The notes beneath the pieces were generated by a model. It was not told the origin of the DNA. It worked only from the letters and a program-made list of their open reading frames with translations, and ran no database searches. Shown here piece after piece: positions 1 through 64,000 of a stretch of 64,000 bases of DNA. Origin of the DNA: Candidatus Omnitrophota bacterium. GTDB taxonomy: Bacteria > Omnitrophota > Gorgyraeia > B26-G9. The stretch lies in contig JBDRJV010000037.1 in assembly GCA_043814605.1 (NCBI GenBank), positions 31,899 through 95,898 of the forward strand. Reading direction: 5' to 3'. Every line of letters begins with the position of its first letter. The first letter of the stretch is position 1. The position numbers and the translations under genes were made by a program.

Positions 1-53
1 AGTAAGTCTTGATTATTTAGCTATAGGAAATTTTTTGATTAAAGGAGAAAATA

Positions 54-833
54 ATGAAAAAAATAGATAATCGTAATTTATTTAAAAGATCACTTGATTG
101 GTTATTTAAAGAAGAAGATAATTCTTCTCAAAACTCGAGTGAAGAAGAAATCATTGAAATAAATATTTGGCAAATAGTAATAATTTTTATTCTGGTAGCC
201 GGGTTATTCTTGTTAAATATTTATCCTAAAATTGCAAAAAAATTTTTTCAAAGGCACAAAAATAGTAATTTTTCTTATGAATATATTGAAGAAAATATTG
301 AAAAAAATTATTTTGCTGGTAATCAAACAATTAAAAATGGTGATTTTAGCCAAGGGCTTATACACTGGAGCACATCTGATGGGGGAAAAGTTTTTAGAAA
401 TTCAAAGAGTAAAATGACTTTAGAAAAAAATGATTTTCATTCACCTCCCTACGCAATGAAAATCGAATCAATCGTACCGGCAAATCGATATTACTATACT
501 AAAACTGAGAATAGTGCGGTTATCAATAGTGCTTTTGATTTTTACGAAACTGAGCATTGGTTGGGTATTCTCCCTCAAGTTAATGCTAAATTGAGTTTGT
601 GGTATAAGGGGGATGTGCCGCGTGTATCATTGCACTGTCTGGATAAAAGGGGCAAATGGATAGGCTTAGGATCTGTTTCCGGGCCAGCTACAGATGAGTG
701 GACATATTTAGAAATTATGAAAAAAATACCGGAAAATGGCCGGGCGATAACATTTGATATTGTTTTAAATCAGGCTCAAGGCATGCCTCTTCCTGTAATT
801 ATCGTAGATGATGTTTTTTTATCAGTCGAGTAA
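54..833 (+). CDS. Membrane-anchored protein with a C-terminal CBM4_9/galactose-binding-like (jelly-roll) domain
   Basis: 259 aa ORF with the RBS-like aaaggagaa just upstream. It has one N-terminal TM helix (IWQIVIIFILVAGLFLLNIY). The C-terminal region opens with NGDFSQGLIHW, resembling the NG-x-FE-x-G-x3-W signature of CBM4_9-type domains. Motif-level call only. Confidence 0.4.
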   Translation: MKKIDNRNLFKRSLDWLFKEEDNSSQNSSEEEIIEINIWQIVIIFILVAGLFLLNIYPKIAKKFFQRHKNSNFSYEYIEENIEKNYFAGNQTIKNGDFSQGLIHWSTSDGGKVFRNSKSKMTLEKNDFHSPPYAMKIESIVPANRYYYTKTENSAVINSAFDFYETEHWLGILPQVNAKLSLWYKGDVPRVSLHCLDKRGKWIGLGSVSGPATDEWTYLEIMKKIPENGRAITFDIVLNQAQGMPLPVIIVDDVFLSVE

Positions 834-836
834 AAT

Positions 837-2510
837 ATGAGAGAAACTATAAATTTAAAACAAAACATAGATTCAAATAAAACATTTATAACTTTGCTTG
901 CTGTATTATTAGCATTCCACTTTTTTAGTAATGCTTATTTATTAACCAAAAATCCCTTACCAGAAGGTAAGGACAGTTATGCGCACATTATGGGTTATTT
1001 GAATTTTTCTGATATTTTACAACAACGAACCAAGAGTTTATTTTACCAACCAGAGAAAAGTTTATTTTATAACATATTTTTTTCTGTTTTTGACTATCCG
1101 GTATTTTTTTATTTAACTGTTTTTTTTATAAATATGATTTTCGGTAATTTTATATTTTATTGTATAATTTTTACTTCAACAGTATTTTTTTTACTGCTGT
1201 TAATCGCAGTTTATAAAATCGGATGTTTTCTCAACCCGCAAACAGGTATTTTAGCTGCGGTAATTTGTTCTTCTTTCCCGATTGTTTTTATTACAGCGCG
1301 ACATTTTAATTTAGAAATAGCTCTGAGTGCTTTAGTTTGTGTAAGTATCTGGATGCTATTAAGAACAAATTTTTTTACAGAACGCTTATTTTCTATTTTA
1401 CTGGGTATTATTTTAGGTTTAGGGATGTTAACGAAACAGTCTTTCCTGATATATGTTTTAGGACCGATCGCCATAATTTTATACAAATGTTTAGTAGTTC
1501 GCGATCGCGATATATTTTTTACAAGCATTAGGAATATTATTTTTTGCTTTGCAATTGCACTGCTTTTAAGCTTTTATTTTTATAGCCAAGGCGATATTTA
1601 TATGAATATTAACACAAGAATAAACTTTACTGGTGCAGTTAACGGCAATAATATTTTTCAAACACAACATTTGATGTATTATGTAAAATCATTAACATTA
1701 AGTTTAGGCTGGGGATTTACTTTGCTGTTAATATTTTCTTTATTTAGTATCAGGAAAATTACTCAACCGCTGCGGTTTTTACTAATTGCCTGGTTTATAT
1801 TTCCGTTATTAGTTTTTACTTTTATAAAAATTAAATATACTGAATATTCTATTGCCTATCTACCGGCAGCAGCGATAATTTCCGGATCAGCAATCAGTTT
1901 AATTAGAAATATTAAATTAAAAAAAATTTTAATAATTAGTATTTTAGTTATGGCTACAGTGAATTTTTTTATGTTATCTTATTTTAATTTTAAATCATTT
2001 TTTACCACATATTATTACCAAAATCTCAAAGGGGAACTTATTGAGAGTGATCAGATCACTGGGATAAGTCAGATCGAAAGGAAAACAGAATTTAAGGATT
2101 TGTTAAAAAAATTAGGCAATTCTGGCAAAGCAATAGGAATTTTTTATGATGATATAAACCTGCAATTCCCGGCTTATTTCACCAGGTTTATTAGTGTAGA
2201 AACAAAAAAACAAGTTCAAATATTGGATATGCTATTTCGCATCCCTTTATTTTTCAACAAGTTAGATCGGATTGACAGTTTAATTTTTGTTTCCTGCTCA
2301 GGGCAGGATTGGATCAGCGAGAAATCTTTTTTTAAGTTTGAGCAGGATTTAAATAAACAAACTTTTTACAGATACAAATTTAGACCGTATTTTTTGGAGA
2401 GAATCCTGGCGGCTAAAAAAAATTTTATATTAACGCACAAACTAGGTTTTGAAACCACAGGGAATAAATTGCAAAAGGAAAATATTTTTATTTATAAAAG
2501 GATGCCTTAA
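837..2510 (+). CDS. Polytopic GT-C-type glycosyltransferase (ArnT/PMT_2-like)
   Basis: 557 aa with many hydrophobic helices over the first ~380 aa, then a soluble C-terminal domain. The first loop contains an acidic residue (PLPEGKDSYAH). The architecture is typical of polyprenol-phosphate-sugar-dependent GT-C enzymes. It starts 4 bp after the previous gene. Confidence 0.5.
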   Translation: MRETINLKQNIDSNKTFITLLAVLLAFHFFSNAYLLTKNPLPEGKDSYAHIMGYLNFSDILQQRTKSLFYQPEKSLFYNIFFSVFDYPVFFYLTVFFINMIFGNFIFYCIIFTSTVFFLLLLIAVYKIGCFLNPQTGILAAVICSSFPIVFITARHFNLEIALSALVCVSIWMLLRTNFFTERLFSILLGIILGLGMLTKQSFLIYVLGPIAIILYKCLVVRDRDIFFTSIRNIIFCFAIALLLSFYFYSQGDIYMNINTRINFTGAVNGNNIFQTQHLMYYVKSLTLSLGWGFTLLLIFSLFSIRKITQPLRFLLIAWFIFPLLVFTFIKIKYTEYSIAYLPAAAIISGSAISLIRNIKLKKILIISILVMATVNFFMLSYFNFKSFFTTYYYQNLKGELIESDQITGISQIERKTEFKDLLKKLGNSGKAIGIFYDDINLQFPAYFTRFISVETKKQVQILDMLFRIPLFFNKLDRIDSLIFVSCSGQDWISEKSFFKFEQDLNKQTFYRYKFRPYFLERILAAKKNFILTHKLGFETTGNKLQKENIFIYKRMP

Positions 2511-3572
2511 ATGCTGCAAAGTATATATTTTCAATTAAATAATTTTATGGCTTTTTACAATCTTTTTTCAGTACGGCAAGCAGCCAGTTTTTTACAAAAT
2601 TTGCCGTTATCAATTAATTTATTGAGAACGGCAAAGTGTAATTTAAATTGCCGGATTTGCTCAGCTAAAGACATGCTTAATATAGGGAATGAATTAACCA
2701 CGGGTGAAATCATCAGCTTTATTGAAAAAAATGCAGAGTATAAACCGATTTTTTTTATCGGAGGAGGAGAACCTTTTATCCGTAAGGATATCCTGGAATT
2801 TGCCAGAGTGTTCAGCCGGAATAAATTAAAATACGGGATTGTTACTAATGGGACTTTGCTTAATCCCGAAATTATGGGTGAATTGTTCAATAATAAATTA
2901 AATGTGCTGATTTTTTCTTTACATGGCAATCAGCTGCAGCATGATAAGGTGACCGGTAAAAGTGGGGCATATAGTTTAATTAGTAATAATATAAAATTTG
3001 CTGCGAAAAATAAGAAAAGTACTAAAATAATTTTAAATTTTGTAATAAATGAGGAGAATTATTTACAGCTTGAGCAAATTATTAAATTTGGAAAAAATCA
3101 AGGAGTAAATCAAGTAAGAATTGAGCATTTAATTTTTTTAACAAAAAATGAATACAAGCAGCATTTAGAAGTTTGCCGGAAACTTTTTCCAAAGAACAAT
3201 ACAAATCTTGTAATTTTTAAAAAGGATATTAATAATTTGGAAATTGGTGATTTTTTAAAAAAAGAGATACCTCGCTTAAAAAAGAAATACAAAAATTTTG
3301 TTTTATTTAAACCGCATTTGAGTCAAGCTGAAATTGAATCATGGTATTGTGAGAATTTTCAATTAAATCGTAAGTGTTTTTTTGTGCAGCATTCAGTTTT
3401 TGTAAACCCAAACGGAGATATTGTTCCCTGTCAGTTTTTAGGAAATTATAAACTAGGGAATATCAAGGAGGTTGAGTTAGTTGATGCCTGGCGAAATAAA
3501 GCCAGTCAAAATATTAAAAAAACTTTAAAGCAAAAGATTTTACCCGGATGTAACCGATGCTGTAAATTATGA
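2511..3572 (+). CDS. Radical SAM enzyme with C-terminal SPASM/twitch-like Cys-rich domain
   Basis: CxxxCxxC motif in RTAKCNLNCRICSAK and a GGE motif in FIGGGEPFIRKD. C-terminal cysteines occur in NPNGDIVPCQFL and LPGCNRCCKL. Confidence 0.8.
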   Translation: MLQSIYFQLNNFMAFYNLFSVRQAASFLQNLPLSINLLRTAKCNLNCRICSAKDMLNIGNELTTGEIISFIEKNAEYKPIFFIGGGEPFIRKDILEFARVFSRNKLKYGIVTNGTLLNPEIMGELFNNKLNVLIFSLHGNQLQHDKVTGKSGAYSLISNNIKFAAKNKKSTKIILNFVINEENYLQLEQIIKFGKNQGVNQVRIEHLIFLTKNEYKQHLEVCRKLFPKNNTNLVIFKKDINNLEIGDFLKKEIPRLKKKYKNFVLFKPHLSQAEIESWYCENFQLNRKCFFVQHSVFVNPNGDIVPCQFLGNYKLGNIKEVELVDAWRNKASQNIKKTLKQKILPGCNRCCKL

Positions 3573-4117
3573 AAATTTTGTTAAATAAAAGTTATAACTT
3601 ATTAAGGGATATATATTTAGAAAGCATTAATTTTACGGATAAAACTAAGCTTTTAGATATCGGTTGCGGTTTGAGGGGTAATTTTCTAAAGCTGCCTAAA
3701 TTTGTGTATACAGGTGTTGATGCTAATAAACATATTATTGCTAAATTGAGAAAGAAATCAGATGGGCTATATGAGTGTATGGATGCGAATGATTTAAAAT
3801 TTGAAAATAACTTTTTTGATTACATAATATCAACGAGTTTTTTCCATCATTGCTCAAAGAATAATATTCGTGCGATAGTAGAGCAAATAAAAAAGATTTT
3901 AAAAGATTCGGGAAAAATAATTATTGCAGATGGGGTATATCCGGATTCTAAAATTAATATTTTAGGATATTTAATTAGATTTTTTGACCGGGGTAGATTC
4001 GTGAGAAGAAAAGATGAATTCAGAGAGTTATTTGAGAATTTTTTTATTGTTAAAAAAGAAGTTTATTTTGTGAATAAGTTTTTTGCATATTACGTATTAG
4101 TAATGGAAAAAAAATAA
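3569..4117 (+). CDS. Class I SAM-dependent methyltransferase (small, Methyltransf_11-like)
   Basis: Motif I is LLDIGCGLRGN. An acidic post-I residue and FDYIISTSFFHHC are present. ATGA overlap with the upstream gene. It resembles the second small methyltransferase at 53697-54290 (FDYIILNNVLHHM). Confidence 0.7.
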   Translation: MKILLNKSYNLLRDIYLESINFTDKTKLLDIGCGLRGNFLKLPKFVYTGVDANKHIIAKLRKKSDGLYECMDANDLKFENNFFDYIISTSFFHHCSKNNIRAIVEQIKKILKDSGKIIIADGVYPDSKINILGYLIRFFDRGRFVRRKDEFRELFENFFIVKKEVYFVNKFFAYYVLVMEKK

Positions 4118-4118
4118 G

Positions 4119-5555
4119 ATGATAAATCAGTTAAAACAAAAAAAAAATAATTCAGAACTTTTAGTGTTTACAGTAATTTTAGCCTGTGGATTTTTTATGC
4201 GGCTTTTTTCTTTAATAAATTCAGATAATTTCCATGGTATTGCGGCAGGTAAAATTTTTGAAGCTCGTTATTTGCTCAAACATCCAGAGGAGCTTTGGGC
4301 TTGGATTGTCCCGGCCCATGGGCCGGTGCATTTATACTTGATCGCAATTTTATTTAAAATATTTGGTGATTATATAATTATTGCAAGATTAATAAGTTTA
4401 TTTTCCGGAGTGGCCTTATTTTTTCCCTATTATAAACTGATCAAACTTTCCTTCAGCAGAGATATTGCGCTTTTTAGTTGTTTTATCGCAGCTTTTTTTT
4501 ACTTACATGTAATTTATAGTGTGATTTCGACTGCGGAATCAATTTTTATTTTATTTTTATTTTCGGGGTTGTATTTTTATTTTAAATATTTCCAAAGTCA
4601 AAGAGTTTTTGAGTTGATAATTTCTGCGCTTTGTGTAGGAGTTTCAAGTATGTGTCGATTTGAAGGAGGGTTATACATAGTTTTATTAAGTGCTTTTTTA
4701 ATAAAAAAACCAAAAATAATGTTGATTTTTTTAATAAGTTCCTGTATGTTGCCTTGGGTTTGGATAGTTTTTAATTTTATTTTGTACGGCGATTTTTTCT
4801 ATTTTTTAACATCAAGCGATAATATCGTAAAGTATGAATTTGATAACCTAAAAGTTTACGGAACTCAATATACAATAACCGAGAGAATTTTATATTGGCC
4901 AATGGTATTAAAAGGGTATTTTGGAAATATATTATTTATTTTCGGTATAATCGGGCTTTGGTCTAATTTTCGCAACGCTAAAACTAAACTGCTGTTAGTT
5001 CTATTCCTGAGTATTTTAGGTTTTTTTATTTTTAAAACTTTTTATAAAGAACTGGCAATGCAGCCGCGTTATGGATTAAGTCTCGGATGCTTATTCATCC
5101 CGTTTATTGCAGATGCCTTATTAACTGGCTATACAAGAGTAAAAAAAATTTCCAAAAATTTAATACTGGCTCGGGATCAATTTAAAATGCTATTTTTTTT
5201 AATTCTTTTTTATATAGTAATAAGAGGATCATATTTAAGTTTAGTGCAATTACCGCATACTCCTCTCTGGGTAGAGAAAACAGCTAAATTTCTTGCTGCT
5301 AATGTAGACGAAAATAAAAATGAATTAGTGTATATTGATTCTGATGATGATAATTTTATAGAGCCGATTAAAATTTTATCGGGACTGGATGTGGACAGTT
5401 TTGTGGATATGCAGGCAGAAGGAACACATAAAGAATTGATTGAATCAGCTTCTTTAAAAAATATTAAATATCGTATTTTAATTTCAAAAACCAGGAATCT
5501 TAATTTAAAACAAATTTTTCAAGCTTCTGATTGTAAAATTTATAAAATAAAGTAA
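4119..5555 (+). CDS. Polytopic GT-C-type glycosyltransferase (paralogue set with 5561 and 8297)
   Basis: 478 aa and multi-TM, with a soluble C-terminal domain. First-loop motif is SDNFHGIAAGK. It shares CRFEGG and QPRYGLSLG blocks with the next gene. Confidence 0.5.
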   Translation: MINQLKQKKNNSELLVFTVILACGFFMRLFSLINSDNFHGIAAGKIFEARYLLKHPEELWAWIVPAHGPVHLYLIAILFKIFGDYIIIARLISLFSGVALFFPYYKLIKLSFSRDIALFSCFIAAFFYLHVIYSVISTAESIFILFLFSGLYFYFKYFQSQRVFELIISALCVGVSSMCRFEGGLYIVLLSAFLIKKPKIMLIFLISSCMLPWVWIVFNFILYGDFFYFLTSSDNIVKYEFDNLKVYGTQYTITERILYWPMVLKGYFGNILFIFGIIGLWSNFRNAKTKLLLVLFLSILGFFIFKTFYKELAMQPRYGLSLGCLFIPFIADALLTGYTRVKKISKNLILARDQFKMLFFLILFYIVIRGSYLSLVQLPHTPLWVEKTAKFLAANVDENKNELVYIDSDDDNFIEPIKILSGLDVDSFVDMQAEGTHKELIESASLKNIKYRILISKTRNLNLKQIFQASDCKIYKIK

Positions 5556-5560
5556 ATTAT

Positions 5561-7057
5561 ATGTCAAATAAAATCACTAAAAGCAGCATCATTTTAATCC
5601 TGATAATAACCGCGATCTTTATAGGTTTAAGATTATTTTTATTACTGGACACGGATACTTTTCATGGTATTGCCGCAGGAAGAACTTTGCTTGCAGAATT
5701 AATATTAAGGAACGGTTTTTATTCAAAGTTATGCTTTGTTCCCGTACATCCGCCAATACATACAGTTATGCTAGTTGCGGGATTGTTTATCTGGAATAAT
5801 CCGATAATTTTACCTGGGTTAGTAAGTTTATTTTTCGGGACGCTTACTTGCCTTCCTTTTTATTACTATAACAAAAGTGTTTTTGATGAAAAAGTGGCTG
5901 TATTTTCGCTAGCAGCAATTAGTTTGTATTCTGATCATATTGCTTATAGTATTATTGGGACTTCAGAAACAATTTTTCATTTTTTTCTTTTCAGTAGTTT
6001 AGTTTTTGCTTTATTTTTTAAAAAAAACAAGAATATGCGGTATTTTTATCTGAGTGCAATAATGATTTCAATAGCTAGTTTATGCCGGTATGAAGGAATA
6101 ATATTTATCCCTTTTTTTTCTGTTTTTTTAACTAAGAAAATAAAAAATATTATTCTCTTTCTAATTGTTTCTTTAATTTTACCGGGTATATGGATGTGCG
6201 TAAATTTTTATTTTACCGGAAATTTTATATATTTTTTAAATACTAATGATATTACCGTACCTTTACAATTTAATTGGATGCGGTTGCAGGGGCTAGATAT
6301 AAACGTTACTTATAAAATTCTATTTTGGCCGCGAGTTTTAATCAATACAATAGGAGTATTTTTTCTTTTTTTTGGACTTGGGGGAGTTATCTTTTGTTTA
6401 AAGAGAGGAGAAAAATTATTTCCGGCAGGATTAGTCATATTTATATTATGTTTATTTGTATTAAGAACTTATCAAGAAAAACTCTATTTGCAGACTCGCT
6501 ACGGCATAACCATTGGTTTATTATTAATTCCTTTTGCAATTTACTTTTTTCAGGTTACTGTTAAAAAGATTAATCGTAACTTGCCGGACTGGTTAGTTTT
6601 ATTTTTACTTTTGACCCTGATTCCTGCCTGGGGAAAGACACTTTCCCAGGAAAGCTTATTTCTCCCGGATACAGTTAAAAATATAAGCAGTTTTTTAGGT
6701 AAAGAAGTTAAAGAAAATGAAAATATTTTTATAACTTCAGAACAAAATGAAAATTATCGTGAAGTGATAAAATTAAGAAGCCGTCTTAATCCTAAACAAT
6801 TTATACTAATTCCGTATCTTGAGCCGTATGAAAACAAATTTATTATAAAACTGGAAACATTTTTTCAATATTTAGAAAAAGAGAATATTAAGTTTTTTGT
6901 CTATTCTCCAGAGGGAGAGTTAGGAAATATTCTGAAATTTGAGGGAAAAGGGGAAAAGTTTAATATGAATGGGTTCTGGTTCAAGCTTATTTATAAAAAT
7001 AGATTATATCATATTTATAAGGTAGACCCTTTAAAAGAGGGGGTAGAAGATGTTTAA
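5561..7057 (+). CDS. Polytopic GT-C-type glycosyltransferase (tandem paralogue of 4119-5555)
   Basis: 498 aa. It carries TDTFHGIAAGR, CRYEGI and QTRYGITIG blocks collinear with the upstream gene. Multi-TM with a soluble C-terminus. Confidence 0.5.
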   Translation: MSNKITKSSIILILIITAIFIGLRLFLLLDTDTFHGIAAGRTLLAELILRNGFYSKLCFVPVHPPIHTVMLVAGLFIWNNPIILPGLVSLFFGTLTCLPFYYYNKSVFDEKVAVFSLAAISLYSDHIAYSIIGTSETIFHFFLFSSLVFALFFKKNKNMRYFYLSAIMISIASLCRYEGIIFIPFFSVFLTKKIKNIILFLIVSLILPGIWMCVNFYFTGNFIYFLNTNDITVPLQFNWMRLQGLDINVTYKILFWPRVLINTIGVFFLFFGLGGVIFCLKRGEKLFPAGLVIFILCLFVLRTYQEKLYLQTRYGITIGLLLIPFAIYFFQVTVKKINRNLPDWLVLFLLLTLIPAWGKTLSQESLFLPDTVKNISSFLGKEVKENENIFITSEQNENYREVIKLRSRLNPKQFILIPYLEPYENKFIIKLETFFQYLEKENIKFFVYSPEGELGNILKFEGKGEKFNMNGFWFKLIYKNRLYHIYKVDPLKEGVEDV

Positions 7058-8282
7058 ATTGTGCCGAGGCCGAATAATATTTTCAATGGATATATTCGGA
7101 GATTTAATTAAAAGTTTTTTTAGTAAAAAAAATAATGGAGAGTTAACTATTAAAAAATTTGAAGATGATTTTGCTCAATATATTGGCAGTAAACATGCAG
7201 TTGCGGTTGCTTCGGGTAAGATGGCATTGTATTTAACGTTGAAGGCATTAGGCGCAAAGGAGGGGGATCAGATTATTATTCCTGCCTATACAGTTAGCGA
7301 AGTTATTGATGTAATTATTCTTTGTAAATTAATACCGGTTTTTGTGGATATTAATCTTAAAGACGCGAATATTGATGTATCCTTGATTGAAAAAAGAATT
7401 ACTCCGAATACTAAATTTATCTTAATGGTACATATGTTTGGATGCCCCTGTGACATTGATGAAATAATTGCAATAAGCAAAAAATATAATCTTAAAGTTA
7501 TTGAAGATGGAGCTCAGAGCTGTGGGGCTGAATATAAAGGAAAAAAAATAGGAAGTTTTGGTGATATTGGGTATTTTAGCTTTGGCATCATGAAAAATTT
7601 AAATACATTAGGCGGGGGAATGATTGTAGCGCAAAATTCTGATCGAATAAATTTTATTAGAAAACAGATAAATAAGTTTTCTGAAAATTTGATGGGGCAA
7701 CTTTTTAAAAAAACGGTTTTAGTTTTTTTTGTATCTATACTAACTACGCCGGTTATATTCTCATTTGTAGTATATCCGTTACTATTTATTATCGAAGAGA
7801 ACAGAAGAGAAAAAATATTTAAGAGTTTATTTAAAGCTAGACCTGTAACAGCACAGTGTATGGAAAAGCTAAAAGTAAAATTTTCTCCTTATCAAGCGGC
7901 GATTGGCATAGCCGGCCTTAAAAAAATTGAACAGATAAATCAAAAGCGGATAAATAATGCTAAAGTTCTAAATCAGGCTCTTAATAATATCGATGGTGTT
8001 TCTTTGATTAAAGAATCAAGTGATTCAAAAAACATTTATTTAAACTATGTGATCCGCATTAATAACAGACAAAAACTAATTAATCGTATGTTTAATAAAG
8101 GAATTGATGTAAGTGCGGGGTTTATTGAATGCTGTCCGGATTTAGCCAGATTTGAGCTTTACCAGTGCGATTGTCCTAGAAGCAGGATTTGGGAAAAAGA
8201 AAATCTATATTTACCGGTTTATCATCCGCTGAAAAGAGAAGTAATGATAAAAATTTCGAAATTAATAAAGGAAGCATTGTGA
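7050..8282 (+). CDS. DegT/DnrJ/EryC1/StrS-family PLP-dependent sugar aminotransferase with an internal hydrophobic insertion
   Basis: AVASGKMALYLTLKALGAKEGDQIIIPAYT, VIEDGAQSCGAEYKGKKIGSFGDIGYFSFGIMKNL (candidate PLP lysine) and GGGMIV match the family. An alternative start is at 7086 (MDIFGDL). Confidence 0.8.
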   Translation: MFKLCRGRIIFSMDIFGDLIKSFFSKKNNGELTIKKFEDDFAQYIGSKHAVAVASGKMALYLTLKALGAKEGDQIIIPAYTVSEVIDVIILCKLIPVFVDINLKDANIDVSLIEKRITPNTKFILMVHMFGCPCDIDEIIAISKKYNLKVIEDGAQSCGAEYKGKKIGSFGDIGYFSFGIMKNLNTLGGGMIVAQNSDRINFIRKQINKFSENLMGQLFKKTVLVFFVSILTTPVIFSFVVYPLLFIIEENRREKIFKSLFKARPVTAQCMEKLKVKFSPYQAAIGIAGLKKIEQINQKRINNAKVLNQALNNIDGVSLIKESSDSKNIYLNYVIRINNRQKLINRMFNKGIDVSAGFIECCPDLARFELYQCDCPRSRIWEKENLYLPVYHPLKREVMIKISKLIKEAL

Positions 8283-8296
8283 AAAATAATCATAGC

Positions 8297-9676
8297 ATGG
8301 AGGGTGGTTTGAATATAATTAAGAATGCCTTACGAGGAGTCGGCGGGTTATTTTTATTAGCTTTTTTTGTGCGGCTTGGTTTTTTAATGAGTTCTGATAA
8401 TTTTTACGGATTTGGGCCGATGTTAAATATTATTACCGCATTAAAGGCTTTTAATTATTTTTCTTTTTTTGAAAATATTTATTTCTGCCCTTTACCCTTT
8501 TATTTATATTCACTGGTTTTTTCAGTATGGATGGGAACGGAACAAATTATTTGCGCACAGTTTTTAAGTTTATTATTCGGCAGTTTAAGCATACCAATTT
8601 TTTATTTATTTGTAAGAAAAAATTTCAATAAACTAATCGCTTTTTATGCCGCATTAATTTTGTGTTTTTATCCGGCCCATATCATAATGAGTATTATTAC
8701 AAGCGCGGATAGTATAGGTTTTTTTCTTTTACTTGTTTGTTTAAATCTAATTTTAAATAAAAATTATTTTTACGCATCAATAATATTAGCAATAAGTTGC
8801 GGATTTACCTATTTAGCATGGGTTTTTGTGCTGATTTTAAATTTATTTATGTTTATCCAATCGGATAAAAAAAATATAAAAAAAATAATAAAATTATTTT
8901 TTTTCAGTATAATTAGTTGTTCTGTTCCTGCAGCTATCATAGTTTTAATCAAGATTAAATATTGCTCGCAAGGGCTTTTTTACAGGAATTTTTATTTAGC
9001 AGACTCATTTATGCGCTACATAATAAATTATGGCAATACGGTTAAAATCGCAATCAGGGCTTTGTTAATGCAGCCGGTTTCGGGATTTTTCCTGGTTAGT
9101 TTAATCGGAGTTTTTTTCTTTTTAAAACAAAAAAGGATAAAGTGTTATGATTTAATTTTTTTATTTGGACTCACATTAATATTGATTTGTTTAGGGATAT
9201 TTAGAGATGAAATTTGCATTTTAGGTCAGGGTGTAAACTTTTTATCAATCATGTGCATACCTTTTTTTGTTTTTGCCGTTACATCCATATTGCAAAAATT
9301 TAAAATAAAAAAGATAATCTTTGTTTTAATTTGCATTTTTTGTTTGATTTTGTTTTTAGTCAGTACTTGTTTAAAACCGAAATTACCGGAAAAAGTAAAA
9401 GAATTGAGTGCCTGGCTAAAAGAAAATATTGATGAGAAAACCAAAATTTATATAAACAAGGATGAAACAGGGTATTATAGTTCAATTATCATGCTTAGCG
9501 GTCTGCCGCAGGGTAATTTTAAATATTATAATAGCTTTGATGATTTTTCTGGCCAGGTTGATGCTGAGGATAATTATCTTATTCTTAGTCTGGAGCAATA
9601 TAGTCAAGCTAAAAATGTTCCGGGTGAGAATTTAATAGTTTTAGAAGGTTATTCTGTATATAAATTAGATAACTAG
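8297..9676 (+). CDS. Polytopic GT-C-type glycosyltransferase (third member of the 4119/5561 family)
   Basis: The track ORF begins at 8189 inside the previous gene. Plausible real starts are GTG 8279 (GTGA overlap) or ATG 8297. SDNFYGFGPM and FLSLLFGSLSIPIFY blocks are collinear with 4119/5561. Multi-TM with a soluble C-terminus. Confidence 0.45.
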   Translation: MEGGLNIIKNALRGVGGLFLLAFFVRLGFLMSSDNFYGFGPMLNIITALKAFNYFSFFENIYFCPLPFYLYSLVFSVWMGTEQIICAQFLSLLFGSLSIPIFYLFVRKNFNKLIAFYAALILCFYPAHIIMSIITSADSIGFFLLLVCLNLILNKNYFYASIILAISCGFTYLAWVFVLILNLFMFIQSDKKNIKKIIKLFFFSIISCSVPAAIIVLIKIKYCSQGLFYRNFYLADSFMRYIINYGNTVKIAIRALLMQPVSGFFLVSLIGVFFFLKQKRIKCYDLIFLFGLTLILICLGIFRDEICILGQGVNFLSIMCIPFFVFAVTSILQKFKIKKIIFVLICIFCLILFLVSTCLKPKLPEKVKELSAWLKENIDEKTKIYINKDETGYYSSIIMLSGLPQGNFKYYNSFDDFSGQVDAEDNYLILSLEQYSQAKNVPGENLIVLEGYSVYKLDN

Positions 9677-9689
9677 ATTGTTAATAAAA

Positions 9690-10781
9690 ATGAAAATAAT
9701 TTTTATCACGCGAGAATCTAAAGAAATGCCAGCAGTGCGAGTCCGCAGCTATGGGTTTGCAAAATTTTTAGAAAAAGCAGGGTATGAAACTATAATTTTC
9801 TCTTATGCTGATAATTTAATGGCTGGAAGCGGAAAAAAAGAGGATAAGTTAAGTATTTTTGACAAAATTAAATATAATTTTAAAACTCTAAAATATCTTT
9901 CTTCTCAGAAAGCAATTTTAGTTTTACAAAGATGTAATTACCATTCTTTTGCGCCCTTACTGCTGGCATTATTGAACCGGAATAAGTTAATTTTCGACCT
10001 GGATGATTGGGAAGCGCGTGAAGATATTCATTATTATTTTAATAAAATCCCTAATTCAAAAGCAATAATTCTCTTATCGCTAATTGCGAGAAAGAGTAAA
10101 TTATGTATCGGCGCAAGCGATTTTTTATGTGAGTTTCTTTTGAATTATAATAAAAATATTTTAAAAATACCAACAGGTGTGGATGTGGAAAATTTTAAGC
10201 CGGATAAAAAGGATAATAATTTACAGCATATAGTATTGTCTTGGATTGGGACTATTTACCGCAAGGATAATCTGGAAAATTTAAAATTTCTTATAGATTG
10301 TTTTCAGGAGCTGTTTGCAGAATTTAATAATATCAGGCTTGAAATCGCCGGAGAGGGTATTTATGCAGATAAATTAATCGCGCTAATTAAAAATATTAAT
10401 AATCAAGATATCATTTTTAAAAACTGGATTAGTCCTGCGAAAATGCCGGATTATCTAAAGAATGTTGATATTGGCGTTATGCCTTTAACCCAAAATTCAA
10501 AATTTAATAAAGCGAAAAGCCCCACCCGCTTGTTTGAATATATGGCGATGGAAAAGGCAGTGGTGGCTAGTACTGTGGGAGAAGCACAAAAGATTATTAA
10601 AAACGGGGAAAATGGATTTTTAGCATCGACAAAAAGTGAGTTTGTTGCGTGCCTAAAAAAATTAATAGAAAATGAGCAGTTAAGGTTAACAATTGGCAGG
10701 TTCGCACGTAAAACAGTAATTGCAGATTATAATTTAAATAAAATTCCGGAAAAATTATTAGAATATATAGGGAAGATATAA
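9690..10781 (+). CDS. GT-B fold glycosyltransferase (GT4/GT1-like)
   Basis: The C-terminal block PTRLFEYMAMEKAVVASTVGEAQKIIKNGENGFL matches the E-x7-E nucleotide-sugar-binding region. ATG at 9690 is preferred over the TTG at 9678. Confidence 0.75.
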   Translation: MKIIFITRESKEMPAVRVRSYGFAKFLEKAGYETIIFSYADNLMAGSGKKEDKLSIFDKIKYNFKTLKYLSSQKAILVLQRCNYHSFAPLLLALLNRNKLIFDLDDWEAREDIHYYFNKIPNSKAIILLSLIARKSKLCIGASDFLCEFLLNYNKNILKIPTGVDVENFKPDKKDNNLQHIVLSWIGTIYRKDNLENLKFLIDCFQELFAEFNNIRLEIAGEGIYADKLIALIKNINNQDIIFKNWISPAKMPDYLKNVDIGVMPLTQNSKFNKAKSPTRLFEYMAMEKAVVASTVGEAQKIIKNGENGFLASTKSEFVACLKKLIENEQLRLTIGRFARKTVIADYNLNKIPEKLLEYIGKI

Positions 10782-10786
10782 AAAAA

Positions 10787-12253
10787 ATGAAAGTAGTTAT
10801 TGCAAACTCTATAGGTGTTGACAAAAATAACAATTTTATAATTCATTCTCCCAGTCGTTGGTCAGAAGGAGTTAAAAGTAAATCACATTGGTTTGCTTAT
10901 TATCCTTGGGAACTATCCTATTTATCCAGTTTATTAAAAAAAGAAACTGATTTTAATATTAAATTTTTAGATGGTTGTTTGATGCAATGGGATTCAGAAA
11001 CATATTTTTCTAAAATTACAACTATTAATCCAGATGTTTTGATTATGGAAAGTGCAACCAGAATGATTGATGAAAATGTTAATCTTGCTCGGCGCATTAA
11101 ACAAAAATGTCAGGCAACGATAATTTTTGTGGGCCAGCACGCCAGTGCTTTTCCACAAGAATTATTAACCCAGGGTATAGATTATGTTTGTATCGGAGAG
11201 TATGAATATACTGTGCTGGAATTGCTGCAGAATAAGGATAAGAGGCAGATTTTAGGGCTTTATCCTAATCCCAGAAGAGATTTATTAGATATTAACAGTT
11301 TACCCTGGCCTGAGGATTCTGACGTAAAACGTATTGATTATGCATCTCCGGGGGAACCGAGTTCAGAATATCGAGAAATTCAAATGTATGCATCCCGGGG
11401 TTGTCCGGGATCCTGCAGTTTTTGCGTTGCCAGGCACGTTTACTACAACCAGCCGAATTGGCGACCGAGAAAAATAGAAAACATTATTAGCGAAATTATT
11501 TATTTAAAAAATAAATATCCAAAGATGGAAGGAGTTTTTTTTGATGAAGAAGTTCATAATGGCAGAAAAGACTTTATCCTGGATTTAACGCAAGCCATAA
11601 TCGATGCAAAACTGAATAATTTAAAATATGAAGCGATGTGCGATGTAAGATTTTTAGATGAGCAGATCTTAGGAGCAATGAAAAGAGCTGGTTATTACAA
11701 GATCAGAATCGGCATTGAAACAGCAAGCCGGAAAATTATGCAGCAAATTAATAAAAAAATTGATTTAAAACAGGTTTTTAATCTGCTAAAGCTGGCCCAA
11801 AAAATTGGCATAAAAACCTACGGTACTTTTACTTTCGGAGCGCCGGGCTCTAATGAAACTGAGGATAAAAAAACAATTTTACTAATTCAAGATTTAATAA
11901 ATAATGATTATTTAGATAACTTACAGCTTTCAATTTGCACTCCTCAGCCAGGAACTCCTTTTTATGAAAAAGTAAAAGAAAATCATATGCTGCGAAATGA
12001 TTTAACTTTTAATATTTTTGACGGGGGGAATCATTGCATTATAAATTATCCAGATTATCATTATAAAATTATTGAAAAAACTAAACAAAATGCATTATTG
12101 ATGCGAGATCATTTTTTTTTAAAAAATAAAATTCAAAATAAGACTTTTTTCCAATGGATTGGGAATGTTTATAAAAAACATGGAGTTTTCAGAAGCGCGG
12201 CAAAGGCTTTTTTTAGAATATTAACAGAAATTAAATTTTATTTCGTAAAATGA
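10787..12253 (+). CDS. B12-binding-domain radical SAM enzyme (subfamily B)
   Basis: The N-terminal region is Rossmann-like (VLIMESATR..IIFVGQHASAFPQELL..YVCIGEYEYT). It carries the LPWPEDS motif and the radical SAM motif ASRGCPGSCSFCVAR. Confidence 0.8.
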   Translation: MKVVIANSIGVDKNNNFIIHSPSRWSEGVKSKSHWFAYYPWELSYLSSLLKKETDFNIKFLDGCLMQWDSETYFSKITTINPDVLIMESATRMIDENVNLARRIKQKCQATIIFVGQHASAFPQELLTQGIDYVCIGEYEYTVLELLQNKDKRQILGLYPNPRRDLLDINSLPWPEDSDVKRIDYASPGEPSSEYREIQMYASRGCPGSCSFCVARHVYYNQPNWRPRKIENIISEIIYLKNKYPKMEGVFFDEEVHNGRKDFILDLTQAIIDAKLNNLKYEAMCDVRFLDEQILGAMKRAGYYKIRIGIETASRKIMQQINKKIDLKQVFNLLKLAQKIGIKTYGTFTFGAPGSNETEDKKTILLIQDLINNDYLDNLQLSICTPQPGTPFYEKVKENHMLRNDLTFNIFDGGNHCIINYPDYHYKIIEKTKQNALLMRDHFFLKNKIQNKTFFQWIGNVYKKHGVFRSAAKAFFRILTEIKFYFVK

Positions 12254-13143
12254 TTGAAATCAGCATTGTTATTGTAACTTATTCTGCAGAGAAATTCATA
12301 AAAAATTGTTTAGATTCTGTTTTTGCGCAGGATTTAAATAATTTTGAAGTTATTATTATTGATAATAACTCTGGCGATAATACTATTAATATCTTAAAGA
12401 AATATTTGTCAAAAATAATTTTAATAGAAAATAAAAAAAATGAGGGTTTTTGTTTCGCAACTAATCAAGGCATATTACTTGCAAAAGGAAAATATATATT
12501 TACTTTAAATAGCGATGTTTACTTAAGTAAGGACTACGTTTTAAATTTAAAAAATTTTTTAGAAAGAAATTTAGAAGCAGGCATGGCAGGGGGTAAATTG
12601 TTAAGAATGGATAAAATAACTATCGATACTATCGGCCTAAAATTGGGGGTTTTTTATCGGTTCTTAAATATCGCAGAATCGGAGAAAGATACGGGTAAAT
12701 ATAAAGTTCCTTTAGAAATTATGGGTCCTTGTGCAGCCGCGGCCTTATATAAGCGGGAGCTTTTAGAGAGTATTAGATATAAGGATGAATTTTTTGATAA
12801 TCAGTTTTTTTTCTTGGCTGATGATTTTGATATTGCCTGGCGGGCACAGCGAATAGGTTGTAAGGGGTTTTATGTTCCAAATGCAGTTTGCTGGCATTAC
12901 CGGGATAGTTCAGGGCATAAATCCCAGTTCAAACAATACCTTTCATTCAGAAACAGGTATTATTTATTGATTAAAAATGCGGGTTTTAAAACTGTTTTTT
13001 TGTTTGCATTAGGTTTTTTATTTTATGATTTTCCCAGGCTGGTTTTTCTTTTAATAACTAATACTAAGTATACAGCGAAAGCAATAGCGGAAATTTTTAT
13101 GAATATGCCTGAAATTTTATCAAAGCGTGTAAAAAAAATATGA
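12250..13143 (+). CDS. GT2 glycosyltransferase (rhamnosyltransferase-like)
   Basis: ISIVIVTYSAEKFIKNCLDSV..VIIIDNNSGDNT, TLNSDV and DDFDIAWRAQRIGCKGFYVPNAVCWH match the family. Paralogue of 49120-50097. Confidence 0.8.
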   Translation: MIEISIVIVTYSAEKFIKNCLDSVFAQDLNNFEVIIIDNNSGDNTINILKKYLSKIILIENKKNEGFCFATNQGILLAKGKYIFTLNSDVYLSKDYVLNLKNFLERNLEAGMAGGKLLRMDKITIDTIGLKLGVFYRFLNIAESEKDTGKYKVPLEIMGPCAAAALYKRELLESIRYKDEFFDNQFFFLADDFDIAWRAQRIGCKGFYVPNAVCWHYRDSSGHKSQFKQYLSFRNRYYLLIKNAGFKTVFLFALGFLFYDFPRLVFLLITNTKYTAKAIAEIFMNMPEILSKRVKKI

Positions 13144-14252
13144 AAAAATTTACAAGAAGAGAATTTTTGCAAAAAGGAATAGGTTTAAGTACTGCAGTGG
13201 TCAGCGGACAGTTATTCAATGAAAATGTTTTTGCGCGTAATATTAATTTAACTAAACCAAGTCTTGTTTCAATAGCTAAAGGAAAGCATATTTCAAAAAT
13301 TACACAGGAAGCAATTCAAGAAATCGGAGGTATGGATAAAATAGTAAAACCGGGGCAAACTGTATTCATAAAACCTAATTATATTGCGGGAGGATTTATG
13401 GGGCATGATCCGGTGACTTCCGGAGAAATCCCGCATCCGGAAGTAGTGGCGGCAGTGGCCTGTGAATGTTTAGAAGCCGGGGCAAAAAATGTATTGATTG
13501 GAGAATGGTTTGAACGCCCGTTAGAAATAATGTGGCAGGGAAAAGAAGGTAAAGAAGGAGCTCAATTAAAGAAAAAAATTGATTTAATTAATAAAAAATA
13601 CGGAAATAAAGTATATTTAATTGATCTAAGAAAATATACAGAATCATTTTTTTATGTGCCTTCTTTGACAAAGATTAAATGGCTGGCGATTCCGAATTTA
13701 GTTAAAGAAGCAGATGTTATTATTTCAATTGCTGTTTTAAAAACACATCATTACCCAATTTCCGTAACTTTTGGCATGAAGAATTTTGTCGGTATTATGC
13801 CTTCCATTCTTTATGGTGAGCCCAGAATGAAATTACATCAGGCAGGGATTAATCAGATAATCGTAGATATCATACGGGGAATAACGCCAAGTTTAACAGT
13901 GATTAGCGGTGTTTTTGGCATGGAAGGAGAAGGAGTTGTTAAATCTTTTGGTGGAATTTCGGTTGATATCAGTCAAAGGATTGGCGGATACATTGTGATC
14001 GCAGGAGTTGATCCTGTAGCTACAGATGCTATAGCAACCCGGATTATAACTGAAAATTGGCATCCACAACCTAAAAATACTGATTTAGGAGTTCCTTGGT
14101 ATATTAAACATTTGAGACTGGCGTATCAACAGGGATTAGGCAATATAAAAAAATCAAATATTATAATTAAAGGTGCAGCTTTGAACGAGGTAAAAATGCC
14201 CTGGAAAATGCCGCAAGCCAATACATATCCGGAGTTACCTAATTATGTTTAG
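13140..14252 (+). CDS. DUF362-like protein with twin-arginine (Tat) signal peptide
   Basis: The N-terminus MKKFTRREFLQKGIGLSTAVVSGQLFNENVFA has an RR-x-FL motif, a hydrophobic region and a VFA cleavage-like site. VFIKPNYI and VLKTHH blocks are typical of DUF362. Confidence 0.6.
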   Translation: MKKFTRREFLQKGIGLSTAVVSGQLFNENVFARNINLTKPSLVSIAKGKHISKITQEAIQEIGGMDKIVKPGQTVFIKPNYIAGGFMGHDPVTSGEIPHPEVVAAVACECLEAGAKNVLIGEWFERPLEIMWQGKEGKEGAQLKKKIDLINKKYGNKVYLIDLRKYTESFFYVPSLTKIKWLAIPNLVKEADVIISIAVLKTHHYPISVTFGMKNFVGIMPSILYGEPRMKLHQAGINQIIVDIIRGITPSLTVISGVFGMEGEGVVKSFGGISVDISQRIGGYIVIAGVDPVATDAIATRIITENWHPQPKNTDLGVPWYIKHLRLAYQQGLGNIKKSNIIIKGAALNEVKMPWKMPQANTYPELPNYV

Positions 14253-14826
14253 AAAAATAATTCAGATTTTAACAATAAGCATAATTTTTATTAGTTTCAA
14301 TAGGTATCTTTATGCAGAAAATTTATTTTATCCATTTGATGCCCGAGATATTACCGGGAAATGGCAGGAATCAGTAATCGAACAAGATGAGGTAATTAAG
14401 ACGGCATCCTTAAAAACAAAAGGAAAAATACAGTTAAATATCCCGGAAGATGGATTTTACCAATTATGCATTGAATTATATCACAATTGGCACAAATTCT
14501 GTCCTTTTATCTATTTTAATACGAGAGACAGCCAAGGAAAAACTTTTTCGGATTTTTTATTTTCAGAAAAACGATGGTATTTACCAGAAAATAGCGGCCG
14601 CTGGGAAATGAGGGCGCTGAGTGCAAATCCTTTTTGGTTTTTACATAAAGGTGAACTTAATATTGAATTCTGGCTCGAATCAAAACAATCTTGCTGGGAC
14701 AAACAGGATAAAGAAATAGAAGGAGAGTTTTATATTAAAAGATTTATTTTAGTAAAAGTTGATATGCTCGAAAAAAGCGATAAAAACTTTCAAACTAAAA
14801 ATTTAGAAAAAACAGAAGATTTTTAA
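14245..14826 (+). CDS. Secreted hypothetical protein
   Basis: 193 aa with an N-terminal signal-like helix (ILTISIIFISFNRYLYAEN). No recognisable motif. It overlaps the upstream gene by 8 nt. Confidence 0.4.
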   Translation: MFRKIIQILTISIIFISFNRYLYAENLFYPFDARDITGKWQESVIEQDEVIKTASLKTKGKIQLNIPEDGFYQLCIELYHNWHKFCPFIYFNTRDSQGKTFSDFLFSEKRWYLPENSGRWEMRALSANPFWFLHKGELNIEFWLESKQSCWDKQDKEIEGEFYIKRFILVKVDMLEKSDKNFQTKNLEKTEDF

Positions 14827-14832
14827 TAAAAA

Positions 14833-15675
14833 ATGAAAAATAATAAAAAAATATTTTTAACATTTGACCTTGAAGAATGGCCGATAAGAGGACGTTATAA
14901 GATAGATCCTAATTTTGAAAAAAATACAAAGTTTTCAAAAAATGGAACTTTAAAATTAATGGATTTATTTAGTAAATACAATATTAAGTGTACTTTTTTT
15001 GTCACGGGTTTTTTTGCGCAAAATGAGCCAGAAGTTATAAAACTGCTTTCAAGTAAAGGGCATGAAATAGGTTCTCATTCTTTTGCGAACATTAATTTGT
15101 TGGATTTATCAATAGAGGATATTTATTCTGAATTAAGTGCAACAAAAAAATTACTAAAGGATTTAACCGGGCAAAATATAGTTAGTTTTCGTGCACCATT
15201 TTGTTGGTTAACACCCGATATTATTAAAATCTTAGAAAAGCTAGATTTTAAATATGATAGTTCAATTCATCCGGCAATTATTCCCGGCTATTATTATAAT
15301 TGGAAATATCCGCTGGATCCCTATTATCTTTGTTTAAAAAGTAAGTCATTTTTTAATAATAAGAGTAATGGGGTTTTAGAAATTCCTATATCCGTAATTC
15401 CCAGGGTAAGATTTCCTATTTCCTGGTGGTGGATGAGAAATTTAGGCGTAGGGATAACTAAATTAGGGATGAATATGAATTTAAACCAAAACCGGTCAGT
15501 AGTTTTATATTTTCATCCCTGGGAATTTGATAATATCCCTAGAATTAAGGGTATTCCTTATCATTTGATCAGAGGGTGCGGCAAAGCCAATTTAAAAAGA
15601 TTAGAAATTATAATAAAATTGTTTATAAAAAAATACCCCTTTGGTAAGATGAATGACTTTTTAGCTAAGGAATGA
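14833..15675 (+). CDS. Polysaccharide deacetylase family protein (CE4 / DUF3473-like)
   Basis: LTFDLEEW and FFVTGFFAQNEPEVIKLLSSKGHEIGSHSF are the typical N-terminal blocks of the NodB/CE4-type deacetylase fold. Confidence 0.75.
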   Translation: MKNNKKIFLTFDLEEWPIRGRYKIDPNFEKNTKFSKNGTLKLMDLFSKYNIKCTFFVTGFFAQNEPEVIKLLSSKGHEIGSHSFANINLLDLSIEDIYSELSATKKLLKDLTGQNIVSFRAPFCWLTPDIIKILEKLDFKYDSSIHPAIIPGYYYNWKYPLDPYYLCLKSKSFFNNKSNGVLEIPISVIPRVRFPISWWWMRNLGVGITKLGMNMNLNQNRSVVLYFHPWEFDNIPRIKGIPYHLIRGCGKANLKRLEIIIKLFIKKYPFGKMNDFLAKE

Positions 15676-15814
15676 GAGATAATTAATCCGGTGAAGAGGA
15701 TTATTGCTAAACCCAATATAATATTTATTAAAAAATTAGGGACGGTTAAGTTTTAATTAGTTAAGATTTTTATATTTGAGTACAGTATTCCATAAAAGTT
15801 TAGAAAGAAAAGTT

Positions 15815-17362
15815 ATGAGAAAAATGTTTATGATAGTTGTATTCATGTTTTGCACAGTTTTAATTTATCTGGTAAGTTTATATTTATTTTCAAGAACTAA
15901 CATAGAATTATTTCCTCCCGATGAAATGGCCAAACTGACTATTGCTTTAGGCTATTACCAATACTTATTTTCCCCAGAGTTGATGCCGCAATCAAGTTTA
16001 TTTAGTGTAAATTTAAATTATTTCCCGCCGGTTTATTTTGTGACTTCAGCAATGGTCTGCCACTTATTTAACGGGTTTTCCATAAAAACATGTTTACTCT
16101 CAAATCTCATATATTTAGTTACTCTAATTATCTCTATTTTTTTTCTGACAAAAAAAATTAGCAAAAATGAAATGTGTGCTTTATTTGCACTATTTGTACT
16201 ATTATTTTTTGACCCTTTATTTTCTAGATTTTCAAGGCATTATGCAATGGAGTTTGGGGTAGCAAGTTTCGTTTGTTTATTTTTATGTGTTTTGGTTCAT
16301 CTAAATGAATTTAAAAATAAATATTGGTATATAGCGCTTGGCTTAATCTGGGCGATAGGGATGCTTATAAAATGGACATTTATTGTTTATGCTACAGTTC
16401 CATTAGGGGGCTTCATTTATACTTTAATACTAAATAAACGCAAACAAGAATTAAATAGACTTAAAATAAGTTTTTATGTGGGGGCAATAATTTTCGGTAT
16501 TTGGTTTATGTTATTTTGCGACCTATCTTTACTTGTGAATAAGTATTTCCGTACAATAAATCAGGAATCCGTTATTTTTGATATCGTATCGTATTTACAT
16601 TGTACTAAAGAAACATTTTTATTTTATTTAATATGGGTTCTTATTTATTTACCATTTTTATTATTTTTCTGGAAAATAAAATTTTCCTACAAAAAATTTT
16701 TATTAACCTGGGTAGGAGTTCCTTTTATTTTTTATTCTTTTTTTACCGGGTCGCCTTACAATAAGTATCTTATTCCGATAATTCCGGGATTAGCCGTATT
16801 GACAAGCGTAACAGTTTTTCGATTTAGTAGAAAACTTAAAAAATTTTTAATAATCTTGATTATAATAATTGGGCTGTTTATTTACGTATCAAATTGCTTA
16901 AATTCAGGCGATCGAGAAAAATGGAACATAAATAATATTGAAAATTTTAAAAAAATTATACAGATAATTAAAACTAAAGAAGATCCAGAAAATTTTAAAG
17001 ATTTATTATTGATCATAAATCAAGATACAATAAAAAGTAATGCTTTAAATGCTAATTCAATTTATTTACATTACTTATTAATGTTAGAAAAATTAAATGT
17101 AAATTTTACCCAGATGAATATTTATCATTTTAATAGAATTGAATGGTATGATTCAAGGGTGTTTCTTTCGAAAAATATTGTAGGTTATGACTATATTATT
17201 ATCTGCGATAAAGAAGATATTGATTTGCAAAGTATTAATTTTGATTTCCAAAGTTTTGAAAAATTAAATGAATATAATTTAATTTTAAAACATAATCAAA
17301 ACGAATATATATCGACAATTACATTTTTCAAAAAATTAATCCAAAATAAGAGTTTATTATAA
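15815..17362 (+). CDS. Polytopic GT-C-type glycosyltransferase (ArnT/PMT-like, DE motif in first loop)
   Basis: The track ORF starts at TTG 15776, but ATG 15815 (MRKMFMIVV) is more plausible. The first loop FPPDEMAKLTIALGY carries the D-E pair typical of PMT/ArnT loop 1. More than 10 TM helices precede a soluble C-terminal domain. Confidence 0.5.
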   Translation: MRKMFMIVVFMFCTVLIYLVSLYLFSRTNIELFPPDEMAKLTIALGYYQYLFSPELMPQSSLFSVNLNYFPPVYFVTSAMVCHLFNGFSIKTCLLSNLIYLVTLIISIFFLTKKISKNEMCALFALFVLLFFDPLFSRFSRHYAMEFGVASFVCLFLCVLVHLNEFKNKYWYIALGLIWAIGMLIKWTFIVYATVPLGGFIYTLILNKRKQELNRLKISFYVGAIIFGIWFMLFCDLSLLVNKYFRTINQESVIFDIVSYLHCTKETFLFYLIWVLIYLPFLLFFWKIKFSYKKFLLTWVGVPFIFYSFFTGSPYNKYLIPIIPGLAVLTSVTVFRFSRKLKKFLIILIIIIGLFIYVSNCLNSGDREKWNINNIENFKKIIQIIKTKEDPENFKDLLLIINQDTIKSNALNANSIYLHYLLMLEKLNVNFTQMNIYHFNRIEWYDSRVFLSKNIVGYDYIIICDKEDIDLQSINFDFQSFEKLNEYNLILKHNQNEYISTITFFKKLIQNKSLL

Positions 17363-18063
17363 TGAAAAATAAGCGTATTGCAATAATGCAGCCTGGATAT
17401 ATCCCCTGGTTGGGATTTTTTGAATTAATGGATAAAGCGGATTTATTTGTGTATTTAGATGACGTGCAGTATACAATCAGAGATTGGAGAAATAGGAATA
17501 GAATCAGGACGGCTCAGGGGTGGCAGTGGTTAAGTATTCCTGTATTGCATAAATCTAGACGGGAACAACTATTAAAGGATGCCTTAATTAATAATCAAAT
17601 TGATTGGAGGGGTAGTCATTTGCGTGCACTTGAGATTAATTATTCAAAAGCTAGTTTTTTTAGTAACAATTTTAGTGTAATAACGCAAATATTATTAAAA
17701 CATTGGGAAAATTTAACAGATTTAAATATTACAATGATTGAAGTTATCAGAGAATTATTAGGAATCAAAACTCCAACTATACGAGCATCTATGCTTAATA
17801 ATATTAAGACTGGTAAAACTCAACGAATAATTAGTATTTGTAAACAATTACAAGCAAATTATCTTTATGATAGCGCAGCAGCGGCTAGTTTTATTGATAT
17901 TGATTTGTTTGCAAAAGAGGGAATAGTAGTAGAATTTCAAAATTATAAACATCCTGAATATAAACAAGTATATAAACCATTTATTCCGTATATGTCTGTG
18001 TTAGACTTATTGTTTAACTGTGGGAGAGAAAGTTTGCAAAATATTTCTAATCGCAAAAAATAA
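17362..18063 (+). CDS. WbqC-family protein
   Basis: The N-terminus IAIMQPGYIPWLGFFELMDKADLFVYLDDVQY matches the WbqC-like signature (MQP-x-(Y/F)-x-P-(W/Y)-x-G-(F/Y)F..(F/L)DDVQ(Y/F)). TAATG overlap with the upstream gene. Confidence 0.7.
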   Translation: MKNKRIAIMQPGYIPWLGFFELMDKADLFVYLDDVQYTIRDWRNRNRIRTAQGWQWLSIPVLHKSRREQLLKDALINNQIDWRGSHLRALEINYSKASFFSNNFSVITQILLKHWENLTDLNITMIEVIRELLGIKTPTIRASMLNNIKTGKTQRIISICKQLQANYLYDSAAAASFIDIDLFAKEGIVVEFQNYKHPEYKQVYKPFIPYMSVLDLLFNCGRESLQNISNRKK

Positions 18064-18131
18064 TAGATAAAATTAATTTTTAAAGCATAGATTTATGAAA
18101 AAGTATTTAAAAATTTGAAAGGATAAAACCA

Positions 18132-18968
18132 GTGAGGCTAATTAAAGTTTTCAATCTTTGCGTTGTTTTTTTTGCGGTTTTTAGCTTTTTGTCAAAATAC
18201 TGTTTAGAAGCTGCAGATAATCAATGTTTTAAAATAGTTCCTTTTAAAGTAGGTCAATGGGTCGAGTATCAGATCGTTAGTTTAGAGGAGCAAAGTAAAG
18301 ATAATAGATATAAAATTTCAGTTTTAAATGAAGAAATCATTGATGGAGAAATTTATTTTTGGATTGGTTTTGATGTTTTTAACCAAGGAAAAAGAGAAAT
18401 ATCATTTAAGGCCTTAATGAAAAATTTTAAAACAGATGACTTAAAGCTTAAAAAAGAGCAATTTATAGCAGAAGGGATAATAAGTTTTTTCAAAGCTTCG
18501 GATAAACTTTATATAAAAGCAGGTGGTAGCGAGTGGGTAGAGGTTAATCCTAAAACGTACTTTTTAAATTTGAAACTATTAGAAAATTCGTTCTATGAAC
18601 AGGTTCCGGATGAACTAGGGAAAGTTGATTATTCTAAACTTGTGATGATTGGGAGGGAAGAGATTAATGTTTCTTCTCAGGAATTTAACTGTTTGCATTA
18701 CCAAGTAAAAACTAATCCTTCGGATGAATTTTCTGATGAAGGGATAGATTTGTGGCGCTCAGATAAAGTGCCTTTTTTAGGAATTGTAAAATTAGAATTT
18801 TCAAAAACTGATTACGATCTTAAGTTGCGCTATCAAGAAAGCAAAATCCTTGCTTCAAAAAGTATTTTTTATAAAATTTTTTATTACTTATTTAACAAAT
18901 TACCTAAAGATACGCATACTCGTAAAGATATTTATAAAATAAATTTGATTGATTATAAAAATTATTAA
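18132..18968 (+). CDS. Secreted hypothetical protein (paralogue-like to 60954-61658)
   Basis: GTG start and a signal-like N-terminus (LCVVFFAVFSFLSKYCLEAA). Blocks VPFKVGQWVEYQ, QEFNCLHYQV and DLW..FLGIVKL are collinear with FPLAIGNEWHYEQ, GDFFNCYKLI and GWYGKGVGKVK in 60954-61658. Confidence 0.4.
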   Translation: MRLIKVFNLCVVFFAVFSFLSKYCLEAADNQCFKIVPFKVGQWVEYQIVSLEEQSKDNRYKISVLNEEIIDGEIYFWIGFDVFNQGKREISFKALMKNFKTDDLKLKKEQFIAEGIISFFKASDKLYIKAGGSEWVEVNPKTYFLNLKLLENSFYEQVPDELGKVDYSKLVMIGREEINVSSQEFNCLHYQVKTNPSDEFSDEGIDLWRSDKVPFLGIVKLEFSKTDYDLKLRYQESKILASKSIFYKIFYYLFNKLPKDTHTRKDIYKINLIDYKNY

Positions 18969-20805
18969 TTTTAACTGGGGTGGTCCATTGAAGAAAAACA
19001 TAAAAAATTTAACAGCAATTTTGATGATTTTGATTGCAGTCATAATATATTTACTTCCGTTATTATTAAATCTAGACAAAGCATTTGATTTTCCTAAAAA
19101 AAATTTTGTTAATGGATTCTATGATATTTATTATTGTGCAATGATGTATCGATATAGTTTGCTGGAGGAAGGTCAGTTATTGTTTTGGTGGCCATTTAGG
19201 GAAGGAGGTTTATATGTTTTAATGCACCCTGCATTTATAGGAGTCAGTCCTTTCTCAATATTTATTCTGTTATTAGGGGTAATTAAAGGAGTTAATTTTA
19301 TATATGCTATATCCTACTTGATTGCTGGAATATCTATGTTCTATTTAACCCGTATGGTTTTAAAATATGATATTTATGGAGCAGTTTATTCATCCTTAGT
19401 ATTTGCGATGTGTGGGTTTTTCCCCTTTATGCAGTTTAATGGATTTATTTATGCGCGTGAGACAGTATTTTTACCCTTAATTACAGCAATGTATTTAAAA
19501 GCAGAATATTCAAATAAGTATAGTTATTTAACTGCAGTAATTTTGAGTGTATTTATTTTTTCAACAGGAATTTATTTTTTAGTGATTTTACTTTTTTTAT
19601 TCATATTTTCGTGTGTAAATTCTCAATCAGAAAAAAATGATAAATTGTATTTTTCGCATAGATTTTTTATAATTTTTTTAACAATAATATTCTTTACTTT
19701 AATTTTTTCTTTACCAAAAATTTCTCCAGTACCGCAATTAATTGACGCAAACTATGAACCTTTAAATACCGTATATTATCCAGAAAGTATTTTAAGCGTT
19801 AATCATGCGGCGAATAATATAAACCTATTTTTTACTCATCTTCTGGTTCCAGGAATGACTGGATTAGGGACAATGTACACAGGGATTTTACCGGTTTTTT
19901 TATGCATAATATCTTTTGTAATTTTTTTTAAAAAAAATCTAAAGTGGCTGATAATTTTAATAATTTTCATCGTATTATCTTTTGGACCTAATTCGCTTTT
20001 AGATTTACATTACTGGGTACAAAAAATTCCGTTGTTTAAATATATGATTGAAATATCTAAATATTACGCATTGATTATTGTTTTTATTATAAGTATAATT
20101 AGCGGTGCTTTTTTTAAATTATTAAAATCAAATTTTTCAAAGAAGAATAGAAATATTATTGCCATAACTCTTTGTTTGCTCACCTATGGGAATTTATTAT
20201 GGGCTAATATCGGATATTTTAGCGTTTATAATAAAAAAATTATGTTAGAGAAAAAACTTTCTTCAGGCAATTTTAGCAGTGCTAGATGTATTAATATGCA
20301 TCGCAGAGATGAAGGTGGTTTTGTATTGCTATTTAATGCGCTATTTCTAAAAGGAATAGGGGCGCATAATTTTATGTATAGAAGTACCGGAACTTTTAGG
20401 TCCGATTATCTTGAATCTAAATATTTTGTAATTCCTCGTTTTGTTTTCCTTCAACCCAGTACAGAAATAATGATACTCAAGAATCCGGCATATAATGGGG
20501 AGGTAAATTTTCTTAGTAAAAGTAATTTAGTTAAGTATTTTTCTATAAAACCTAATAGTGTTCATTTAAAAATTGAGGTTATTGAACCGGACATATTGAT
20601 CATCAATCAGAATTACTCTAAATACTGGATGTCTCAAGAGGGTAACGTTATCAATTATAAGGGGTTATTAGCATTAGCAATAAATAAAAAAGGTGAGTAT
20701 GAGGTAACGATTAAGTATGTTCCAATAGAATTTTATTTAGGAAGTATTATTTCCCTAATTTTTTTGATGTTATTTGGAATATATTTTTTAAAAAGGAAAA
20801 AGTGA
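18949..20805 (+). CDS. Large polytopic membrane protein, probable GT-C-like (YfhO-type) glycosyltransferase
   Basis: 618 aa with ~12 hydrophobic helices, then a ~170 aa soluble domain and a terminal TM helix. The start is uncertain: TTG 18949, or TTG 18988 preceded by ggggtgg. Family call by architecture only. Confidence 0.35.
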   Translation: MIIKIINFNWGGPLKKNIKNLTAILMILIAVIIYLLPLLLNLDKAFDFPKKNFVNGFYDIYYCAMMYRYSLLEEGQLLFWWPFREGGLYVLMHPAFIGVSPFSIFILLLGVIKGVNFIYAISYLIAGISMFYLTRMVLKYDIYGAVYSSLVFAMCGFFPFMQFNGFIYARETVFLPLITAMYLKAEYSNKYSYLTAVILSVFIFSTGIYFLVILLFLFIFSCVNSQSEKNDKLYFSHRFFIIFLTIIFFTLIFSLPKISPVPQLIDANYEPLNTVYYPESILSVNHAANNINLFFTHLLVPGMTGLGTMYTGILPVFLCIISFVIFFKKNLKWLIILIIFIVLSFGPNSLLDLHYWVQKIPLFKYMIEISKYYALIIVFIISIISGAFFKLLKSNFSKKNRNIIAITLCLLTYGNLLWANIGYFSVYNKKIMLEKKLSSGNFSSARCINMHRRDEGGFVLLFNALFLKGIGAHNFMYRSTGTFRSDYLESKYFVIPRFVFLQPSTEIMILKNPAYNGEVNFLSKSNLVKYFSIKPNSVHLKIEVIEPDILIINQNYSKYWMSQEGNVINYKGLLALAINKKGEYEVTIKYVPIEFYLGSIISLIFLMLFGIYFLKRKK

Positions 20806-20817
20806 ACACTTTTCATT

Positions 20818-22284
20818 ATGAAAATTAAATTTGTGCATTCAGATTTACAGGCGTTGGGTATTGAATATCTTAGTGCAATACTTAAAAAAAATGGGCATAA
20901 TGTGGATTTAATAATTGACCCCATGTTTCCATTTTTGAAAGCAATTTTAAATCCTTTAAAAAAAATTCTTCAATTAAAAGAAAAATTATTAAGAAATATT
21001 TTAAGCAATACCCCAGATATAGTTGCTTTTTCAGTAACAATCCATAATTTTGAATGGGCATGTCAATTAGCAAATGAAATAAAAAAATATTCAAATGCTT
21101 TTATAGTTTTTGGCGGTATCCAAGCAACTTTATTGCCGGAAGTAATTTTTCAAAAAGTAAAAGCTGATTTTGTAATCAGGGGTGAAGCAGAATATGTATT
21201 TATGGAGTTGGTCCAAAGCTTAGAATCTGATAAAAAATGGCATAAAATTAAAAATTTATGTTTCCAGGATAAGGAGAAAATAATAATAAATCCTTTACGA
21301 GAGTTAATTAACAATTTAGATGAGTTGCCTTTTCCGGATAAGGATATTCTCCCCGGATGGTTTAATAAAAAGGCTTACAGGATTATTACAAGCCGTGGTT
21401 GTATAGGAGAATGCAGTTATTGTTGTGCGCCTATTTTAAAAGAATTTTATAAAGGGTTGGGAAGTAAGATTAGAAGGCGTTCGGTTGATAACGTAATTGA
21501 AGAATTGACGTTAGCTCCAGCAAAGTATAATATTAGGAAAGTATTTTTTGAAGATGATTTGTTCACTTTTGATAAAAAGTGGGTAAGAGAATTTACTAAA
21601 CAATATGCTAAAAAAGTCAATTTGCCCTGTCTTATTCATGCTACTCCCGAAACCTTAGATTTAGAGATGATTGAATTATTAAAGGAGATGAACTGTTCTT
21701 GTGTTGAAATAGGAGTGCAAAGTTTAAATCCAGAAATAAGACAAAATTTATTAAGTAGGTATTATTCTAATGGAAAAATAGTAGAAATTATTGAAACTTT
21801 GAAGCAAAAAGGGATAATTTGTATTTGTGATAATATTGTTGGATTGCCGCAGGAAAAATTATCGGATATAAAAGCTGCTATAAAATTTTATGCTAAACTA
21901 AAGCCAGGTAAGATAGAAGTTTTACGCCTTGAGTTCTATCCCCAGGCGTCAATTATCGAAATGAGTAATTTAGCTAAAAAGGATAAAGAAAGAATAAATA
22001 ATGGGGAATTATTTATTTCTAAAGGATCTAATTATAAAAAGGTCTCAAAAATGTTGCTGCTTATAGGCTTAAGTTATATATTACCAGCTAAATCAGTGAA
22101 TTTTTTATTAAGAAAACATTTATTTAATATTTTTCCTTTTTTTGATGATTTTAATCACGTGAATGAATTTATATATTACTTTTCTGCTTTTTTTAAAAAA
22201 AATAAAAAAATAATATTTATTTCCTATCGGAATGATTTACTTGATAAAATTAAGTATGTATTTAAAAATATATTAGAAAATTAA
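20818..22284 (+). CDS. B12-binding-domain radical SAM enzyme (subfamily A)
   Basis: The N-terminus is MKIKFVHSDLQALGIEYLSAILKKNGHNVDLIIDP. It carries FGGIQATLLPE, LPFPDKDIL and the radical SAM motif TSRGCIGECSYCCAP. The hydrophobic C-terminal block is ILPAKSVNFLLRKHLF. Confidence 0.8.
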   Translation: MKIKFVHSDLQALGIEYLSAILKKNGHNVDLIIDPMFPFLKAILNPLKKILQLKEKLLRNILSNTPDIVAFSVTIHNFEWACQLANEIKKYSNAFIVFGGIQATLLPEVIFQKVKADFVIRGEAEYVFMELVQSLESDKKWHKIKNLCFQDKEKIIINPLRELINNLDELPFPDKDILPGWFNKKAYRIITSRGCIGECSYCCAPILKEFYKGLGSKIRRRSVDNVIEELTLAPAKYNIRKVFFEDDLFTFDKKWVREFTKQYAKKVNLPCLIHATPETLDLEMIELLKEMNCSCVEIGVQSLNPEIRQNLLSRYYSNGKIVEIIETLKQKGIICICDNIVGLPQEKLSDIKAAIKFYAKLKPGKIEVLRLEFYPQASIIEMSNLAKKDKERINNGELFISKGSNYKKVSKMLLLIGLSYILPAKSVNFLLRKHLFNIFPFFDDFNHVNEFIYYFSAFFKKNKKIIFISYRNDLLDKIKYVFKNILEN

Positions 22285-22286
22285 TT

Positions 22287-23339
22287 ATGAAATTAAAAAA
22301 AATTATAAGCCCTTTAAATGTAATTGCTAAAATTACTGAAGTTAGATTGTTTAACAAAATTAGATTATTAAATGTTAATTTTTCTGTAACGTCACGCTGT
22401 AATTTAAATTGCAAATATTGTTGGAGAGGAGAGATCAGCAAAAATAATAATCATAATTTTCCGGACGAAATGAAACTTGTACAAATAAAGAAGGCTTTCC
22501 ATAATTTAAGGGAGCTGTATGCAGAAGTGATTAATATTACGGGAGGTGAACCTTTAGTCCGGGAAGATATCTCAGAGATAATCAGGGCTGGACTCAAAGA
22601 TAACTTATGGGTTTCTTTGACGACAAATGGGGTTCTTTTGACACAAAGATTAAAAGAGATTGATGAAGTCAAGCTTCTAATTGTAAGTTTAGACGGGAAA
22701 AAGGAATCTAATGATAGTTTAAGGGGTGAAGGGACTTTTTTAAAAGTAATAAAAGGTATAGAGTTAAGTAAAAACCTAGGCGTACCGCTTATGCTTTCTT
22801 GTGTAATTTCAGCAAAAACTCAAAATGAAGATATTGATTTTCTTTTAAATCTAGCTAAATTTTACGAAATTTATTGTATATTCCATCCTGTAAACGATAG
22901 GGGCATTGTAAATGATAAATGGGAAGTTAATTCGAATATAAAAAAAGTTAAAACAGAGAAAAACGAATTAATTAATAAACTAAATTATTTAAAAAATCAT
23001 CAACTGATTAATAAATCTTGTGGGGGTAAATATTGGTGTGAATTGATGAAAGAATTTCAGGAAAAACAAGAAATACTTAAAAATAAACTGTGTTTTGGCG
23101 GGAGGCTATTTGTAAATATTGAATCAAATGGGGTTGTGACATCTTGCGGGTTAAGCCAAGATCCTTTATTAAGAGACAGGATATTTGATCAGGGGTTTTT
23201 AGAAAACTATCAGTTAGCAGTAAGGAGAATTAGCTGTAAGGGGTGTTTTTGTTATTCATATAAAATGATAAATGATATTTCTAAATTTAATTTGCGAACA
23301 ATTAAGAATTTTTTAATACAAGATAAATTCAAGTATTAG
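22287..23339 (+). CDS. Radical SAM enzyme with SPASM/twitch-like C-terminus
   Basis: SVTSRCNLNCKYCW and ITGGEPLVRED are present. C-terminal cysteines occur in CFGGRLFVNIESNGVVTSCG and ISCKGCFCYSY. Similar to 46178-47167. Confidence 0.75.
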   Translation: MKLKKIISPLNVIAKITEVRLFNKIRLLNVNFSVTSRCNLNCKYCWRGEISKNNNHNFPDEMKLVQIKKAFHNLRELYAEVINITGGEPLVREDISEIIRAGLKDNLWVSLTTNGVLLTQRLKEIDEVKLLIVSLDGKKESNDSLRGEGTFLKVIKGIELSKNLGVPLMLSCVISAKTQNEDIDFLLNLAKFYEIYCIFHPVNDRGIVNDKWEVNSNIKKVKTEKNELINKLNYLKNHQLINKSCGGKYWCELMKEFQEKQEILKNKLCFGGRLFVNIESNGVVTSCGLSQDPLLRDRIFDQGFLENYQLAVRRISCKGCFCYSYKMINDISKFNLRTIKNFLIQDKFKY

Positions 23340-23387
23340 CTTTTATTTGCAAAAGTAATAAAATTTATTTTTAAGGAGATTTTAGCT

Positions 23388-24746
23388 GTGGTAAATAACG
23401 TGAATATCAAAAGAAAAACGCAGAGCCTATGTATTGTTTGTAAACAAAGAGTCCCGGCTGAAGTTTACAAGAAAGACGAAAAAATATTTTTAAAAAAAAT
23501 ATGTCCTGAACATGGAGATATGGAGGTTTTTTTAGGACGAGCGGATTATTATGAATCATTAGATGAGTTCTTTTGTCTTATCCGTACGAATAAAAATAAA
23601 CACATGCCGACTCTTGAGCTTATTGTTAATTTCGATTGTAATATGAATTGTCCGATTTGTTATTTAGGCCCTCAGCGGAAAGAACTAAGCAAATTCTCAC
23701 CGACTCTTAATGAATTAGAAGATTTTATAAAACAAACAAAGTATTATTCTTTTGTCATTTCCGGAGCAGAGGCAACATGCCGGGATGATTTACTGGAAAT
23801 AATTAAATTACTTAAAAAATATGGTAAGACAGTAAGTATTAATACAAATGCTTTAAAATTAGCAGATTATAAATATGCGAAAAAAATGAAAAAAGCTGGG
23901 ATTGACCGTGTTAATATACAGTTTTCCGGTTTTAATGAAAAAGCTGAGAAGATTTTTAGAGGAGAAAATTATATAGAGATTAGGATTCAAGCTATGGAAA
24001 ATCTAAATAAGCTAGGCATCTCTATGGGACTAAATACTCTAATTGCCGGAAGCTTAAATGAGAATGATATAATTAGGGTACTAGAATTTGGCTTAAAATA
24101 TAAATCACTGCGTATGATAAATTTTTCAACATTAATTTTTGTGGGTGAGACAATGGATTATCCTTTAAATTATTACCTAATGCCCGATGATTTAATGATG
24201 CTTGTTGAAAAACAAACAAAAGGGAAAATTAAAAGAGAAAATCTTTATATTTTTAAAAAACTTGAAATTGTTATTTCATCATTTTTAAATAAAGATACTT
24301 GTTTTTATCGTCATGCTTATTTGCTGATCAAAAAAGGAAAAAATTATTTCCCAATAGATAATTTTATAAATCTAAAAAAACTGGAACCATATTTAGAATG
24401 TTATAAAAATCTTTTTAAAAAAAATAAGTTTCTGGGTAAAACCTTTCTGATTGTAATGACTCCATATTTATTGATTATAAATTATAAAATTTTAAAAATT
24501 TTAAGTGAAGTTACAAGAATGATCATATCCTATTTTTTTAAAAGATGGCTTTTCTTGCAGTCTAGCGATATAGTTTATTTACAATTTTCAGCGGTATGTG
24601 ATTTGTACAAAATTGATTATGATTTATTTAAAAGCTGTCAGTGTAAAACTATTTTCTTTTTTGATCGAGAAAATAATAAATTCTTTAAAAAAAGTAAGCC
24701 CATAGAAGATCATTATTGGTTGTTATGGAGAGATCGTGATAATTAA
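23388..24746 (+). CDS. Zinc-ribbon radical SAM enzyme, paralogue 1 of 6 (possibly Tes/GDGT-MAS-like)
   Basis: GTG start after aaggag. The N-terminal motif is CIVC-x20-CPEH. The radical SAM motif is DCNMNCPICY, with ISGAEATCRDD in the GGE position. Conserved extra cysteines occur in DTCFY, AVCD and KSC. Confidence 0.8.
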   Translation: MVNNVNIKRKTQSLCIVCKQRVPAEVYKKDEKIFLKKICPEHGDMEVFLGRADYYESLDEFFCLIRTNKNKHMPTLELIVNFDCNMNCPICYLGPQRKELSKFSPTLNELEDFIKQTKYYSFVISGAEATCRDDLLEIIKLLKKYGKTVSINTNALKLADYKYAKKMKKAGIDRVNIQFSGFNEKAEKIFRGENYIEIRIQAMENLNKLGISMGLNTLIAGSLNENDIIRVLEFGLKYKSLRMINFSTLIFVGETMDYPLNYYLMPDDLMMLVEKQTKGKIKRENLYIFKKLEIVISSFLNKDTCFYRHAYLLIKKGKNYFPIDNFINLKKLEPYLECYKNLFKKNKFLGKTFLIVMTPYLLIINYKILKILSEVTRMIISYFFKRWLFLQSSDIVYLQFSAVCDLYKIDYDLFKSCQCKTIFFFDRENNKFFKKSKPIEDHYWLLWRDRDN

Positions 24747-24779
24747 AGTTATTTGCGTAAAAAATATCAGGATAATATA

Positions 24780-26135
24780 ATGAACGGACAAGAAGTAATA
24801 AGAAAAACAACAAGCTTTTGCCCAGAATGTAAAACCACAATACCGGCAGAAGTTATAAAAAAAGATGGAAAAATTTTCCTGTGCAAGTTATGTCCTGAGC
24901 ATAAGGCGCAGGATTATTTTTTGGGTGAAGCTAAATACCATGAATCTTTAGAAGATTTTTATTTTAAGATACGTAAGAATATTAATAAACCTATAGTAAG
25001 TGTAGAGTTAGTGGTTAATTTTAGCTGTAATATGAATTGTCCGGTATGTTTTTTAGGAGATAATTTTGATACCTTAAAAAATTTTGACCCAACGGTTAAT
25101 GAAATAGAATCTTTTATTAAAAAAACAAAGTATAAATCATTTGTAATTTCCGGGGCGGAAGCAACTTGCCGGGACGATTTATTCGAAATAATTAAAATTC
25201 TAAAAAAATACAGCAAGACAGTGGGGATAAATACAAACGGGTTAAAATTAGCTGAATTTTCATATGTGAAAAAACTTAAAGCTGCAGGTGTGGACCGTGT
25301 AAATCTTCAATTTTCCGGTTTTAATTCAGATGCAGAAAAATATCTCAGAGGAGAAGATTACATCAATCAAAAACTTAAAGCCTTGGAAAATCTCAACAAA
25401 TTAAATATTGCTGTGGGATTAAATGCCCTTATTGCCGGAAATTGTAATGAAGATCAAATCGGTAATATTATCGAAATGGTTTCTGCTTATAGGGTAATAA
25501 AAATGGTTAATTTTGGATCTATGGTTTTTACGGGACTAGCAAAAGATTATCCCAGAAAAAATTATATAATGCCAGATGATTTGTTGAGGTTTGCTCAAGA
25601 ACAAACAAAAAATAAAATTAAACGCCAAAGTGTATATATATTCAAAAAACTTGAAATTGTAATTGCATCTTTTTTTAATAAAGATACTTGTTTTTACCAT
25701 CATTTATATTTAATTGTAAAAAAGAAAAATAGTTATAAACCGATAGATAAATTTCTCAATCTAGAAAAAATTGAATCTGTTTTAGAGCAATATAAAAATA
25801 TATATGGAAGAAGTAGTTTTATGGCTAAAATATATTTAATTATGATTCTTCCTTACCTATTAATTATAAATTACAAAATAATTTTAATTCTGGGTGAGAT
25901 TTTTCAAATGTTTTTTTCTTACTTTTTTAAGAAAGCCAATTTTCTTAAACAGCGCAATATTATTTATTTACTATTTTTTGTTGAATGTGATGTGTTACGG
26001 ATTGATTATGACATATTTAATAAATGTCCGTTTAAATCAATTTTCTTTTTTGACAAAAGTAATAATGGGTTTCAGAAAAAAAGGGATCCCATAGAAAATC
26101 ATTATTGGTTTTTATGGAAAGATAAAAAGAATTAG
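24780..26135 (+). CDS. Zinc-ribbon radical SAM enzyme, paralogue 2 of 6
   Basis: CPEC..CPEH, SCNMNCPVCF, ISGAEATCRDD, DTCFY, VECD and NKC. The track ORF starts at TTG 24753, but ATG 24780 (MNGQEV) aligns with the other paralogues. Confidence 0.8.
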   Translation: MNGQEVIRKTTSFCPECKTTIPAEVIKKDGKIFLCKLCPEHKAQDYFLGEAKYHESLEDFYFKIRKNINKPIVSVELVVNFSCNMNCPVCFLGDNFDTLKNFDPTVNEIESFIKKTKYKSFVISGAEATCRDDLFEIIKILKKYSKTVGINTNGLKLAEFSYVKKLKAAGVDRVNLQFSGFNSDAEKYLRGEDYINQKLKALENLNKLNIAVGLNALIAGNCNEDQIGNIIEMVSAYRVIKMVNFGSMVFTGLAKDYPRKNYIMPDDLLRFAQEQTKNKIKRQSVYIFKKLEIVIASFFNKDTCFYHHLYLIVKKKNSYKPIDKFLNLEKIESVLEQYKNIYGRSSFMAKIYLIMILPYLLIINYKIILILGEIFQMFFSYFFKKANFLKQRNIIYLLFFVECDVLRIDYDIFNKCPFKSIFFFDKSNNGFQKKRDPIENHYWFLWKDKKN

Positions 26136-26144
26136 GAATAGAAT

Positions 26145-27512
26145 ATGGAATTAAGAGTCATAAAAAGAAAAACAACAAGCTTGTGTCATGTCTGTAAACA
26201 AAAAGTCCCGGCGGAGGTTTTTAAGGAAAACAATAAGATTTTTTTACGTAAAATATGCCCGGAGCATGGGAATTTTGACGTTTTTTTAGGCCGGGCTCAA
26301 TTTTATGAGTCTTTAGACGATTATTTATTTTTGATTTATCCCGCTAAAAAAATACATAGTGAAGCCGCAGAATTAATGATCAGTTTTGATTGTAATATGC
26401 ATTGTCCGATTTGTTACTTGAAAGACGAGCGTAAATTTTTAAAAAAGTTTGATCCTTCGCTGTGTGAATTAGAAGAATTTATTAAGAATACCCAGCATCA
26501 TTATTTTGTTATTTCTGGGGCTGAGCCGACTTGTCGTGATGATTTATGTAAAATAATTAAAATACTCAAAAAATACAAAAAAACTGTCAGTTTGAATACA
26601 AATGCTCTAAAATTAGCAGATTATAGATATGTGACTAGTCTTAAGAAAGCGGGGGTTGATAAAGTTAATGTGCAGTTTTCTGGGTTAGATCCAAAAGCGG
26701 AATATTTTTTAAGAGGCAGTAATTATATAGATCTGAAATTAAAAGCGTTAGAGAATTTAGAAAAACTTAATATTTCTATAGGATTAAATACACTTATTGC
26801 GCGCACTCATAATGAAGATCAGGTGGGCAAAGTTATAACTCAAGCATTACAATATAATTCTTTGAGGATGATATGTTTTTCAACCATGGTTTTTATTGGT
26901 CATACAGAAAATTATGTTCTGGATACATATTTAGCTCCAGATGATTTACTAAGATTAGCAGAGGAACAGACACAAGGAAAAATTAAGAGCGAAAGCGTAT
27001 ATATTTTTAAAAAACTTATAATCGTTATATTATCTTTTTTTAATAAAAATACTTGTTTTTATGATTTTGTTTTTTTAATTATTAGGAAAAAAAAATCTTA
27101 TATTCCTATAGACAAATTGATGAATCTTAAAAAAACTGAGCGATGTTTAGATAAATATAAAAATATATATAAAAATAATCAAATTTTAGCCAAGGTTTAT
27201 TTAATATTTATTAGTCCGTATTTATTTTTAATCAATTATAAGATTTTGAAAATAGCAGGAAAACTTATTCGCATGATTTTTTCAAAATTTTTTAAAAAAT
27301 TAGGGATTTTTTATCCTAGTGATTTAATCCTGATCCAATTCTTTACAGATTGTGATCTGTACCGTATTGATTATGATATATTTAGAAAATGTCCGTTTAA
27401 AGCAGTTTTCTTTTTTGATAAAAATAAAGAAGGGTTTAAAAAAAGTGATCACCCGATAGAAGATAATTACTGGTTTTTATGGAATAATAAAAATGATTTA
27501 GGATTAATTTGA
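26145..27512 (+). CDS. Zinc-ribbon radical SAM enzyme, paralogue 3 of 6
   Basis: CHVC..CPEH, DCNMHCPICY, ISGAEPTCRDD, NTCFY, TDCD and RKC. Confidence 0.8.
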   Translation: MELRVIKRKTTSLCHVCKQKVPAEVFKENNKIFLRKICPEHGNFDVFLGRAQFYESLDDYLFLIYPAKKIHSEAAELMISFDCNMHCPICYLKDERKFLKKFDPSLCELEEFIKNTQHHYFVISGAEPTCRDDLCKIIKILKKYKKTVSLNTNALKLADYRYVTSLKKAGVDKVNVQFSGLDPKAEYFLRGSNYIDLKLKALENLEKLNISIGLNTLIARTHNEDQVGKVITQALQYNSLRMICFSTMVFIGHTENYVLDTYLAPDDLLRLAEEQTQGKIKSESVYIFKKLIIVILSFFNKNTCFYDFVFLIIRKKKSYIPIDKLMNLKKTERCLDKYKNIYKNNQILAKVYLIFISPYLFLINYKILKIAGKLIRMIFSKFFKKLGIFYPSDLILIQFFTDCDLYRIDYDIFRKCPFKAVFFFDKNKEGFKKSDHPIEDNYWFLWNNKNDLGLI

Positions 27513-28855
27513 TGGACGTAAGGCAAGTAAAAAGAAAAACTACAAGTTTGTGTAGTGTTTGTAAACAAATAATTCCGGCGGAGGTTTTTACAAAAAACAG
27601 AAAGGTATTTTTACGAAAAATATGCCAGGATCATGGAGAAATAGATGTTTTTTTAGGAGATGCTGATCTTTATGAACAGCTTGATGATTTTTATTTTAAA
27701 ATACGGTCTAATAAAAACAGCACGATAGCAAGTCCAGAGCTTATCGTTAATTTTAATTGTAATATGAATTGTCCGGTATGTTATTTAGGACACAATCGAA
27801 AATATTTGGAAAAATTTAATCCTTCGCTTGATGAAATTGATGTTTTTACTAAAAATACTAGTTATAAATCATTGGTTATTTCCGGAGCAGAGGCAACTTG
27901 CCGAAATGATTTATTTGAGATAATAAAAATTCTAAAAAAATACAGAAAAACTGTCAGCCTGAATACAAATGCCCTAAAGTTAGCAGATTATAAATATGTG
28001 GCTGGTCTTAAGAAGGCGGGGATTGACAGAGTTAATGTGCAATTTTCCGGATTTGATGCACAAGCGGAAAAATTTTTAAGAGGTGACAATTACATCGGCC
28101 AAAAAATAAAGGCCCTGAGGAATTTAAATAATTTAAATATTTCTATAGGGCTAAATTTATTGATTGCCGGGGGTTGCAATGAAAAACAGATGATTGAAGT
28201 TCTAAAAATGGTACCTCAATATGGATCCTTGCGGATGATTAATTTTAGTACGATGGTTTTTGCTGGAGGCGCTGAGAATTTCCCTCAAAAAAATTATTTA
28301 GTTGTTGACGATTTATTGAAAATAATTCAGGTTCAGACAAAGGGAATTATTAATCGGGAAGATATTTATATTTTTAAAAAACTAGAACTTGTAATTTCTT
28401 CATTTTTAAATAAATTTACATGTTTTTATCATCATGCTTTTTTAATCATTAGAAAAAAGAATGGTTATATGCCGATCAGTAATTTTTTAAATTTAAAAAA
28501 AACAGAGCTAATTTTAGAAAAATATAATAAAATATATCAAAATAGTAAATTTTTGGCTAAAATTTTTTTAATAATGAGCATGCCTTATTTATTATTTATA
28601 AATTGGAAAATATTAAAAATATTTAGCCAGATTTGGTTAATCTTATTTTCCTATTTTTTAAAACGTGGGCATTTTTTAAGACAAAGTAATTTAGTTTATT
28701 TACAATTTTGTGTTGAATGTGATAAATATCGCATTGATCATGATATATTTAAAAGTTGTACGTGTAAATCATTATTCTTTTTTGATAAAAGCGAAGATGG
28801 ATTTAGAAAAGTAAGTAAACCTGTTTTAAAGGATTACTGGATGTTATGGAAGTAA
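27512..28855 (+). CDS. Zinc-ribbon radical SAM enzyme, paralogue 4 of 6
   Basis: CSVC..CQDH, NCNMNCPVCY, ISGAEATCRND, FTCFY, VECD and KSC. The ATG at 27512 shares a base with the upstream stop (TGATG). Confidence 0.8.
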   Translation: MDVRQVKRKTTSLCSVCKQIIPAEVFTKNRKVFLRKICQDHGEIDVFLGDADLYEQLDDFYFKIRSNKNSTIASPELIVNFNCNMNCPVCYLGHNRKYLEKFNPSLDEIDVFTKNTSYKSLVISGAEATCRNDLFEIIKILKKYRKTVSLNTNALKLADYKYVAGLKKAGIDRVNVQFSGFDAQAEKFLRGDNYIGQKIKALRNLNNLNISIGLNLLIAGGCNEKQMIEVLKMVPQYGSLRMINFSTMVFAGGAENFPQKNYLVVDDLLKIIQVQTKGIINREDIYIFKKLELVISSFLNKFTCFYHHAFLIIRKKNGYMPISNFLNLKKTELILEKYNKIYQNSKFLAKIFLIMSMPYLLFINWKILKIFSQIWLILFSYFLKRGHFLRQSNLVYLQFCVECDKYRIDHDIFKSCTCKSLFFFDKSEDGFRKVSKPVLKDYWMLWK

Positions 28856-28859
28856 GAAT

Positions 28860-30458
28860 ATGCAACTAAAAAATGATATTAAGAAAATAGTATTAGTCCG
28901 TGCTCCGAAACATATGTGGCCATGGGTTAATGAATCAGACAATTTTCTATTACCATTAGGTTTACCGATTCTTGCTGCTGCAATAAGAAATCAATTTAAA
29001 AATAAAATTGAAGTAAAAATTATTGATTGTCCTCCGTTAAAGATTGGATGGGAAAGTTTAGAACAGATATTAAAGGAAGAGAAAGCGGATGTTATCGGAG
29101 CGGGAGAGGAAGCATTATATCATCATGAGGCCATAAGACTTTTTGAAATATCTAAAAGAATTAACCCTAATGTGATCAATATCGCCGGCGGACATTATTT
29201 TTCCTGGATGGTTAAAGATAGCTTGAAAAATCATCCCATTGATATTATTGTTAAATTTGAAGGAGAGCAGACAATTGTAGATTTGATTGATGCGCTAAAA
29301 CAAAGGCGGGATTTAAACTCTGTCCCGGGAATAGCTTTTAAGAAAAACAGCCAAATTATTGAAACTCAAGCTCGGCCAATTATTCAAAATCTTGATGAGC
29401 TGCCTATCCCTGCCTATGATTTAATGCCCATGCGTAAATATGGTGATAGAGCCATTTTTTGGCCGGAAAGTGCCACGATTGAAGGCAGCCGGGGGTGTAT
29501 AGATACTTGCAGTTATTGCTCATTATGGACATTTTGGGGGAAACACAATAACTCGGGATGCCGAGAAGATAAAATTAAGGCAACGCCTTTTTTTCGGCAA
29601 AAAAGTATTGATCATGTAATGCAGGAAATAGAGATTCTTTATGAAAAATATAATCGCCGATTGCTTTTATGGGCAGATCCGACTTTTAATGTTAATCCGG
29701 AGTGGACAGATAAACTTTGTGATGAAATATTAAGGAGAAATTACAAGTTAGAACATTGGGTATTTTTGCGTACTGATTATGCTTTAAGAGATGAAAAAAC
29801 CGGACTCTTAGCAAAAATGGTGCGTGCTGGTATTGTACATCCACTTTTTGGTGTAGAAAGATCTCATGCTGATGAGTGGAATAAGTTAGGAAAACATGGA
29901 TATAAAAGAGATGAGATTAAAGAGTTATTTCATATAATGAGAGATAAATATCCGCAAATTTTCCGGCAGGCAACTTTTATTACATGTTTACCTTTTGATG
30001 ATGAAAAATCAATGATGAATTTAGCTAAATATGCGGTTGAAATTGATTGTGATTTTCCGGTTTTGCATCCAGCGACGCCTGTACCGGGAACATACCTTTA
30101 TGAAGAGGTGATCAAAAATAATTTTCTTGAAGAAAAAGATCTTAAAGAAGCTTATTGGGAGTATCCATTACTAAAGAATATTCATGGATTATCCAGAACA
30201 GAGCAGGCTCGTTTAAATAGAAAAGCACAATTATATTGCATCCTAATGAATTTTAAAACTATGTTCAAAGGTATTTTCTCAAAATATCCGAGTAAAAGAT
30301 TTCGTTACCGTGAAGTATTAAGAGTTTTAATTTTAAAATCGTTTCAAATGTTTTCTTTGAAGGTTAAAGAATTATTTAATAAACCAACCGATTTAGAAAA
30401 GAAAATTCCTCAGTCGCTATTTTTTATTATGGAAAAGCCTAAGTGGTATGATAAATAG
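28860..30458 (+). CDS. B12-binding-domain radical SAM enzyme (subfamily B)
   Basis: N-terminal Rossmann-like domain (VIGAGEEALYHHE..NIAGGHYFS..IIVKFEGEQT), the LPIPAYDLMP motif and the radical SAM motif EGSRGCIDTCSYCSLW. Confidence 0.8.
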   Translation: MQLKNDIKKIVLVRAPKHMWPWVNESDNFLLPLGLPILAAAIRNQFKNKIEVKIIDCPPLKIGWESLEQILKEEKADVIGAGEEALYHHEAIRLFEISKRINPNVINIAGGHYFSWMVKDSLKNHPIDIIVKFEGEQTIVDLIDALKQRRDLNSVPGIAFKKNSQIIETQARPIIQNLDELPIPAYDLMPMRKYGDRAIFWPESATIEGSRGCIDTCSYCSLWTFWGKHNNSGCREDKIKATPFFRQKSIDHVMQEIEILYEKYNRRLLLWADPTFNVNPEWTDKLCDEILRRNYKLEHWVFLRTDYALRDEKTGLLAKMVRAGIVHPLFGVERSHADEWNKLGKHGYKRDEIKELFHIMRDKYPQIFRQATFITCLPFDDEKSMMNLAKYAVEIDCDFPVLHPATPVPGTYLYEEVIKNNFLEEKDLKEAYWEYPLLKNIHGLSRTEQARLNRKAQLYCILMNFKTMFKGIFSKYPSKRFRYREVLRVLILKSFQMFSLKVKELFNKPTDLEKKIPQSLFFIMEKPKWYDK

Positions 30459-31851
30459 AAATTATTGCAAAAACGGGAACAATAAAAATAATATTATTCG
30501 CAAGACTACAAGCAGATGTGTTGTTTGTTCACAACCAGTTGATGCATCGCTTATTAAAGTTTTGGATAAAGTATTTTTAGAAAAATTTTGTCCGGTACAT
30601 GGAAGTTTTTGTCTGCTGATTTCTGAACATGCAGATGAATATATGGATTTAGAAAAATTTTATTTTAATGTTAGCGAAAATAATCTTAATTTTTGGGCCT
30701 TAGAAGTAGATTTAACATTTGAATGTAATATGGAATGTCCAATTTGTGCTTGGGGTGAGGATGTGGGAATAGGCAAGACTAATAATCAGCCTGTAATGGA
30801 TGAAATAAAGCGGCTGTTAATTAAAACTAAAGCAAAAGTTATTAGATTCTCAGGAGGAGAGCCTACTTGTAGGAATGATTTGTTTGATATTATTAAAATG
30901 GCAAAAAAGTTAAATAAAAAAATTATTTTAAATACAAATGGTTTGAAATTAGCTAATTTTGAATATGTAAAAAAGTTAAAACAGAGCGGAGTTGATTGTG
31001 TTAATTTAACTTTTGATGGTTTTAATATAGAATTTGAAAGAAACATGAGAGGAAATAATTATTTAGAACCGAAACTTAAGGCGCTAGAAAATTTAAATAG
31101 TCTTTGTTTACCAACAGGATTAAATATTAGGGTTGTCCCAGAGGGGAATGAAGCTGAAATACCTAAAATTATTGATTTGGCTAAAAACAATAAAAATATT
31201 AAACTGCTTAGTTTCGGAACAGTTGGCTATTTGGGACATGCACAGAAGCGGAACATTAAAAAATACTTAATGCCAGATCAATTAGTAGATATTGTTGTTG
31301 AGAATGCCTGTGGTTTAATTTCTCGAGAAAGTATTCGATTATTTCAAAAGTTTTTTATTACGGTTAATTCTTTTTTTACGCAGCGTTGGTGTTTCTATGA
31401 TTCTGCAGCAATTATTTTAGTGCGGGATAAAGATAGTTTGGTTACATTGGATAAATATATTGATCTGCATGATTTAGAAAAGATTTTAGATAATTACGCG
31501 GATAAGTATAAACATAATAAAATATTAGCTAAAATATGTTTATTATTGGGTGGGATTAAAGTTTTTTTTAAGATAAAAAATTTAAGAGTAATAAAAGAAA
31601 TTGTTTTCAGAGGAATTAGTTTTTTTATGCAGAAAAAAAAATACTTAAACTCACAATTATTAATTTATGTAAGTATTAATACTAGTTGTGATCGGTATAA
31701 AATGGATGATATGATTGCTAAAAATTGTATTTTTTCAATGGCCTTTAAAGATGAAAACAATAAACTAAGCATTAAAGGCAGCGGTGCTTTTATTTGTGAT
31801 AAAATTTCTAGTTCAAGTAATAAGAATCAGTTAAAATTTATGGGCATTTAA
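30448..31851 (+). CDS. Zinc-ribbon radical SAM enzyme, paralogue 5 of 6 (divergent)
   Basis: CVVC..CPVH, ECNMECPICA, FSGGEPTCRND, RWCFY, TSCD and KNC. It overlaps the upstream gene by 11 nt. Confidence 0.75.
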   Translation: MINRNYCKNGNNKNNIIRKTTSRCVVCSQPVDASLIKVLDKVFLEKFCPVHGSFCLLISEHADEYMDLEKFYFNVSENNLNFWALEVDLTFECNMECPICAWGEDVGIGKTNNQPVMDEIKRLLIKTKAKVIRFSGGEPTCRNDLFDIIKMAKKLNKKIILNTNGLKLANFEYVKKLKQSGVDCVNLTFDGFNIEFERNMRGNNYLEPKLKALENLNSLCLPTGLNIRVVPEGNEAEIPKIIDLAKNNKNIKLLSFGTVGYLGHAQKRNIKKYLMPDQLVDIVVENACGLISRESIRLFQKFFITVNSFFTQRWCFYDSAAIILVRDKDSLVTLDKYIDLHDLEKILDNYADKYKHNKILAKICLLLGGIKVFFKIKNLRVIKEIVFRGISFFMQKKKYLNSQLLIYVSINTSCDRYKMDDMIAKNCIFSMAFKDENNKLSIKGSGAFICDKISSSSNKNQLKFMGI

Positions 31852-31865
31852 AAAGAGGAAAACTA

Positions 31866-32933
31866 ATGTTAAAAACGATTCAACATTCATTTCCGCTAAT
31901 CGGTAATGCTGAGAAAAATGCTCTCAATAAGGTGTTAAATACGAGCTTTCTGGCTCAAGGCAGAGAAGTTGAGAAGTTTGAAAAAGGTGTATCCGAATAT
32001 GTTGGATGTTTTCATGCCCAAGCTGTTAATTCGGGTACAGCAGCTTTGCATTTGGCGCTATTAGCTTTAGACATTAAAGCTGGGGATGAGGTAATTATAC
32101 CTAACTATGTGTGTCGGTCAGTATTAAACGCTGTGCAATATGCTAGAGCACGGCCGGTCTTATGTGATGTGGATAAACGCACATTTAACATATTACCAGC
32201 AGCTCTTAAGTCAAAAATTAATAAAAGAGCAAAAGCTGTAATTGTAGCGCATATGTTTGGCTTTCCGGCTCAGATGGATGAATTAAAAAAAATAAGAATC
32301 CCGATTATTGAAGATTGCGCACAAAGTATCGGAGCTGATTTTAAAGGAAAACTTGTGGGTAGTTTTGGAGATTTATCTATTTTTTCATTTGAAGGGACAA
32401 AAACAATTACTACCGGAGAAGGAGGTATGATTTTAACTAATTCCCAGAAATTATCAAATAAAATTACTAGATTTAAAGAGCCTTATGAGAAAGATCAAAT
32501 GCCTAAATATACATTTCGAATGAGTGATTTACAGGCAGCCATTGGCAGAGTTCAGTTAAAAAAATTACCCGGTTTTATTTTTAGAAGAAGAAAAATTGCA
32601 CAAATTTATAGAAAAGCATTTAAAAATTTAAAGGTTGATTTACCATTTGAAAATGATAATATGATTCATTCTTATCATCGATTTATAATTAGTCTAAAAA
32701 AGAAAAATCAAATAAATAAAGTCATTAATTATTGTCAAAAAAAAAGGGTAATGGTGAAAAGGCCGATTAAACATTATGCGCTTAACCAATATTTAGGCAT
32801 ATCAAATAAATTATTTCCGAATACGGATTTTATAATGAAACATTGTATTTCGATCCCCATATATCCAGCTTTAAGCGAAGCAGAAATTATGAGAATAATT
32901 AAAGTAGTTAAAGACGGGGTAAGTCAGTTGTGA
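31866..32933 (+). CDS. DegT/DnrJ/EryC1-family PLP-dependent sugar aminotransferase
   Basis: AVNSGTAALHLALLALDIKAGDEVIIPNY, IIEDCAQSIGADFKGKLVGSFGDLSIFSFEGTKTIT and GEGGMILTN are present, along with FRMSDLQAAIGRVQLKKL. Confidence 0.85.
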   Translation: MLKTIQHSFPLIGNAEKNALNKVLNTSFLAQGREVEKFEKGVSEYVGCFHAQAVNSGTAALHLALLALDIKAGDEVIIPNYVCRSVLNAVQYARARPVLCDVDKRTFNILPAALKSKINKRAKAVIVAHMFGFPAQMDELKKIRIPIIEDCAQSIGADFKGKLVGSFGDLSIFSFEGTKTITTGEGGMILTNSQKLSNKITRFKEPYEKDQMPKYTFRMSDLQAAIGRVQLKKLPGFIFRRRKIAQIYRKAFKNLKVDLPFENDNMIHSYHRFIISLKKKNQINKVINYCQKKRVMVKRPIKHYALNQYLGISNKLFPNTDFIMKHCISIPIYPALSEAEIMRIIKVVKDGVSQL

Positions 32934-33895
32934 ATATAAAATATGATTTTAGAAATGAACGGGAAAAGAATTTTCCTTTGATGCTTAATTTGGAAATAAC
33001 TAATATCTGTAATTATCAATGTATACATTGTCCTTATCCAAGTATTTCTCAAAGAAAAGATTATACCCCTAAGTTTATGTCCTGGGAAATTTTTAAGAAA
33101 ATAGCTGATCAAACTGCTAATTATCCTGAGACAATTTTTAGATTTGTTTGTGATGGGGAACCAATGATGCACCCAGATTTTTTAAGAATGGTTGAATATG
33201 TTAAAAACTTAAAAATCAGTCCGGTTTGTTTTACTACTAACGGATATTTTTTAACCCCGGAGGTTTCTCGTAAAATAGTTGAATTTGGTTGTGACCTTAT
33301 CGAAATAAGTTTAGATGCTTTTTCAGAGTATAGTTATAATAAAATCCGCCGGGGTGGAAATTATCATAAAGTTATTGATAACCTTAATTATCTTATCCAG
33401 TCAAAAAATGAACTATCTGCAAAGAGTTCAAAGATTATGGTTAGTATTATAGATCAGCCTTTAGTTAAAAATGAGATAACTACATTTAAGAATTTTTGGC
33501 AGGATAAGGTAGATTATGTGATTACAAGAGTATTAACGAGTGCGGGCGGGTTTATTAAGGAATCTATTCGAGATAATAAAACTGATGTGGAAATACGATG
33601 GCCTTGTCCTTTATTATGGCGGAGATTGTTTATTAATGTAGATGGTTGGGCTGAATATTGTGTGGATGATTGGTTAGATCAATCGATTTTAGGTGATGTA
33701 AATAAAGAGAGTATTGCCTCTATCTGGGGAGGCCAAAAATATCGAGATTTAAGAAAAAATCACATAAATAATAATTTTAGTTACAATGAAAAGTGTGCAC
33801 AATGTCAGGATTGGAGAGCCAGAACCTGGGAAAATGATTATTTTCATGCAATAGAGAGGATTTTTAATTTAAATTTTAAAAATGAGAATTATTGA
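32930..33895 (+). CDS. Radical SAM enzyme with SPASM-like C-terminus
   Basis: GTG start overlapping the upstream stop. LEITNICNYQCIHCPYP and CDGEPMMHPD are present. C-terminal cysteines occur in WPCPLLW..INVDGWAEYCVDDW and CAQCQDW. Confidence 0.8.
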   Translation: MNIKYDFRNEREKNFPLMLNLEITNICNYQCIHCPYPSISQRKDYTPKFMSWEIFKKIADQTANYPETIFRFVCDGEPMMHPDFLRMVEYVKNLKISPVCFTTNGYFLTPEVSRKIVEFGCDLIEISLDAFSEYSYNKIRRGGNYHKVIDNLNYLIQSKNELSAKSSKIMVSIIDQPLVKNEITTFKNFWQDKVDYVITRVLTSAGGFIKESIRDNKTDVEIRWPCPLLWRRLFINVDGWAEYCVDDWLDQSILGDVNKESIASIWGGQKYRDLRKNHINNNFSYNEKCAQCQDWRARTWENDYFHAIERIFNLNFKNENY

Positions 33896-35222
33896 TAGTA
33901 CAAAAAGCTTATGTCCGGTTTGTTTACAATGGATTGATTCTGCGGTAGTTACAAAAGATGACCATAAAGTATATTTAGAAAAAAAATGTCCGGAACATAA
34001 AGGAAGTTTGGTGTTTCTTTCTCCGGATGCAGAAGGATTTATTGTTTTAAGAGATTTCTACTTTCAAACTCATCAAAAAATATTTCCCCAAACTCGCTAC
34101 CTTTGTTTTTTAACCCCTAAGTGCAACCTTTCTTGTCCAATTTGTTTTTTGGATTCAGGAATGCAGGATAAAGAAGATATTAATAGGAAAGACTTAGTTA
34201 GGTTTTTGAATAATGGCAAAAAAGAAATAATTATTTTTGGAGCAGAGCCAACTTGCCGTAAAGATATTTTTGAAATAATCAGTTTTCTTAAAAAAAAGCA
34301 GCATTCGGTGAGTCTATACACTAATGGGATAAAATTAGTTGATTATAAATATGCGGAGAAGATTAAGCAAACAAAAGTAAACAAAATATATTTTCAATTT
34401 GATGGTTTTGATGATTCTATTTATGAGGTTTTACGTAAAGTAAAGCTCAAAGATCTCAAGATTAAGGCATTAGATAATTTAAAAAAAATTAATATGCCTG
34501 TGGTTTTAGATGTTGCCTTAGCCAGAGATGTTAATATTAACCAAATGGGATCTATTTTTGAATACGCTCTGAATAACAATTTTATTAAAACAATAAACTA
34601 TATCGCTTATGTGCGTTCTGGTGGAGGAGGAAAATATCTAGCGAATCAAGCAATTATGCCGGATGAATTAATAGACGAAATAAGTAAAGCTACAAAAATG
34701 AGAATAAACAGAGTTAATATGAGAATTTTTCAGAAGTTATTATATGTGTATATGTCAACTTTAAAGAAAAGAACATGTTTTTATATTAAATATTTTTGGG
34801 TTTTCCGCACAGAAAATAACCAGTATTTAACATTTGATCAAATAATTAATTTTGATATGCTAGAAAAAATATTAAATAAGTATGTATTATTAGTAAAAAA
34901 ACAAAATCAGATAATTGCTAGTATGTATTTAGTACTGAAACTTCCTTTTTTACTTTTTTCTATAAAAAACAATAAAGCTTTTTTTCAAATGCTGAAAATG
35001 ATTTTTTCGCATGTTTTTAATCGGGGAGATTATTCTTGCGTTAGGGGTGAGTTTTTACAACTAATATTTACTACTGCCTGTGATGTGGATAAGGCAGATT
35101 TGAAGATTTCGCAGCGTTGTCATGTGGGCATGATGTATAAAAATAAACAAGAAAAATTAGAAGTTTTTAATGAAAATGGTATGTATTTATTAAATCAGGA
35201 AATTCAGAAGAAAGGTGTTTAG
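33882..35222 (+). CDS. Zinc-ribbon radical SAM enzyme, paralogue 6 of 6 (divergent)
   Basis: CPVC..CPEH, PKCNLSCPICF, FGAEPTCRKD, RTCFY, TACD and QRC. It overlaps the upstream gene by 14 nt. Confidence 0.75.
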   Translation: MRIIDSTKSLCPVCLQWIDSAVVTKDDHKVYLEKKCPEHKGSLVFLSPDAEGFIVLRDFYFQTHQKIFPQTRYLCFLTPKCNLSCPICFLDSGMQDKEDINRKDLVRFLNNGKKEIIIFGAEPTCRKDIFEIISFLKKKQHSVSLYTNGIKLVDYKYAEKIKQTKVNKIYFQFDGFDDSIYEVLRKVKLKDLKIKALDNLKKINMPVVLDVALARDVNINQMGSIFEYALNNNFIKTINYIAYVRSGGGGKYLANQAIMPDELIDEISKATKMRINRVNMRIFQKLLYVYMSTLKKRTCFYIKYFWVFRTENNQYLTFDQIINFDMLEKILNKYVLLVKKQNQIIASMYLVLKLPFLLFSIKNNKAFFQMLKMIFSHVFNRGDYSCVRGEFLQLIFTTACDVDKADLKISQRCHVGMMYKNKQEKLEVFNENGMYLLNQEIQKKGV

Positions 35223-35227
35223 CTAAA

Positions 35228-36715
35228 ATGCGGATTGGATTTATTTATTCTGAAATGGAAACACTGGGTATCCAATATTTATCTAGTTTTTTAAAACAAA
35301 ATGGATATACAACCAAGCTTTTTTTTGATCCGCAATTATTTGCAGATACAATTTCTCAGAGCAAGTCTTTAAACAAGGTCTTTGACTATAAAAAACAATT
35401 ATTCAAGCAGATAGAAGCATTTAAGCCGGATTTTTTAGCATTTTCTGTTTTAAGTACTAACTACCATTGGGCATTTAAATTTACAAAAGAAATAAAAGCA
35501 AGGTTGAACATTCCTATTGTTTGGGGGGGGGTTCATCCTACTTTAGACCCGGAATCTGTTTTAAAACTTGATTGTGTGGATTATATAATAGCGGGAGAAG
35601 CAGAAGAAGCATTGCTTGAGTTTGTTAATAAATTTAAGAATAAGAATTCTCTGAGTAAATTGAGAAATGTATATACAAAGGTTAATGGAAAAATTATAAA
35701 AAATTTATTAAGGCCATTAATAAATAATTTAGATCAATTACCTTTTCCGGATAAAGATATATTTTATGACATTATGCCATATTTAAAAGATCATTATACA
35801 ATTGTAACGGGAAGAGGATGTCCGCATGCGTGTACTTTTTGTTGCAATCACAGTTTAAGGAAAATAAATGAGCAAAATAGTGGGAAAAATAATTTTTTAA
35901 GACGTAGATCAGCAGACAATGTGGTTACTGAATTAAAGCAAGCTAAAGAAAAATATCATATCAAAGATGTTTTTTTTGAGGATAGTACTTTTACTTACGA
36001 TAAAAAGTGGTTGAAGGAATTTGCAATCTTGTACCATGATTCAATTAATTTGAATTGCTTTTGCTGGGTTCATCCGGCTGAAATTGATGAGGAAGTAGTA
36101 GGATACTTAAGATTAATGAATTGCCGTGCTGTTGAAATGGGAGTAGAAAGTATAAACTCAGAGATTAGGGCCAAATGGTTAGGGCGTAACTATCCCAATG
36201 AGAAGATTGAAAACGCATTAAAATTATTAAAGAAAAATAAGATTTTTTGCATCACAGATAATATTATCGGATTACCCGAAGAAGAAATAAAAGATTTAGA
36301 AAATTTAGTAGATTTTTATAATAAATTACGGCCTGAAAAAATTTATATATTTGAACTAAGAATGTTTCCAAATACTCAGATGCATGAATTGTATCATGAT
36401 TATCAAGACAGCTTTAAAGAAAACAATGATGGATTGTCCCCGTTTACGTTATCTTCTTCACAGAACAAAATGGCGAAAAAAATTATTGTTTTAATTTTAG
36501 CGATACAATTTTTGCCTAAAAAAGTAATCAATTTTTTATTAAAAAATAAGTTATACAAGTTTTTCCCCGCTATAAATTTATATAATCTTTTAGAAATTAC
36601 GCCTTTTTTCTTGAATTTATTCAAAAGAGAAAAACTTTGGTTTCCCATTCGCGGAACAAGAAAAAGGTATTTATTTTTTGCTAAAAAGATGATTATAAAT
36701 TTTATTAAACGTTAA
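35228..36715 (+). CDS. B12-binding-domain radical SAM enzyme (subfamily A), contains a G9 tract
   Basis: MRIGFIYSEMETLGIQYLSSFLKQNGYTTKLFFDPQLF, VWGGVHPT, LPFPDKDIF, VTGRGCPHACTFCCNH and FLPKKVINFLLKNKLY. WGG is encoded by tgg ggg ggg g. Confidence 0.8.
   Translation: MRIGFIYSEMETLGIQYLSSFLKQNGYTTKLFFDPQLFADTISQSKSLNKVFDYKKQLFKQIEAFKPDFLAFSVLSTNYHWAFKFTKEIKARLNIPIVWGGVHPTLDPESVLKLDCVDYIIAGEAEEALLEFVNKFKNKNSLSKLRNVYTKVNGKIIKNLLRPLINNLDQLPFPDKDIFYDIMPYLKDHYTIVTGRGCPHACTFCCNHSLRKINEQNSGKNNFLRRRSADNVVTELKQAKEKYHIKDVFFEDSTFTYDKKWLKEFAILYHDSINLNCFCWVHPAEIDEEVVGYLRLMNCRAVEMGVESINSEIRAKWLGRNYPNEKIENALKLLKKNKIFCITDNIIGLPEEEIKDLENLVDFYNKLRPEKIYIFELRMFPNTQMHELYHDYQDSFKENNDGLSPFTLSSSQNKMAKKIIVLILAIQFLPKKVINFLLKNKLYKFFPAINLYNLLEITPFFLNLFKREKLWFPIRGTRKRYLFFAKKMIINFIKR
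35523..35531 (+). repeat. G9 homopolymeric tract inside a coding sequence
   Basis: Nine consecutive G at 35523-35531 (tt ggggggggg tt) encode W-G-G-V of the B12-radical SAM gene. It is the longest G/C run I found in the window. Confidence 0.9.
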
Positions 36716-36738
36716 GTAGTGATCAGTAAGGATAAATA

Positions 36739-38199
36739 ATGAAAGTTGCTTTTATTAGCTGCTCTAATGAAAGTTTAGGGATCGAATATTTATCAGCGTA
36801 TTTAAAACAGCAGGGACATAAAACTAGAGTTTTTATTGATCCCCAATTATTTAATGATGAACATTTAGATGTTCCTTTGGCTGCAAAAATTTTTAGTTAC
36901 CAAAAAAACCTAGTGAAAAAGGTCATTGATTATAATCCGGATTTAATCGGATTTTCTGTAGTTAGCGATTTTTATCATTGGGCTTGTGATTTAGCCCGAG
37001 AATTTAAAAAACATCTAAATGTACCGATAATTTTTGGCGGTATCCATGCGAGTTCTGTCCCGGAAGAAGTGATTAAAAATAAATTTGTAGATATGGTTTG
37101 CATTGGTGAAGGGGAAGAAGCTTTAGCTGAGGTTGTTAATCGATTAGAAAATAGACAAAATCCGGTTGATGTTTTGAATGTTTGGGCAAAAAAAGATGGC
37201 AATATTATTAAAAATAAATTACGACCATTGATAAATGATTTAGATCATATCCCTTATCCAGATAAGAAAATATATTATGATACAAGCTTTCATTTTCAAA
37301 TAGGTTATTATACAATAGCCAGCCGAGGTTGTCTTTATACTTGTACATATTGTCATCACTCATTTTTGAGAACAATTTATCCTCATTCTGATTATTATCG
37401 TGTTCGTAGTGTAGGCAATATCATAGAAGAATTATCCATTAATTTTGATAAAAAAAAACATAAAGTTATCCGTTTTTCCGATGATATTTTCCCTTTTAAA
37501 GAAGAGTGGTTAAAGGAATTTGCAGATAAATTTAAGGCGCGTATAAATGCTCCGTTTATTTGTTATATTCATCCGGACACTATTAATCCAGAAAATATTG
37601 ATTTATTAAAAAAAAGCGGATGCGTGGAAGTACAATTAGGAATCCAGACTCTCTATGAGCAGACTCAGAAAAAAATACTAAACAGAAATATTTCTCAAAA
37701 AAGATGGCAGGAAGTATTTTTATTGCTTTATAATGCAAACATTAAAATTACAGCAGAAAATATATTAGGTATTCCCAATCAGGAAATTTGTGAAATTGAA
37801 GATTTAATTAGGTTTTACTGTTATAATAAAGCTGATCGAATTCAGGTTTTTTGGCTTAAATTTTATCCTAAAACAAAAATTAAAGAGTTTATTAACCAAA
37901 TTGACAAAAATACGCAAGTGGATAACTCAAATAAAGAGAAAACTTTTACACAAGGCGGTGATATTTTTACAAAGGAACTTGCCAAATTAAGAATTATTTT
38001 TTGTTTATTGCATTTTCTGCCCCCTAAAGTAATTGAATGGCTGCTTGCTAATAAAAGATATCAATCTTGTTTTTTAATCCCTTTATGGATTTTAAATTTA
38101 ATATCGAATTTTACGAGTAAAGTTGCTTCTGATAAAATCACACGCAAAAGGGAGTGGATGAAATACTTAATCTTTGTCCAGAGAAGGTTTATTCGGTAA
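36739..38199 (+). CDS. B12-binding-domain radical SAM enzyme (subfamily A), tandem paralogue
   Basis: MKVAFISCSNESLGIEYLSAYLKQQGHKTRVFIDPQLF, IFGGIHAS, IPYPDKKIY, ASRGCLYTCTYCHHS and FLPPKVIEWLLANKRY. Confidence 0.8.
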   Translation: MKVAFISCSNESLGIEYLSAYLKQQGHKTRVFIDPQLFNDEHLDVPLAAKIFSYQKNLVKKVIDYNPDLIGFSVVSDFYHWACDLAREFKKHLNVPIIFGGIHASSVPEEVIKNKFVDMVCIGEGEEALAEVVNRLENRQNPVDVLNVWAKKDGNIIKNKLRPLINDLDHIPYPDKKIYYDTSFHFQIGYYTIASRGCLYTCTYCHHSFLRTIYPHSDYYRVRSVGNIIEELSINFDKKKHKVIRFSDDIFPFKEEWLKEFADKFKARINAPFICYIHPDTINPENIDLLKKSGCVEVQLGIQTLYEQTQKKILNRNISQKRWQEVFLLLYNANIKITAENILGIPNQEICEIEDLIRFYCYNKADRIQVFWLKFYPKTKIKEFINQIDKNTQVDNSNKEKTFTQGGDIFTKELAKLRIIFCLLHFLPPKVIEWLLANKRYQSCFLIPLWILNLISNFTSKVASDKITRKREWMKYLIFVQRRFIR

Positions 38200-38918
38200 T
38201 GGTAGTTGATGAAATATCTTTAATTGTCCCTGTTTATAATGAGCAGGAATTAATTCAAGAAACAGTAGAAATATTTTTAACAGATTTATCAAATATCTGT
38301 AAAAATTATGAATTGATTATAGTTGATGATGCGAGCACAGATGAGACAGCAGAGATTTTAAAGAATCTGAAATCTAAATATCAACACCGGTTAATAGTTA
38401 TTACAAATGAGAAAAATATAGGTGGTGGCCGGAGTTTAATTAAGGGCTTTCACGCGGCTAGATATTCGCTTGTGGCAACAAACTTTGCGGATAGGCCATT
38501 TAATTTATTAGAACTTAAAAATATATTACCAAAATTTTTAAAGAATATTGATTTTATCGTTGTGGTCCGTAAAAATAGGTCCGCTAACAGTGTTTACCGT
38601 AAAATTACTTCTCTGATTAATTATTATTTAATTCGGCTGCTTTTTAATATAAAAGTTAAGGATTTCCAATTTGTCCAGATTTATAAAAGAGAAATATTAC
38701 AATCGATAAGCGTAGATTCCCACAGAACTTTTGTGCCCCCGGAAATTATTATTAGGCTGCTTTTGAATAATTACATTATGGATGAATATGAAGCCGATTT
38801 TTATCCGAGGACAAAAGGGATGGCTAAGTGCGGAAATCCGCGGATAATTTTAAGGGCAATTTATGATATGTTTTCTTTCTGGGTAAATTTAAATTTATTG
38901 AAAAAATATAGGGATTAA
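38199..38918 (+). CDS. GT2 polyprenol-phosphate glycosyltransferase-like (DPM1/ArnC/GtrB-like)
   Basis: ISLIVPVYNEQELIQETVE..LIIVDDASTDETAEIL and YYLIRLLFNIKVKDFQFVQIYKREIL. The track ORF starts at 38154, but ATG 38199 (TAATG junction) is preferred. Confidence 0.7.
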   Translation: MVVDEISLIVPVYNEQELIQETVEIFLTDLSNICKNYELIIVDDASTDETAEILKNLKSKYQHRLIVITNEKNIGGGRSLIKGFHAARYSLVATNFADRPFNLLELKNILPKFLKNIDFIVVVRKNRSANSVYRKITSLINYYLIRLLFNIKVKDFQFVQIYKREILQSISVDSHRTFVPPEIIIRLLLNNYIMDEYEADFYPRTKGMAKCGNPRIILRAIYDMFSFWVNLNLLKKYRD

Positions 38919-38924
38919 AGAATC

Positions 38925-40139
38925 ATGCAGGCTAATCATAAATTAAAACCAGCTATTGCAGGGGGGAAACCCGTAAGGAAAAAAATGCTGCCTTTGCATC
39001 AATCTGATTTTTCTCAAGCAGAAGAAAAAGCGGTAATAAAAGTTTTGCGCTCGGGATGGCTGACTAAGGGGCCGCAAACAAAAACACTCGAAGAAAAATT
39101 TACTAAATTTGTTAAAGCCAAATATGCTATTGGGACAAATTCTGGGACAAGTGCATTACATCTTGCTTTGAGTTGTTTAGATTTAAAAAAAGGTGATGAG
39201 ATTATAGTTTCTCCGCTGACTTTTGTCTCTGCGATTAATTCAATTATTCATTGTAATTGCAAACCTGTATTTGTTGATGTTGATCCCCTAACTTTAAATA
39301 TTGATCCCGAGCAGATTGAATCTAAAATCAATATGAGAACTAAATGTATAATGCCCGTACATTTATATGGACAAGCATGTGTGATGAATAAAATTTTAAG
39401 AATAGCTAAAAAAAATAAAATATTTGTAATCAGTGATGCGGCGCATGCTTTAGAAACAGTATATAACCGGAAAAAAATCGGCTCGATCGGGGATATCACT
39501 TGTTTTAGTTTTCATCCGGCTAAAAATATTACTTCTGGGGAAGGAGGAATGCTGGTAACAAATAATAAAAAGTTTGCACAAAAAGCTCAAATGTTAAGTT
39601 TGCATGGTATAGATAAAAGTACTTGGACCAGATACACTCAAGATAGATTTCAGCATTGGACAACAATCGCGCCGGGGTTTAAATATCACATGACTGATCT
39701 GCAAGCTGCAATTGGTTTAGCCCAATTAGAAAAAATCAAAAAATTTTGGCAAAAAAGAAAAAAATACACAAAAATGTATTTATCTGCTTTTAAAGATATT
39801 CCTCAAATAAGAGTGATTACAAAAATGTCATCACTAAAAAATAAAAATGCATATCATTTATTCATAATACAAATAGATACAAAAATGTTAAAAATTAATA
39901 GAGACTATATTTTAAATGCACTACTAGCTGAAAATATTGGGGTAGGGGTTCATTATCGTGCAATTCATTTACACAGTTTTTATAAGAACCATTTTAGTTT
40001 TAAAAAAGGAATGCTGCCTCAGGCTGAGTATGCAGCAGAGAGAATAATTACTTTACCCTTATATCCAAAAATGAAACAAAGTGATATTAGTGATGTTATT
40101 GATGCAGTGAGCAAGGTTATAACCTATTATAAAAAGTAG
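38925..40139 (+). CDS. DegT/DnrJ/EryC1-family PLP-dependent sugar aminotransferase (ArnB/PglE-like)
   Basis: VLRSGWLTKGPQTKTLEEKF, GTNSGTSALHLALSCLDLKKGDEIIVSPLTF, SDAAHALE..GDITCFSFHPAKNITSGEGGMLVTN and YHMTDLQAAIGLAQLEKI. Confidence 0.85.
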   Translation: MQANHKLKPAIAGGKPVRKKMLPLHQSDFSQAEEKAVIKVLRSGWLTKGPQTKTLEEKFTKFVKAKYAIGTNSGTSALHLALSCLDLKKGDEIIVSPLTFVSAINSIIHCNCKPVFVDVDPLTLNIDPEQIESKINMRTKCIMPVHLYGQACVMNKILRIAKKNKIFVISDAAHALETVYNRKKIGSIGDITCFSFHPAKNITSGEGGMLVTNNKKFAQKAQMLSLHGIDKSTWTRYTQDRFQHWTTIAPGFKYHMTDLQAAIGLAQLEKIKKFWQKRKKYTKMYLSAFKDIPQIRVITKMSSLKNKNAYHLFIIQIDTKMLKINRDYILNALLAENIGVGVHYRAIHLHSFYKNHFSFKKGMLPQAEYAAERIITLPLYPKMKQSDISDVIDAVSKVITYYKK

Positions 40140-40166
40140 TTATTAAATTGTTGCATATTTATAAGT

Positions 40167-41591
40167 ATGATGAAAAAAAGAATATTATTGATAAATCCAA
40201 ATTATACTTACTTTCCCGGTTGGTTATCAACGGCGGTTAATTATAAAGGCCTGTCTTTAGGACTAGCTTATATTGCGGGATTTTTAAGAAAACAGAATAA
40301 TGTCAAGGTGCGGATTTTTGATGCAGTTATTTTAAATGCTACAATTAAAGATATCATTTTAGATATAAAAAAATTCAATCCGGATATTATAGGGATTACG
40401 ACAACGACAATTACAATAAATGGTGCCAGACAAATTGCTCAAGCAGCAAAAAAAATATTAAAAGATATTATTATTGTTTTGGGAGGGCCACATGTTAGTG
40501 CGTTACCTTTTGAGAATTTAGATGTTGCAAATTTTTGTGTAATAGGTGAAGGAGAAGTTACCTTTTCAGAATTAGTTACTGAGATTAATAATCAGAAAGC
40601 TTGGGATAATATAAAAGGGATTTCATTTAAAAAAAATGGAGAATTTGTAAAAACTCCATCACGTAATTTAATCGAAAATCTAGATTGTTTACCATTTCCG
40701 GCTAGAGATTTGTTACCTGAACATAAATTTATGCATATTTATCCTTATAGGTTAAATAATCCATATTATGAAAATTTAGTAACTTCTCGAGGATGTAACT
40801 TTAATTGTAATTTTTGCTTAAATGATTTAATGTGGCAAAAAAGAACGAGATATCGTAGTTTGAATAGTGTTTTTGAAGAAATAGATATCTTGGTAAAAAA
40901 TAAAAATACTTCGGTTTTGTTTTTTCAGGATGATAACTTTACATCGAACTTTGACAGGATTTATGAATTTTGCACAAAAAAAAGAATATATTTTCCAGAT
41001 TTAAAATGGATTTGTCATGCTCGGGTTGATTTTTTAACTTTGCCATTATTAAAAGAAATGGAGTCGGCCGGTTGTGTTGAGATTCAATTAGGCGTTGAAA
41101 GCGGTGAAAATAGCATACTGTCTGATTCTAATAAATCGTTTAAGAAAGAAAGCATCATAAAAGCGTTTAATTTTATAAGAAAAACTAAAATTAACAGCTG
41201 GGCAACAGTTATTATTGGGCATGAAAATGATACTAAGGCAACAGTTGAAGAAACAATTAAGTTTGTTAAAGCTATTGATCCAACTTATTGTACTTTTTTA
41301 TTTCTATCCCCTTTACCAGGGACAAAAACGTTTGCTGATTTTTCAAAAAAAAGATTTATTAAAACTTATGATTGGGATAAATATGGCTGGCATGGAGAGC
41401 CGGTTTTTGAAACTCATTTATTAAATAGAAAAATGTTGTTGAAATTAAGAAGGAAAGCTTACTGTGATTTCTATATTCGACCGAAAAATTTTTTAAAGTA
41501 TTTTCACATTCTATTTTATCGTAAGCAATTTAGTACAATTATAAATAATCTTCTAATCATGATCAAATTTATATTTAGCCCAGTAAAATAA
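40167..41591 (+). CDS. B12-binding-domain radical SAM enzyme (subfamily B)
   Basis: LLINPNY..LSLGLAYIAGFLRK, IIGITTTT, VLGGPHVSALP, LPFPARDLLPEHKF and VTSRGCNFNCNFCLND. Confidence 0.8.
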   Translation: MMKKRILLINPNYTYFPGWLSTAVNYKGLSLGLAYIAGFLRKQNNVKVRIFDAVILNATIKDIILDIKKFNPDIIGITTTTITINGARQIAQAAKKILKDIIIVLGGPHVSALPFENLDVANFCVIGEGEVTFSELVTEINNQKAWDNIKGISFKKNGEFVKTPSRNLIENLDCLPFPARDLLPEHKFMHIYPYRLNNPYYENLVTSRGCNFNCNFCLNDLMWQKRTRYRSLNSVFEEIDILVKNKNTSVLFFQDDNFTSNFDRIYEFCTKKRIYFPDLKWICHARVDFLTLPLLKEMESAGCVEIQLGVESGENSILSDSNKSFKKESIIKAFNFIRKTKINSWATVIIGHENDTKATVEETIKFVKAIDPTYCTFLFLSPLPGTKTFADFSKKRFIKTYDWDKYGWHGEPVFETHLLNRKMLLKLRRKAYCDFYIRPKNFLKYFHILFYRKQFSTIINNLLIMIKFIFSPVK

Positions 41592-41972
41592 TAAAAAAAT
41601 AATATCGTATAAAGCGATACTTATTAATTTTACCGCTAAAATTTTTCTACTATTGGTTAGAGGACTAATTATATTACTGTTGTTTCCAAAGAGAAAGATA
41701 GTATTGTAGATATTACTGGTTTATAAAATGATTCGAAAAAAATAACTAATCGATTAAGCTTAATAAAATGTAATTTTAATTATTTTAAAGGACTAACTAT
41801 TAGTTGATTGATAAGGTTGTTACGAATACCGAGACTAATATAATAAGCGATTTAAATTAATCGCCATGTCCTGTAGAAGGTATAATTAGTTTACGTAATT
41901 ATAATAATGTTGTGGTGAATTTTCAAGAAAATATTTTTCAATTAATATATACAATTCGGCGAGAGGATCTAG

Positions 41973-43166
41973 ATGTCTATTTCGAGAAGAAATTTTTTAA
42001 AAAATAGTTTAAAATTTTGTGCAGGAGTTGGATTATGCATCTTAACAAAAAGTTTCTGGGATAATTTTGAAAATACAGAAAGGATAGACAATTTTTTATT
42101 AAAAGAAGCAAAATATTATCGTAAAGGAAGTAACAATACTGTGCAATGCTTATTATGTGCCAGAAATTGTGTAATTAAGGATAAAAAAAGAGGGTTTTGC
42201 CAAGCCAGGATAAATAGTAAAGGTAAATTATTTAGTATGGTATACGGAAGTGTGATTATAACCCATTCAAAGGATAGACCGTTTAGGTCTTTGATTTATT
42301 TTGCTAATGATATTGAAGGGCTATGTATTGGTACAGCTGGATGTAATATGAGATGCAAGTTTTGTCTTGCCTCAGGAATTAGTCAGGTAAAACCTGAAGA
42401 TATTAAGATTAATAATAGATTTCCTTTTACTATGAATAAGAAACAAAATAAGACTCAGATTCTTCCAGATCAATTGATAAGCATGGCCAAAAAAAACAAT
42501 GTAAAATTAATTCATTTTAATCTTAATGAACCTACAATATATTATGAGTATATGCTAGATGTGGCAAAAATAGCGGTAAAAAATGGAATTTTTACAATGC
42601 TATGGAGCAATGCATATATAAATAGGGACCCTTTGCTTGAGTTAGCTCCTTATTTAGGCGGAGCGAGCATTGGATTGAAAGCTTTTAACAATGATATCTA
42701 TAAAAAGTTTTGCAGCGGAGAATTAAGTCCGGTTTTAGATACTTTAAAGTTGCTGAAAAAACAAAAAATTCCTTTTGAGATAATTTATCCAGTCATTCCG
42801 ACTGTTAATGATGATACTCAACAAATTAAAGATATGTGTTTTTGGATTAAAGATAAATTGGGTACGGAAGTGCCATTGCATTTTTATCGTTTCCTGCCTA
42901 GGTATAAATTAGTTAATTATCCTCCAACCCCTATCTCAACCTTGGAATCCATACAGAGTTTGGCTAAAAATACTGGTCTAAAATATGTATATGTTTTCTA
43001 TATGGGAGATTATCCTATCCCGGGCATGGAAGAAAAAATTTATTGTCCAAATTGTAAGAAATTAGTTTTATTACGTAAAAATTTAAATAATCTTGTAATA
43101 AATAATACGAAAAATTCCTGTTGTAAATTTTGCGGTGAAAAATTACTTTTTTTTATTTTTAAATAA
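41973..43166 (+). CDS. PflA/AmmeMemoRadiSam-like radical SAM enzyme with N-terminal twin-arginine signal and C-terminal zinc ribbon
   Basis: The N-terminus MSISRRNFLKNSLKFCAGVGLCIL carries the canonical S-R-R-x-F-L-K. AKYYRKGSNNTVQCLLCARNCVIKDKKRGFCQARINSKGKLF is the family-typical CxxCxxxC..G-x-C-x-x-R block. The radical SAM motif is GTAGCNMRCKFCLA. The C-terminus has CPNCKK..CCKFCGEKL. Confidence 0.7.
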   Translation: MSISRRNFLKNSLKFCAGVGLCILTKSFWDNFENTERIDNFLLKEAKYYRKGSNNTVQCLLCARNCVIKDKKRGFCQARINSKGKLFSMVYGSVIITHSKDRPFRSLIYFANDIEGLCIGTAGCNMRCKFCLASGISQVKPEDIKINNRFPFTMNKKQNKTQILPDQLISMAKKNNVKLIHFNLNEPTIYYEYMLDVAKIAVKNGIFTMLWSNAYINRDPLLELAPYLGGASIGLKAFNNDIYKKFCSGELSPVLDTLKLLKKQKIPFEIIYPVIPTVNDDTQQIKDMCFWIKDKLGTEVPLHFYRFLPRYKLVNYPPTPISTLESIQSLAKNTGLKYVYVFYMGDYPIPGMEEKIYCPNCKKLVLLRKNLNNLVINNTKNSCCKFCGEKLLFFIFK

Positions 43167-43234
43167 TCTAAATTATGGGAAAAATTTATTACTTAATACG
43201 ATTAAATAAAAAATTGAAAATTTATTAAAAATAT

Positions 43235-44644
43235 ATGAGAGTTCAATTTATTTTTCCGCCTTATACGCATAAAAAATTTGAAGAGGACATTTCAATTGTC
43301 AGCCGTAGATTTGGTATTTTCCCGCCGTTAGGGCTTGCATTTGCGGCGGCTATTTTAGAGGCACAGGGACATTGTGTGGATATTATTGATGCGCGGGCTT
43401 CGAATCTATCAAAAGAGCAGACACTGCAAAGAATAAAATATTTTCAGCCTAAATTACTGGGATTTATGCTCACGTTTTATATGTTTCATGATACTTTAGT
43501 CTGGATTAAATTTTTTAAAGAAAAAACTAATATCCCGATTATTGTCGGTAATGTATTAATGGAGTTTTTCCCGCAGGACGTGATGGCGTATCCTGAGATT
43601 GATTATGGAATTATTGGCTCCGCGCAAAAAAATTTACCGCTACTCATAGAATTTTTGGAAAATAATAAAAATATCGAAAACATTAGTGGGCTTTGTTATC
43701 GTAAAGATGGACAAGTAATTATTAATAAACCCAAAGAATTATTTGAGGATTTTCAGACTTTGCCTTTTCCGGCAAGGCATTTATTGCCTAATCATAAGTA
43801 CCATGCGGTAATGTCAAAACGTAAAAATCTTACGATAATGGTTACAACCCGTGGATGTGCCGCTAGCTGTAATTTCTGTCATATTAAAGATATTAAATAT
43901 TCAGCTAGGTCAGCCCAGATGGTTGTGGATGAAATGCAAGAGTGTTATGAAAAATTTAATGTGCGTGAAATTGAAATATTTGATCCTACTTTCAATATGG
44001 ATAAACGCAGAGTGATGGATATTTGCCAAGGCATAGTTGATAGAAAACTGGATATTGATTGGGCTTGCCGTGCGAGAATTGATTGCATGAACCCAGAAAT
44101 GTTGAAAATTATGTGTCAGGCTGGGTGCAAAAGAATATTATACGGGATTGAATCAGGCGATGAAAATATTCTTAAAAAAATTAAGAAAGGAATAAATTTA
44201 TCACAAATTAGAGATACGATTAAAGCTACCCAAGATTTAGGAATAAAGGCATTAGGATTTTTTCTTTTAGGGAGTCCCGGAGATAGTTTAAAAACTATTA
44301 ATAAAACAGTTAAATTTGCTAAAGAATTAAAGCTTGATTATGCGCAATTTCATAAAACAATAGCAAAACCTGGAACCGAATTGTACGACCAAGTTAAGAA
44401 TTATACAGGACGCGATTTATGGAGAGAATATATTCTAGGTAAATATCCAGAATCAAGATTACCTACGCCTTGGACAGATTTATCAGCTCAAACCATAGAG
44501 CAGTGCACTTATCAAGCGTATCGAAAATTCTATTTTAGAATTGGTTACCTCTGGCAAACTCTTAGAGGAATAAAATCATTTCATGAATTTAAGAGATACC
44601 TAGCTTCTTTTTTTGGTTTAATTTTTGAAAAACGGGATTATTAA
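43235..44644 (+). CDS. B12-binding-domain radical SAM enzyme (subfamily B)
   Basis: FPPLGLAFAAAILEAQGHCVDIIDA, LLGFML, LPFPARHLLPNHKY, VTTRGCAASCNFCHIKD and ILYGIESGDENIL. Confidence 0.8.
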   Translation: MRVQFIFPPYTHKKFEEDISIVSRRFGIFPPLGLAFAAAILEAQGHCVDIIDARASNLSKEQTLQRIKYFQPKLLGFMLTFYMFHDTLVWIKFFKEKTNIPIIVGNVLMEFFPQDVMAYPEIDYGIIGSAQKNLPLLIEFLENNKNIENISGLCYRKDGQVIINKPKELFEDFQTLPFPARHLLPNHKYHAVMSKRKNLTIMVTTRGCAASCNFCHIKDIKYSARSAQMVVDEMQECYEKFNVREIEIFDPTFNMDKRRVMDICQGIVDRKLDIDWACRARIDCMNPEMLKIMCQAGCKRILYGIESGDENILKKIKKGINLSQIRDTIKATQDLGIKALGFFLLGSPGDSLKTINKTVKFAKELKLDYAQFHKTIAKPGTELYDQVKNYTGRDLWREYILGKYPESRLPTPWTDLSAQTIEQCTYQAYRKFYFRIGYLWQTLRGIKSFHEFKRYLASFFGLIFEKRDY

Positions 44645-44659
44645 AAGGAATTAATTTAA

Positions 44660-46144
44660 ATGAAAATAATGTTTTATTATTCTGCCTTTGAAAATTTAGG
44701 CATTGAATATCTTTCTGCAGTTTTAAAACAATCCGGACATAAAACCCGCCTTCTCTTTGATCCGGGTTTATTTAACGACCCTTTTTTGAGTATTAAACCA
44801 TTGGCTAAAATTTTCAACTGGGAGAAAAAATTATTACGTGAATTTACCCAATACAATCCGGGTTTAGTAGCCTTTTCTGTGACGAGTTCAACTTATTTAG
44901 CCGCATTGGATTTTTCAAAAAAACTTAAAAAAATAACGAAAATTAAAATAGTTTTTGGCGGGATCCATGCCAGTGCAGTGCCAGAGGTTGTTATAAAGGA
45001 TGATGCAGTTGATTACTTAATTGTGGGTGAAGCAGAAGAAGCTTTATTGGAACTAGTCGAGGCATTAGAAAACAATAAACCGATTAATAGCATTAAAAAT
45101 CTGTGGTATAAAGATAGGTATAAAATCTTTAATAATTCTTTAAGAGACTATATTACTGATCTTGATAAACTTCCATTTCCAGATAAGGATCTTTATTATG
45201 ATCAAATTCCTGAATATAGAAGCGGGTATACAATAATTACCCGCCGGGGTTGTCCGAATCATTGTGCTTATTGCCATAATAGTTTATGGCATAAATTATA
45301 TAAAGATTATGACAGTGAAATTGTCCGGTACCGAGGGGTAGATAATGTAATTACAGAGTTAAAACAGGCAAAAAAAAAGTATAATTTTAAAAGGGTTCGC
45401 ATAAACGATGAAATTTTTACTCTTAATGAAGGCTGGTTAAAGGAATTCTCTGCAATGTATAAGAAATATATTAATCGGCCAATGTTCTGTTTTGTTAGTC
45501 CTCATACTGTAAACGAAAAAACTGTAGAATGTTTAAAAGCTATGAATTGTTATCAGGTTTGTATGGGTGTGCAAACTCTAAATGAAGAAAAGAATAGAAT
45601 CTTGTTAAACCGCAATCAAACTAATAATCAGGTAAAACAGGCAATTAAATTATTTCGTGAATATAAAATTCGTTGTGTTGTGGATAATATAATTGGTTTA
45701 CCTGGTGAAAAGGAAGAAGATTTATTGCAGATGGCAAGGTTTTATAATAATAACCGTCCCGATAGGATTTGTATTTTTTGGCTGATTTATTTCCCTGGGA
45801 CAAAAATTATAGATGCAGGATTAGAAAAAGAGGTGCTTAACCAAAAAATGCTAGAAGAAATTAAAACAAATCCGCAAGCTACAGCGAATACTATCTATAG
45901 TCTGTTACATGAAAGGGGCAAGAATAAGTATTATATTTTGCTTCTGCTGATACATTTTTTACCTAAAAATATTATTGATTTTATCATAAAGAAAAGATTA
46001 TTTGAATTATTTTCATTATTAAACCCCTCGTTGATTGAAATCCCTTTTACGATGATTGCTCGGGACAGATTAGATATAGTCAGACGCAGATATTATTCAC
46101 GTTATATCAAATATGGAATTAAAAAATTATTTTTAGTTGGATAA
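44660..46144 (+). CDS. B12-binding-domain radical SAM enzyme (subfamily A)
   Basis: MKIMFYYSAFENLGIEYLSAVLKQSGHKTRLLFDPGLF, VFGGIHASAVPE, LPFPDKDLY, ITRRGCPNHCAYCHNS and FLPKNIIDFIIKKRLF. Confidence 0.8.
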   Translation: MKIMFYYSAFENLGIEYLSAVLKQSGHKTRLLFDPGLFNDPFLSIKPLAKIFNWEKKLLREFTQYNPGLVAFSVTSSTYLAALDFSKKLKKITKIKIVFGGIHASAVPEVVIKDDAVDYLIVGEAEEALLELVEALENNKPINSIKNLWYKDRYKIFNNSLRDYITDLDKLPFPDKDLYYDQIPEYRSGYTIITRRGCPNHCAYCHNSLWHKLYKDYDSEIVRYRGVDNVITELKQAKKKYNFKRVRINDEIFTLNEGWLKEFSAMYKKYINRPMFCFVSPHTVNEKTVECLKAMNCYQVCMGVQTLNEEKNRILLNRNQTNNQVKQAIKLFREYKIRCVVDNIIGLPGEKEEDLLQMARFYNNNRPDRICIFWLIYFPGTKIIDAGLEKEVLNQKMLEEIKTNPQATANTIYSLLHERGKNKYYILLLLIHFLPKNIIDFIIKKRLFELFSLLNPSLIEIPFTMIARDRLDIVRRRYYSRYIKYGIKKLFLVG

Positions 46145-46177
46145 ATATTAAATTGATCAAAGTATCAGGATAAAATT

Positions 46178-47167
46178 ATGAATTCAGGATTATTGAATAT
46201 ATTAAAAATTGTTAGAATTTTTTTTAAAGTAAAATTTTTTAGAAATAAAATTCCTATTTTTGTGGGCTGGGATTTAACTTACAGGTGTAACTTTAATTGT
46301 CAATATTGTAAAATTCCGAAACTTGATACCGATCGAGAATTGTCAACGGATAAGGTGTTAAAAATGATAGATCAGTTTAGTAAACTTGGTGTTTGCCGTA
46401 TACATTTTGGTGGGGGAGAGGTTCTATTACGAGATGATCTTGATCAAATTTTAAAATTTTGTAAAAAAAGAAATATTTATACTGTTATTCTCACAAATGG
46501 AGCTTTATTTGAAGCTAAGATACCTGTTATAAAGAAAGCAAATCTAATAAAAGTAAGTTTTGATGGTCCTGCTAAAATTCATGATAATTTGCGTCATAAG
46601 GGGTCTTATAGTCAGATTGTTAAAGTATTAGTTTTAGCAAAAAAACTTAAAATAAAAGTAACGTTAAGTGCAACTTTAACTAGAAAAAATTATGAATATA
46701 TTGATTATATTTTAGATTTTGCTAAAGAAAATAGGACCCCAGTAAAATTTCAGTTAGTTAATGAGTTCTTGTCAGGATCTAAAGACATTGCTAATCTTAA
46801 GCTTTCCCGAGAGCAGCAGCAGAAGGCAATGGGAAAATTATTAAAGGAAAAAAAGAGGAGCGGGTATATAATAAATTCTAAAAATGCACTGGAGTATATG
46901 CGTGATTACCCAAATGTAAAAAATTTATGTTGTACGGCAGGAAAGCTTTATGTGCGTGTTTCTGTTGATGGAAGGCTATATCCGTGCGAAATACTAAAAG
47001 ATGAGTTTTTAAAAAATACATCTTTTGAAAAAGATATCGGTAAATCATTCAAAGTATTAAAAAATGTTAATTGTAAATATTGTTTATGTACTACAACATT
47101 AGAATTAAATCAATTATTTTCTTTAAATTTAAATGCAATTTTTAATGGGCTAAAGTATTTTAGTTAA
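46178..47167 (+). CDS. Radical SAM enzyme with SPASM/twitch-like C-terminus
   Basis: WDLTYRCNFNCQYCKIP and FGGGEVLLRDD are present. C-terminal cysteines occur in CCTAGKLYVRVSVDGRLYPCE and VNCKYCLCTT. Similar to 22287-23339. Confidence 0.75.
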   Translation: MNSGLLNILKIVRIFFKVKFFRNKIPIFVGWDLTYRCNFNCQYCKIPKLDTDRELSTDKVLKMIDQFSKLGVCRIHFGGGEVLLRDDLDQILKFCKKRNIYTVILTNGALFEAKIPVIKKANLIKVSFDGPAKIHDNLRHKGSYSQIVKVLVLAKKLKIKVTLSATLTRKNYEYIDYILDFAKENRTPVKFQLVNEFLSGSKDIANLKLSREQQQKAMGKLLKEKKRSGYIINSKNALEYMRDYPNVKNLCCTAGKLYVRVSVDGRLYPCEILKDEFLKNTSFEKDIGKSFKVLKNVNCKYCLCTTTLELNQLFSLNLNAIFNGLKYFS

Positions 47168-47387
47168 AATTTAATATGGCTAAGAACTAATTCTATATTA
47201 AGAATTATAGAAGAACTTTTCCGTGTTATTAATAAAAAAATGGTTCGATTGTGGAAACAAAGTTTAACGTTTTTTTTCGACAATATTGCTTTTGTATTTT
47301 TAGAATTGATAAACGAATCTTCAATTAGAAATAAGAACTGTAGTTTAAAAGTAATTTTTTTATTACCAACACTATGGAGGATGAAGT

Positions 47388-48833
47388 TTGAAAATATTAC
47401 TTATAGTTGAGGAAACTTTTTATATGGATAGACTGGGCATTTTATATTTAAGTTATCCTCTAAAGCGTTTCAACTATGATGTCAAACTTGCTGTTTTTGC
47501 TAAAGAGGGGTTTCCAGGAATAGAACAAATAATGCAAGAATATTCTCCGGATATTGTTGGTTATAGTATGATGACTGGTGAGTATAATACGCTTAATAGA
47601 GTAAATAAGTATTTAAAAAATAAATTTAATTTTTTATCAGTTTTTGGAGGTCCTCACCCGACATTTTATCCGGATTTAATTAAAGAATCCCATATTGACG
47701 CAATTTGTGTAGGAGAGGGAGATATTGCTTTTGCGGAGTTTTGTCGGAGAGTTAAAGAGAGCGATAAATATTGGCAAACTCCAGGGTTTTATGTAAAGCA
47801 TAATGGTAATATTTTTAGTAATCCACTATTATCTTTAGTTAAAGATTTAGACCAATTATCTTTTCCAGATAGAAAATTAATGTATGAGGCCCAACCTGAT
47901 GTCTATGAAGATGGAACCAAAGTTTTTATATCTTCTCGTGGATGCCCTTATAGTTGTTCATATTGTTTTAATAAAAAATATAATGATATTTATAAAAATA
48001 AGTCAATTGTAGTTCGTCATCGTTCGCCTAATAATGTAATTCAGGAAATTGATGCTACTAAGCAGGAATACGGATTAAGACATGTATTTTTTTTAGATGA
48101 TATTTTTACGATAAAACCTAAGGGATGGGTAGAAGAGTTTTCAACACTATATAAGCAAAAGATTGATCTGCCGTTTTCTTGTCACGTACGTGCAAATCTG
48201 GTAAGCGATAGTGAGATAAAACTATTAAAAAATGCCGGCTTAAATTCAGTTTTAATCGGAATAGAATGTGGGGATGAGAGAGTATCAAATGAAGTGTTAA
48301 ATAGAAATTTATCGAATAAAATAATTTTTCAAGCAATACAAATTTTAAAAAAACATGATATTAAAATATGGACACATAATTTATTGGGGATCCCAGTTAA
48401 GGATAGTTTCGAAGTAGGAATTAAAACGCTTGATATGAATTTAAAAATAAGACCAGTTTATGCCCATTCAGGCTTACTTTTTCCTTATCCTGGGACTGAA
48501 ATTCGGAAGCAATCATTACGAAATAATTTTTTGAATGAAAATAGTGTTTTTTTTGAAACTCATCAAAAATATTCAGTTTTTAATTTTAATAAAAAAGAAA
48601 AATCTCAGATTGAAAGATTGCATTATTTATTTGGATTAACAGTTCGTTTTCCTTTTTTACGTAAAATAATTAGATTGCTTGTAAAAATTCCTTTATCAGG
48701 ATTTTATTTTATGATTTTTTATGTTTGGTATGGATACAATCTTAAATTTAAATTTTTTCCCATGCAGTCTTGGACAAAAGAAATAAAAAAATATGTCAAA
48801 TTAGGGGAAAAGATACTAAAAAAACATAATTAA
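47388..48833 (+). CDS. B12-binding-domain radical SAM enzyme (distant member of subfamily A)
   Basis: TTG start, with the RBS-like ggagga ending 6 nt upstream of it. MDRLGILYLSYPLKRFNYDVKLAVF, VFGGPHPTFYP, LSFPDRKLMY, ISSRGCPYSCSYCFNK and LIGIECGDERVSNEVL. Confidence 0.75.
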   Translation: MKILLIVEETFYMDRLGILYLSYPLKRFNYDVKLAVFAKEGFPGIEQIMQEYSPDIVGYSMMTGEYNTLNRVNKYLKNKFNFLSVFGGPHPTFYPDLIKESHIDAICVGEGDIAFAEFCRRVKESDKYWQTPGFYVKHNGNIFSNPLLSLVKDLDQLSFPDRKLMYEAQPDVYEDGTKVFISSRGCPYSCSYCFNKKYNDIYKNKSIVVRHRSPNNVIQEIDATKQEYGLRHVFFLDDIFTIKPKGWVEEFSTLYKQKIDLPFSCHVRANLVSDSEIKLLKNAGLNSVLIGIECGDERVSNEVLNRNLSNKIIFQAIQILKKHDIKIWTHNLLGIPVKDSFEVGIKTLDMNLKIRPVYAHSGLLFPYPGTEIRKQSLRNNFLNENSVFFETHQKYSVFNFNKKEKSQIERLHYLFGLTVRFPFLRKIIRLLVKIPLSGFYFMIFYVWYGYNLKFKFFPMQSWTKEIKKYVKLGEKILKKHN

Positions 48834-49119
48834 TCAGGTATAAATAAATTTTTATTTGATTTCTATGAGTACCACAGTAAAGATTATGAAATTATTTATA
48901 AAAATATGCCTAAAATAAATTTAAATATAAACCATGTTTTATAAAAGAACTTAAAATTTTAAATAAGAAGAATCTAAATATTAAGTTAAAATATGTTACT
49001 GAGTATATTTAGACAAGAAAATTTGTTGTGATGCAACACGTTAGAAAATTAAAAAAATAGGTTTAATTTAAAATACAAAAAAGTTTTAAAATATTTTAAA
49101 AATAAAATAATTATATTTT

Positions 49120-50097
49120 ATGAATAAAACTGTAAGCGTTCTGATTACCTCTAAGGAAAATAAATCTGAACAACTGAAGCATTTGCTGCATAGCTTGGTG
49201 GTTCAGGATATTCGATACCTAAGAATTTACTTAATTTTAGATCGCAAAAATGATCTATTAATTAATGATATCCAAAAAATATTAAAACCAGTGGAATTTT
49301 TTTTTAATGATAACCATTGTATTACTTATATTCAAAATAAAATTATGAAAAATTTAAATAGTGAATTAATTTTGTTATTAAATGATGATATTATATTAGA
49401 AAATTATTTTATTTCTAGTTTAACTGATTCAATTGATAAGAATGAAAAAATAGGTATTTGCTGTGGGAAAATAAAGCGTATGGATAAAATAACTATTGAT
49501 AGCGCAGGGCAATTTTTAGCCCGGAGTCGAAAACCACTAGATAGGGGTTATGGTCAAAAAGATAAAGGGCAGTTTGATAGTGCAGAATATATTTTTGGAG
49601 CTTGTGGGGCAGCAGTTTTGTATCGTAAAAAAATGCTAGAAAGTATTCAAATAACTCCGGGTGAATATTTTGATAATGATTACCATCTATTTTACGAGGA
49701 TTTAGATATTGCCTGGCGGGCGCAAAACTTAGGCTGGAAGGTATTTTATGATCCAAAAGCTGTTTGCTATCATGTTCGCGGAGCTACAGTAAAACAAAAT
49801 AAACCAAAATTTAGTTTTTTAAACAATTTTAATTTTGCTTGGCTTCCGAATAGTTTGAAGGTAGATGTAATAAAAAACCGTTATATGACTATAATAAAAA
49901 ATGATAAATTAAGTAATTTTTTAATTAATTTACCTTTCATTTTATTTTATGATCTTAAAGTTTTTATTTACTGCTTATTTTTTTGCCCGATTGTCATTAA
50001 AAATTGCTTAAATAAAGTGCCTTTGATTATGAACGCTTGGAAAAAAAGAAAATATTACTACTTAAAATATGAAAAAATAAGACAGAAGGAATGCTAA
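49120..50097 (+). CDS. GT2 glycosyltransferase (paralogue of 12250-13143)
   Basis: VSVLITSKEN, LLNDDIIL, MDKITIDSAGQFL and EDLDIAWRAQNLGWKVFYDPKAVCYH, collinear with MDKITIDTIGLKL and DDFDIAWRAQRIGCKGFYVPNAVCWH in the other copy. Confidence 0.75.
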   Translation: MNKTVSVLITSKENKSEQLKHLLHSLVVQDIRYLRIYLILDRKNDLLINDIQKILKPVEFFFNDNHCITYIQNKIMKNLNSELILLLNDDIILENYFISSLTDSIDKNEKIGICCGKIKRMDKITIDSAGQFLARSRKPLDRGYGQKDKGQFDSAEYIFGACGAAVLYRKKMLESIQITPGEYFDNDYHLFYEDLDIAWRAQNLGWKVFYDPKAVCYHVRGATVKQNKPKFSFLNNFNFAWLPNSLKVDVIKNRYMTIIKNDKLSNFLINLPFILFYDLKVFIYCLFFCPIVIKNCLNKVPLIMNAWKKRKYYYLKYEKIRQKEC

Positions 50098-51755
50098 AAA
50101 TAATAAATTATTTAGGATTAATTCTTTTAATTTTTAGGCCGTTTATTTGCGAACAAGTTTTTCCCGTTTGTGGAATTATGTTTAATCTAGTCTTTACGGT
50201 AGTTTTTTTCTCGAAGTTAATTGTTGATAAAAATATTAAAACTAGTAAAACTATTGTAATCATTATTTTTTTTATTTTTGTGTTTTTTATATGCCAAATT
50301 ATTTTTTCTATAAATATTTATAACACCTGTAATGTTTTATGCTATTTATTTACTTTAGTTATAATTTATATGTTCGTTGATTCTTTAGAAAGTGAAAAAC
50401 AAGAATTCTTAATTAAAGCAATGGTTGCGATAAGTTTTATAATTGCTTTACGGGGAGCATATCAATATTTATTTGGTTTAAACTTGATCAATAAAATTTT
50501 TTCAGAAGAACAAATTGCAAAAGAAAGTTTGTATGCTTTTGAATTACTTAAGCGAAGAAGAATCGTTTCCTGGTTTACTACCCCAAATTTATTAGCCAGT
50601 TATTTACTTATGTTTATCCCGCTTGCTTTAGCTCAAATAGATTTCGATAAAAATAATATTTTAAAAGTCAAGAATATATTTTATTTTTTAGGTTTTATTT
50701 GTATATTTTTTGCGGTTTTGTTTGCTAAAGTTATTGCTGTTTATCTGGTAATTATTTTCTTAATTTCATGTTTTTTTATAAAAAAATTTACAATTAAATC
50801 TCAGATTGCCCATAAAAATAGTTTTTTGTTTATAGCCGCTTTTTTTGTGATTTCAGGCGGAGTTTTTTTTGCGGAACGAGCCAGTGCATTTTTACTCAAT
50901 GATATTAATAATTCAATAATTCAAAGATTATACTATTGGCAGGCAACTTTAAGGATAATAAAAAATAATTTATTCTTTGGGTTAGGGCTGGGAAATTTTG
51001 GGATTGTATATCCTTTTTACAAAAATAGTTACGCAAATGAAACCATATATGTACATAATAGTTATTTGCAATTGTTTGCTGAAACCGGAATTATATTTTT
51101 TCTAACTGCAGTTAGTTTACTAGGTTGCAGTTTGAGAAATTTATTTAAAAATGAAGATCAAAAGTTGACAATAGCTTTAAGTTTTAGTTGTGCGGCATTT
51201 TTAATCCATAATCTTGTCAGTTATTCTTTTTTTATTATGCAGGTTTGCTTTGTTTGGGTTGTGTTGTTTGCCTGTCTATTTTCAAAAGTTACTAACCGTG
51301 AGGAAAATTATAAAAAGCTTAAAAAACTATTCAATTTTTTAGTTAAGGCAGCTATTTCCTTCATAATAATTAGTAATGGTTTATTTTTAATTAGTGAAAT
51401 TAATCTTAAAAAAGGAATAGAATTATTAAAAAAAGCTCAATATGATCAGGCAAGGCAGAGTATAAAATATGCTTTAAATTTTATTCCTTTTAATGATGTT
51501 GCGTATTATTGTTTAGCAATTAATGCAAAGCGTGAAGCAAATAATAATTTTTCAAATGAAGTAGTTAAAAATTTTAAAAAAGCAATTATTCATAATCCGT
51601 ATTATGTATATTATTACTTTTATTTAGGCGAGTACTACAAGCAGCATGATTTTTTAGCATGGGCAAAAGATTATTTAGCTATGGCTTCTAGGCTATATCC
51701 GACAAATAAAAAATTTAGGATTGAATTGGATGCGGTTATCAAGAAGGGGCAGTAA
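50091..51755 (+). CDS. O-antigen ligase/polymerase-like (Wzy_C) membrane protein fused to a C-terminal TPR-like domain
   Basis: ~10 TM helices. The loop block GLGLGNFGIVYPFYKNSYANETIYVHNSYLQLFAETGIIFF matches the H-N-x-(Y/F)-L-x3-E-x-G signature of the family. The C-terminal ~150 aa is helical repeat-like (AQYDQARQSIKYALNFIP..AIIHNPYYVYYYFYLGEYYKQ). Confidence 0.65.
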   Translation: MLKIINYLGLILLIFRPFICEQVFPVCGIMFNLVFTVVFFSKLIVDKNIKTSKTIVIIIFFIFVFFICQIIFSINIYNTCNVLCYLFTLVIIYMFVDSLESEKQEFLIKAMVAISFIIALRGAYQYLFGLNLINKIFSEEQIAKESLYAFELLKRRRIVSWFTTPNLLASYLLMFIPLALAQIDFDKNNILKVKNIFYFLGFICIFFAVLFAKVIAVYLVIIFLISCFFIKKFTIKSQIAHKNSFLFIAAFFVISGGVFFAERASAFLLNDINNSIIQRLYYWQATLRIIKNNLFFGLGLGNFGIVYPFYKNSYANETIYVHNSYLQLFAETGIIFFLTAVSLLGCSLRNLFKNEDQKLTIALSFSCAAFLIHNLVSYSFFIMQVCFVWVVLFACLFSKVTNREENYKKLKKLFNFLVKAAISFIIISNGLFLISEINLKKGIELLKKAQYDQARQSIKYALNFIPFNDVAYYCLAINAKREANNNFSNEVVKNFKKAIIHNPYYVYYYFYLGEYYKQHDFLAWAKDYLAMASRLYPTNKKFRIELDAVIKKGQ

Positions 51756-51757
51756 AG

Positions 51758-53491
51758 ATGAATTATGCTAAGTATAAGGCTTTTTGCAGAGTAATATATT
51801 GTTATCAAGAATATTGGATTTGGATTGTTTTAGGTATAATAATAAATATTCTAATATTGTTTGTTGTTAATAAGCTTTTAGAAAAGAGTAAGAATTTAAG
51901 CATTAAAAAGTATATAAAAAAAATAAATTTAAATAGAATTGATTATTTATTACTTTTTATGCTAACATTTATTTTTTTTATTTGGAAAATTACTAATATT
52001 AGTAAAGAAAATGTTGATAGTATGGAATCTTTCAACATGCAATTTAATTCTTTATTGAGTACAAATATTATAAAGTTTTTAGATACTTCAATAGTAATTG
52101 CACATAAGTTGATTTATGCAGTTATGCTTAATCTTGTACAAATATTTTGTGCTCCTGAAAATTTAGTTTTTTTGTATAGATTTATTTCTTTTGGTTTTGG
52201 AGTATTATGTTCTTTACTGCTGTTTAAATTTTCAATCAGAGTATTTCAGAATAAATTGATTGCATACCTAGGGTTCATTTTATTCAACTTAAATGCGCTT
52301 TTTTTGTTTTATTGCCGAAGAATTGAAGTTTATTCTATATTTTGTTTTTTTGTATTATTAAGTTTTTATGATTTCTGGAGAATATTTATTGATCGGGATA
52401 AAAATAAGACCTTACGATATGGCATATGGATAATTATTGTATTTTGCTTACATGATACAGGCGTTGTAGTTATTTTTTCGCAGGCTCTTGCTTTATTTTT
52501 TTTAAACAGGAAGCAGCCACTTGAAACTAGAAATTATTTATATTTAAAGTTTATGCAATCGGTACTTGTTTTTGCTTGTTTATTTTTTTTGTTGGGACCT
52601 ATTTTTTGTGCATCAATTATTAGTAATCATTTAATTCTTTACAAAGGTGCTTGGGAAAATAATTTTTATTTAGGTATGGAAAAATTACCGGAACAAATAA
52701 ATACTATGCTGAATTTAATTTTTGGGATGCCCATATTTACGATAGGGCTATTTAGTTTTCCCTTATTTTTTGCAGTTTTTTCGTTAATTAAAAAAAATAA
52801 TAATTTTTTTTGGCTTTTATTAAGCATATTGATATCAAGTATTCTATTTCAGGCAACTTTCATTTATATGTTTTATATTAAAGTTAATGCTTGTTATTTT
52901 AATATTAGGCATTTATTATGGATAGTTCCCTTTATTATCATGATGTATAGTTTTGGTTTTTGTGATTTATGTTTTTTGAGTAATAAAAATTATAAGAAAA
53001 TTTTAGGGTACAGTTTTTTAATTATTATTTTAAGCTCAGGAATTGTGAAATCAAATACTGTTATTTATAGCAATAAAACTCCTGATTACGAGAAAGCATT
53101 TTATTATATTAAAGATAAATTCAAAGATGGAGATTTTTTAGGTTGGCTGTGTTCTTTTACCAGTGATGTATTTTTTATTCACACTAAAAAAAATGATATT
53201 TTTTATGATCATGATAATACCATTTTAGATGAAAGAAGTGCCGGGGTTATATTTAATAATATCGCTTTAAAGCAAAAAAAATTTAAAAGATTTTGGGTGA
53301 TTGTTGCAAAAGAAGATTATTTTGGAGTTGATCATATGAATTTGGAATTTATTGATAAATGCGTTAATTTTTTAAAAAAAGAATTTAAAGAAATTTCTTG
53401 CGTGAAGATGAATAAAATTGATATCTACTTATTTGAATCAACTAGGGAAAGACTGGGGGGTATAATTGAAATTAACAGAAGAATTTTTTAA
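51758..53491 (+). CDS. Polytopic GT-C-type glycosyltransferase (ArnT/PMT_2-like)
   Basis: 577 aa with more than 10 hydrophobic helices, followed by a ~150 aa soluble C-terminal domain. Same overall architecture as the other six GT-C candidates. Architecture-only call. Confidence 0.4.
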   Translation: MNYAKYKAFCRVIYCYQEYWIWIVLGIIINILILFVVNKLLEKSKNLSIKKYIKKINLNRIDYLLLFMLTFIFFIWKITNISKENVDSMESFNMQFNSLLSTNIIKFLDTSIVIAHKLIYAVMLNLVQIFCAPENLVFLYRFISFGFGVLCSLLLFKFSIRVFQNKLIAYLGFILFNLNALFLFYCRRIEVYSIFCFFVLLSFYDFWRIFIDRDKNKTLRYGIWIIIVFCLHDTGVVVIFSQALALFFLNRKQPLETRNYLYLKFMQSVLVFACLFFLLGPIFCASIISNHLILYKGAWENNFYLGMEKLPEQINTMLNLIFGMPIFTIGLFSFPLFFAVFSLIKKNNNFFWLLLSILISSILFQATFIYMFYIKVNACYFNIRHLLWIVPFIIMMYSFGFCDLCFLSNKNYKKILGYSFLIIILSSGIVKSNTVIYSNKTPDYEKAFYYIKDKFKDGDFLGWLCSFTSDVFFIHTKKNDIFYDHDNTILDERSAGVIFNNIALKQKKFKRFWVIVAKEDYFGVDHMNLEFIDKCVNFLKKEFKEISCVKMNKIDIYLFESTRERLGGIIEINRRIF

Positions 53492-53696
53492 AAAAGGAAA
53501 ACTTAACGTGTTTTATAAGGGAAATTAAGTTTCCATTGCAAGTTTTTTTGAAATTAATAGTATTTCAAAAGAGAAATTGATCCGAACCATTATTAGAAGT
53601 GCTAAAGGTTCCAGAAATATCAGGGCTAAGAACTGATTTAAATTTTATACGATTGGAATTTAATATTTATTTTTTAAATATAAAACGCAAGAAATT

Positions 53697-54290
53697 ATGA
53701 AAAAAATTTATATAATTCTAAATTATTTACTCCAGTTTCTATCCTGTCCGATATCAGCTCATAAAAAATTTATTAGGAAGGAAATTGTTAAAGAAATAAA
53801 TATAAATTTAAAAAAAAATATTTTAGATTTTGGATGTGGTCACGGAATATTTTCTGGTCTTTTTAAAAATACAAATATCAATTATATTGAACTTGATTGT
53901 GATTTAAATTCACTGCTGTTTGCAAAATATATACATCAAAATAACTTATATTTGTGTGCAGGAGAATTGCTGTGTTTTAAGCAGAATATCTTTGATTATA
54001 TTATACTAAATAATGTTCTGCATCATATGGATAAAAAATCAATTATTAAATTATTTGACGAAATCATACGGGTGCTTAAAAATAAGAGAAAAGTTATAAT
54101 AATTGAATTGCTGCCTTTTGAAAAACAAAGAGGATTTTTTTTAAAAATTGTTACCTCTTTAGAAAAAAAAATAAAAAAAATTTCTTATGTTTCTGATGAT
54201 TTTTTAACAGAAATTGCAAAAAAATATTTTAGAAATATTAAAAAATTAGAAGTAAGCCGCAATTTTATTTCTTATATTTTAGAAAACTAG
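53697..54290 (+). CDS. Class I SAM-dependent methyltransferase (small)
   Basis: Motif I is ILDFGCGHGIFS, with ELDCD as the acidic loop and FDYIILNNVLHHM also present. Resembles 3569-4117. Confidence 0.65.
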   Translation: MKKIYIILNYLLQFLSCPISAHKKFIRKEIVKEININLKKNILDFGCGHGIFSGLFKNTNINYIELDCDLNSLLFAKYIHQNNLYLCAGELLCFKQNIFDYIILNNVLHHMDKKSIIKLFDEIIRVLKNKRKVIIIELLPFEKQRGFFLKIVTSLEKKIKKISYVSDDFLTEIAKKYFRNIKKLEVSRNFISYILEN

Positions 54291-54466
54291 CCATTTAAAA
54301 TTAGCTTGAAAATTATCGTGGAAGCTGCTTTTTTAAATCAACTCCCAATTTAAAAAAAAGTAAATAAAGTAAAAAATATCTTTTCTACAATATATTGTGT
54401 CTATTCTTTCTGTAACCTACTATAAATAGTGTTGTTAAATATTTTTAAAAAAACGATATTTTTTTA

Positions 54467-54494
54467 TTGACGTCCCTAAAAAATAGCGTATATT
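54467..54494 (+). promoter_or_regulatory. Sigma-70-like promoter of the dcw cluster (TTGACG - 16 nt - TATATT)
   Basis: TTGACG at 54467-54472 and TATATT at 54489-54494 with a 16-nt spacer. It sits 37 bp upstream of the mraZ ATG and just 5' of the MraZ boxes. AT-rich DNA produces many -10 look-alikes, so confidence is moderate. Confidence 0.45.
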
Positions 54495-54501
54495 TAATAA
54501 T

Positions 54502-54527
54502 GTGGTTAAAAGTGGAGGAAAGTGGAG
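54502..54527 (+). promoter_or_regulatory. MraZ operator: three direct GTGG repeats with exact 10-bp phasing
   Basis: GTGG occurs at 54502, 54512 and 54522. The last two are exact 9-mers, AAAGTGGAG at 54509-54517 and 54519-54527. The position (between promoter and mraZ) and the 10-bp periodic GTG(G/T) repeats match the described MraZ binding-site organisation. Confidence 0.6.
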
Positions 54528-54530
54528 TAG

Positions 54531-54971
54531 ATGTTTTATGGCGAATTTGAACATTCATTAGATAAAAAAAGCCGTGTGATTATTCCGGCTAAATTTCGGG
54601 AAGCATTTAAAGAAAATTTTGTCGAAAAATTTTTCGTTACCCGAGGGTTAGATAGCTGTTTGTTTTTATTCACGGAAGAAGAATGGAAAAAACAGGAACA
54701 AAAATTTAAAGCACTTTCTTTTACCAAGCCGGAAGCAAGGAAATTTAATCGTTTGTTTTTTTCTGGTGCCAGTGAAATTATCTGCGACTCACAAGGAAGA
54801 GTTTTGATTCCTCAATACCTTAAGGATTTCGCGCAAATACAAAAGGATGTTGTAATTATTGGAGTTTCTAATCGAATAGAAATCTGGAGTAAAAATCGCT
54901 GGAAGGAATTTTATGAAAATACTAGAGGAACCTTTGAGGATACTGCCGAAAAACTCATGGGTTTGGAATGA
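54531..54971 (+). CDS. mraZ: Transcriptional regulator MraZ
   Basis: MFYGEFEHSLDKKSRVIIPAKFRE. Two DxxxR motifs (DKKSR and DSQGR) lie in duplicated SpoVT/AbrB-like halves. It is the first gene of the dcw order. Confidence 0.95.
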   Translation: MFYGEFEHSLDKKSRVIIPAKFREAFKENFVEKFFVTRGLDSCLFLFTEEEWKKQEQKFKALSFTKPEARKFNRLFFSGASEIICDSQGRVLIPQYLKDFAQIQKDVVIIGVSNRIEIWSKNRWKEFYENTRGTFEDTAEKLMGLE

Positions 54972-54978
54972 AGAGGAA

Positions 54979-55866
54979 ATGGGCCGACACACCCCGGTAA
55001 TGTATGATGAAGTAGTAGCGTACCTGAAGCTTTCACCAGGGAAGGTGATTGTTGATTGTACTTTGGGGGAAGGGGGGCATAGTGAAGGCATACTGAGAAA
55101 GATAACGCCAGGCGGACAGCTCATTGGCATAGATCAGGATGATGATGCTTTGAGTATAACCCGCCTGCGTCTTTCTCGCTTTGAAGATTCTGTGAGGCTA
55201 GTTCATGATAATTTTCAAAATATTAGGGTTATTTTGAAACGTTTGGGATTAGATAAAGTGGATGGTTTTGTTATGGATCTAGGAATATCTTCTTTGCAAT
55301 TATCTGCTCCGGAACGCGGGTTTAGTTTTCAAATCGATGGCCCTCTCAATATGCGTATGGATAAAAAAGCTCAAATTACTGCTTTTGATTTAGTCAATAA
55401 TTTAAGTGAAGAAGAAATTGCGAATGTTATATATATTTTTGGTCAAGAGAGATTTAGCCGTAGAATTGCACGTAACATTGTACAACAGCGCAACAAACAT
55501 GTAATTACAACCACTCAAGAACTGGCTAATTTAATAATCGAATCTGTTCCCAAACATCAAAGATTTAGAAAAATTCATCCGGCAACCAGAACATTTATGG
55601 CGTTACGGATTGCAGTTAACAGAGAATTGGAAGTCTTACAAAGCACACTTAAAGATGCGGTTGATTTACTGAATCCCGGAGGGAGGATTTGTGTGATTTC
55701 TTTTCATTCTTTAGAAGACAGGATTGTAAAGAATGAATTTAAGTCCCAAGCCAGAAATTCCGTAATAAAAATAATTACAAAAAAACCGCTTGTGCCAACA
55801 CAAAACGAAATCCAGGAAAATCATCGTAGTCGTAGTGCAAAACTCCGGGTGGCTGAGAAAATATAA
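54979..55866 (+). CDS. rsmH: 16S rRNA (cytosine1402-N4)-methyltransferase RsmH
   Basis: HTPVMYDEV, DCTLGEGGHSE, DLGISSLQL, FGQERFSRRIA and SFHSLEDRIVK. The track ORF starts at 54913 inside mraZ. ATG 54979 follows the mraZ stop and a gaagagg RBS. Confidence 0.95.
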   Translation: MGRHTPVMYDEVVAYLKLSPGKVIVDCTLGEGGHSEGILRKITPGGQLIGIDQDDDALSITRLRLSRFEDSVRLVHDNFQNIRVILKRLGLDKVDGFVMDLGISSLQLSAPERGFSFQIDGPLNMRMDKKAQITAFDLVNNLSEEEIANVIYIFGQERFSRRIARNIVQQRNKHVITTTQELANLIIESVPKHQRFRKIHPATRTFMALRIAVNRELEVLQSTLKDAVDLLNPGGRICVISFHSLEDRIVKNEFKSQARNSVIKIITKKPLVPTQNEIQENHRSRSAKLRVAEKI

Positions 55867-55898
55867 ATATCTAGTTTATTTTAAATAGGGGGCTTAAG

Positions 55899-56273
55899 GT
55901 GAGCTTAAAAAAGACACTCATATTTGCTGTAATAACCACTTGTTTATCTATAAGTTATGTTAATCAACAAATTTCTGTGGTTAAACTAAGTTATCAACTT
56001 CGGAGTAAAGAAAAAAACCTGTCTGAACTAATTGACCAAAATAGAATTTTATTATATAATAATGCCAGCCTAAAATCACCACAGTATTTAGCCGGAATGC
56101 TCAAAGAAAATGATCAAGAATTAACATTTCCGGATACTACTGTTGTGGCAAAAGTAAAAATGGTGAGAAAAGATCACAGGCAGCAGGTGAAAACAACGAA
56201 AAGTAACTGGAGAACTAAATTGCTTGATTTGTTTATTCCTAAAGCACAAGCAGCGTTAGATAAAAGACAATAG
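55899..56273 (+). CDS. ftsL: Cell division protein FtsL-like
   Basis: 124 aa with a GTG start after aggggg. It has a single N-terminal TM helix (LIFAVITTCLSISYV) followed by a coiled-coil-like segment. It sits in the canonical position between rsmH and ftsI. Confidence 0.7.
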   Translation: MSLKKTLIFAVITTCLSISYVNQQISVVKLSYQLRSKEKNLSELIDQNRILLYNNASLKSPQYLAGMLKENDQELTFPDTTVVAKVKMVRKDHRQQVKTTKSNWRTKLLDLFIPKAQAALDKRQ

Positions 56274-56335
56274 TTTTTCTCTTCTGCTTCACCAAAAATT
56301 AATTACTTCCTAAATATAAGGATATATTAAAAAAA

Positions 56336-58021
56336 GTGTATAAAAAGGCGCAAAAAATTCGCCTGAGTATAGTTTTTTTCTTTTTTCTTTTAATTCTCCT
56401 AATTATTCTAGTTCGTCTGCTGAATATTCAGGTTCTGAATAATCAGCATTATTTAGAGCTAGCTGATTCGCAACATCATCTAACCTTAACTCTTTATCCG
56501 CAAAGAGGATTAATCTATGACCGAAATCTGAAGGTTTTGGCGTTGAGTTTAAAAGTTTTTTCTGTGTATGCCGAGCCAAGATTAATTGATAATAAATTAG
56601 AAGTAGCGCAAAAATTGGCGGATCTATTAGATTTAGATTATGATAAAACTTTAACCCAGCTTCAAAAGGATAAATCATTTGTTTGGATAAAAAGAAGGAT
56701 TGAGCAAAATCAGGCACAAGCAGTTAATGATTTAAAATTGTATGGAGTGGGATTATTAAAGGAAAATAAACGCTATTATCCGAATAATGAATTAGCAGCG
56801 CATGTATTAGGATTTACGGGAATTGATGATTCCGGGCTGGAAGGACTGGAACTAGAGTATGATTCATATTTAAAAGGAGAATCAGGTTATCGGTCGTTAC
56901 TGCGTGATGCTAAGCAAAGGATGTTGCCTGCTTTTGAGTATGAGTATGTTCCGGCAATGGATGGATATAATTTAGTCTTAACAATTGATCAGATAATTCA
57001 ACATATTGTTGAGGAAGAGTTAAATAAAGCATTTGATAAAAATCAGGCAAAGGGAGCTTCCGTACTTGTTATGAATCCTGAAAACGGAGAGATTTTTGCT
57101 TTAGCTAATCGCCCGGGGTATGATTTAAATTTATTTGAAACTGCAACTTCAGACCAAAGACGCAATCGGGCAGTGTGTGATTATTTTGAACCTGGTTCTA
57201 CCTTTAAAATTATTACAGCCACCGCAGCTTTGTCCGAAAAAGCTGTTGAACTTGATGAGGTATTTTTTTGCGAAAATGGAACTTATCAAATTTCCCGGCA
57301 TACATTGCATGATCATCGGCCACACGGGGATTTAACATTTGTTGAGGTTATTGAAAAATCAAGTAATATTGGTACAGTAAAAGTCGCGCAAAAACTGGGA
57401 GCAGAAGTATTATATAAATATATTAAAAATTTTGAATTTGCGGAAAAAACTAGTATTGATTTATCCGGGGAAACTGCCGGGTTTTTAAGGCCGGTAGCTG
57501 GTTGGTCAAAATTATCAATTGCAGCTATTCCCATTGGACATGAAATTGGAGTTTCAGTTTTACAAATGGCCAAAGCTATGGCGGTAATTGCCAATGGCGG
57601 ATATTTAGTTAAACCGCATCTAGTAAATAAAATAATTGATAATAACCAGCAAATCATAAAGGAATTTGATTATTCACAAAAAAAATCCATTATTTCACCG
57701 GATATTGCTAAAAAAATGCAGGAAATTTTAAAAGGAGTTGTTGAACGCGGTACGGCTAAAAAAGCAAAAATTGATGGATATACAGCTGCAGGAAAAACAG
57801 GTACAGCCCAAAAATTAAATCCTCAAGGCGGGTACTCACATGATCTGTTTATCGCATCTTTTATCGGATTTGCTCCGGTCAAAAATCCAAAGGTTGTAAT
57901 TGCGGTTGTTTTTGATGAACCCAAGCCGGTTTATTATGGCGGGGTTGTGTGTGCTCCAATTTTTAAAAATATAGCCGAAAAAGTGTTAAGATATATGAAT
58001 ACAGAAAAAGAAAGTAAATAA
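56336..58021 (+). CDS. ftsI: Penicillin-binding protein (class B transpeptidase, FtsI/PBP3-like)
   Basis: N-terminal TM anchor. SxxK (GSTFK), SxN (SSN) and KTG (KTGTA) motifs appear in the correct order. Canonical dcw position. Confidence 0.9.
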   Translation: MYKKAQKIRLSIVFFFFLLILLIILVRLLNIQVLNNQHYLELADSQHHLTLTLYPQRGLIYDRNLKVLALSLKVFSVYAEPRLIDNKLEVAQKLADLLDLDYDKTLTQLQKDKSFVWIKRRIEQNQAQAVNDLKLYGVGLLKENKRYYPNNELAAHVLGFTGIDDSGLEGLELEYDSYLKGESGYRSLLRDAKQRMLPAFEYEYVPAMDGYNLVLTIDQIIQHIVEEELNKAFDKNQAKGASVLVMNPENGEIFALANRPGYDLNLFETATSDQRRNRAVCDYFEPGSTFKIITATAALSEKAVELDEVFFCENGTYQISRHTLHDHRPHGDLTFVEVIEKSSNIGTVKVAQKLGAEVLYKYIKNFEFAEKTSIDLSGETAGFLRPVAGWSKLSIAAIPIGHEIGVSVLQMAKAMAVIANGGYLVKPHLVNKIIDNNQQIIKEFDYSQKKSIISPDIAKKMQEILKGVVERGTAKKAKIDGYTAAGKTGTAQKLNPQGGYSHDLFIASFIGFAPVKNPKVVIAVVFDEPKPVYYGGVVCAPIFKNIAEKVLRYMNTEKESK

Positions 58022-59527
58022 ATGTTAGCTTCAGAAATAATAAAACTTCTAAAAATTAAGCCCCAGGCTAAAAATTTTGTAGATTTTGAAGTCAAAGGCA
58101 TTAGTATTGATTCTCGTAATGTCGCAAATGATTTTTGTTTTATCGCTCAAGACGGAACTAAAACAAACGGATATGAATTTATTCAAGCGGCGATAGAAAA
58201 AGGGGCACGTTTGATTATTTATCCTGAATTTTATCCTGAACCTAAAATTAATTCCTTAGAATTAGCAAAGAAGACAATTTTCCTAAAAACTGATAATCTG
58301 CGCAAAGTTACCGGGCTAATTGCGGCGGAATTTTTCCAGAGGCCTTCCCGTAATTTACAAATGATTGGGGTAACAGGCACTAACGGAAAAACAACAGTTA
58401 CTTTTTTTATTGAACATTTACTCAAAAAAAATCAAATTAAAACGGGCATGATTTCTACTGTCTATTACAAAATTGATGATCATATTATTGATGCGACCCA
58501 TACTACCCCGGATGCGATAAAACTACAGCAGTTATTTTTTAATATGATTAATCATAATATTTCCCATTGTGTTATGGAAGTTTCCTCCCATGCTTTAGAC
58601 CAGAAAAGGGTTTCAGAAATTGATTTCCAATGTGCAGTGTTTACGAATTTGAGTCAAGATCATTTAGATTACCATGTGGATATGGAAAATTATTTTAAGA
58701 CAAAAGCACAATTGTTTAAACGTCTTAGTAAAAATAGTTTTGCCGTAATAAATACGGATGATCCTTGCGGTATCCGGCTTAAAAAAATTACTCAAGCAAA
58801 AATTATTGGTTATGCGGTTATGGATAAAAATGCAACTGTCCGGGCACAAAATATAGTTTTTGATTTAAATTCAACAACTTTTGATATAATCACACCCGCA
58901 GGTATACTGCCGGTTAAGACTAAATTTATCGGCCGCTATAATATTTATAATATTTTAGCTTGTATTTGTGTAGGGCTTGCCCAAAATATTGAATTAAATT
59001 CTATTGTTAAAGCAATCCAAACCATGGATTCTGTTCCGGGAAGATTAGAAAGATTATCAAATAATAACATTTTTGAGATTTTTGTTGATTATGCTCATAC
59101 GGATGATGCATTAACTAAAGTTTTGACAACTTTAAAAGAACTAAAACCGCATAAGATTATTACAGTTTTTGGCTGCGGGGGAAATCGAGATACAAAAAAA
59201 AGGCCGCTTATGGGTAAAGCCGCAAGTTTGTTGTCAGATTTTTTGATTTTAACTAATGATAATCCGCGTAATGAAAACCCGGAAAAAATCATTGCAGATA
59301 TTCAGTCAGGGTTTGAGGTTAGTTTTAAAAATTTTGAAGTAATTTTAGACAGAAAAAAAGCAATCGAAAAAGCAATCACAAGAGCGCAACAGGATGACTT
59401 TATTTTAGTTGCCGGTAAAGGACATGAAAATTACCAAATTTTTGGTGATAAGAAAATTGATTTTGATGATCGAAAAATAATAAAGGATCTCCTGCTGACT
59501 AGCCCCAAGCTTACCTTAGGAGAATGA
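58022..59527 (+). CDS. murE: UDP-N-acetylmuramoyl-L-alanyl-D-glutamate--2,6-diaminopimelate ligase
   Basis: GVTGTNGKTT P-loop and DYAHTDDAL. The DNPR motif (TNDNPRNE) is characteristic of meso-DAP-adding MurE. Position is after ftsI. Confidence 0.9.
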   Translation: MLASEIIKLLKIKPQAKNFVDFEVKGISIDSRNVANDFCFIAQDGTKTNGYEFIQAAIEKGARLIIYPEFYPEPKINSLELAKKTIFLKTDNLRKVTGLIAAEFFQRPSRNLQMIGVTGTNGKTTVTFFIEHLLKKNQIKTGMISTVYYKIDDHIIDATHTTPDAIKLQQLFFNMINHNISHCVMEVSSHALDQKRVSEIDFQCAVFTNLSQDHLDYHVDMENYFKTKAQLFKRLSKNSFAVINTDDPCGIRLKKITQAKIIGYAVMDKNATVRAQNIVFDLNSTTFDIITPAGILPVKTKFIGRYNIYNILACICVGLAQNIELNSIVKAIQTMDSVPGRLERLSNNNIFEIFVDYAHTDDALTKVLTTLKELKPHKIITVFGCGGNRDTKKRPLMGKAASLLSDFLILTNDNPRNENPEKIIADIQSGFEVSFKNFEVILDRKKAIEKAITRAQQDDFILVAGKGHENYQIFGDKKIDFDDRKIIKDLLLTSPKLTLGE

Positions 59528-60939
59528 TGGTTACACCGGTTGTAAGCCGGGAACGGAAAGATATGTTTAGACTTAATGAAATAGTTAAATGGACAAACGC
59601 ACAATCAGTTAATATGAGTTCAGATAGGCCTATCTGCGGAATTTCGATTGATTCGCGTACAATAAAGAAGGCAGAATTATTTGTGGCGATTTGTGGTGAT
59701 AAATTTAATGGGCATGATTATTTATTTGAGGCAGAAGAAAAAAGAGCAAGTGCTGTTTTAATCAATAAAAAATGGGCAGATTTCCACCCGGATCAGATTA
59801 ACGGGCTTTCCTGTCCGGTAATTTTAGTGGAAAATACAAATAACGCATTGATGGATATGGCAAAAGGACACCGGAAAAAATTTAATATTCCAGTAATTGC
59901 TGTAACTGGATCAAACGGGAAAACCACAACCAAAGAAATGCTCGCAGAAGTTCTCAGTGCCCGATTTAAGGTATTAAAGAGCAAGGCTTCTTTTAATAAT
60001 AATATTGGTGTTCCGCTGAGTATCCTCGAACTTAATGCTGGACATGATGCTGCTGTATTAGAATTAGGCATGAATCATCCCGGTGAAATTCGCATTTTGA
60101 GTTCAATTGTTAGGCCAAATATTGCAATTATCACTAATGTTGCGGCAGCTCATCTCGGATTTTTCAACAGCGTTGATGAGATTATCAGTGCTAAATGTGA
60201 ATTAATTGAAAAAGCAAATGAACTTGATTTAGTGATTTCTAATGCTGATTGCCTAGATTTGTTTCATAAAATTAAAGAACATATTTTATCTGCTGTAGGG
60301 ATAGGAATTAAAAATAAGTGCTCTTACCAGGCATCCAATGTTATCAGCCGTCAAGAAGGGGTAGCTTTTACCTTGAACTTAAAGGACACATTTAGGTTGA
60401 ATTTATTGGGTGAGCATAATGTTTACAATGCGTTGTGCGCGATTGCGGTTGCGGATCATTTTAAAATTGATATGAGTATAGTACGGGAAAGACTAAAAGA
60501 AATAAAACCGGCTAAAATGAGAATGGAAAGAATTAATTTTCAAGGTATAGAAATAATTGCCGATTGCTATAATGCTAACCCCCAGTCTGTAACCGCAGCG
60601 ATTGAAACGCTTGCGGCGATGAGTTATAAGAAAAGACGGATATTTATTTTAGGCGATATGCTTGAATTAGGAACACATAGTGATAAATTCCATGCACAAA
60701 TCGGAGAACTTTTTACGGATATAAGAATAGATAAGCTGGTTACAATCGGTGAAAAAGCAGCGTTAAGCGCAGAGGTTGCGCTTAAATTAGGAAATAAAAA
60801 AAATAATGTGTTTATGTATGATTCCGTAGAATTAGCTCAGACAGAAATATTTCAAATGCTAAAAGAGGGGGATGTGGTTTTAATCAAAGGATCACGCCTA
60901 ATGCAATTAGAAAAACTTATTCCTGGTTATAAATTATAG
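59524..60939 (+). CDS. murF: UDP-N-acetylmuramoyl-tripeptide--D-alanyl-D-alanine ligase
   Basis: AVTGSNGKTTTKEM, LELGMNHPGEI, DCYNANP and GDMLELG. ATGA overlap with murE. An alternative start is at 59563 (MFRLNEI). Confidence 0.9.
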   Translation: MMVTPVVSRERKDMFRLNEIVKWTNAQSVNMSSDRPICGISIDSRTIKKAELFVAICGDKFNGHDYLFEAEEKRASAVLINKKWADFHPDQINGLSCPVILVENTNNALMDMAKGHRKKFNIPVIAVTGSNGKTTTKEMLAEVLSARFKVLKSKASFNNNIGVPLSILELNAGHDAAVLELGMNHPGEIRILSSIVRPNIAIITNVAAAHLGFFNSVDEIISAKCELIEKANELDLVISNADCLDLFHKIKEHILSAVGIGIKNKCSYQASNVISRQEGVAFTLNLKDTFRLNLLGEHNVYNALCAIAVADHFKIDMSIVRERLKEIKPAKMRMERINFQGIEIIADCYNANPQSVTAAIETLAAMSYKKRRIFILGDMLELGTHSDKFHAQIGELFTDIRIDKLVTIGEKAALSAEVALKLGNKKNNVFMYDSVELAQTEIFQMLKEGDVVLIKGSRLMQLEKLIPGYKL

Positions 60940-60953
60940 ATAGGGATAGGAAA

Positions 60954-61658
60954 ATGTTTCTTATGCGATATTTCATAAAAAAAATTCTGACATTAATTTT
61001 AGTTTTTTTATTTTTAGGAGTGTTTGATAAAAGTTTTGCTGAAGATTTATCAGAATATTTTCCTCTAGCTATAGGCAATGAATGGCATTATGAGCAAAAT
61101 TCAACTGATGATTTGTTTATTGTAAAAGCAGAAAAAGCTGCTTCTAATCATTTCTTTAATAATCAAGATATAATAAAGCTTGTTAATAGCGAATTAAGCT
61201 CAATTTATTTACAAAAAACGATAAATGGGATTATATTCTTAGGAAACTCTTCTGTAAAAAGTGATTTTAATTTTTATAATAAGAAACCGTTAATGTTTCT
61301 ACCTTTTAACAAAAAATATTATAAATATGGAATTATGGAAGAAGAAACAGAAATTTATATGCCGGAAAATAATTCTGACAATGTAGCTGAAATTAAGTTG
61401 AATGTCAAAGTGTGTGGAAAGGAAAACGTGTTCGTAAAAGCAGGAGATTTTTTTAATTGCTATAAATTAATTTCTACTATTACCATCTATAACAAAATTA
61501 ATAATTTTATTTATATTTTTACTGAATATGGCTGGTATGGAAAAGGGGTGGGAAAGGTAAAATATGTTTTAAAATTATCTTTTTTAAACCAGGGGCAAAT
61601 TGATACTCAAACCCAACTTTTTGAACTTAAGGAATGTTTTATTACCAGTAATCATTAA
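60954..61658 (+). CDS. Secreted hypothetical protein inserted between murF and mraY
   Basis: Signal peptide-like N-terminus (ILTLILVFLFLGVFDKSFAED). Collinear blocks are shared with 18132-18968. No known dcw function. Confidence 0.45.
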   Translation: MFLMRYFIKKILTLILVFLFLGVFDKSFAEDLSEYFPLAIGNEWHYEQNSTDDLFIVKAEKAASNHFFNNQDIIKLVNSELSSIYLQKTINGIIFLGNSSVKSDFNFYNKKPLMFLPFNKKYYKYGIMEEETEIYMPENNSDNVAEIKLNVKVCGKENVFVKAGDFFNCYKLISTITIYNKINNFIYIFTEYGWYGKGVGKVKYVLKLSFLNQGQIDTQTQLFELKECFITSNH

Positions 61659-61681
61659 AATATTAGCAAAGGTTACTTGTT

Positions 61682-63130
61682 ATGAATAAAAGAAAAAAAA
61701 TTTTAATTGTACTAGGTCTGCTAGGAAGCGTTATTTGTTTTATTTGCTCAGATTTGTTTTTTATGAATTTATCTTTTTTTCTGATTGATAATTTTCAGAA
61801 AAAATTAGATAGTTATGTGAATGCAGTGAATTTTGAATTAGCAAGTAATAAATATCAATTTTTAGGAGGGAACAGAGAAAAATACTTATTAAAAGACCAG
61901 AATAATAACTTATGGCTTTTTAAGGTCACAGATGATTCTACAGTTGATAGAGTAGTTTTTTTTAATAAAATTATTATTTTTTTGGGAGTGGAAACTCCGC
62001 TGCTTTGCCGATATGAAATGTATATAAATAATATTAAGAAAAGAGGGTATCTTCAGAGTTTTTTAAAAAAATATAAAGATCCTGTAAATAAGCTTATGGA
62101 AAAAGATGATTTTAGTAAAAGAATCTATCCGAAAATTGTAAGAAATGAGCTTCTCGCCTGGATTTTTTTTATGAAAATTTCTCAGAATATAATTGATGAT
62201 AAAACTCAAATTTATTTTATTGATTTAGATAATGCATTTGCTTTAAAAAATAAAGTTAAAAACAATGAGCCTAGTGATAAAGATTTAAAATACCTAGAAT
62301 CTTTCTTCAGCATATTAGAAGGAGACAATAAAAAGTTTATTTATTCATTCGTAGATTGTTTATCCATGTTGAATAAAGACTATTTATTAAATCAGATGAA
62401 AAAAGAAGTAAAAACAGCTAAGGGGCATTTTTTTGTGGACATCAAACATTTTATAAATCGAAAAAATAAGCTAGGTACTTTTTGTAAGACATTGGAAGAT
62501 AATGATATTTTTTTTTATAACAGATTTTTTTATAAGATGAATGTTTTGAAATGTTTATTTAGAAAATTTGGAAGTCATTCGATGCGAATTGGTGATAAAA
62601 AAAACAAGGGGAATCATTCGATTGCTGTAATTGGATCTTCTGATTGTTGGAATTATTTTAATAAAAATTGTAATTATAAAATAATTAATGGGGTATCGCA
62701 AAAAGAACTTTCTATTATTCGCAAACAGATAATTAGCCAACTTTTAGTGATAAGAATGAGTAAGGCTTTAGTTGAGGAAAAACTGGCGGCAACAATTTAT
62801 ATCATGCAGTTTAATGCTTTTTTAAATTATTTTAAAAACTCAAATATTCCTGATAATGATGGCGTTTACCCGCCATTTTTTTTTAGTGAATCGATTATTC
62901 AAGTAGTTCAAAGTGTAGATTCATTTGTAAATTTGAAAAATATTGAAGAGCATTATTTCTTTAAAAAATTTAAATATACTAATTATTTAAGCTATGAGCC
63001 AGGAGAAAAGGCTTATATTTATGGATTAATTAATAGGCTGCAGGGAAATAACCGCGAAGCTTTAAATTTTTTTAACCAGGCTTTAAATAATCAATATGCT
63101 ACGGAAGAAATACAGTATATAATAAATTAA
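61682..63130 (+). CDS. Membrane-anchored hypothetical protein (possible kinase-like core, TPR-like C-terminus) inserted between murF and mraY
   Basis: 482 aa with an N-terminal TM helix (ILIVLGLLGSVICFICSDLFF). GGNREKYLLKD..LWLFKV and IYFIDLDNAF loosely resemble the glycine-loop/lysine and DFG-like elements of PI3/4K- or HipA-like kinases. The C-terminus YIYGLINRLQGNNREALNFFNQALN is TPR-like. Confidence 0.35.
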   Translation: MNKRKKILIVLGLLGSVICFICSDLFFMNLSFFLIDNFQKKLDSYVNAVNFELASNKYQFLGGNREKYLLKDQNNNLWLFKVTDDSTVDRVVFFNKIIIFLGVETPLLCRYEMYINNIKKRGYLQSFLKKYKDPVNKLMEKDDFSKRIYPKIVRNELLAWIFFMKISQNIIDDKTQIYFIDLDNAFALKNKVKNNEPSDKDLKYLESFFSILEGDNKKFIYSFVDCLSMLNKDYLLNQMKKEVKTAKGHFFVDIKHFINRKNKLGTFCKTLEDNDIFFYNRFFYKMNVLKCLFRKFGSHSMRIGDKKNKGNHSIAVIGSSDCWNYFNKNCNYKIINGVSQKELSIIRKQIISQLLVIRMSKALVEEKLAATIYIMQFNAFLNYFKNSNIPDNDGVYPPFFFSESIIQVVQSVDSFVNLKNIEEHYFFKKFKYTNYLSYEPGEKAYIYGLINRLQGNNREALNFFNQALNNQYATEEIQYIIN

Positions 63131-63176
63131 GAAATTAAATTTAATTGTGAATGAAGTTATAAGTTAGGAGATACAT

Positions 63177-64000
63177 CATGTTTTATCATTGGCTTTATCC
63201 TTTGCGCGAATATTTTTTCGGGTTCAATGTTTTTAAATATATTACTTTTCGTGCTGCGGGAAGTGCTGTAACTGCGTTTATTCTTAGTATAATGATGGGA
63301 AAATTTGTTATTCAACTGCTTAAAAAATTTAATATCGGTGAATCAGTACGAAAGGATAAATACTGCGCTACGCTTTATGAGCATCATAAAGAAAAGGAAG
63401 GTACCCCCACAATGGGCGGGGTTCTGATTTTGCTGGTTGTTCTGATTGCAGTATTATTATGGGCTAATCTTTCTAATAAGTATATTTGGATTGTTTTATT
63501 TGCAACGTTGTGGCTGGGAGCAGTGGGGTTTATTGATGATTATATTAAATTAACTCAGAAAAATTCCCGCGGTCTTACCGCAACCGTAAAATTAACCGGC
63601 CAATTAATACTAGGTATTGTTGTGGGATTTATTATTTATTATGATCCTTATTTGGGGGATCAATTGAATATTCCTTTTTTTAAAAACTTTGTTGTGCATC
63701 TGGGATTTATCTATATATTTTTTTCTGCACTTGTAATTATCGGAACTTCTAATGCCGTAAATCTTACAGATGGCTTGGATGGTTTAGCGATTGGGTGTGT
63801 TTTAATTGTGGCGATAACCTACAGCGGGATGAGTTATTTGACTGGCCATTTTAAATTTTCTCAATATTTACAAATGAATTATATCCCCGGAGTGGGAGAA
63901 TTAACAATTTTCTGTACCGCTGTTTTTGGCGCGGGATTAGGGTTTCTCTGGTACAATTGCCATCCGGCGGATGTGTTTATGGGAGATACAGGGGCTTTAG
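63177..64000 (+). CDS. mraY: Phospho-N-acetylmuramoyl-pentapeptide transferase MraY (3' end beyond window)
   Basis: Not in the ORF track because no stop lies within the window. ATG 63177 sits 6 nt after the aggaga RBS. My translation is MFYHWLYPLREYFFGFNVFKYITFRAAGSAVTAFILS...HKEKEGTPTMGG...NAVNLTDGLDGLA, which contains hallmark MraY motifs. Confidence 0.9.

Follow-up and report, generated by a model that had tools for sequence, protein, structure and literature searches.

The 64-kb stretch of Candidatus Omnitrophota DNA analysed here (64,000 nt, hereafter the window) is best read, with a probability of about 0.75, as several transcription units running in one direction, probably on the leading strand of a low-GC chromosome, in which the dcw cluster forms a separate unit and its neighbouring glycan locus lies beside it through clade-level synteny. 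The strand monotony would then arise from a lineage-wide co-orientation of genes, presumably with replication, from operon packing inside an envelope-glycan tailoring locus, and from growth of that locus by tandem duplication, which would leave head-to-tail copies on the same strand. There is nothing unusual in the layout itself; what stands out is the content of the locus, with 20 radical-SAM genes and six GDGT-MAS/Tes-family paralogues.

Gene layout and strand

All 52 genes of the window lie on the plus strand, as the initial annotation had stated, with no opposite-strand gene between them. They consist of 51 complete ORFs, each 100 aa or longer, and mraY, which starts at 63178 and runs off the window end, and the plus-strand ORFs cover about 97% of the 64 kb. 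The accompanying claim that no credible minus-strand gene exists also holds: the longest minus-strand ORFs (124, 114, 113, 105, and 104 aa) are each nested antisense within plus-strand genes, and the eight longest gave no Pfam match at E ≤ 0.1. Scans of the window found no tRNA or tmRNA genes and no Rfam families, none of the gaps contains a plausible small ORF, and the 64 kb shows no sign of an origin, terminus, or strand switch. The best RsmH matches are mostly Omnitrophota MAGs (63–75% identity), and NCBI lists the g41 and g21 products of the window themselves as Omnitrophota MAG proteins, encoded on a contig of 229,859 bp.

Strand monotony is the normal layout of this lineage and is not specific to the locus. 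Relatives are 90–100% co-directional over stretches of 20–22 kb, unrelated housekeeping genes included, in a sample composed of dcw, ligA, and radical-SAM (rSAM) locus neighbourhoods plus two others, which is not a random genome sample and in which most gene calls are crude longest-ORF calls. Over the 10 kb upstream of mraZ, the minus-coding share is 0–18% in Omnitrophota/Atribacterota loci, against a median of 49% over all 32 loci. In L008, all 21 genes share one strand, the upstream ones including ligA, xerC-like, CCA-adding, nrnA-like, truB, and ribF genes, and 19 low/mid-GC LigA loci of 15–22 kb are 90–100% co-directional. The same pattern is seen in L088 (11/11) and L087 (16/17, including dnaK, dnaJ, grpE, hrcA, and clpB), and in the rSAM-locus variants of L081, L084, L085, and L086 (18/18, 16/16, 16/16, and 12/12), despite their rearranged gene order. 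We found no published statement on strand bias in Omnitrophota, and a 2026 preprint on complete genomes does not report any.

The window strand is probably the leading strand, judging from the sign of the GC skew and from analogy. The skew is positive in all 32 2-kb bins. Four-fold sites give +0.277 and intergenic DNA +0.274, versus −0.02 at codon position 2; neutral sites are as strongly skewed as the window overall. This run of about +0.27 at neutral sites supports the leading-strand placement suggested earlier. In relatives, the coding strands of reversed genes are C-rich, with a pooled four-fold skew of −0.21 compared to +0.01 for other genes, calculated over few sites. In the two closest relatives the picture is mixed: the reversed-gene skew in L001 is in line with a strand-fixed skew, and that in L004 is neutral.

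Content of the tailoring locus

The 43 locus genes (g01–g43) and the largest gap between them are arranged as follows.

54..15675, plus strand: block g01–g14, all junctions ≤6 nt
15776..18063, plus strand: g15, PMT_2 membrane glycosyltransferase, and g16, WbqC-family protein; 100-nt gap before the pair, TAATG 1-nt overlap at 17362 within it
18132..41591, plus strand: block g17–g34, 18 genes, largest internal gap 48 nt; conserved locus core
41592..41972, no strand: largest intergenic gap (381 nt), probable unit boundary; no ORF, no Rfam match, no conservation with L001
41973..47167, plus strand: g35–g38, AmmeMemoRadiSam-type rSAM with a twin-arginine signal, two B12-rSAM, and one rSAM
47388..48833, plus strand: g39, B12-binding radical SAM, isolated by 220- and 286-nt gaps
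49120..53491, plus strand: g40, GT2; g41, Wzy_C O-antigen-ligase-like protein with C-terminal TPR; g42, polytopic membrane protein
53697..54290, plus strand: g43, SAM-dependent methyltransferase, last locus gene, between gaps of 205 and 240 nt

The first block encodes PMT_2-type GT-C membrane glycosyltransferases, rSAM-SPASM, SAM methyltransferase, DegT aminotransferase, GT1, B12-rSAM, GT2, TAT-signal DUF362, and ArnD-like polysaccharide deacetylase proteins. Genes g17–g33 are colinear with the Omnitrophota MAG contig JAKLQT010000198.1 (L084) at 36–66% identity, and g42 has no family match. Radical-SAM genes make up 20 of the 43 locus genes: nine B12-dependent, six divergent paralogues of the GDGT-MAS/Tes family, several SPASM, and one TAT-signal AmmeMemoRadiSam type. 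Paralogue families of 9, 6, 3, 3, 3, 2, 2, and 2 members account for 30 of the 43. Such a radical-SAM-rich locus is a recurrent Omnitrophota cluster, found in the window, L081, and L084–L086. Within the window it lacks the gene set of a Wzx/Wzy-type O-antigen or capsule locus: only the Wzy_C-domain protein g41 is present, and a Wzx flippase, an ABC exporter, and an initiating phosphoglycosyltransferase gave no Pfam match there, although they may be encoded beyond its ends.

The GDGT-MAS/Tes-family paralogues lie within the g17–g34 block.

23388..28855, plus strand: four tandem zinc-ribbon and radical-SAM paralogues, 56–60% identical, related to GDGT-MAS/Tes
30448–31851, plus strand: a further zinc-ribbon and radical-SAM paralogue
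33882–35222, plus strand: a further zinc-ribbon and radical-SAM paralogue
33882..33895, plus strand: 14-nt overlap, start fixed by a zinc ribbon at residue 4

All six share the N-terminal zinc ribbon (PF23545) and radical-SAM core of GDGT-MAS/Tes (PDB 7TOL; NCBIfam NF045702), and they differ from Tes in their setting, which is a locus for sugar modification rather than for lipids. Gene g21 aligns with 7TOL over residues 6–340 (E = 3.5e-40). We rejected g21 as a tetraether lipid synthase Tes: it scores 150 bits against the Tes cut-off of 450, a TrsS score is equally good, and its alignment has a gap at the Cys-rich segment of 7TOL, GCPYDCGLCPNH. It belongs only to the wider PF23545-plus-rSAM family.

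Junctions and predicted transcription units

Every junction quoted in the initial annotation is present. ATGA start/stop overlaps (−4) lie exactly at 3569 (3569..3572), 12250, 13140, and 59524, the last being uncertain because the MurF start is ambiguous, with the second and the fourteenth Met as candidates. TAATG at 17362 and 38199 and TGATG at 27512 are 1-nt overlaps, the coordinate marking the A common to stop and ATG, and the overlaps at 7050, 14245, 30448, and 33882 measure 8, 8, 11, and 14 nt. Two junctions absent from that account are a GTGA (−4) at 32930 and a 7-nt overlap at 50091. Several starts are backed by their products: a GT2 domain runs from residue 5 (12250) and from residue 7 (38199), the product that starts at 13140 opens with a twin-arginine signal, and the NCBI product of 447 aa agrees with the ATG at 27512. 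The longest-ORF starts TTG 8189 (−94) and TTG 18949 (−20) are probably too far upstream.

Close packing is pronounced, with 31 of 51 junctions at ≤10 nt and 11–15 of 51 overlapping, the latter a typical fraction. Six −4 junctions among the 41 that fall between −20 and +50 nt exceed a flat distribution (Poisson P ~3e-5), and such a −4 excess is a universal prokaryotic pattern (PMC2716372). The −4, −8, and −1 overlaps of the g27–g33 module are found again in L084. Junctions of the ATGA/TAATG type would allow translational coupling of neighbours.

The window is predicted to hold several co-directional units, not one giant operon. Its five largest gaps measure 381, 286, 240, 220, and 205 nt, followed by gaps of 100, 68, 68, and 62 nt. 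Intergenic distance predicts six units at a threshold of >100 nt and ten at >50 nt, and the largest would contain 18–34 genes (blocks of 14 and 18, or 34 should the 68- and 100-nt gaps fall within a unit). Promoter-like matches are no more frequent than chance in this AT-rich window (87 found versus 99.9 expected). Only the mraZ promoter, which is conserved, counts as evidence, and the other unit boundaries are placed by distance only. A strong intrinsic terminator was found in none of the gaps, 54291–54530 included. Of the very long operons proposed in the initial annotation, the tight coupling within blocks stands, and the five gaps of 205–381 nt, with the 6–10 units they suggest, speak against the full length.

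The junction with the dcw cluster

The locus ends 240 bp before mraZ on the same strand, in agreement with the initial annotation, and the features on either side are listed below.

54291..54530, plus strand: locus–dcw intergenic region, 240 nt, between the 54290 stop and the 54531 ATG of mraZ
54387..54398, no strand: perfect 12-nt palindrome ACAATATATTGT, extended to 14 nt in most relatives; conserved, ahead of the mraZ promoter
54467..54494, plus strand: predicted sigma70-type promoter TTGACG-16 nt-TATATT (Pmra equivalent), −35/−10 conserved in relatives
54502..54525, plus strand: three GTGG boxes with a 10-nt period, GTGGTTAAAAGTGGAGGAAAGTGG, predicted MraZ-binding repeats between the −10 and the mraZ ATG
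54531..60939, plus strand: dcw start, with mraZ, rsmH (probable start 54979), ftsL-like, class B PBP (FtsI), murE, and murF
60954..63130, plus strand: two genes inserted between murF and mraY, a secreted DUF3108-like protein and a 482-aa protein without known family
63178..64000, plus strand: mraY, 5′ part, running off the window end

The dcw order mraZ-rsmH-ftsL-ftsI-murE-murF-mraY is borne by Pfam matches and colinearity with relatives, whose MurE and MurF orthologues are 41–57% identical. The two inserted genes are absent from all relatives examined, where mraY directly follows murF.

The sequence before mraZ suggests that the dcw cluster is its own regulatory unit, separate from the glycan locus. 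The 5′ part of the gap is not conserved and contains a weak hairpin (5-bp stem) with T6 at ~54303–54334. The last ~150 nt before mraZ are kept in 8/8 clade members whatever the upstream gene, with no conservation beyond. Counted back from the mraZ ATG, the promoter and triple GTGG together occupy nt 6–64. The pattern GTGGN6GTGGN6GTGG occurs once in the 64 kb against 0.00 expected, and lies at the same position in L001–L005 and L007–L011; L006 starts inside rsmH, without upstream sequence for the operator comparison. In B. subtilis, the MraZ-binding repeats, which the boxes of the window match, are three GTGG[A/T]G motifs with 4-nt spacers and are needed for repression of Pmra (bioRxiv 10.1101/2022.02.09.479790). 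Given the conserved promoter and triple GTGG operator, MraZ autoregulation would be expected to set dcw expression. Locus and dcw genes share one strand, but the distance is not short at every junction and a putative internal promoter precedes mraZ, which argues against a single locus–dcw operon.

The adjacency of the glycan locus and mraZ is synteny inherited within one Omnitrophota clade. Seven close relatives (L001–L005, L007, and L081) have the GT2 and Wzy_C/TPR pair (g40–g41) upstream of mraZ. In L004, a minus-strand rSAM-SPASM gene is situated between the g41 homologue and mraZ, and this reversed gene means that locus and dcw are not co-transcribed as a conserved rule. The place before mraZ is taken by ligA...truB-ribF in L008 and L009 and in at least 14 metagenome contigs; this order, the more widespread in the phylum, is presumably ancestral. 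The physical link to dcw drawn in the initial annotation therefore exists in close relatives and is absent elsewhere, which makes it local and not a general coupling, and the transcriptional link is not supported, with mraZ preceded by its own conserved promoter and GTGG repeats and, in L004, by the reversed gene. Some read-through from locus to dcw is possible because no strong terminator was seen, although it would be neither required nor conserved.

Alternative explanations

One or two super-operons, transcribed from far upstream in the locus through mraZ and dcw, would co-express surface decoration with wall synthesis and division. Co-directional genes, the 31 of 51 short junctions, the lack of a strong intrinsic terminator in any gap (54291–54530 included), and the locus beside mraZ in seven relatives all fit this idea, but gaps of 205–381 nt are atypical within operons, and L084 has gaps of 320 and 540 nt inside a block that is packed tightly in the window. 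The predicted promoter and MraZ operator directly before mraZ, the reversed gene of L004, and the housekeeping genes that replace the locus upstream of mraZ in most sampled Omnitrophota weigh further against it, and we consider it unlikely.

We regard as quite improbable that the 54-kb locus is a horizontally acquired island inserted upstream of mraZ, with its orientation derived from a donor element and not from replication-linked selection. That L008, L009, and at least 14 further Omnitrophota-like contigs lack it beside mraZ, that its gene content varies among close relatives, and that GC has its minimum of 0.25 at 50–54 kb would agree with such an origin. However, neither an integrase or transposase nor a tRNA or flanking repeat turned up in the window, the GC skew runs unbroken across the junction, and locus and dcw core are alike in codon usage (RSCU r 0.91–0.93) and GC3 (0.22–0.27). 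Identities to L001 of 46–49% for g34, g35, and g40, compared with 47–56% for MurE and MurF, which are among the less conserved dcw products, fit vertical descent in the clade, and the non-island genes of relatives are co-directional as well. That the monotony is an artefact of missed minus-strand genes or of mis-assembly of unrelated same-strand pieces is effectively refuted. Short or non-coding minus-strand genes are strictly possible, and nothing else favours this reading; plus-strand ORFs with family matches fill 97% of the window, the longest minus-strand ORF has 124 aa, the eight longest lack a family match, the tRNA and Rfam scans are empty, and the same gene order is found again in independent assemblies.

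The content of the locus, rather than its strand monotony, may be what deserves interest, with the radical-SAM enzymes set among Arn-like aminotransferase, GT2, and GT-C tailoring enzymes. We suggest very tentatively, as a doubtful but conceivable outcome, that the locus could make an unprecedented, heavily C-methylated or C–C cross-linked envelope glycan or glycolipid, and that its fixed place before mraZ in one clade might, through some read-through, couple this decoration to wall growth.

Comparison with known systems

Rocha reportedly found replication-oriented strand bias with long same-strand runs to be most pronounced in lineages with PolC, Firmicutes and Mollicutes among them. The window resembles them in its run of more than 50 genes, its G-rich coding strand with a skew of +0.27 at neutral sites, and the placement of the essential dcw genes on that strand; it differs in its phylum, Omnitrophota.

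Long packed operons, many of them for envelope or polysaccharide synthesis, are exemplified by epsA-O of B. subtilis, the cps loci of S. pneumoniae, and, with ~30 genes, fla/che of B. subtilis. With operons of this kind the window has in common its co-directional genes, its many −4/−1 overlaps or junctions of <10 nt, and its glycosyltransferases, aminotransferases, Wzy_C-type protein, and methyltransferases. It differs in that 20 of the 43 locus genes encode radical-SAM proteins, that the Wzx, ABC exporter, and initiating transferase functions are without Pfam match in the window, and that five large internal gaps suggest several units.

Periplasmic tailoring of the Arn type uses the ArnB aminotransferase, the ArnC polyprenyl-phosphate glycosyltransferase, the ArnD deformylase, and the ArnT GT-C transferase. 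Its counterparts in the window are three DegT aminotransferases, small GT2s, a polysaccharide-deacetylase-family protein, and five GT-C membrane enzymes of the PMT_2 type (four by Pfam, one by paralogy). The likeness is at the family level, and the window differs in its many paralogues and many radical-SAM partners.

A further parallel is with the dcw clusters of E. coli, B. subtilis, and Mollicutes, which are controlled by Pmra and MraZ autoregulation and have the same order from mraZ to mraY; the predicted sigma70-type promoter of the window, followed by three GTGG boxes before mraZ, resembles the B. subtilis arrangement. The window departs from them in its two extra genes between murF and mraY, in the radical-SAM-rich glycan locus upstream, and in the conserved 12–14-nt palindrome and AT-rich block upstream of the −35.

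Gene layout and junctions

All genes of the window lie on one strand, as the initial annotation had claimed. Fifty-one complete open reading frames (ORFs) of at least 100 aa and the 5' part of mraY (from 63178) make up 52 + strand genes, which cover ~97% of the sequence; the GC content is 29%. The absence of a credible minus-strand gene is likewise borne out. The longest minus-strand ORFs (124, 114, 113, 105, and 104 aa) are each nested antisense within a + strand gene, Pfam gives no match at E ≤ 0.1 for any of the eight longest, ARAGORN finds no tRNA or tmRNA in the window, no Rfam family is found at gathering thresholds (or at E ≤ 1 over 41.4–54.6 kb), and the gaps are free of plausible small ORFs on both strands. 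The lowest GC of the window (0.25–0.26) occurs at 48000–54000, in the segment adjoining the dcw cluster that encodes the GT2, Wzy_C/TPR, membrane, and methyltransferase proteins, and is typical for the variable end of surface-glycan loci.

The overlapping junctions listed initially are all present, and two more had been overlooked.

3569, 12250, 13140, 59524 (+): ATGA junctions
17362, 38199, 27512 (+): 1-nt overlaps (TAATG or TGATG), the coordinate being the shared A
7050, 14245, 30448, 33882 (+): overlaps of 8, 8, 11, and 14 nt, respectively
32930 (+): GTGA junction, added here
50091 (+): 7-nt overlap, added here

Several start codons are anchored by domain or signal position, with GT2 domains beginning at residue 5 or 7, a twin-arginine signal following the start at 13140, and a zinc ribbon from residue 4 after the start at 33882; the ATG at 27512 agrees with the NCBI 447-aa product. 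The overlap at 59524 is uncertain because the MurF start is ambiguous, and two longest-ORF starts, TTG 8189 and TTG 18949, probably lie upstream of the true ones. Overlapping junctions therefore number 11–15 of 51, and 31 of 51 junctions are ≤10 nt. The −4 class is enriched relative to a flat distribution (Poisson P ~3e-5), a general prokaryotic pattern ascribed to translational coupling (PMC2716372).

Predicted transcription units

Very long operons had been proposed from this layout, and the proposal survives in part. Segmentation by intergenic distance gives 10 units at a threshold of >50 nt (genes 1–14, 15–16, 17–34, 35, 36–38, 39, 40–42, 43, mraZ-ftsL, and PBP-mraY) and 6 units at >100 nt, divided by five large gaps of 381, 286, 240, 220, and 205 nt. 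Operons of 14–18 genes, possibly 34, are plausible over the first 41.5 kb. The Omnitrophota MAG contig JAKLQT010000198.1 (relative L084) is colinear with genes 17–33 at 36–66% identity. In its DegT-to-DegT module (genes 27–33) the overlaps of −4, −8, and −1 are retained, and gaps of 320 and 540 nt occur elsewhere in the matching block. Signal searches added little to these boundaries. Consensus promoter-like sites are at chance level for DNA of 29% GC (87 found, 99.9 expected), none of the 11 terminator-like sites (6.2 expected) lies in a + strand gap, and folding upstream of T-runs in the gaps yields weak hairpins only. No riboswitch, such as a cobalamin element serving the nine B12 enzymes, matches Rfam in the large gaps at gathering thresholds or at E ≤ 1, and alignment with relatives upstream of genes 35 and 40 reveals no promoter conservation comparable to that upstream of mraZ. 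The largest gap (41592–41972, 381 nt) has short inverted repeats, e.g., around 41846–41865; it contains no ORF or Rfam match and is unconserved relative to the equivalent gap in L001, a locus of the close clade.

Co-orientation in the lineage

Strand monotony is a trait of the lineage. The best RsmH matches in species-representative genomes (63–75% identity) are mostly Candidatus Omnitrophota MAGs, with one record labelled 'uncultured Planctomycetia'. In the 20-kb loci of the close relatives L001–L007, all 15–19 ORFs are co-directional, save one reversed gene each in L001 (4345–5847, −) and L004 (7514–9016, −). Both encode homologous 500-aa radical SAM (rSAM)-SPASM proteins at different positions, a pattern resembling independent movement or inversion of one gene. 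A more distant Omnitrophota locus, L008, has 21 of 21 genes co-directional, and its upstream genes scanned include ligA, a metallo-beta-lactamase-fold gene, a XerC-like recombinase, a CCA-adding enzyme, an NrnA-like DHH protein, truB, and ribF, which are functionally unrelated and which nobody would call one operon. A metagenome scan with the L008 LigA returned 19 low/mid-GC (0.37–0.52) loci of 15–22 kb with 0–10% minus-strand coding, seven of them without any, and GC skew was positive in all but one (maximum +0.18); the high-GC contigs from the scan are of mixed orientation. Among the LigA loci L090–L146, many Omnitrophota-like metagenome contigs have in common two small reversed genes, conserved as a pair ~7 kb upstream of ligA (e.g., L094 2351–3384). 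Further loci are co-directional in 11 of 11 genes (L088) and in 16 of 17 (L087, with dnaK, dnaJ, grpE, hrcA, and clpB), as are four other copies of the rSAM locus (18/18, 16/16, 16/16, and 12/12) despite differing gene order.

As a control, the 10 kb upstream of mraZ has a median minus-strand share of 49% across 32 loci, and Chloroflexota, Desulfobacterota, and Acidobacteriota loci range over 21–90%. Three Atribacterota contigs (L028, L048, and L050) are fully co-directional over these 10 kb, and strong gene-strand bias may be common to several little-studied phyla. At ~96% co-orientation per gene, the probability of 52 same-strand genes in a row is 0.12 under independence, and operon clustering raises it; the run is thus unsurprising for this lineage. 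The loci sampled are a handful of neighbourhoods, non-random within genomes, and most gene calls in the relatives are longest-ORF calls. The literature searched held nothing directly relevant to strand bias in Omnitrophota, and the very strong co-orientation (shared with the three Atribacterota contigs) and strong GC skew of the sampled Omnitrophota are without report in it.

GC skew is positive in 32 of 32 two-kb bins of the window. It is high at four-fold degenerate sites (+0.277) and in intergenic DNA (+0.274) and −0.02 at codon position 2, so the skew is mutational and amino-acid content is not its driver. The rare reversed genes of relatives have C-rich coding strands, with a pooled four-fold skew of −0.21 versus +0.01 in co-directional genes, and in L001 −0.14 versus +0.27. 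This suggests a skew component that follows the DNA strand and not the direction of transcription, although sites are few and L004 is neutral. dcw clusters are generally directed away from the origin. The proposed leading-strand placement is accordingly well supported by the sign of the skew, not proven; the window itself shows neither an origin nor a terminus nor a switch of strand.

The mraZ upstream region and its link to the locus

The distance of 240 nt from the end of the locus (54290) to the mraZ ATG (54531) was confirmed. The ~150 nt directly 5' of mraZ are conserved in the window and seven clade members irrespective of the upstream gene, and conservation ends abruptly beyond. The region and the dcw start contain the following features.

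54387–54398: perfect palindrome ACAATATATTGT, ~70 nt upstream of the mraZ −35 element, reading CACAATATATTGTG at the aligned position in most relatives (L001–L005, L007, L081)
Adjoining the palindrome, before the mraZ promoter: conserved AT-rich block
54467–54494: predicted promoter TTGACG-16 nt-TATATT, conserved in the clade
54502–54525: three GTGG boxes with a 10-nt period, the last box ending 6 nt before the mraZ ATG
Genes 44–52 (+): mraZ, rsmH, ftsL-like, class B PBP, murE, murF, two extra genes, mraY
60954–63130 (+): the two extra, tightly packed genes, one secreted with a weak DUF3108-like match, the other of 482 aa with no family match

GTGGN6GTGGN6GTGG occurs once in 64 kb on either strand (0.00 expected) and at the same position in L001–L005 and L007–L011, while L006 begins within rsmH and has no upstream sequence. 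The boxes correspond to the MraZ-binding repeats of Bacillus subtilis, three GTGG[A/T]G motifs spaced 4 nt apart that are needed for MraZ repression of Pmra (bioRxiv 10.1101/2022.02.09.479790). With its conserved promoter and GTGG boxes, the dcw cluster is thus a regulatory unit in its own right and presumably under MraZ autoregulation. The palindrome and AT-rich block look like a binding site for a dcw regulator in this clade. Every relative examined has mraY immediately after murF; in this comparison the insertion is unique to the window genome, and neither inserted gene has a homologue in the 86 loci L001–L086.

The physical link between locus and dcw cluster is real in the close clade and does not extend further. 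In L001–L005 and L081, mraZ is preceded on the same strand by homologues of gene 40 (GT2) and gene 41 (Wzy_C/TPR), with variable rSAM and GT genes farther upstream; the L007 contig reaches just 884 nt upstream of mraZ, where the gene 41 homologue alone is visible. The segment between the gene 41 homologue and mraZ is empty in L001–L003 and L081 and holds a GT2 gene in L005, the reversed rSAM-SPASM gene in L004, and genes 42 and 43 in the window. L008, L009, and at least 14 metagenome contigs have a ligA...truB-ribF housekeeping array before mraZ, and we infer that this commoner arrangement is ancestral in the phylum. Judged by the refuting observation named initially (relatives with the locus elsewhere), the link gives no sign of a general coupling of the locus to dcw. 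Nor is there support for the suggested link in transcription between envelope tailoring and cell-wall synthesis, given the separate conserved promoter at mraZ and the reversed gene in L004.

Locus content and radical SAM genes

Genes 1–43 (54–54290, +) appear to form an envelope-glycan tailoring locus, as judged from Pfam and within-locus paralogy; paralogue families take in 30 of the 43 genes.

Gene content of the putative tailoring locus
Five PMT_2-type GT-C membrane glycosyltransferases (four by Pfam, one by paralogy)
One GT1 enzyme, three GT2 enzymes, and three DegT-family aminotransferases (Pfam)
One WbqC protein, one polysaccharide-deacetylase/DUF3473 protein, and one TAT-signal DUF362 protein (Pfam)
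Two SAM methyltransferases (Pfam)
One Wzy_C O-antigen-ligase-like protein with a C-terminal TPR region (Pfam)
Several polytopic membrane or secreted proteins without a family match
Twenty rSAM genes (2511–48833, +), with starts at 2511, 10787, 20818, 22287, 23388, 24753, 26145, 27512, 28860, 30448, 32930, 33882, 35228, 36739, 40167, 41973, 43235, 44660, 46178, and 47388

By Pfam, the window has no Wzx flippase, ABC exporter, or initiating phosphoglycosyltransferase. Classical twin-arginine motifs occur in two proteins, the AmmeMemoRadiSam-family rSAM at 41973–43166 (SRRNFLK; 231 bits, cut-off 220) and the DUF362 protein at 13140–14252 (TRREFLQ), which suggests that Fe-S proteins may be exported to the periplasm. 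The window contains neither an AMMECR1 nor a Memo partner gene.

Nine of the rSAM proteins are of the B12-binding type (mutual identity 22–41%), and six have an N-terminal PF23545 zinc ribbon, four of these being tandem copies at 56–60% identity. The remainder comprise several SPASM or related types and the AmmeMemoRadiSam type with the twin-arginine signal. The zinc-ribbon proteins match the tetraether lipid synthase GDGT-MAS (PDB 7TOL) at E=3.5e-40. True tetraether synthases are ruled out by a score of 150 bits against the NCBIfam Tes cut-off of 450 and by a gap in the alignment of gene 21 at the Cys-rich segment GCPYDCGLCPNH of 7TOL; the six proteins are assigned by sequence to a putative divergent subfamily of the GDGT-MAS/Tes-related family. 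The family is rare in a word-based search, with 14 matches including three of the window's own proteins; four of the five other source-named matches are Omnitrophota/Omnitrophica. The same kind of locus recurs in the Omnitrophota contigs L081, L084, L085, and L086; a metagenome scan with gene 1 gave no match. Between the window and L084, a seven-gene module (genes 27–33) is kept in order at 52–59% identity.

31866–40139 (+) in the window, 13120–21392 in L084: DegT, rSAM-SPASM, Tes-like rSAM, two B12-rSAM, GT2, DegT

The radical SAM lipid enzymes Mss and Hbs have been noted in Omnitrophota MAGs, and no description of this locus type was found in the literature searched.

Interpretation and comparison with known systems

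The arrangement is best read, with a probability of roughly 0.75, as a series of co-directional leading-strand operons in a strongly co-oriented genome, made longer by tandem duplication inside the glycan-tailoring locus. On this reading, the dcw cluster downstream has a promoter of its own and is under MraZ control. A super-operon with transcription running on into dcw is unlikely; read-through from the locus would be possible, neither required nor conserved. An acquired island is slightly less probable still: codon usage of the locus matches that of dcw (RSCU r 0.91–0.93), GC3 and skew are likewise alike, and mobility genes were not found, so recent horizontal transfer was rejected and a recent island insertion is unlikely. 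The co-directional pattern recurs in relatives, and the chance that it is an artefact is very small.

The recurrent rSAM-dominated envelope locus holds more promise as a target than the strand pattern does. The strand finding as stated matters little, being a known architecture in a new organism: leading-strand runs of co-directional genes, coupled junctions of the ATGA type, and an MraZ-controlled dcw promoter are all textbook features.

Follow-up and report, generated by a model that had tools for sequence, protein, structure and literature searches.

A radical SAM-rich gene island upstream of the dcw cluster in an Omnitrophota bacterium, with a possible role in envelope glycosylation

In multi-component glycosylation systems of the GT-A/flippase/GT-C type, the sugars are carried by polyprenyl monophosphate, and WecA/WbaP, Wzx/Wzy and Wzz are dispensable; the flippase is often unlinked or unknown, and a GT-A enzyme lacking TM helices is possible (PMC8035078). 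Such systems include CsbB/GtcA/YfhO, GtrB/GtrA/Gtr*, and ArnC/ArnEF/ArnT with ArnB and ArnD. In butirosin synthesis, the radical SAM dehydrogenase BtrN is followed by the DegT-family aminotransferase BtrS. The hopanoid module HpnI/HpnK/HpnJ combines a GT2 with a deacetylase and a radical SAM enzyme of the B12 type, which rearranges a lipid-linked glucosamine.

The window, that is, the whole analysed stretch of 64,000 nucleotides from a Candidatus Omnitrophota bacterium known as a metagenome-assembled genome (MAG), contains a gene island that resembles each of these systems in part. We see about an even chance that this island is an Omnitrophota-specific, fast-diverging envelope-glycosylation locus of the GT-A/GT-C type, with polyprenyl-monophosphate donors and not an Und-PP repeat-unit (Wzx/Wzy or ABC) pathway.

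Gene content, absent functions and related contigs

Exactly 43 ORFs of at least 100 aa lie on the plus strand at 54-54290, packed almost without gaps; oN denotes the ORF beginning at window position N, and all features given below are on the plus strand. Pfam was scanned against all 43 ORFs (E<=0.01) and NCBIfam against 40 of them. The glycan side comprises seven GT-C-like proteins, one Wzy_C protein, three GT2 enzymes (one of them ArnC/DPMS-like), one GT1, three DegT aminotransferases, a deacetylase and a WbqC-like protein. Radical SAM genes make up 20 of the 43 (nine B12-binding, six GDGT-MAS/Tes-like, two SPASM and three others), and the CX3CX2C motif is intact in all 20. The label of a glycan-type locus, given in a preliminary description of this DNA, undersells this radical SAM content. 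The three aminotransferases counted there were recovered by Pfam.

The same description had reported that priming transferase, exporter, Wzz, acyltransferase and NDP-sugar genes were absent, and both scans agree with it. None of the 43 ORFs matches PF00953, PF02397, PF01943, PF01061 or PF16363, the families proposed there for revealing cryptic members, in Pfam at E<=0.01, and at the same threshold there is no match to acyl/acetyl/formyl transferase, nucleotidyltransferase, dehydratase/epimerase or Wzz families. NCBIfam, over its 40 ORFs, yields no WecA/WbaP primer, Wzx/MurJ protein, ABC exporter, Wzz, acyl/acetyl/formyl transferase or NDP-sugar enzyme, and the six ORFs without a Pfam match gave nothing relevant when rescanned at E<=10. 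The sole gene of the PF00953 superfamily in the window is a partial mraY (63178 to the window end; 4e-71 to PDB 9zno), which belongs to the dcw cluster outside 54-54290. We conclude that the polysaccharide genes are truly missing from the island, most likely because it contains no classical polysaccharide assembly line.

Clusters of the same kind were observed in 14 related contigs (those with names all from Omnitrophota), which have in common a mix of GT-C, DegT, GT2 and radical SAM genes. The YfhO-like GT-C gene that serves as the marker of this cluster type, o18949 in the window, is present in 13 of the 14. A GtrA/ArnE-type flippase was found in no locus, either in the window or in the relatives. 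The dcw cluster that flanks the island without being part of it (54531..64000) comprises, by profile families, mraZ, rsmH, an ftsL-like gene, genes for PBP3, MurE and MurF, a DUF3108-like gene, a gene for a 482-aa protein, and mraY. L011, the closest relative, carries its island at the corresponding site, immediately 5' of mraZ; the island genes there are only 34-47% identical to those in the window, compared with 59-86% for the flanking dcw genes, a contrast typical of surface-antigen loci. We regard the restriction of the island to Omnitrophota as established, on a par with its gene families, absences and synteny.

Alternatively, the island could serve classical Und-PP-linked O-antigen or exopolysaccharide synthesis, with the primer, Wzx/ABC exporter, Wzz and NDP-sugar genes situated upstream or elsewhere and the GT-Cs adding side decorations only. 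The Wzy_C protein, the GT1 and the GT2s that are not ArnC-like would fit such a locus, as would the position of the window, which begins inside the gene array; the 5' boundary of the island is seen neither in the window nor in any related contig. However, the ~10 kb on either side of the marker gene, some 20 kb in all, contained none of the missing functions in the 14 related contigs (where at most two multi-TM ORFs may lack a family). One of these contigs, L015, carries the conserved set in a compact 15-kb stretch devoid of the missing functions, though the contig runs 3.7 kb further. Seven GT-C and 20 radical SAM genes are also atypical of a repeat-unit locus, and we consider this alternative unlikely.

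GT-C proteins and other glycosylation genes

GT-C enzymes of the PMT_2 type (PF13231) are encoded at 837..2510 (~13 TM segments; 33 bits, above the cutoff; a paralog of o15776), at 15776..17362, and by the tandem copies o4119 (4119-5555) and o5561 (5561-7057), which are 35% identical (blastp 1e-63). Their paralog o8189 (8189..9676; ~10 TM segments) has no significant Pfam match and is linked to o4119 and o5561 by blastp (1e-12 to 1e-15); its longest ORF shares 94 nt with o7050, so translation probably begins further into the ORF. The YfhO-like o18949 (18949..20805) has 17 homologs among 5.8 billion proteins, the named ones all from Omnitrophota and four of the 17 with PF09586. The ten top PDB matches of its AlphaFold model (pLDDT 78, pTM 0.83) are all GT-C enzymes (PglB, ALG12, AftD, ArnT, DPY19, Pmt4, AftA), transporters reaching a probability of at most 0.25 in the fold search, and we accept the GT-C fold as established for the predicted structure. 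The protein o51758 (51758..53491; ~11 TM segments) is probably a GT-C as well, this being the weakest of the GT-C assignments: its sole homolog, P0033, bears PF13231, and its similarity to the PMT_2 paralogs in the window reaches a probability of 73% in hhalign (E 3e-5), with a structure model of pLDDT only 37. Among the unlabelled multi-TM ORFs, just o8189, o18949 and o51758 could have concealed a flippase, and all three appear GT-C-like instead, o51758 less clearly.

Upstream of o18949 lies o18132 (18132..18968), whose 278-aa product has an N-terminus that is hydrophobic and signal-like; a search of 1.84 billion representatives returned just 40 relatives. The protein is distantly DUF3108-like, as PF11306 matches 10 of 24 relatives, always below threshold. 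This family adjoins the YfhO-like GT-C as its upstream partner in 12 of the 13 GT-C-bearing related contigs, the exception being L015.

The closest solved relatives of the GT2 enzyme o38154 (38154-38918) are ArnC (PDB 8vxh, 4.7e-17), DPMS and GtrB, and its NCBIfam relatives are these and other polyprenyl-phosphate sugar synthases, headed by ArnC (75 bits vs cutoff 529); unlike ArnC and GtrB, it has no C-terminal TM helices. It is followed by the ArnB/PseC-like DegT o38925 (38925-40139; NCBIfam PseC 369 bits, ArnB 360 bits, both below cutoffs). A GT2/DegT adjacency is also observed in L001, where the DegT is nearest to o38925, and in L014 and L015, where it is nearest to o7050. The latter (7050..8282; PF01041, E 1e-73) is LegC/ArnB/PseC-like in NCBIfam, below cutoffs; the remaining DegT is o31866 (31866-32933; PF01041, 1e-91). 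Seven GT-C proteins together with an ArnC/DPMS/GtrB-like GT2 correspond to the GT-A/flippase/GT-C architecture. On this basis, an acceptor other than a classical repeat-unit polysaccharide, one of three explanations that the preliminary description offered side by side, is the best supported of them.

The GT-B enzyme (Glycos_transf_1, GT4-like; PF13692, PF00534) at 9678..10781 precedes a four-gene module (10787..14826) whose order is kept wholly or partly in L012, L013, L018 and L006. By profile assignment, the module consists of the HpnJ-like B12 radical SAM gene o10787 (10787-12253; Pfam/NCBIfam), a GT2 (12250-13143) and a DUF362 protein (13140-14252) that bears a Tat-like signal, followed by a 193-aa protein (14245-14826) whose N-terminus is hydrophobic and signal-like. 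Next to it is the polysaccharide deacetylase (14833..15675; Polysacc_deac_1 and DUF3473, PF01522 and PF11959; TIGR03006 118 bits, below cutoff); a deacetylase recurs in L020, there as YdjC. A WbqC-like gene (17362..18063; PF08889, 254 bits) is also found in L006, L008, L009, L015 and L019. Class I SAM methyltransferases are encoded at 3569..4117 (PF08241 and related families) and by the last island gene (53697..54290; PF13489, PF08241); o54 (54..833; 259 aa, one hydrophobic TM segment) has no Pfam or NCBIfam match. The third GT2 (49120-50097) and the Wzy_C/O-antigen-ligase-like membrane protein (50091-51755), both assigned by profile, form a pair (49120..51755) that also stands beside mraZ in L011. 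Wzy_C-family proteins normally use Und-PP-linked glycans, and such use would call for a phosphoglycosyltransferase and a flippase somewhere, which counts against a GT-A/GT-C route.

Radical SAM genes

Besides o10787, profile families identify B12-binding radical SAM genes at 20818-22284, 28860..30458 (BchE-like), 35228-36715 and 36739-38199 (two paralogs with orthologs in L001, L014 and L015), 40167..41591 (BchE/HpnJ-like), 43235-44644 (o43235, HpnJ-like), 44660-46144 and 47388-48833. A MoaA/NirJ-like gene (22287-23339) and a PTO1314-like gene (46178-47167) were assigned in the same way; the product of 41973..43166 is of the AmmeMemoRadiSam type (TIGR04337 231 bits, exceeding the cutoff of 220) and has a Tat-like N-terminal extension (MSISRRNFLK...). 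One of the SPASM enzymes is encoded at 2511..3572 (PF04055, PF13186; NCBIfam matches all below cutoffs).

Four Tes-like paralogs (PF23545, PF04055) stand in tandem (23388..28855) and are 56-60% identical: o23388 (23388-24746), 24753-26135, 26145-27512 and 27509-28855. The fifth (30448..31851) and the sixth (33882..35222) were recognized by profile families and paralogy. The match of o23388 to GDGT-MAS (PDB 7tol, 3.5e-40) and to NCBIfam Tes (7e-44), and the rubredoxin-like CX2C...CX2H motif and hydrophobic C-terminal stretch kept in all six paralogs, could point to membrane-lipid remodelling, where Tes/GDGT-MAS-like and B12 enzymes (GrsA/HpnR/ladderane-like) would build membrane-spanning, cyclised or methylated lipids, and glycosyltransferases and aminotransferases would make the head group. 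In line with this, the B12 enzymes match HpnJ, HpnR and the lipid-biosynthesis model TIGR04072, and genes for membrane-spanning lipids have been reported in Omnitrophota. We nevertheless hold it to be rather improbable, as the scores are all far under the family cutoffs (Tes 150 vs 450 bits), the radical SAM genes always accompany GT-C, DegT and GT2 genes, and neither the window nor the relatives contain glycerolipid, ether-lipid or isoprenoid synthesis genes. The Tes-like paralogs also lack the N-terminal auxiliary [4Fe-4S] motif, which in GDGT-MAS is C73/C77/C80 (PMC9433317).

The second SPASM gene, o32930 (32930-33895; PF04055, PF13186), is overlapped by the DegT gene o31866, and the two are also adjacent in L001, L006 and L015. 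Its best PDB match is BtrN (3e-10), a weak one that covers the radical SAM core only. The idea, also raised in the preliminary description, that radical SAM enzymes substitute for missing functions is plausible for one step only, that which this pair may perform. The pair also resembles BtrN/BtrS, which, with AprD4-like matches, NCBIfam matches to ApyD and RiPP C-methyltransferases, and, in L003, a 56-aa gene that precedes a radical SAM/SPASM gene, would suit a secondary-metabolite cluster, making either a RiPP, with radical SAM/SPASM enzymes and B12 C-methyltransferases responsible for its maturation, or an aminoglycoside/aminocyclitol-like compound. This seems highly improbable to us: no candidate precursor peptide is seen in the window's two largest intergenic stretches, Pfam finds no peptidase, exporter, 2-deoxy-scyllo-inosose synthase or resistance gene among the 43 ORFs, the seven periplasm-facing GT-C enzymes and Wzy_C indicate envelope assembly, and the island has a fixed chromosomal site beside the dcw cluster. 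One relative encodes a single 1048-aa protein where a radical SAM domain is fused to two GT2 domains; thus, radical SAM chemistry is physically tied to glycosyl transfer.

Proposed route and comparison with known systems

In the GT-A/GT-C reading, the chemistry of each step is inferred, as are the carrier lipid and the acceptor. First, o38154 would load housekeeping NDP-sugars from elsewhere (e.g. UDP-GlcNAc) onto polyprenyl phosphate, with the remaining GT2s and the GT1 possibly elongating what it makes. Second, the sugar would be tailored at the cytoplasmic face: the deacetylase would strip the N-acetyl group, BtrN-like radical SAM/SPASM enzymes would convert a secondary alcohol to a ketone for amination by the adjacent DegT aminotransferases, and the nine B12-binding enzymes and six GDGT-MAS/Tes-like paralogs would introduce C-methyl groups, form C-C bonds or catalyse rearrangements. 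Third, an unlinked flippase would carry the lipid-linked sugar across the membrane. Finally, the seven GT-C enzymes (o18949 and six PMT_2-like) would transfer it to periplasmic acceptors, o18949 presumably acting with o18132, and the Wzy_C protein may serve as a ligase.

If so, no phosphoglycosyltransferase, Wzx/ABC exporter, Wzz or acetyltransferase would be needed, and NDP-sugars and the flippase would come from outside the island; for these two, the remaining explanation of the preliminary description, genes located elsewhere, is still required. The usual substrates of ArnB/PseC-like aminotransferases are NDP-4-keto sugars, which dehydratases supply. Such dehydratases are absent among the 43 ORFs, which counts against the GT-A/GT-C reading, as do the missing TM helices and low ArnC score of o38154 (75 vs 529 bits), the weak BtrN match and the lack of GtrA/ArnE.

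Compared with the described GT-A/flippase/GT-C systems, the island shares YfhO- and PMT_2-type GT-Cs, an ArnC/DPMS/GtrB-like GT2, an ArnB-like DegT and a deacetylase of the ArnD superfamily, but it has seven GT-C genes together and a GT2 without TM helices, and lacks GtrA, ArnE/F and an ArnA-type dehydrogenase or formyltransferase. To our knowledge, 20 embedded radical SAM genes occur in no described system of this kind. As in BtrN/BtrS, a radical SAM gene with an auxiliary-cluster domain overlaps a DegT gene, and BtrN is its best solved relative; however, the match is confined to the N-terminal core, and the island has no aminocyclitol genes. BtrN has a shorter 'twitch' domain, whereas o32930 has a full SPASM domain.

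With GDGT-MAS/Tes, the six island paralogs share the N-terminal rubredoxin-like CX2C-X20-CX2H motif, the radical SAM core and the hydrophobic C-terminal region (PDB 7TOL; PMC9433317). Unlike it, they are ~450 aa long, have no N-terminal auxiliary cluster motif and occur in a bacterial, glycan-type context, not in archaeal lipid synthesis. The comparison with HpnI/HpnK/HpnJ is limited by scores far under the HpnJ cutoff of 578, by the lack of hopanoid genes and by the Polysacc_deac_1 type of the window deacetylase; at the same time, HpnJ is the best NCBIfam match of both o10787 (152 bits) and o43235 (193 bits), a GT2 has a deacetylase as its neighbour, and the YdjC deacetylase of L020 belongs to the HpnK family.

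Gene content and the functions absent from the island

The island (54-54290) comprises 43 ORFs of at least 100 aa, all on the plus strand and nearly contiguous, in DNA whose G+C content is 25-33%. At the end of the island with the Wzy_C protein and the probable GT-C gene (50001-54000), the G+C content drops to 24.6-24.8%, the neighbouring dcw genes being at 33-35%. Besides the radical SAM genes considered below, the island contains seven GT-C-like membrane transferases, three GT2 and one GT1 glycosyltransferases, two small SAM methyltransferases, a single polysaccharide deacetylase and a single WbqC-like protein. Four proteins score above the Pfam cutoff for PF13231, and o50091 is the sole Wzy_C protein (PF04932 at 42 bits, the Pfam cutoff being 31.7). 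Hydrophobic, signal-like N-termini are present on two island proteins, and a Tat-like signal on the DUF362 protein. The first ORF, o54 (54-833), has one TM segment and a C-terminal region (GDFSQGLIHWS...) that by eye, and with no HMM support, resembles a carbohydrate-binding module. A scan of the AT-rich window DNA for promoters and terminators yielded counts at or below the shuffle expectation.

The preliminary description had reported that a number of functions expected of a glycan-type locus were missing. All 43 products were scanned with Pfam (E <= 0.01) and 40 of them with NCBIfam. There were no PF00953 or PF02397 matches in the 43 products (Pfam, NCBIfam), that is, no WecA/WbaP-type phosphoglycosyltransferase, and no PF01943, PF01061 or ABC matches (Pfam), that is, no Wzx/MurJ-like or ABC exporter. 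Neither Wzz nor any acyl-, acetyl- or formyltransferase was found in the Pfam scans of 43 and the NCBIfam scans of 40 products, and NDP-sugar genes, namely a nucleotidyltransferase, a dehydratase (4,6-dehydratase) or an epimerase, were absent from all 43. An HMM check for cryptic members among the ORFs labelled as GT-C or hypothetical revealed none, the unassigned TM proteins being GT-C-like. Rescanning the six ORFs lacking a Pfam match at E <= 10 gained nothing; three of them are multi-TM and hence are the only possible hiding places for a cryptic exporter. The largest intergenic gap (41591-41973) contains no ORF longer than 31 aa outside the neighbouring genes, and no gap is big enough for another gene. 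Thus, given the lack of matches, the GT-C-like nature of the TM ORFs and the lack of room for an extra gene, the observation stands; so does its counterpart, the presence of three aminotransferases, as three DegT genes were confirmed.

Three membrane proteins were considered as cryptic flippases. The first, o8189, was rejected as a diverged paralog of the PMT_2 GT-C genes o4119 and o5561. The YfhO-like protein o18949 (locus tag ABIG64_08675) was rejected because its predicted fold is that of a GT-C, with transporters matching only at probability <=0.25. It has no Pfam match itself, PF09586 included, even at E <= 10; among 5.8 billion proteins it has 17 relatives, every named one from Omnitrophota. 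Four of these 17 have PF09586 (YfhO), and NCBI titles one relative YfhO family. In its AlphaFold model (15-sequence alignment, pLDDT 78, pTM 0.83), the ten best PDB matches are all GT-C enzymes (PglB, ALG12, AftD, ArnT, DPY19, Pmt4, AftA). The third protein, o51758 (ABIG64_08795), is probably to be rejected as a flippase and is probably a GT-C as well: its sole relative carries PF13231, and hhalign matches it to the window PMT_2 paralogs (E 3e-5, 73% probability). The latter assignment is less certain, since the structure model, built on a two-sequence alignment (pLDDT 37), is unusable.

As to the source of the keto-sugar substrates of the aminotransferases, the most concrete lead suggested by the sequences is a gene pair in which DegT o31866 overlaps the radical SAM/SPASM gene o32930. 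The best PDB match of o32930, weak (3e-10) and confined to residues 15-136, is the radical SAM dehydrogenase BtrN. In three other contigs, too, the two genes lie side by side.

Radical SAM enzymes and the Tes-like paralogs

Radical SAM genes make up 20 of the 43 ORFs, all with an intact CX3CX2C motif; nine encode B12-binding enzymes, six are paralogs with PF23545, a zinc-ribbon/rubredoxin-like domain, two are SPASM proteins, and three are others. The best NCBIfam matches of the nine B12-binding enzymes, all sub-threshold, are HpnJ, BchE, a lipid-biosynthesis B12 family and ApyD. One of the three others, o41973, scores above the AmmeMemoRadiSam cutoff (NCBIfam). Twin-arginine-like N-termini were observed in two proteins, o41973 (41973-43166; MSISRRNFLK...) and the DUF362 protein o13140 (13140-14252; MKKFTRREFLQKG...). 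In o41973, the Tat-like extension stands before the portion matching the family model; export or membrane anchoring would be out of the ordinary for a radical SAM enzyme.

The PF23545 paralogs match the tetraether lipid synthase GDGT-MAS (PDB 7tol) at 3.5e-40, but reach only 123-150 bits against a cutoff of 450 for NF045702 (Tes), and hence are not Tes equivalogs. Using the published motif definitions for GDGT-MAS (rubredoxin-like CX2C-X20-CX2H, radical SAM CX3CX2C, N-terminal auxiliary cluster; PMC9433317), we observe the first two motifs conserved in all six window paralogs, as in GDGT-MAS, whereas the N-terminal auxiliary [4Fe-4S] motif (C73, C77, C80 and a His) is lacking in all of them. 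In the six paralogs, the stretch that links the rubredoxin-like domain to the radical SAM motif contains no conserved Cys motif and is shorter by about 20 residues. The HMMER alignment to GDGT-MAS stops before the C-terminal auxiliary-cluster region (Met439, Tyr459). Cysteines are conserved in the six paralogs at positions 139, 313, 412 and 425 (in the numbering of o24753, one of these sequences), and the last three could form a C-terminal cluster site. A strongly hydrophobic stretch at approximately residues 345-385 is also common to the six paralogs (window 23388-35222), and could provide a surface for contact with the membrane or a lipid.

The Tes-, HpnJ- and ladderane-like matches raise the possibility that the island is a lipid-remodelling cluster. 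We consider this quite improbable, as the scores are sub-threshold, the Tes-like paralogs miss the auxiliary cluster, lipid-synthesis genes are absent, and these genes are in the constant company of GT-C, DegT and GT2 genes. Tes homologs in bacterial MAGs have been taken in homology screens as markers of the potential for brGDGTs and tetraethers (PMC11868695); six Tes-like paralogs in a glycan context indicate that such matches can mislead.

Related loci and the chromosomal site

A profile scan of one genome per GTDB species with a nine-sequence alignment of YfhO-like proteins yielded 11 loci, ten titled as Omnitrophota MAGs and one as 'uncultured bacterium'; three further contigs were added via other homologs. 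In 12 of the 13 contigs with the YfhO-like GT-C, a member of the 278-aa o18132 family is situated directly upstream of it (blastp synteny), the exception being L015. This family, distantly DUF3108-like, is rare: a search of 1.84 billion representatives yielded 40 relatives. In L009 (JBDRPX010000003.1), the pair of o18132-like and YfhO-like genes occurs twice, at 2982-5698 and 9052-11770, about 6 kb apart. The core recurring 3' of the GT-C gene consists of B12-binding and Tes-like radical SAM enzymes, DegT, radical SAM/SPASM, further B12-binding enzymes, an ArnC-like GT2 and DegT. L015 has a compact set of the core, spanning 15 kb with about 11 genes, a size suited to heterologous expression. 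A deacetylase also recurs, being Polysacc_deac_1 in the window and YdjC in its place in L020. In L004 (JAPLLW010000015.1, 1-2003), a single 1048-aa product that runs off the locus end carries one radical SAM and two GT2 domains, and this fusion links radical chemistry directly to glycosyl transfer.

The genes of the relatives that have no homolog in the window encode, according to Pfam, asparagine synthase-like amidotransferases, DUF6541 and PMT_2 membrane proteins, GDSL esterases, a GFO/IDH/MocA oxidoreductase, methyltransferases and glycoside hydrolases. The amidotransferases, of about 630 aa and absent from the window, recur in six loci (L009, L012, L013, L014, L017, L019). There are 11 multi-TM ORFs in the related loci (the DUF6541 group, another group with three members, and three that stand alone), most, not provably all, of them covered by the Pfam family counts. 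We found none of the missing functions among these non-window genes (Pfam) or in the annotations of L003, L004, L006, L019 and L020, and no NDP-sugar synthesis genes in the related loci examined. A classical polysaccharide locus with the missing genes just upstream of the window is an explanation that the related loci speak against, and we hold it to be improbable.

In L003 (JAKLQT010000198.1), a called 56-aa gene (3037-3207) lies just upstream of a radical SAM/SPASM gene, placed as a RiPP precursor gene is relative to that of its maturase. A cluster for a RiPP or an aminoglycoside-like metabolite is nevertheless unlikely, as the island has neither a precursor peptide nor a peptidase, an exporter or a cyclitol synthase, but does have seven GT-C enzymes facing the periplasm. 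The two largest intergenic gaps of the window contain no convincing small ORF for a precursor peptide and no equivalent of the L003 gene.

In the closest relative, L011, the island closes with YfhO-like, GT2 and Wzy_C genes, and mraZ comes directly after them, as it comes directly after the island in the window. The dcw cluster of the window runs from 54531 onward (mraZ, rsmH, ftsL-like, PBP3, murE, murF); the partial mraY (from 63178) is the sole PF00953-superfamily gene of the window. In this cluster (59524-64000), murF and mraY are separated by two inserted genes. The first (60954-61658) encodes a 234-aa DUF3108-like protein, and the second (61682-63130) a protein of 482 aa that matches TPR weakly; the GT-C partner o18132 is distantly DUF3108-like as well. 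Between the window and L011, island proteins are 34-47% identical, compared with 59-86% for MraZ, RsmH, PBP3 and FtsL (blastp). Thus, the island is fast-evolving and resides at a fixed site, and the combination of a dcw-adjacent position with these two identity ranges is the pattern of a surface-antigen locus. A dependence on contact with hosts or prey has been proposed for Omnitrophota, and the island may bear on that lifestyle.

Comparison with known glycosylation systems

The architecture of the island matches the multi-component GT-A/flippase/GT-C type (CsbB/GtcA/YfhO, Gtr, Arn). In such systems, a GT2 enzyme makes a polyprenyl-monophosphate sugar, which is flipped and then transferred by a GT-C; phosphoglycosyltransferase, Wzx/Wzy and Wzz are not needed, and the flippase gene is frequently unlinked or unknown (PMC8035078). 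The system type accounts in an ordinary way for the absence of the listed functions, and the apparent paradox of the preliminary description, aminotransferases needing keto-sugars in a locus lacking so many functions, is explained by a mode of glycosylation for which the missing genes are not required. Several features fit the model: the GT2 o38154 is ArnC/DPMS/GtrB-like, its neighbour o38925 is ArnB/PseC-like (NCBIfam), and the deacetylase is recurrent. The closest relatives of o38154 are ArnC, DPMS and GtrB (PDB; NCBIfam), with scores below the cutoffs, and it has no TM helices; a GT-A without TM segments is known in these systems, and a separate acceptor-binding partner has been proposed (PMC8035078). 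The chemical steps, the carrier lipid and the acceptor of the island system are all what we infer.

Two features are noteworthy, the large number of radical SAM genes and the occurrence of Tes-like paralogs in a glycan-type setting. The island is conserved and phylum-restricted, uncharacterised radical SAM enzymes tied to glycosyl transfer are exceptionally dense in it (20 of 43), and the literature that could be searched contained no account of this cluster type. A bolder, rather doubtful suggestion is that the envelope glycoconjugate made by Omnitrophota belongs to a class not seen before, in which a lipid-linked amino sugar is rebuilt by the radical SAM battery and then installed by the dedicated GT-C, a truly new lipid-linked sugar chemistry. 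C-C bonds on polyprenyl- or lipid-linked sugars, or between them, would then be the work of the Tes/GDGT-MAS-like paralogs, and the B12-binding enzymes would add multiple C-methyl groups or contract rings. If so, sugar diversity would arise by an anaerobic route based on radicals in place of the usual NDP-sugar dehydratase/epimerase toolkit, and Tes-like genes in bacterial MAGs need not signal tetraether lipids.

Compared with a classical Wzx/Wzy or ABC repeat-unit locus, the island shares a Wzy/WaaL-type protein (o50091), but has no primer, flippase/exporter or NDP-sugar genes. With the GT-A/flippase/GT-C systems it shares membrane transferases of the GT-C fold, whereas, unlike the full set, it has no gene of the small flippase families (GtrA/GtcA/ArnEF-type) in the window or in the related loci (Pfam).

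Follow-up and report, generated by a model that had tools for sequence, protein, structure and literature searches.

Why would a bacterium assign much of one DNA strand to a series of membrane glycosyltransferases, and what might these enzymes build? The question is raised by a window of 64,000 nucleotides (the whole stretch of DNA that was analysed) from an Omnitrophota bacterium that has not been cultured. Within this window, a gene array of 54 kb, all on one strand, does encode seven GT-C-type membrane glycosyltransferases and an O-antigen-ligase-like protein. A sequence-only reading had described the seven as polytopic proteins of 460–620 aa with a soluble C-terminal domain, and our ORF calls and Kyte–Doolittle scan bear it out. 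They are referred to below by the first coordinate of each:

837..2510, + strand: GT-C no. 1, ArnT-like PMT_2 protein, 557 aa, ~12 TM, 175-aa C-terminal domain
4119..5555, + strand: GT-C no. 2, GT39/PMT_2-type, 478 aa
5561..7057, + strand: GT-C no. 3, GT39/PMT_2-type, paralogue of 4119, 498 aa
8297..9676, + strand: GT-C no. 4, divergent GT39-type, 459 aa from ATG
15815..17362, + strand: GT-C no. 5, ArnT-like PMT_2 protein, 515 aa
18949..20805, + strand: GT-C no. 6, short YfhO-like protein, 618 aa (NCBI: 605)
51758..53491, + strand: GT-C no. 7, very divergent PMT_2-type, 577 aa, with an extra N-terminal helix and an alpha/beta C-terminal domain

Two of these reading frames open further upstream, 8297 at TTG 8189 (495 aa; the NCBI call is 465 aa) and 15815 at TTG 15776 (528 aa). 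By the Kyte–Doolittle scan, each of the seven has 8–12 hydrophobic segments, and the last is followed by a non-hydrophobic tail of 100–175 aa, to which 18949 adds one terminal TM. Elsewhere in the window, just one ORF (50091–51755) has at least eight TM segments. Scans of the window for Rfam families and tRNAs were empty. Between 41 and 56.5 kb, promoter-like sites were fewer, and terminator-like sites modestly more numerous, than expected from shuffled sequence, and neither scan gave a usable operon boundary.

Fold, lineages and the loop-1 acid

Enzymes of the GT-C_A class have a polytopic membrane domain of 7–13 TM helices (PMC11127046) and a conserved N-terminal module of seven TM helices, with juxtamembrane helices in loop 1 (PMC12041299). 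All seven proteins are polytopic in this sense, and likeness to solved GT-C_A enzymes in the 7-TM module and the loop-1 juxtamembrane helices was found. Structure prediction covers two of them, 18949 and 51758, whose AF2 models have ~13 helices each. The top structural matches include STT3, PglB, AglB, Pmt4, AftA, AftB and AftD; PIG-U and GAB1 are also structural neighbours.

Sequence profiles reach part of the set. The Pfam model PMT_2 (PF13231; CAZy GT39/GT83-type) has a gathering threshold of 26.1 bits, which is passed by 837 (33.4), 4119 (55.7), 5561 (35.1) and 15815 (33.5). The MIR domains of eukaryotic PMTs are absent. By themselves 8297 and 51758 go undetected and, together with 18949, they had no Pfam match at E up to 0.1; NCBIfam scores of the GT-C and Arn-type candidates are all far under the equivalog cutoffs. 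Searches of the PDB with five family profiles (A1, A2, A3, A5 and A6) found no GT-C, and among family profiles that of 837/15815 was alone in reaching ArnT, weakly, so structure prediction was needed. Alignment with hhalign was uninformative with shallow alignments of 2–3 sequences, and became decisive once these were deepened. HMM searches, profile alignments, AF2 models and structural matches together uphold the GT-C reading first made from the sequence, for all seven proteins by fold and homology. For three of the seven, neither Pfam nor NCBIfam gives a match to the protein itself, and this might have favoured transporters or O-antigen polymerases instead; the analysis refutes that idea, also for the three unannotated ORFs, and it is almost certainly wrong.

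The seven fall into three lineages: ArnT-like, GT39/PMT_2-like and YfhO-like. The first comprises 837 and 15815, which are related to one another (E 1.5e-6) and whose joint profile gives a colinear match to ArnT 5EZM (E 0.0016). The GT39/PMT_2-like lineage is built around 4119, the family of which NCBI names ‘glycosyltransferase family 39 protein’. Its paralogue 5561 is 35% identical (E 1.6e-63), and 8297 is ~25% identical to both (E ~3e-13), scores 356 bits against the family HMM, has an orthologue with a weak PMT_2 match in one related locus (L004), and occurs fused to DegT in another (L020). For 51758, 14 of 23 family members match PMT_2, and the 4119 and 51758 types have in common a family-specific C-terminal domain. 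The YfhO-like protein, 18949, consists of ~12 TM, a beta-rich domain (427–590) and a C-terminal TM (593–615). Three of eight scanned homologues pass the Pfam YfhO model (PF09586; threshold 28.5 bits, 835 positions) at 29.9–38.2 bits, across model positions ~19–399 only; 18949 itself has no match. NCBI assigns one homologue to the YfhO family. Directly upstream there is always the following gene, which matches nothing in Pfam or NCBIfam and holds the same position in three related loci (L001, L002 and L008):

18132..18968, + strand: conserved protein with an N-terminal TM

GT-C_A enzymes depend for catalysis on an acidic residue in the first extracytoplasmic loop, at the tip of juxtamembrane helix 1 (PMC12041299). 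Six of the seven proteins conserve this acid, its position being judged by sequence and secondary structure. The sequence-only reading had picked out the motifs GKDSYAH (837), PPDEMA (15815) and SDNF/TDTF/SDNF (4119/5561/8297), and the Asp is indeed kept in the family alignments: D46 of 837, with which the loop-1 Asp of 15815 aligns, is invariant (7/7), and D36 of the 4119/5561/8297 family is conserved to at least 90% across 25 sequences. Of the two proteins in which that reading had located no acid, 51758 has one: E90, at the N-terminal tip of the first juxtamembrane helix, is invariant (23/23), and is preceded by D87 (16 Asp and 2 Glu of 23). In 18949 the candidates are partly conserved (D43, 8/15; E85, 12/15), and no residue at the start of helix 55–74 is conserved. 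One or more of the seven could be non-catalytic GT-C-fold proteins—scaffold, acceptor-binding or flippase-associated, like PIG-U/GAB1 or archaeal Agl23—with fewer than seven transfer steps as a result. The weak loop 1 of 18949 would fit, as would the presence of PIG-U and GAB1 among the structural neighbours, a very weak match of 4119 to the Agl23 model (E 0.035), and the lack of a dedicated flippase gene in the window. The Agl23 match is far under its cutoff, however, and six of the seven keep both the (near-)invariant acid and conserved Arg/His positions, and we regard this explanation as very improbable.

Neighbouring genes and conservation across the phylum

The surrounding genes include the following:

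7050–8282 and 31866–32933: two DegT aminotransferases (Pfam DegT_DnrJ_EryC1)
9678..10781, + strand: cytoplasmic GT-B glycosyltransferase (Pfam Glycos_transf_1)
12250..13143, + strand: GT2 (GT-A) glycosyltransferase with a C-terminal hydrophobic segment (Pfam Glycos_transf_2)
14833..15675, + strand: polysaccharide deacetylase family protein (Polysacc_deac_1, 75.8 bits, and DUF3473), of ArnD’s fold family
20818..48833, + strand: radical-SAM-rich block (Radical_SAM with B12-binding, Zn_ribbon_HMPTM or SPASM; Pfam)
38154..38918, + strand: candidate polyprenyl-phosphate sugar synthase of 254 aa, a GT2 without TM whose catalytic domain is ArnC/GtrB/DPMS-like
38925..40139, + strand: DegT/ArnB-type sugar aminotransferase (Pfam DegT_DnrJ_EryC1)
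49120–50097: second GT2 of the 12250 type (Pfam Glycos_transf_2)
50091..51755, + strand: Wzy_C-domain membrane protein (O-antigen ligase/polymerase family), 554 aa, 12 TM

The sequence of 38154 marks it as a candidate donor synthase within the locus itself. Its best PDB matches are ArnC (8VXH, E 4.7e-17), DPMS (5MLZ, 1.7e-9) and GtrB (5EKP, 2.6e-9); it scores 75 bits against NCBIfam ArnC (cutoff 529) and, unlike ArnC and GtrB, has no TM helices at its C-terminus. The 12250/49120-type GT2 proteins match generic GT-A enzymes in the PDB. The three DegT genes score 419, 249 and 308 bits, and two of them, with the ArnC-like GT2, are interspersed in the radical-SAM block. The Wzy_C protein (PF04932, 41.9 bits where 31.7 are required; 12 hydrophobic segments) belongs to a family whose match is common to ligases, polymerases and O-oligosaccharyltransferases (O-OTases), any of which it may be. 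Some 20 radical-SAM enzymes, with paralogy among their genes, lie beside the GT-C set; for the HMPTM type the best match is the model for Tes, the tetraether lipid synthase, at sub-threshold scores. Among the window ORFs we found neither a priming phosphoglycosyltransferase nor a flippase (GtrA/SMR/MATE/Wzx/ABC), and the latter could lie outside the window.

A search for related loci, using a profile from 11 closer sequences, found the multi-GT-C block in every one of the 13 species-level Omnitrophota loci recovered, so the clustering is not due to chance. Synteny is conserved, with one-to-one orthology: the GT-B gene at 9678 keeps its position in three loci (L004–L006), and the co-location of GT-C and radical-SAM genes is retained across related loci. 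Recent lineage-specific gene expansion was rejected by comparing orthologues; identity is 37–40% between 837 and its positional orthologues in L004–L006, 42–50% for 4119 and 42–46% between 5561 and its own orthologues. Searches of the literature turned up no account of this Omnitrophota locus.

A proposed assembly line outside the membrane

Set beside radical-SAM enzymes and conserved across the phylum, the GT-C set suggests that the cell surface carries an undescribed glycan, most of whose construction takes place outside the membrane. With a probability of roughly 0.6, we read the locus as a phylum-conserved envelope-glycan operon array in which the seven GT-Cs perform distinct outer-face transfers onto one growing glycoconjugate. 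Sugars would be tailored in the cytoplasm by the three DegT aminotransferases, methyltransferases, the deacetylase and, probably, many of the radical-SAM enzymes. The ArnC/GtrB/DPMS-like GT2 would load them onto polyprenyl phosphate, and it is the presence of this gene in the locus that suggests polyprenyl-phosphate sugars as donors. The lipid-linked monosaccharides would be flipped by a flippase encoded outside the window; the GT-Cs, differing in linkage or acceptor specificity, would add them at the outer face of the cytoplasmic membrane and, by analogy with known systems, in sequence on a single acceptor; and the Wzy_C protein may ligate or polymerise the product. The sequence-only reading had taken seven GT-Cs and a Wzy_C ligase to imply many distinct periplasmic transfer steps or acceptors, and fold and homology, the loop-1 acid in six of seven, and synteny lend weight to that view. 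Several observations count against the pathway: flippase and priming phosphoglycosyltransferase were both missing among the window ORFs; there is one clear candidate for a polyprenyl-P-sugar synthase to serve seven GT-Cs, and it has no C-terminal TM helices; and 18949, under every Pfam threshold, is without a strongly conserved loop-1 acid.

The seven could instead be independent decorators, each attaching one side-chain or aminosugar to its own ready-made envelope molecule (lipid A/core, as ArnT does, or O-antigen, as GtrC does), so that the locus would be several co-located three-component systems. The 837/15815 pair resembles ArnT, there are ArnB-, ArnC- and ArnD-like partners in the locus, and most GT-C systems known from bacteria carry out one-step decorations (PMC8035078, PMC11127046). 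Against this, three GT2 genes, one of them an ArnC-like synthase, face seven GT-Cs, and no flippase lies beside any GT-C. Optional decoration systems are usually variable or mobile. This set, however, is co-inherited in fixed order across 13 species, and for that reason one pathway fits better than seven optional decorations, which we consider unlikely. Less likely again is that protein glycosylation is the task of some or all of them, as PMT-, PglB- or DPY19-like enzymes with secreted or surface Omnitrophota proteins as substrates. The Pfam family takes its name from protein O-mannosyltransferases, the best structural matches include STT3, PglB, AglB and Pmt4, and the Wzy_C protein could be a PglL-type O-oligosaccharyltransferase.

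Known systems and significance

For the single-pathway reading, the closest working analogy is the assembly of mycobacterial arabinan or ALG assembly in the ER lumen, in which many GT-Cs draw on one lipid-linked donor or a few. In mycobacteria, EmbA/B/C and AftA–D, the arabinosyltransferases of arabinogalactan and LAM, are GT-C_A enzymes that build one glycan outside the membrane from a shared, pre-tailored, lipid-linked monosaccharide donor (PMC11127046, PMC12041299), decaprenyl-P-arabinose; AftA, AftB and AftD are among the structural matches here. The likeness stops short of kinship at the sequence level. The Omnitrophota enzymes are small (460–620 aa), no carbohydrate-binding-module domains were detected in them by Pfam, and the locus clusters its seven GT-Cs with a Wzy_C protein. 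The proposed tailoring also differs, involving radical-SAM, DegT and methyltransferase proteins here and, in mycobacteria, conversion of PRPP with epimerisation by DprE1/E2 (PMC11127046).

Two further comparisons are instructive. The ArnT pathway consists of an aminotransferase (ArnB), an Und-P transferase (ArnC), a deformylase (ArnD), a flippase (ArnE/F) and one GT-C (ArnT). The Omnitrophota locus has no ArnA or ArnE/F, an ArnC-like protein without TM helices, NCBIfam scores far under the equivalog cutoffs, and seven GT-Cs in place of one. GtrA/B/C and CsbB–GtcA–YfhO use the same logic of a GT2 lipid-sugar synthase and a GT-C, and 18949 is of the YfhO-like lineage; it differs in its length (~610 aa, matching the N-terminal half alone of the 835-position model), in the absence of a GtrA/GtcA flippase from the window, and in its host, a PVC-group bacterium and not a Firmicute.

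Taken singly, each GT-C adds a new member to a superfamily that is already known, and three that were deposited as ‘hypothetical protein’ (8297, 18949 and 51758) can now be assigned to GT-C. Because the HMPTM-type genes best match the Tes model, screens for lipid-biomarker producers by homology could mis-score such loci. For glycoengineering, the loci are a source of GT-C enzymes and of radical-SAM enzymes for tailoring sugars. A multi-GT-C assembly line would be the second natural example after mycobacteria. It is conceivable, if rather doubtful, that the pathway is specific to the phylum and undescribed, that the radical-SAM enzymes (class-B B12-dependent, HMPTM/Tes-like) remodel sugars, possibly lipid-linked ones, that the seven dedicated GT-Cs assemble the resulting unusual residues outside the membrane, and that an arabinan-like line evolved independently of Actinobacteria, with a glycan or glycolipid rich in C-modifications as its product. 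A fixed set of seven conserved GT-Cs among radical-SAM enzymes, confined to an uncultured nanobacterial phylum, implies a complex surface polymer of unusual chemistry, assembled mainly outside the membrane, with a bearing on how Omnitrophota build their envelopes and attach to hosts.

The seven GT-C proteins

All 49 open reading frames (ORFs) of at least 150 aa in the window lie on the + strand; G+C content is ~29%, with positive GC skew in all 2-kb bins. Scans of the window for tRNAs and Rfam families gave no match, and promoter and terminator scans over 41-56.5 kb were uninformative. A sequence-only reading had assigned seven of these ORFs, named here by start position, to the GT-C class of membrane glycosyltransferases, each with a multi-helix membrane part and a soluble C-terminal domain. 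All seven were found as described, except that 8297 and 15815 are the first internal ATGs of slightly longer, TTG-initiated ORFs.

Putative GT-C ORFs of the window
837-2510, + strand, 557 aa
4119-5555, + strand, 478 aa
5561-7057, + strand, 498 aa
8189/8297-9676, + strand, 495 aa from TTG, 459 aa from ATG
15776/15815-17362, + strand, 528 / 515 aa
18949-20805, + strand, 618 aa
51758-53491, + strand, 577 aa

By Kyte-Doolittle analysis, all seven comprise 8-12 hydrophobic segments and then a non-hydrophobic tail of 100-175 aa, followed in 18949 by one additional terminal transmembrane (TM) segment. Among the remaining window ORFs, at least eight TM segments occur only in 50091-51755, which passes Pfam Wzy_C (O-antigen ligase/polymerase family).

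Pfam, profile and structure comparisons bear out the GT-C call for all seven. Four ORFs exceed the PMT_2 cutoff of 26.1 bits (837, 33.4; 4119, 55.7; 5561, 35.1; 15776, 33.5), while 8189/8297, 18949 and 51758, deposited as hypothetical proteins, match no Pfam or NCBIfam model on their own. NCBI annotates the 4119 family as GT39. All-against-all BLASTP joins 4119 to 5561 (35% identity, E 1.6e-63), 8297 to both (~25% identity, E ~3e-13) and, weakly, 837 to 15776 (E 1.5e-6), and leaves 18949 and 51758 without relatives among the seven. Exhaustive HMMER searching found 48 relatives of 51758; PMT_2 matches 14 of 23 aligned members, and the family profile aligns with that of the 4119 family over 362 columns (hhalign probability 99.3%, E 1.4e-20). 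Every 18949 homologue with a source name (17/17) is from Omnitrophota; one carries the name 'YfhO family protein', and three pass Pfam YfhO, matching just the N-terminal half of that model. AF2 models cover 18949 and 51758. That of 18949 (pLDDT 78.2, pTM 0.83) has ~12 TM helices together with a beta-rich domain and one TM at the C-terminus, and its top 10 Foldseek matches are GT-C proteins at probability ≥0.99, against ≤0.25 for transporters. Finally, a profile of 837 and 15815 matches ArnT (5EZM) colinearly (E 0.0016). From these lines of evidence, we consider it very probable that all seven are GT-C-fold proteins of the families indicated. They represent at least three lineages: ArnT-like (837, 15815), GT39-like (4119, 5561, 8297 and, distantly, 51758) and YfhO-like (18949).

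In GT-C_A enzymes, the tip of the first juxtamembrane helix bears an acidic residue that is essential (PMC12041299). The loop-1 acids noticed by eye hold up in two groups: D46 of 837 (GKDSYAH) is invariant in seven of seven sequences, 15815 (PPDEMA) included, and D36 of 4119 (SDNF; TDTF in 5561, SDNF in 8297) recurs in ≥90% of 25 sequences. In 51758, where none had been identified by eye, E90 is present in 23/23 family members and the D87 position is acidic in 18/23; D87 lies just ahead of helix 88-102 and E90 in its first turn, the helix itself following TM 60-78. Candidates in 18949 are partly conserved only (D43, 8/15; E85, 12/15).

Conservation across Omnitrophota

Scanning species-representative genomes gave 13 loci, each from Omnitrophota, with 4-7 GT-Cs per 21 kb by family HMMs where flanks are long enough. 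The order that recurs in other Omnitrophota/PVC MAGs runs: ~258-aa unannotated protein, 837-type GT-C, radical-SAM-SPASM, methyltransferase, 4119-type GT-C, 5561-type GT-C, DegT, 8297-type GT-C, GT1, B12-radical-SAM, GT2, DUF362, unannotated protein and another GT-C. A second block recurs as WbqC, unannotated protein, YfhO-like protein and then radical-SAMs, and in an independent contig B12-radical-SAMs flank the 51758-type gene. Window GT-Cs are 33-50% identical to positional orthologues vs 22-35% to in-genome paralogues; the duplications are therefore ancient, and retention of every copy argues for distinct roles.

In several genomes the GT-C ~5-6 kb past the quartet, at roughly the slot of 15776, scores best with the 51758-type rather than the 837/15815-type HMM; GT-C types may have been swapped there. 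Two conserved, unannotated proteins keep fixed places. One (270-304 aa, N-terminal TM) is always immediately upstream of the YfhO-like GT-C, whose gene it overlaps by 20 nt in the window; it has no Pfam or NCBIfam match and is possibly an accessory subunit. The other (~241-259 aa, with a single TM in the window's copy and no family match) always precedes the 837-type GT-C.

Recurrent ORFs (L numbers, related loci in other genomes, own coordinates)
51758-type-scoring, cut by locus ends: L004 20708-21440; L010 12988-13740; L012 20623-21344; L013 20583-21401
Upstream of YfhO-like GT-C: window 18132-18968; L001 8175-9071; L002 9229-10041; L008 9053-9967
Ahead of 837-type GT-C: window 54-833; L004 5675-6451; L005 5974-6699; L006 5988-6764

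Radical-SAM genes and the locus edge

The same one-strand array contains 20 radical-SAM genes (2511-48833, dense from 20818 to 48833): 9 B12-binding (class-B type), 6 with N-terminal Zn_ribbon_HMPTM, 2 SPASM and 3 plain. Of the two gene sets, this one, whose co-location with GT-Cs is kept in other genomes, may be the more remarkable. Best models are tetraether synthase Tes for the HMPTM type, including four tandem paralogues at 23388-28855 (56-60% identity), and HpnJ/BchE/ladderane-lipid for the B12 type, all with scores far below cutoffs. Most of the proteins carry a single hydrophobic 19-mer close to the C-terminus. The 41973-43166 radical-SAM protein, encoded after the array's largest intergenic gap (381 bp), passes NCBIfam AmmeMemoRadiSam (231 bits vs cutoff 220); the window yielded neither an AMMECR1 nor a Memo partner. 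In L005 (1-454) and L006 (1-113), the DNA ahead of the conserved block encodes a ~1400-aa giant protein with B12-binding, radical-SAM and SPASM domains, and also a carbamoyltransferase; the window begins downstream of the corresponding stretch.

A dcw cluster adjoins the glycan array (54531-63130: mraZ, mraW, a small ORF, ftsI, murE, murF). murF is followed not by mraY but by genes for a DUF3108-like protein of 234 aa (sub-threshold match) and an unannotated protein of 482 aa.

A possible glycan assembly line

The GT2 protein 38154, encoded beside a DegT aminotransferase gene, has polyprenyl-phosphate sugar synthases as its nearest solved structures: ArnC (E 4.7e-17), DPMS and GtrB. It is the one clear donor-synthase candidate and is without TM helices. 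The locus has three DegT genes in total and also codes for WbqC, a deacetylase of the ArnD family, two methyltransferases, one GT1 and two GT2 besides 38154; the window contains no gene for a flippase or priming transferase. In L020 (JAKLQT010000227.1, 12928-15777), DegT (residues 44-446) and an 8297-type GT-C (473-930) are fused in a 949-aa ORF. The fusion, as read from sequence, is a Rosetta-stone link of aminosugar synthesis to this GT-C; it may instead be an assembly error. The ORF is uninterrupted and contains no N bases.

The ArnC-like GT2 beside DegT, the sugar-tailoring genes and the fusion suggest an assembly line. Tailored (amino)sugars would be put onto polyprenyl phosphate and flipped across the membrane; the seven GT-Cs, differing in specificity, would add them to one envelope glycoconjugate, and the Wzy_C protein would ligate or polymerise the product. 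The window's lack of a flippase and a priming transferase, and its single clear donor-synthase candidate without TM helices, count against this scheme. We give the mechanism roughly even odds; our overall figure, which weighs it together with the fold and family assignment, is 0.6.

The usual bacterial system comprises one GT-A, one flippase and one GT-C (PMC8035078, PMC11127046), whereas the Omnitrophota locus has seven co-inherited GT-Cs. That number is unusual but has a mycobacterial precedent: in arabinan synthesis, the nearest working analogy, one lipid-linked donor serves several GT-Cs (PMC11127046, PMC12041299). A literature search found no paper describing this locus. The enzymes are of known types; it is their conserved combination with ~20 radical-SAM enzymes in Omnitrophota that is undescribed.
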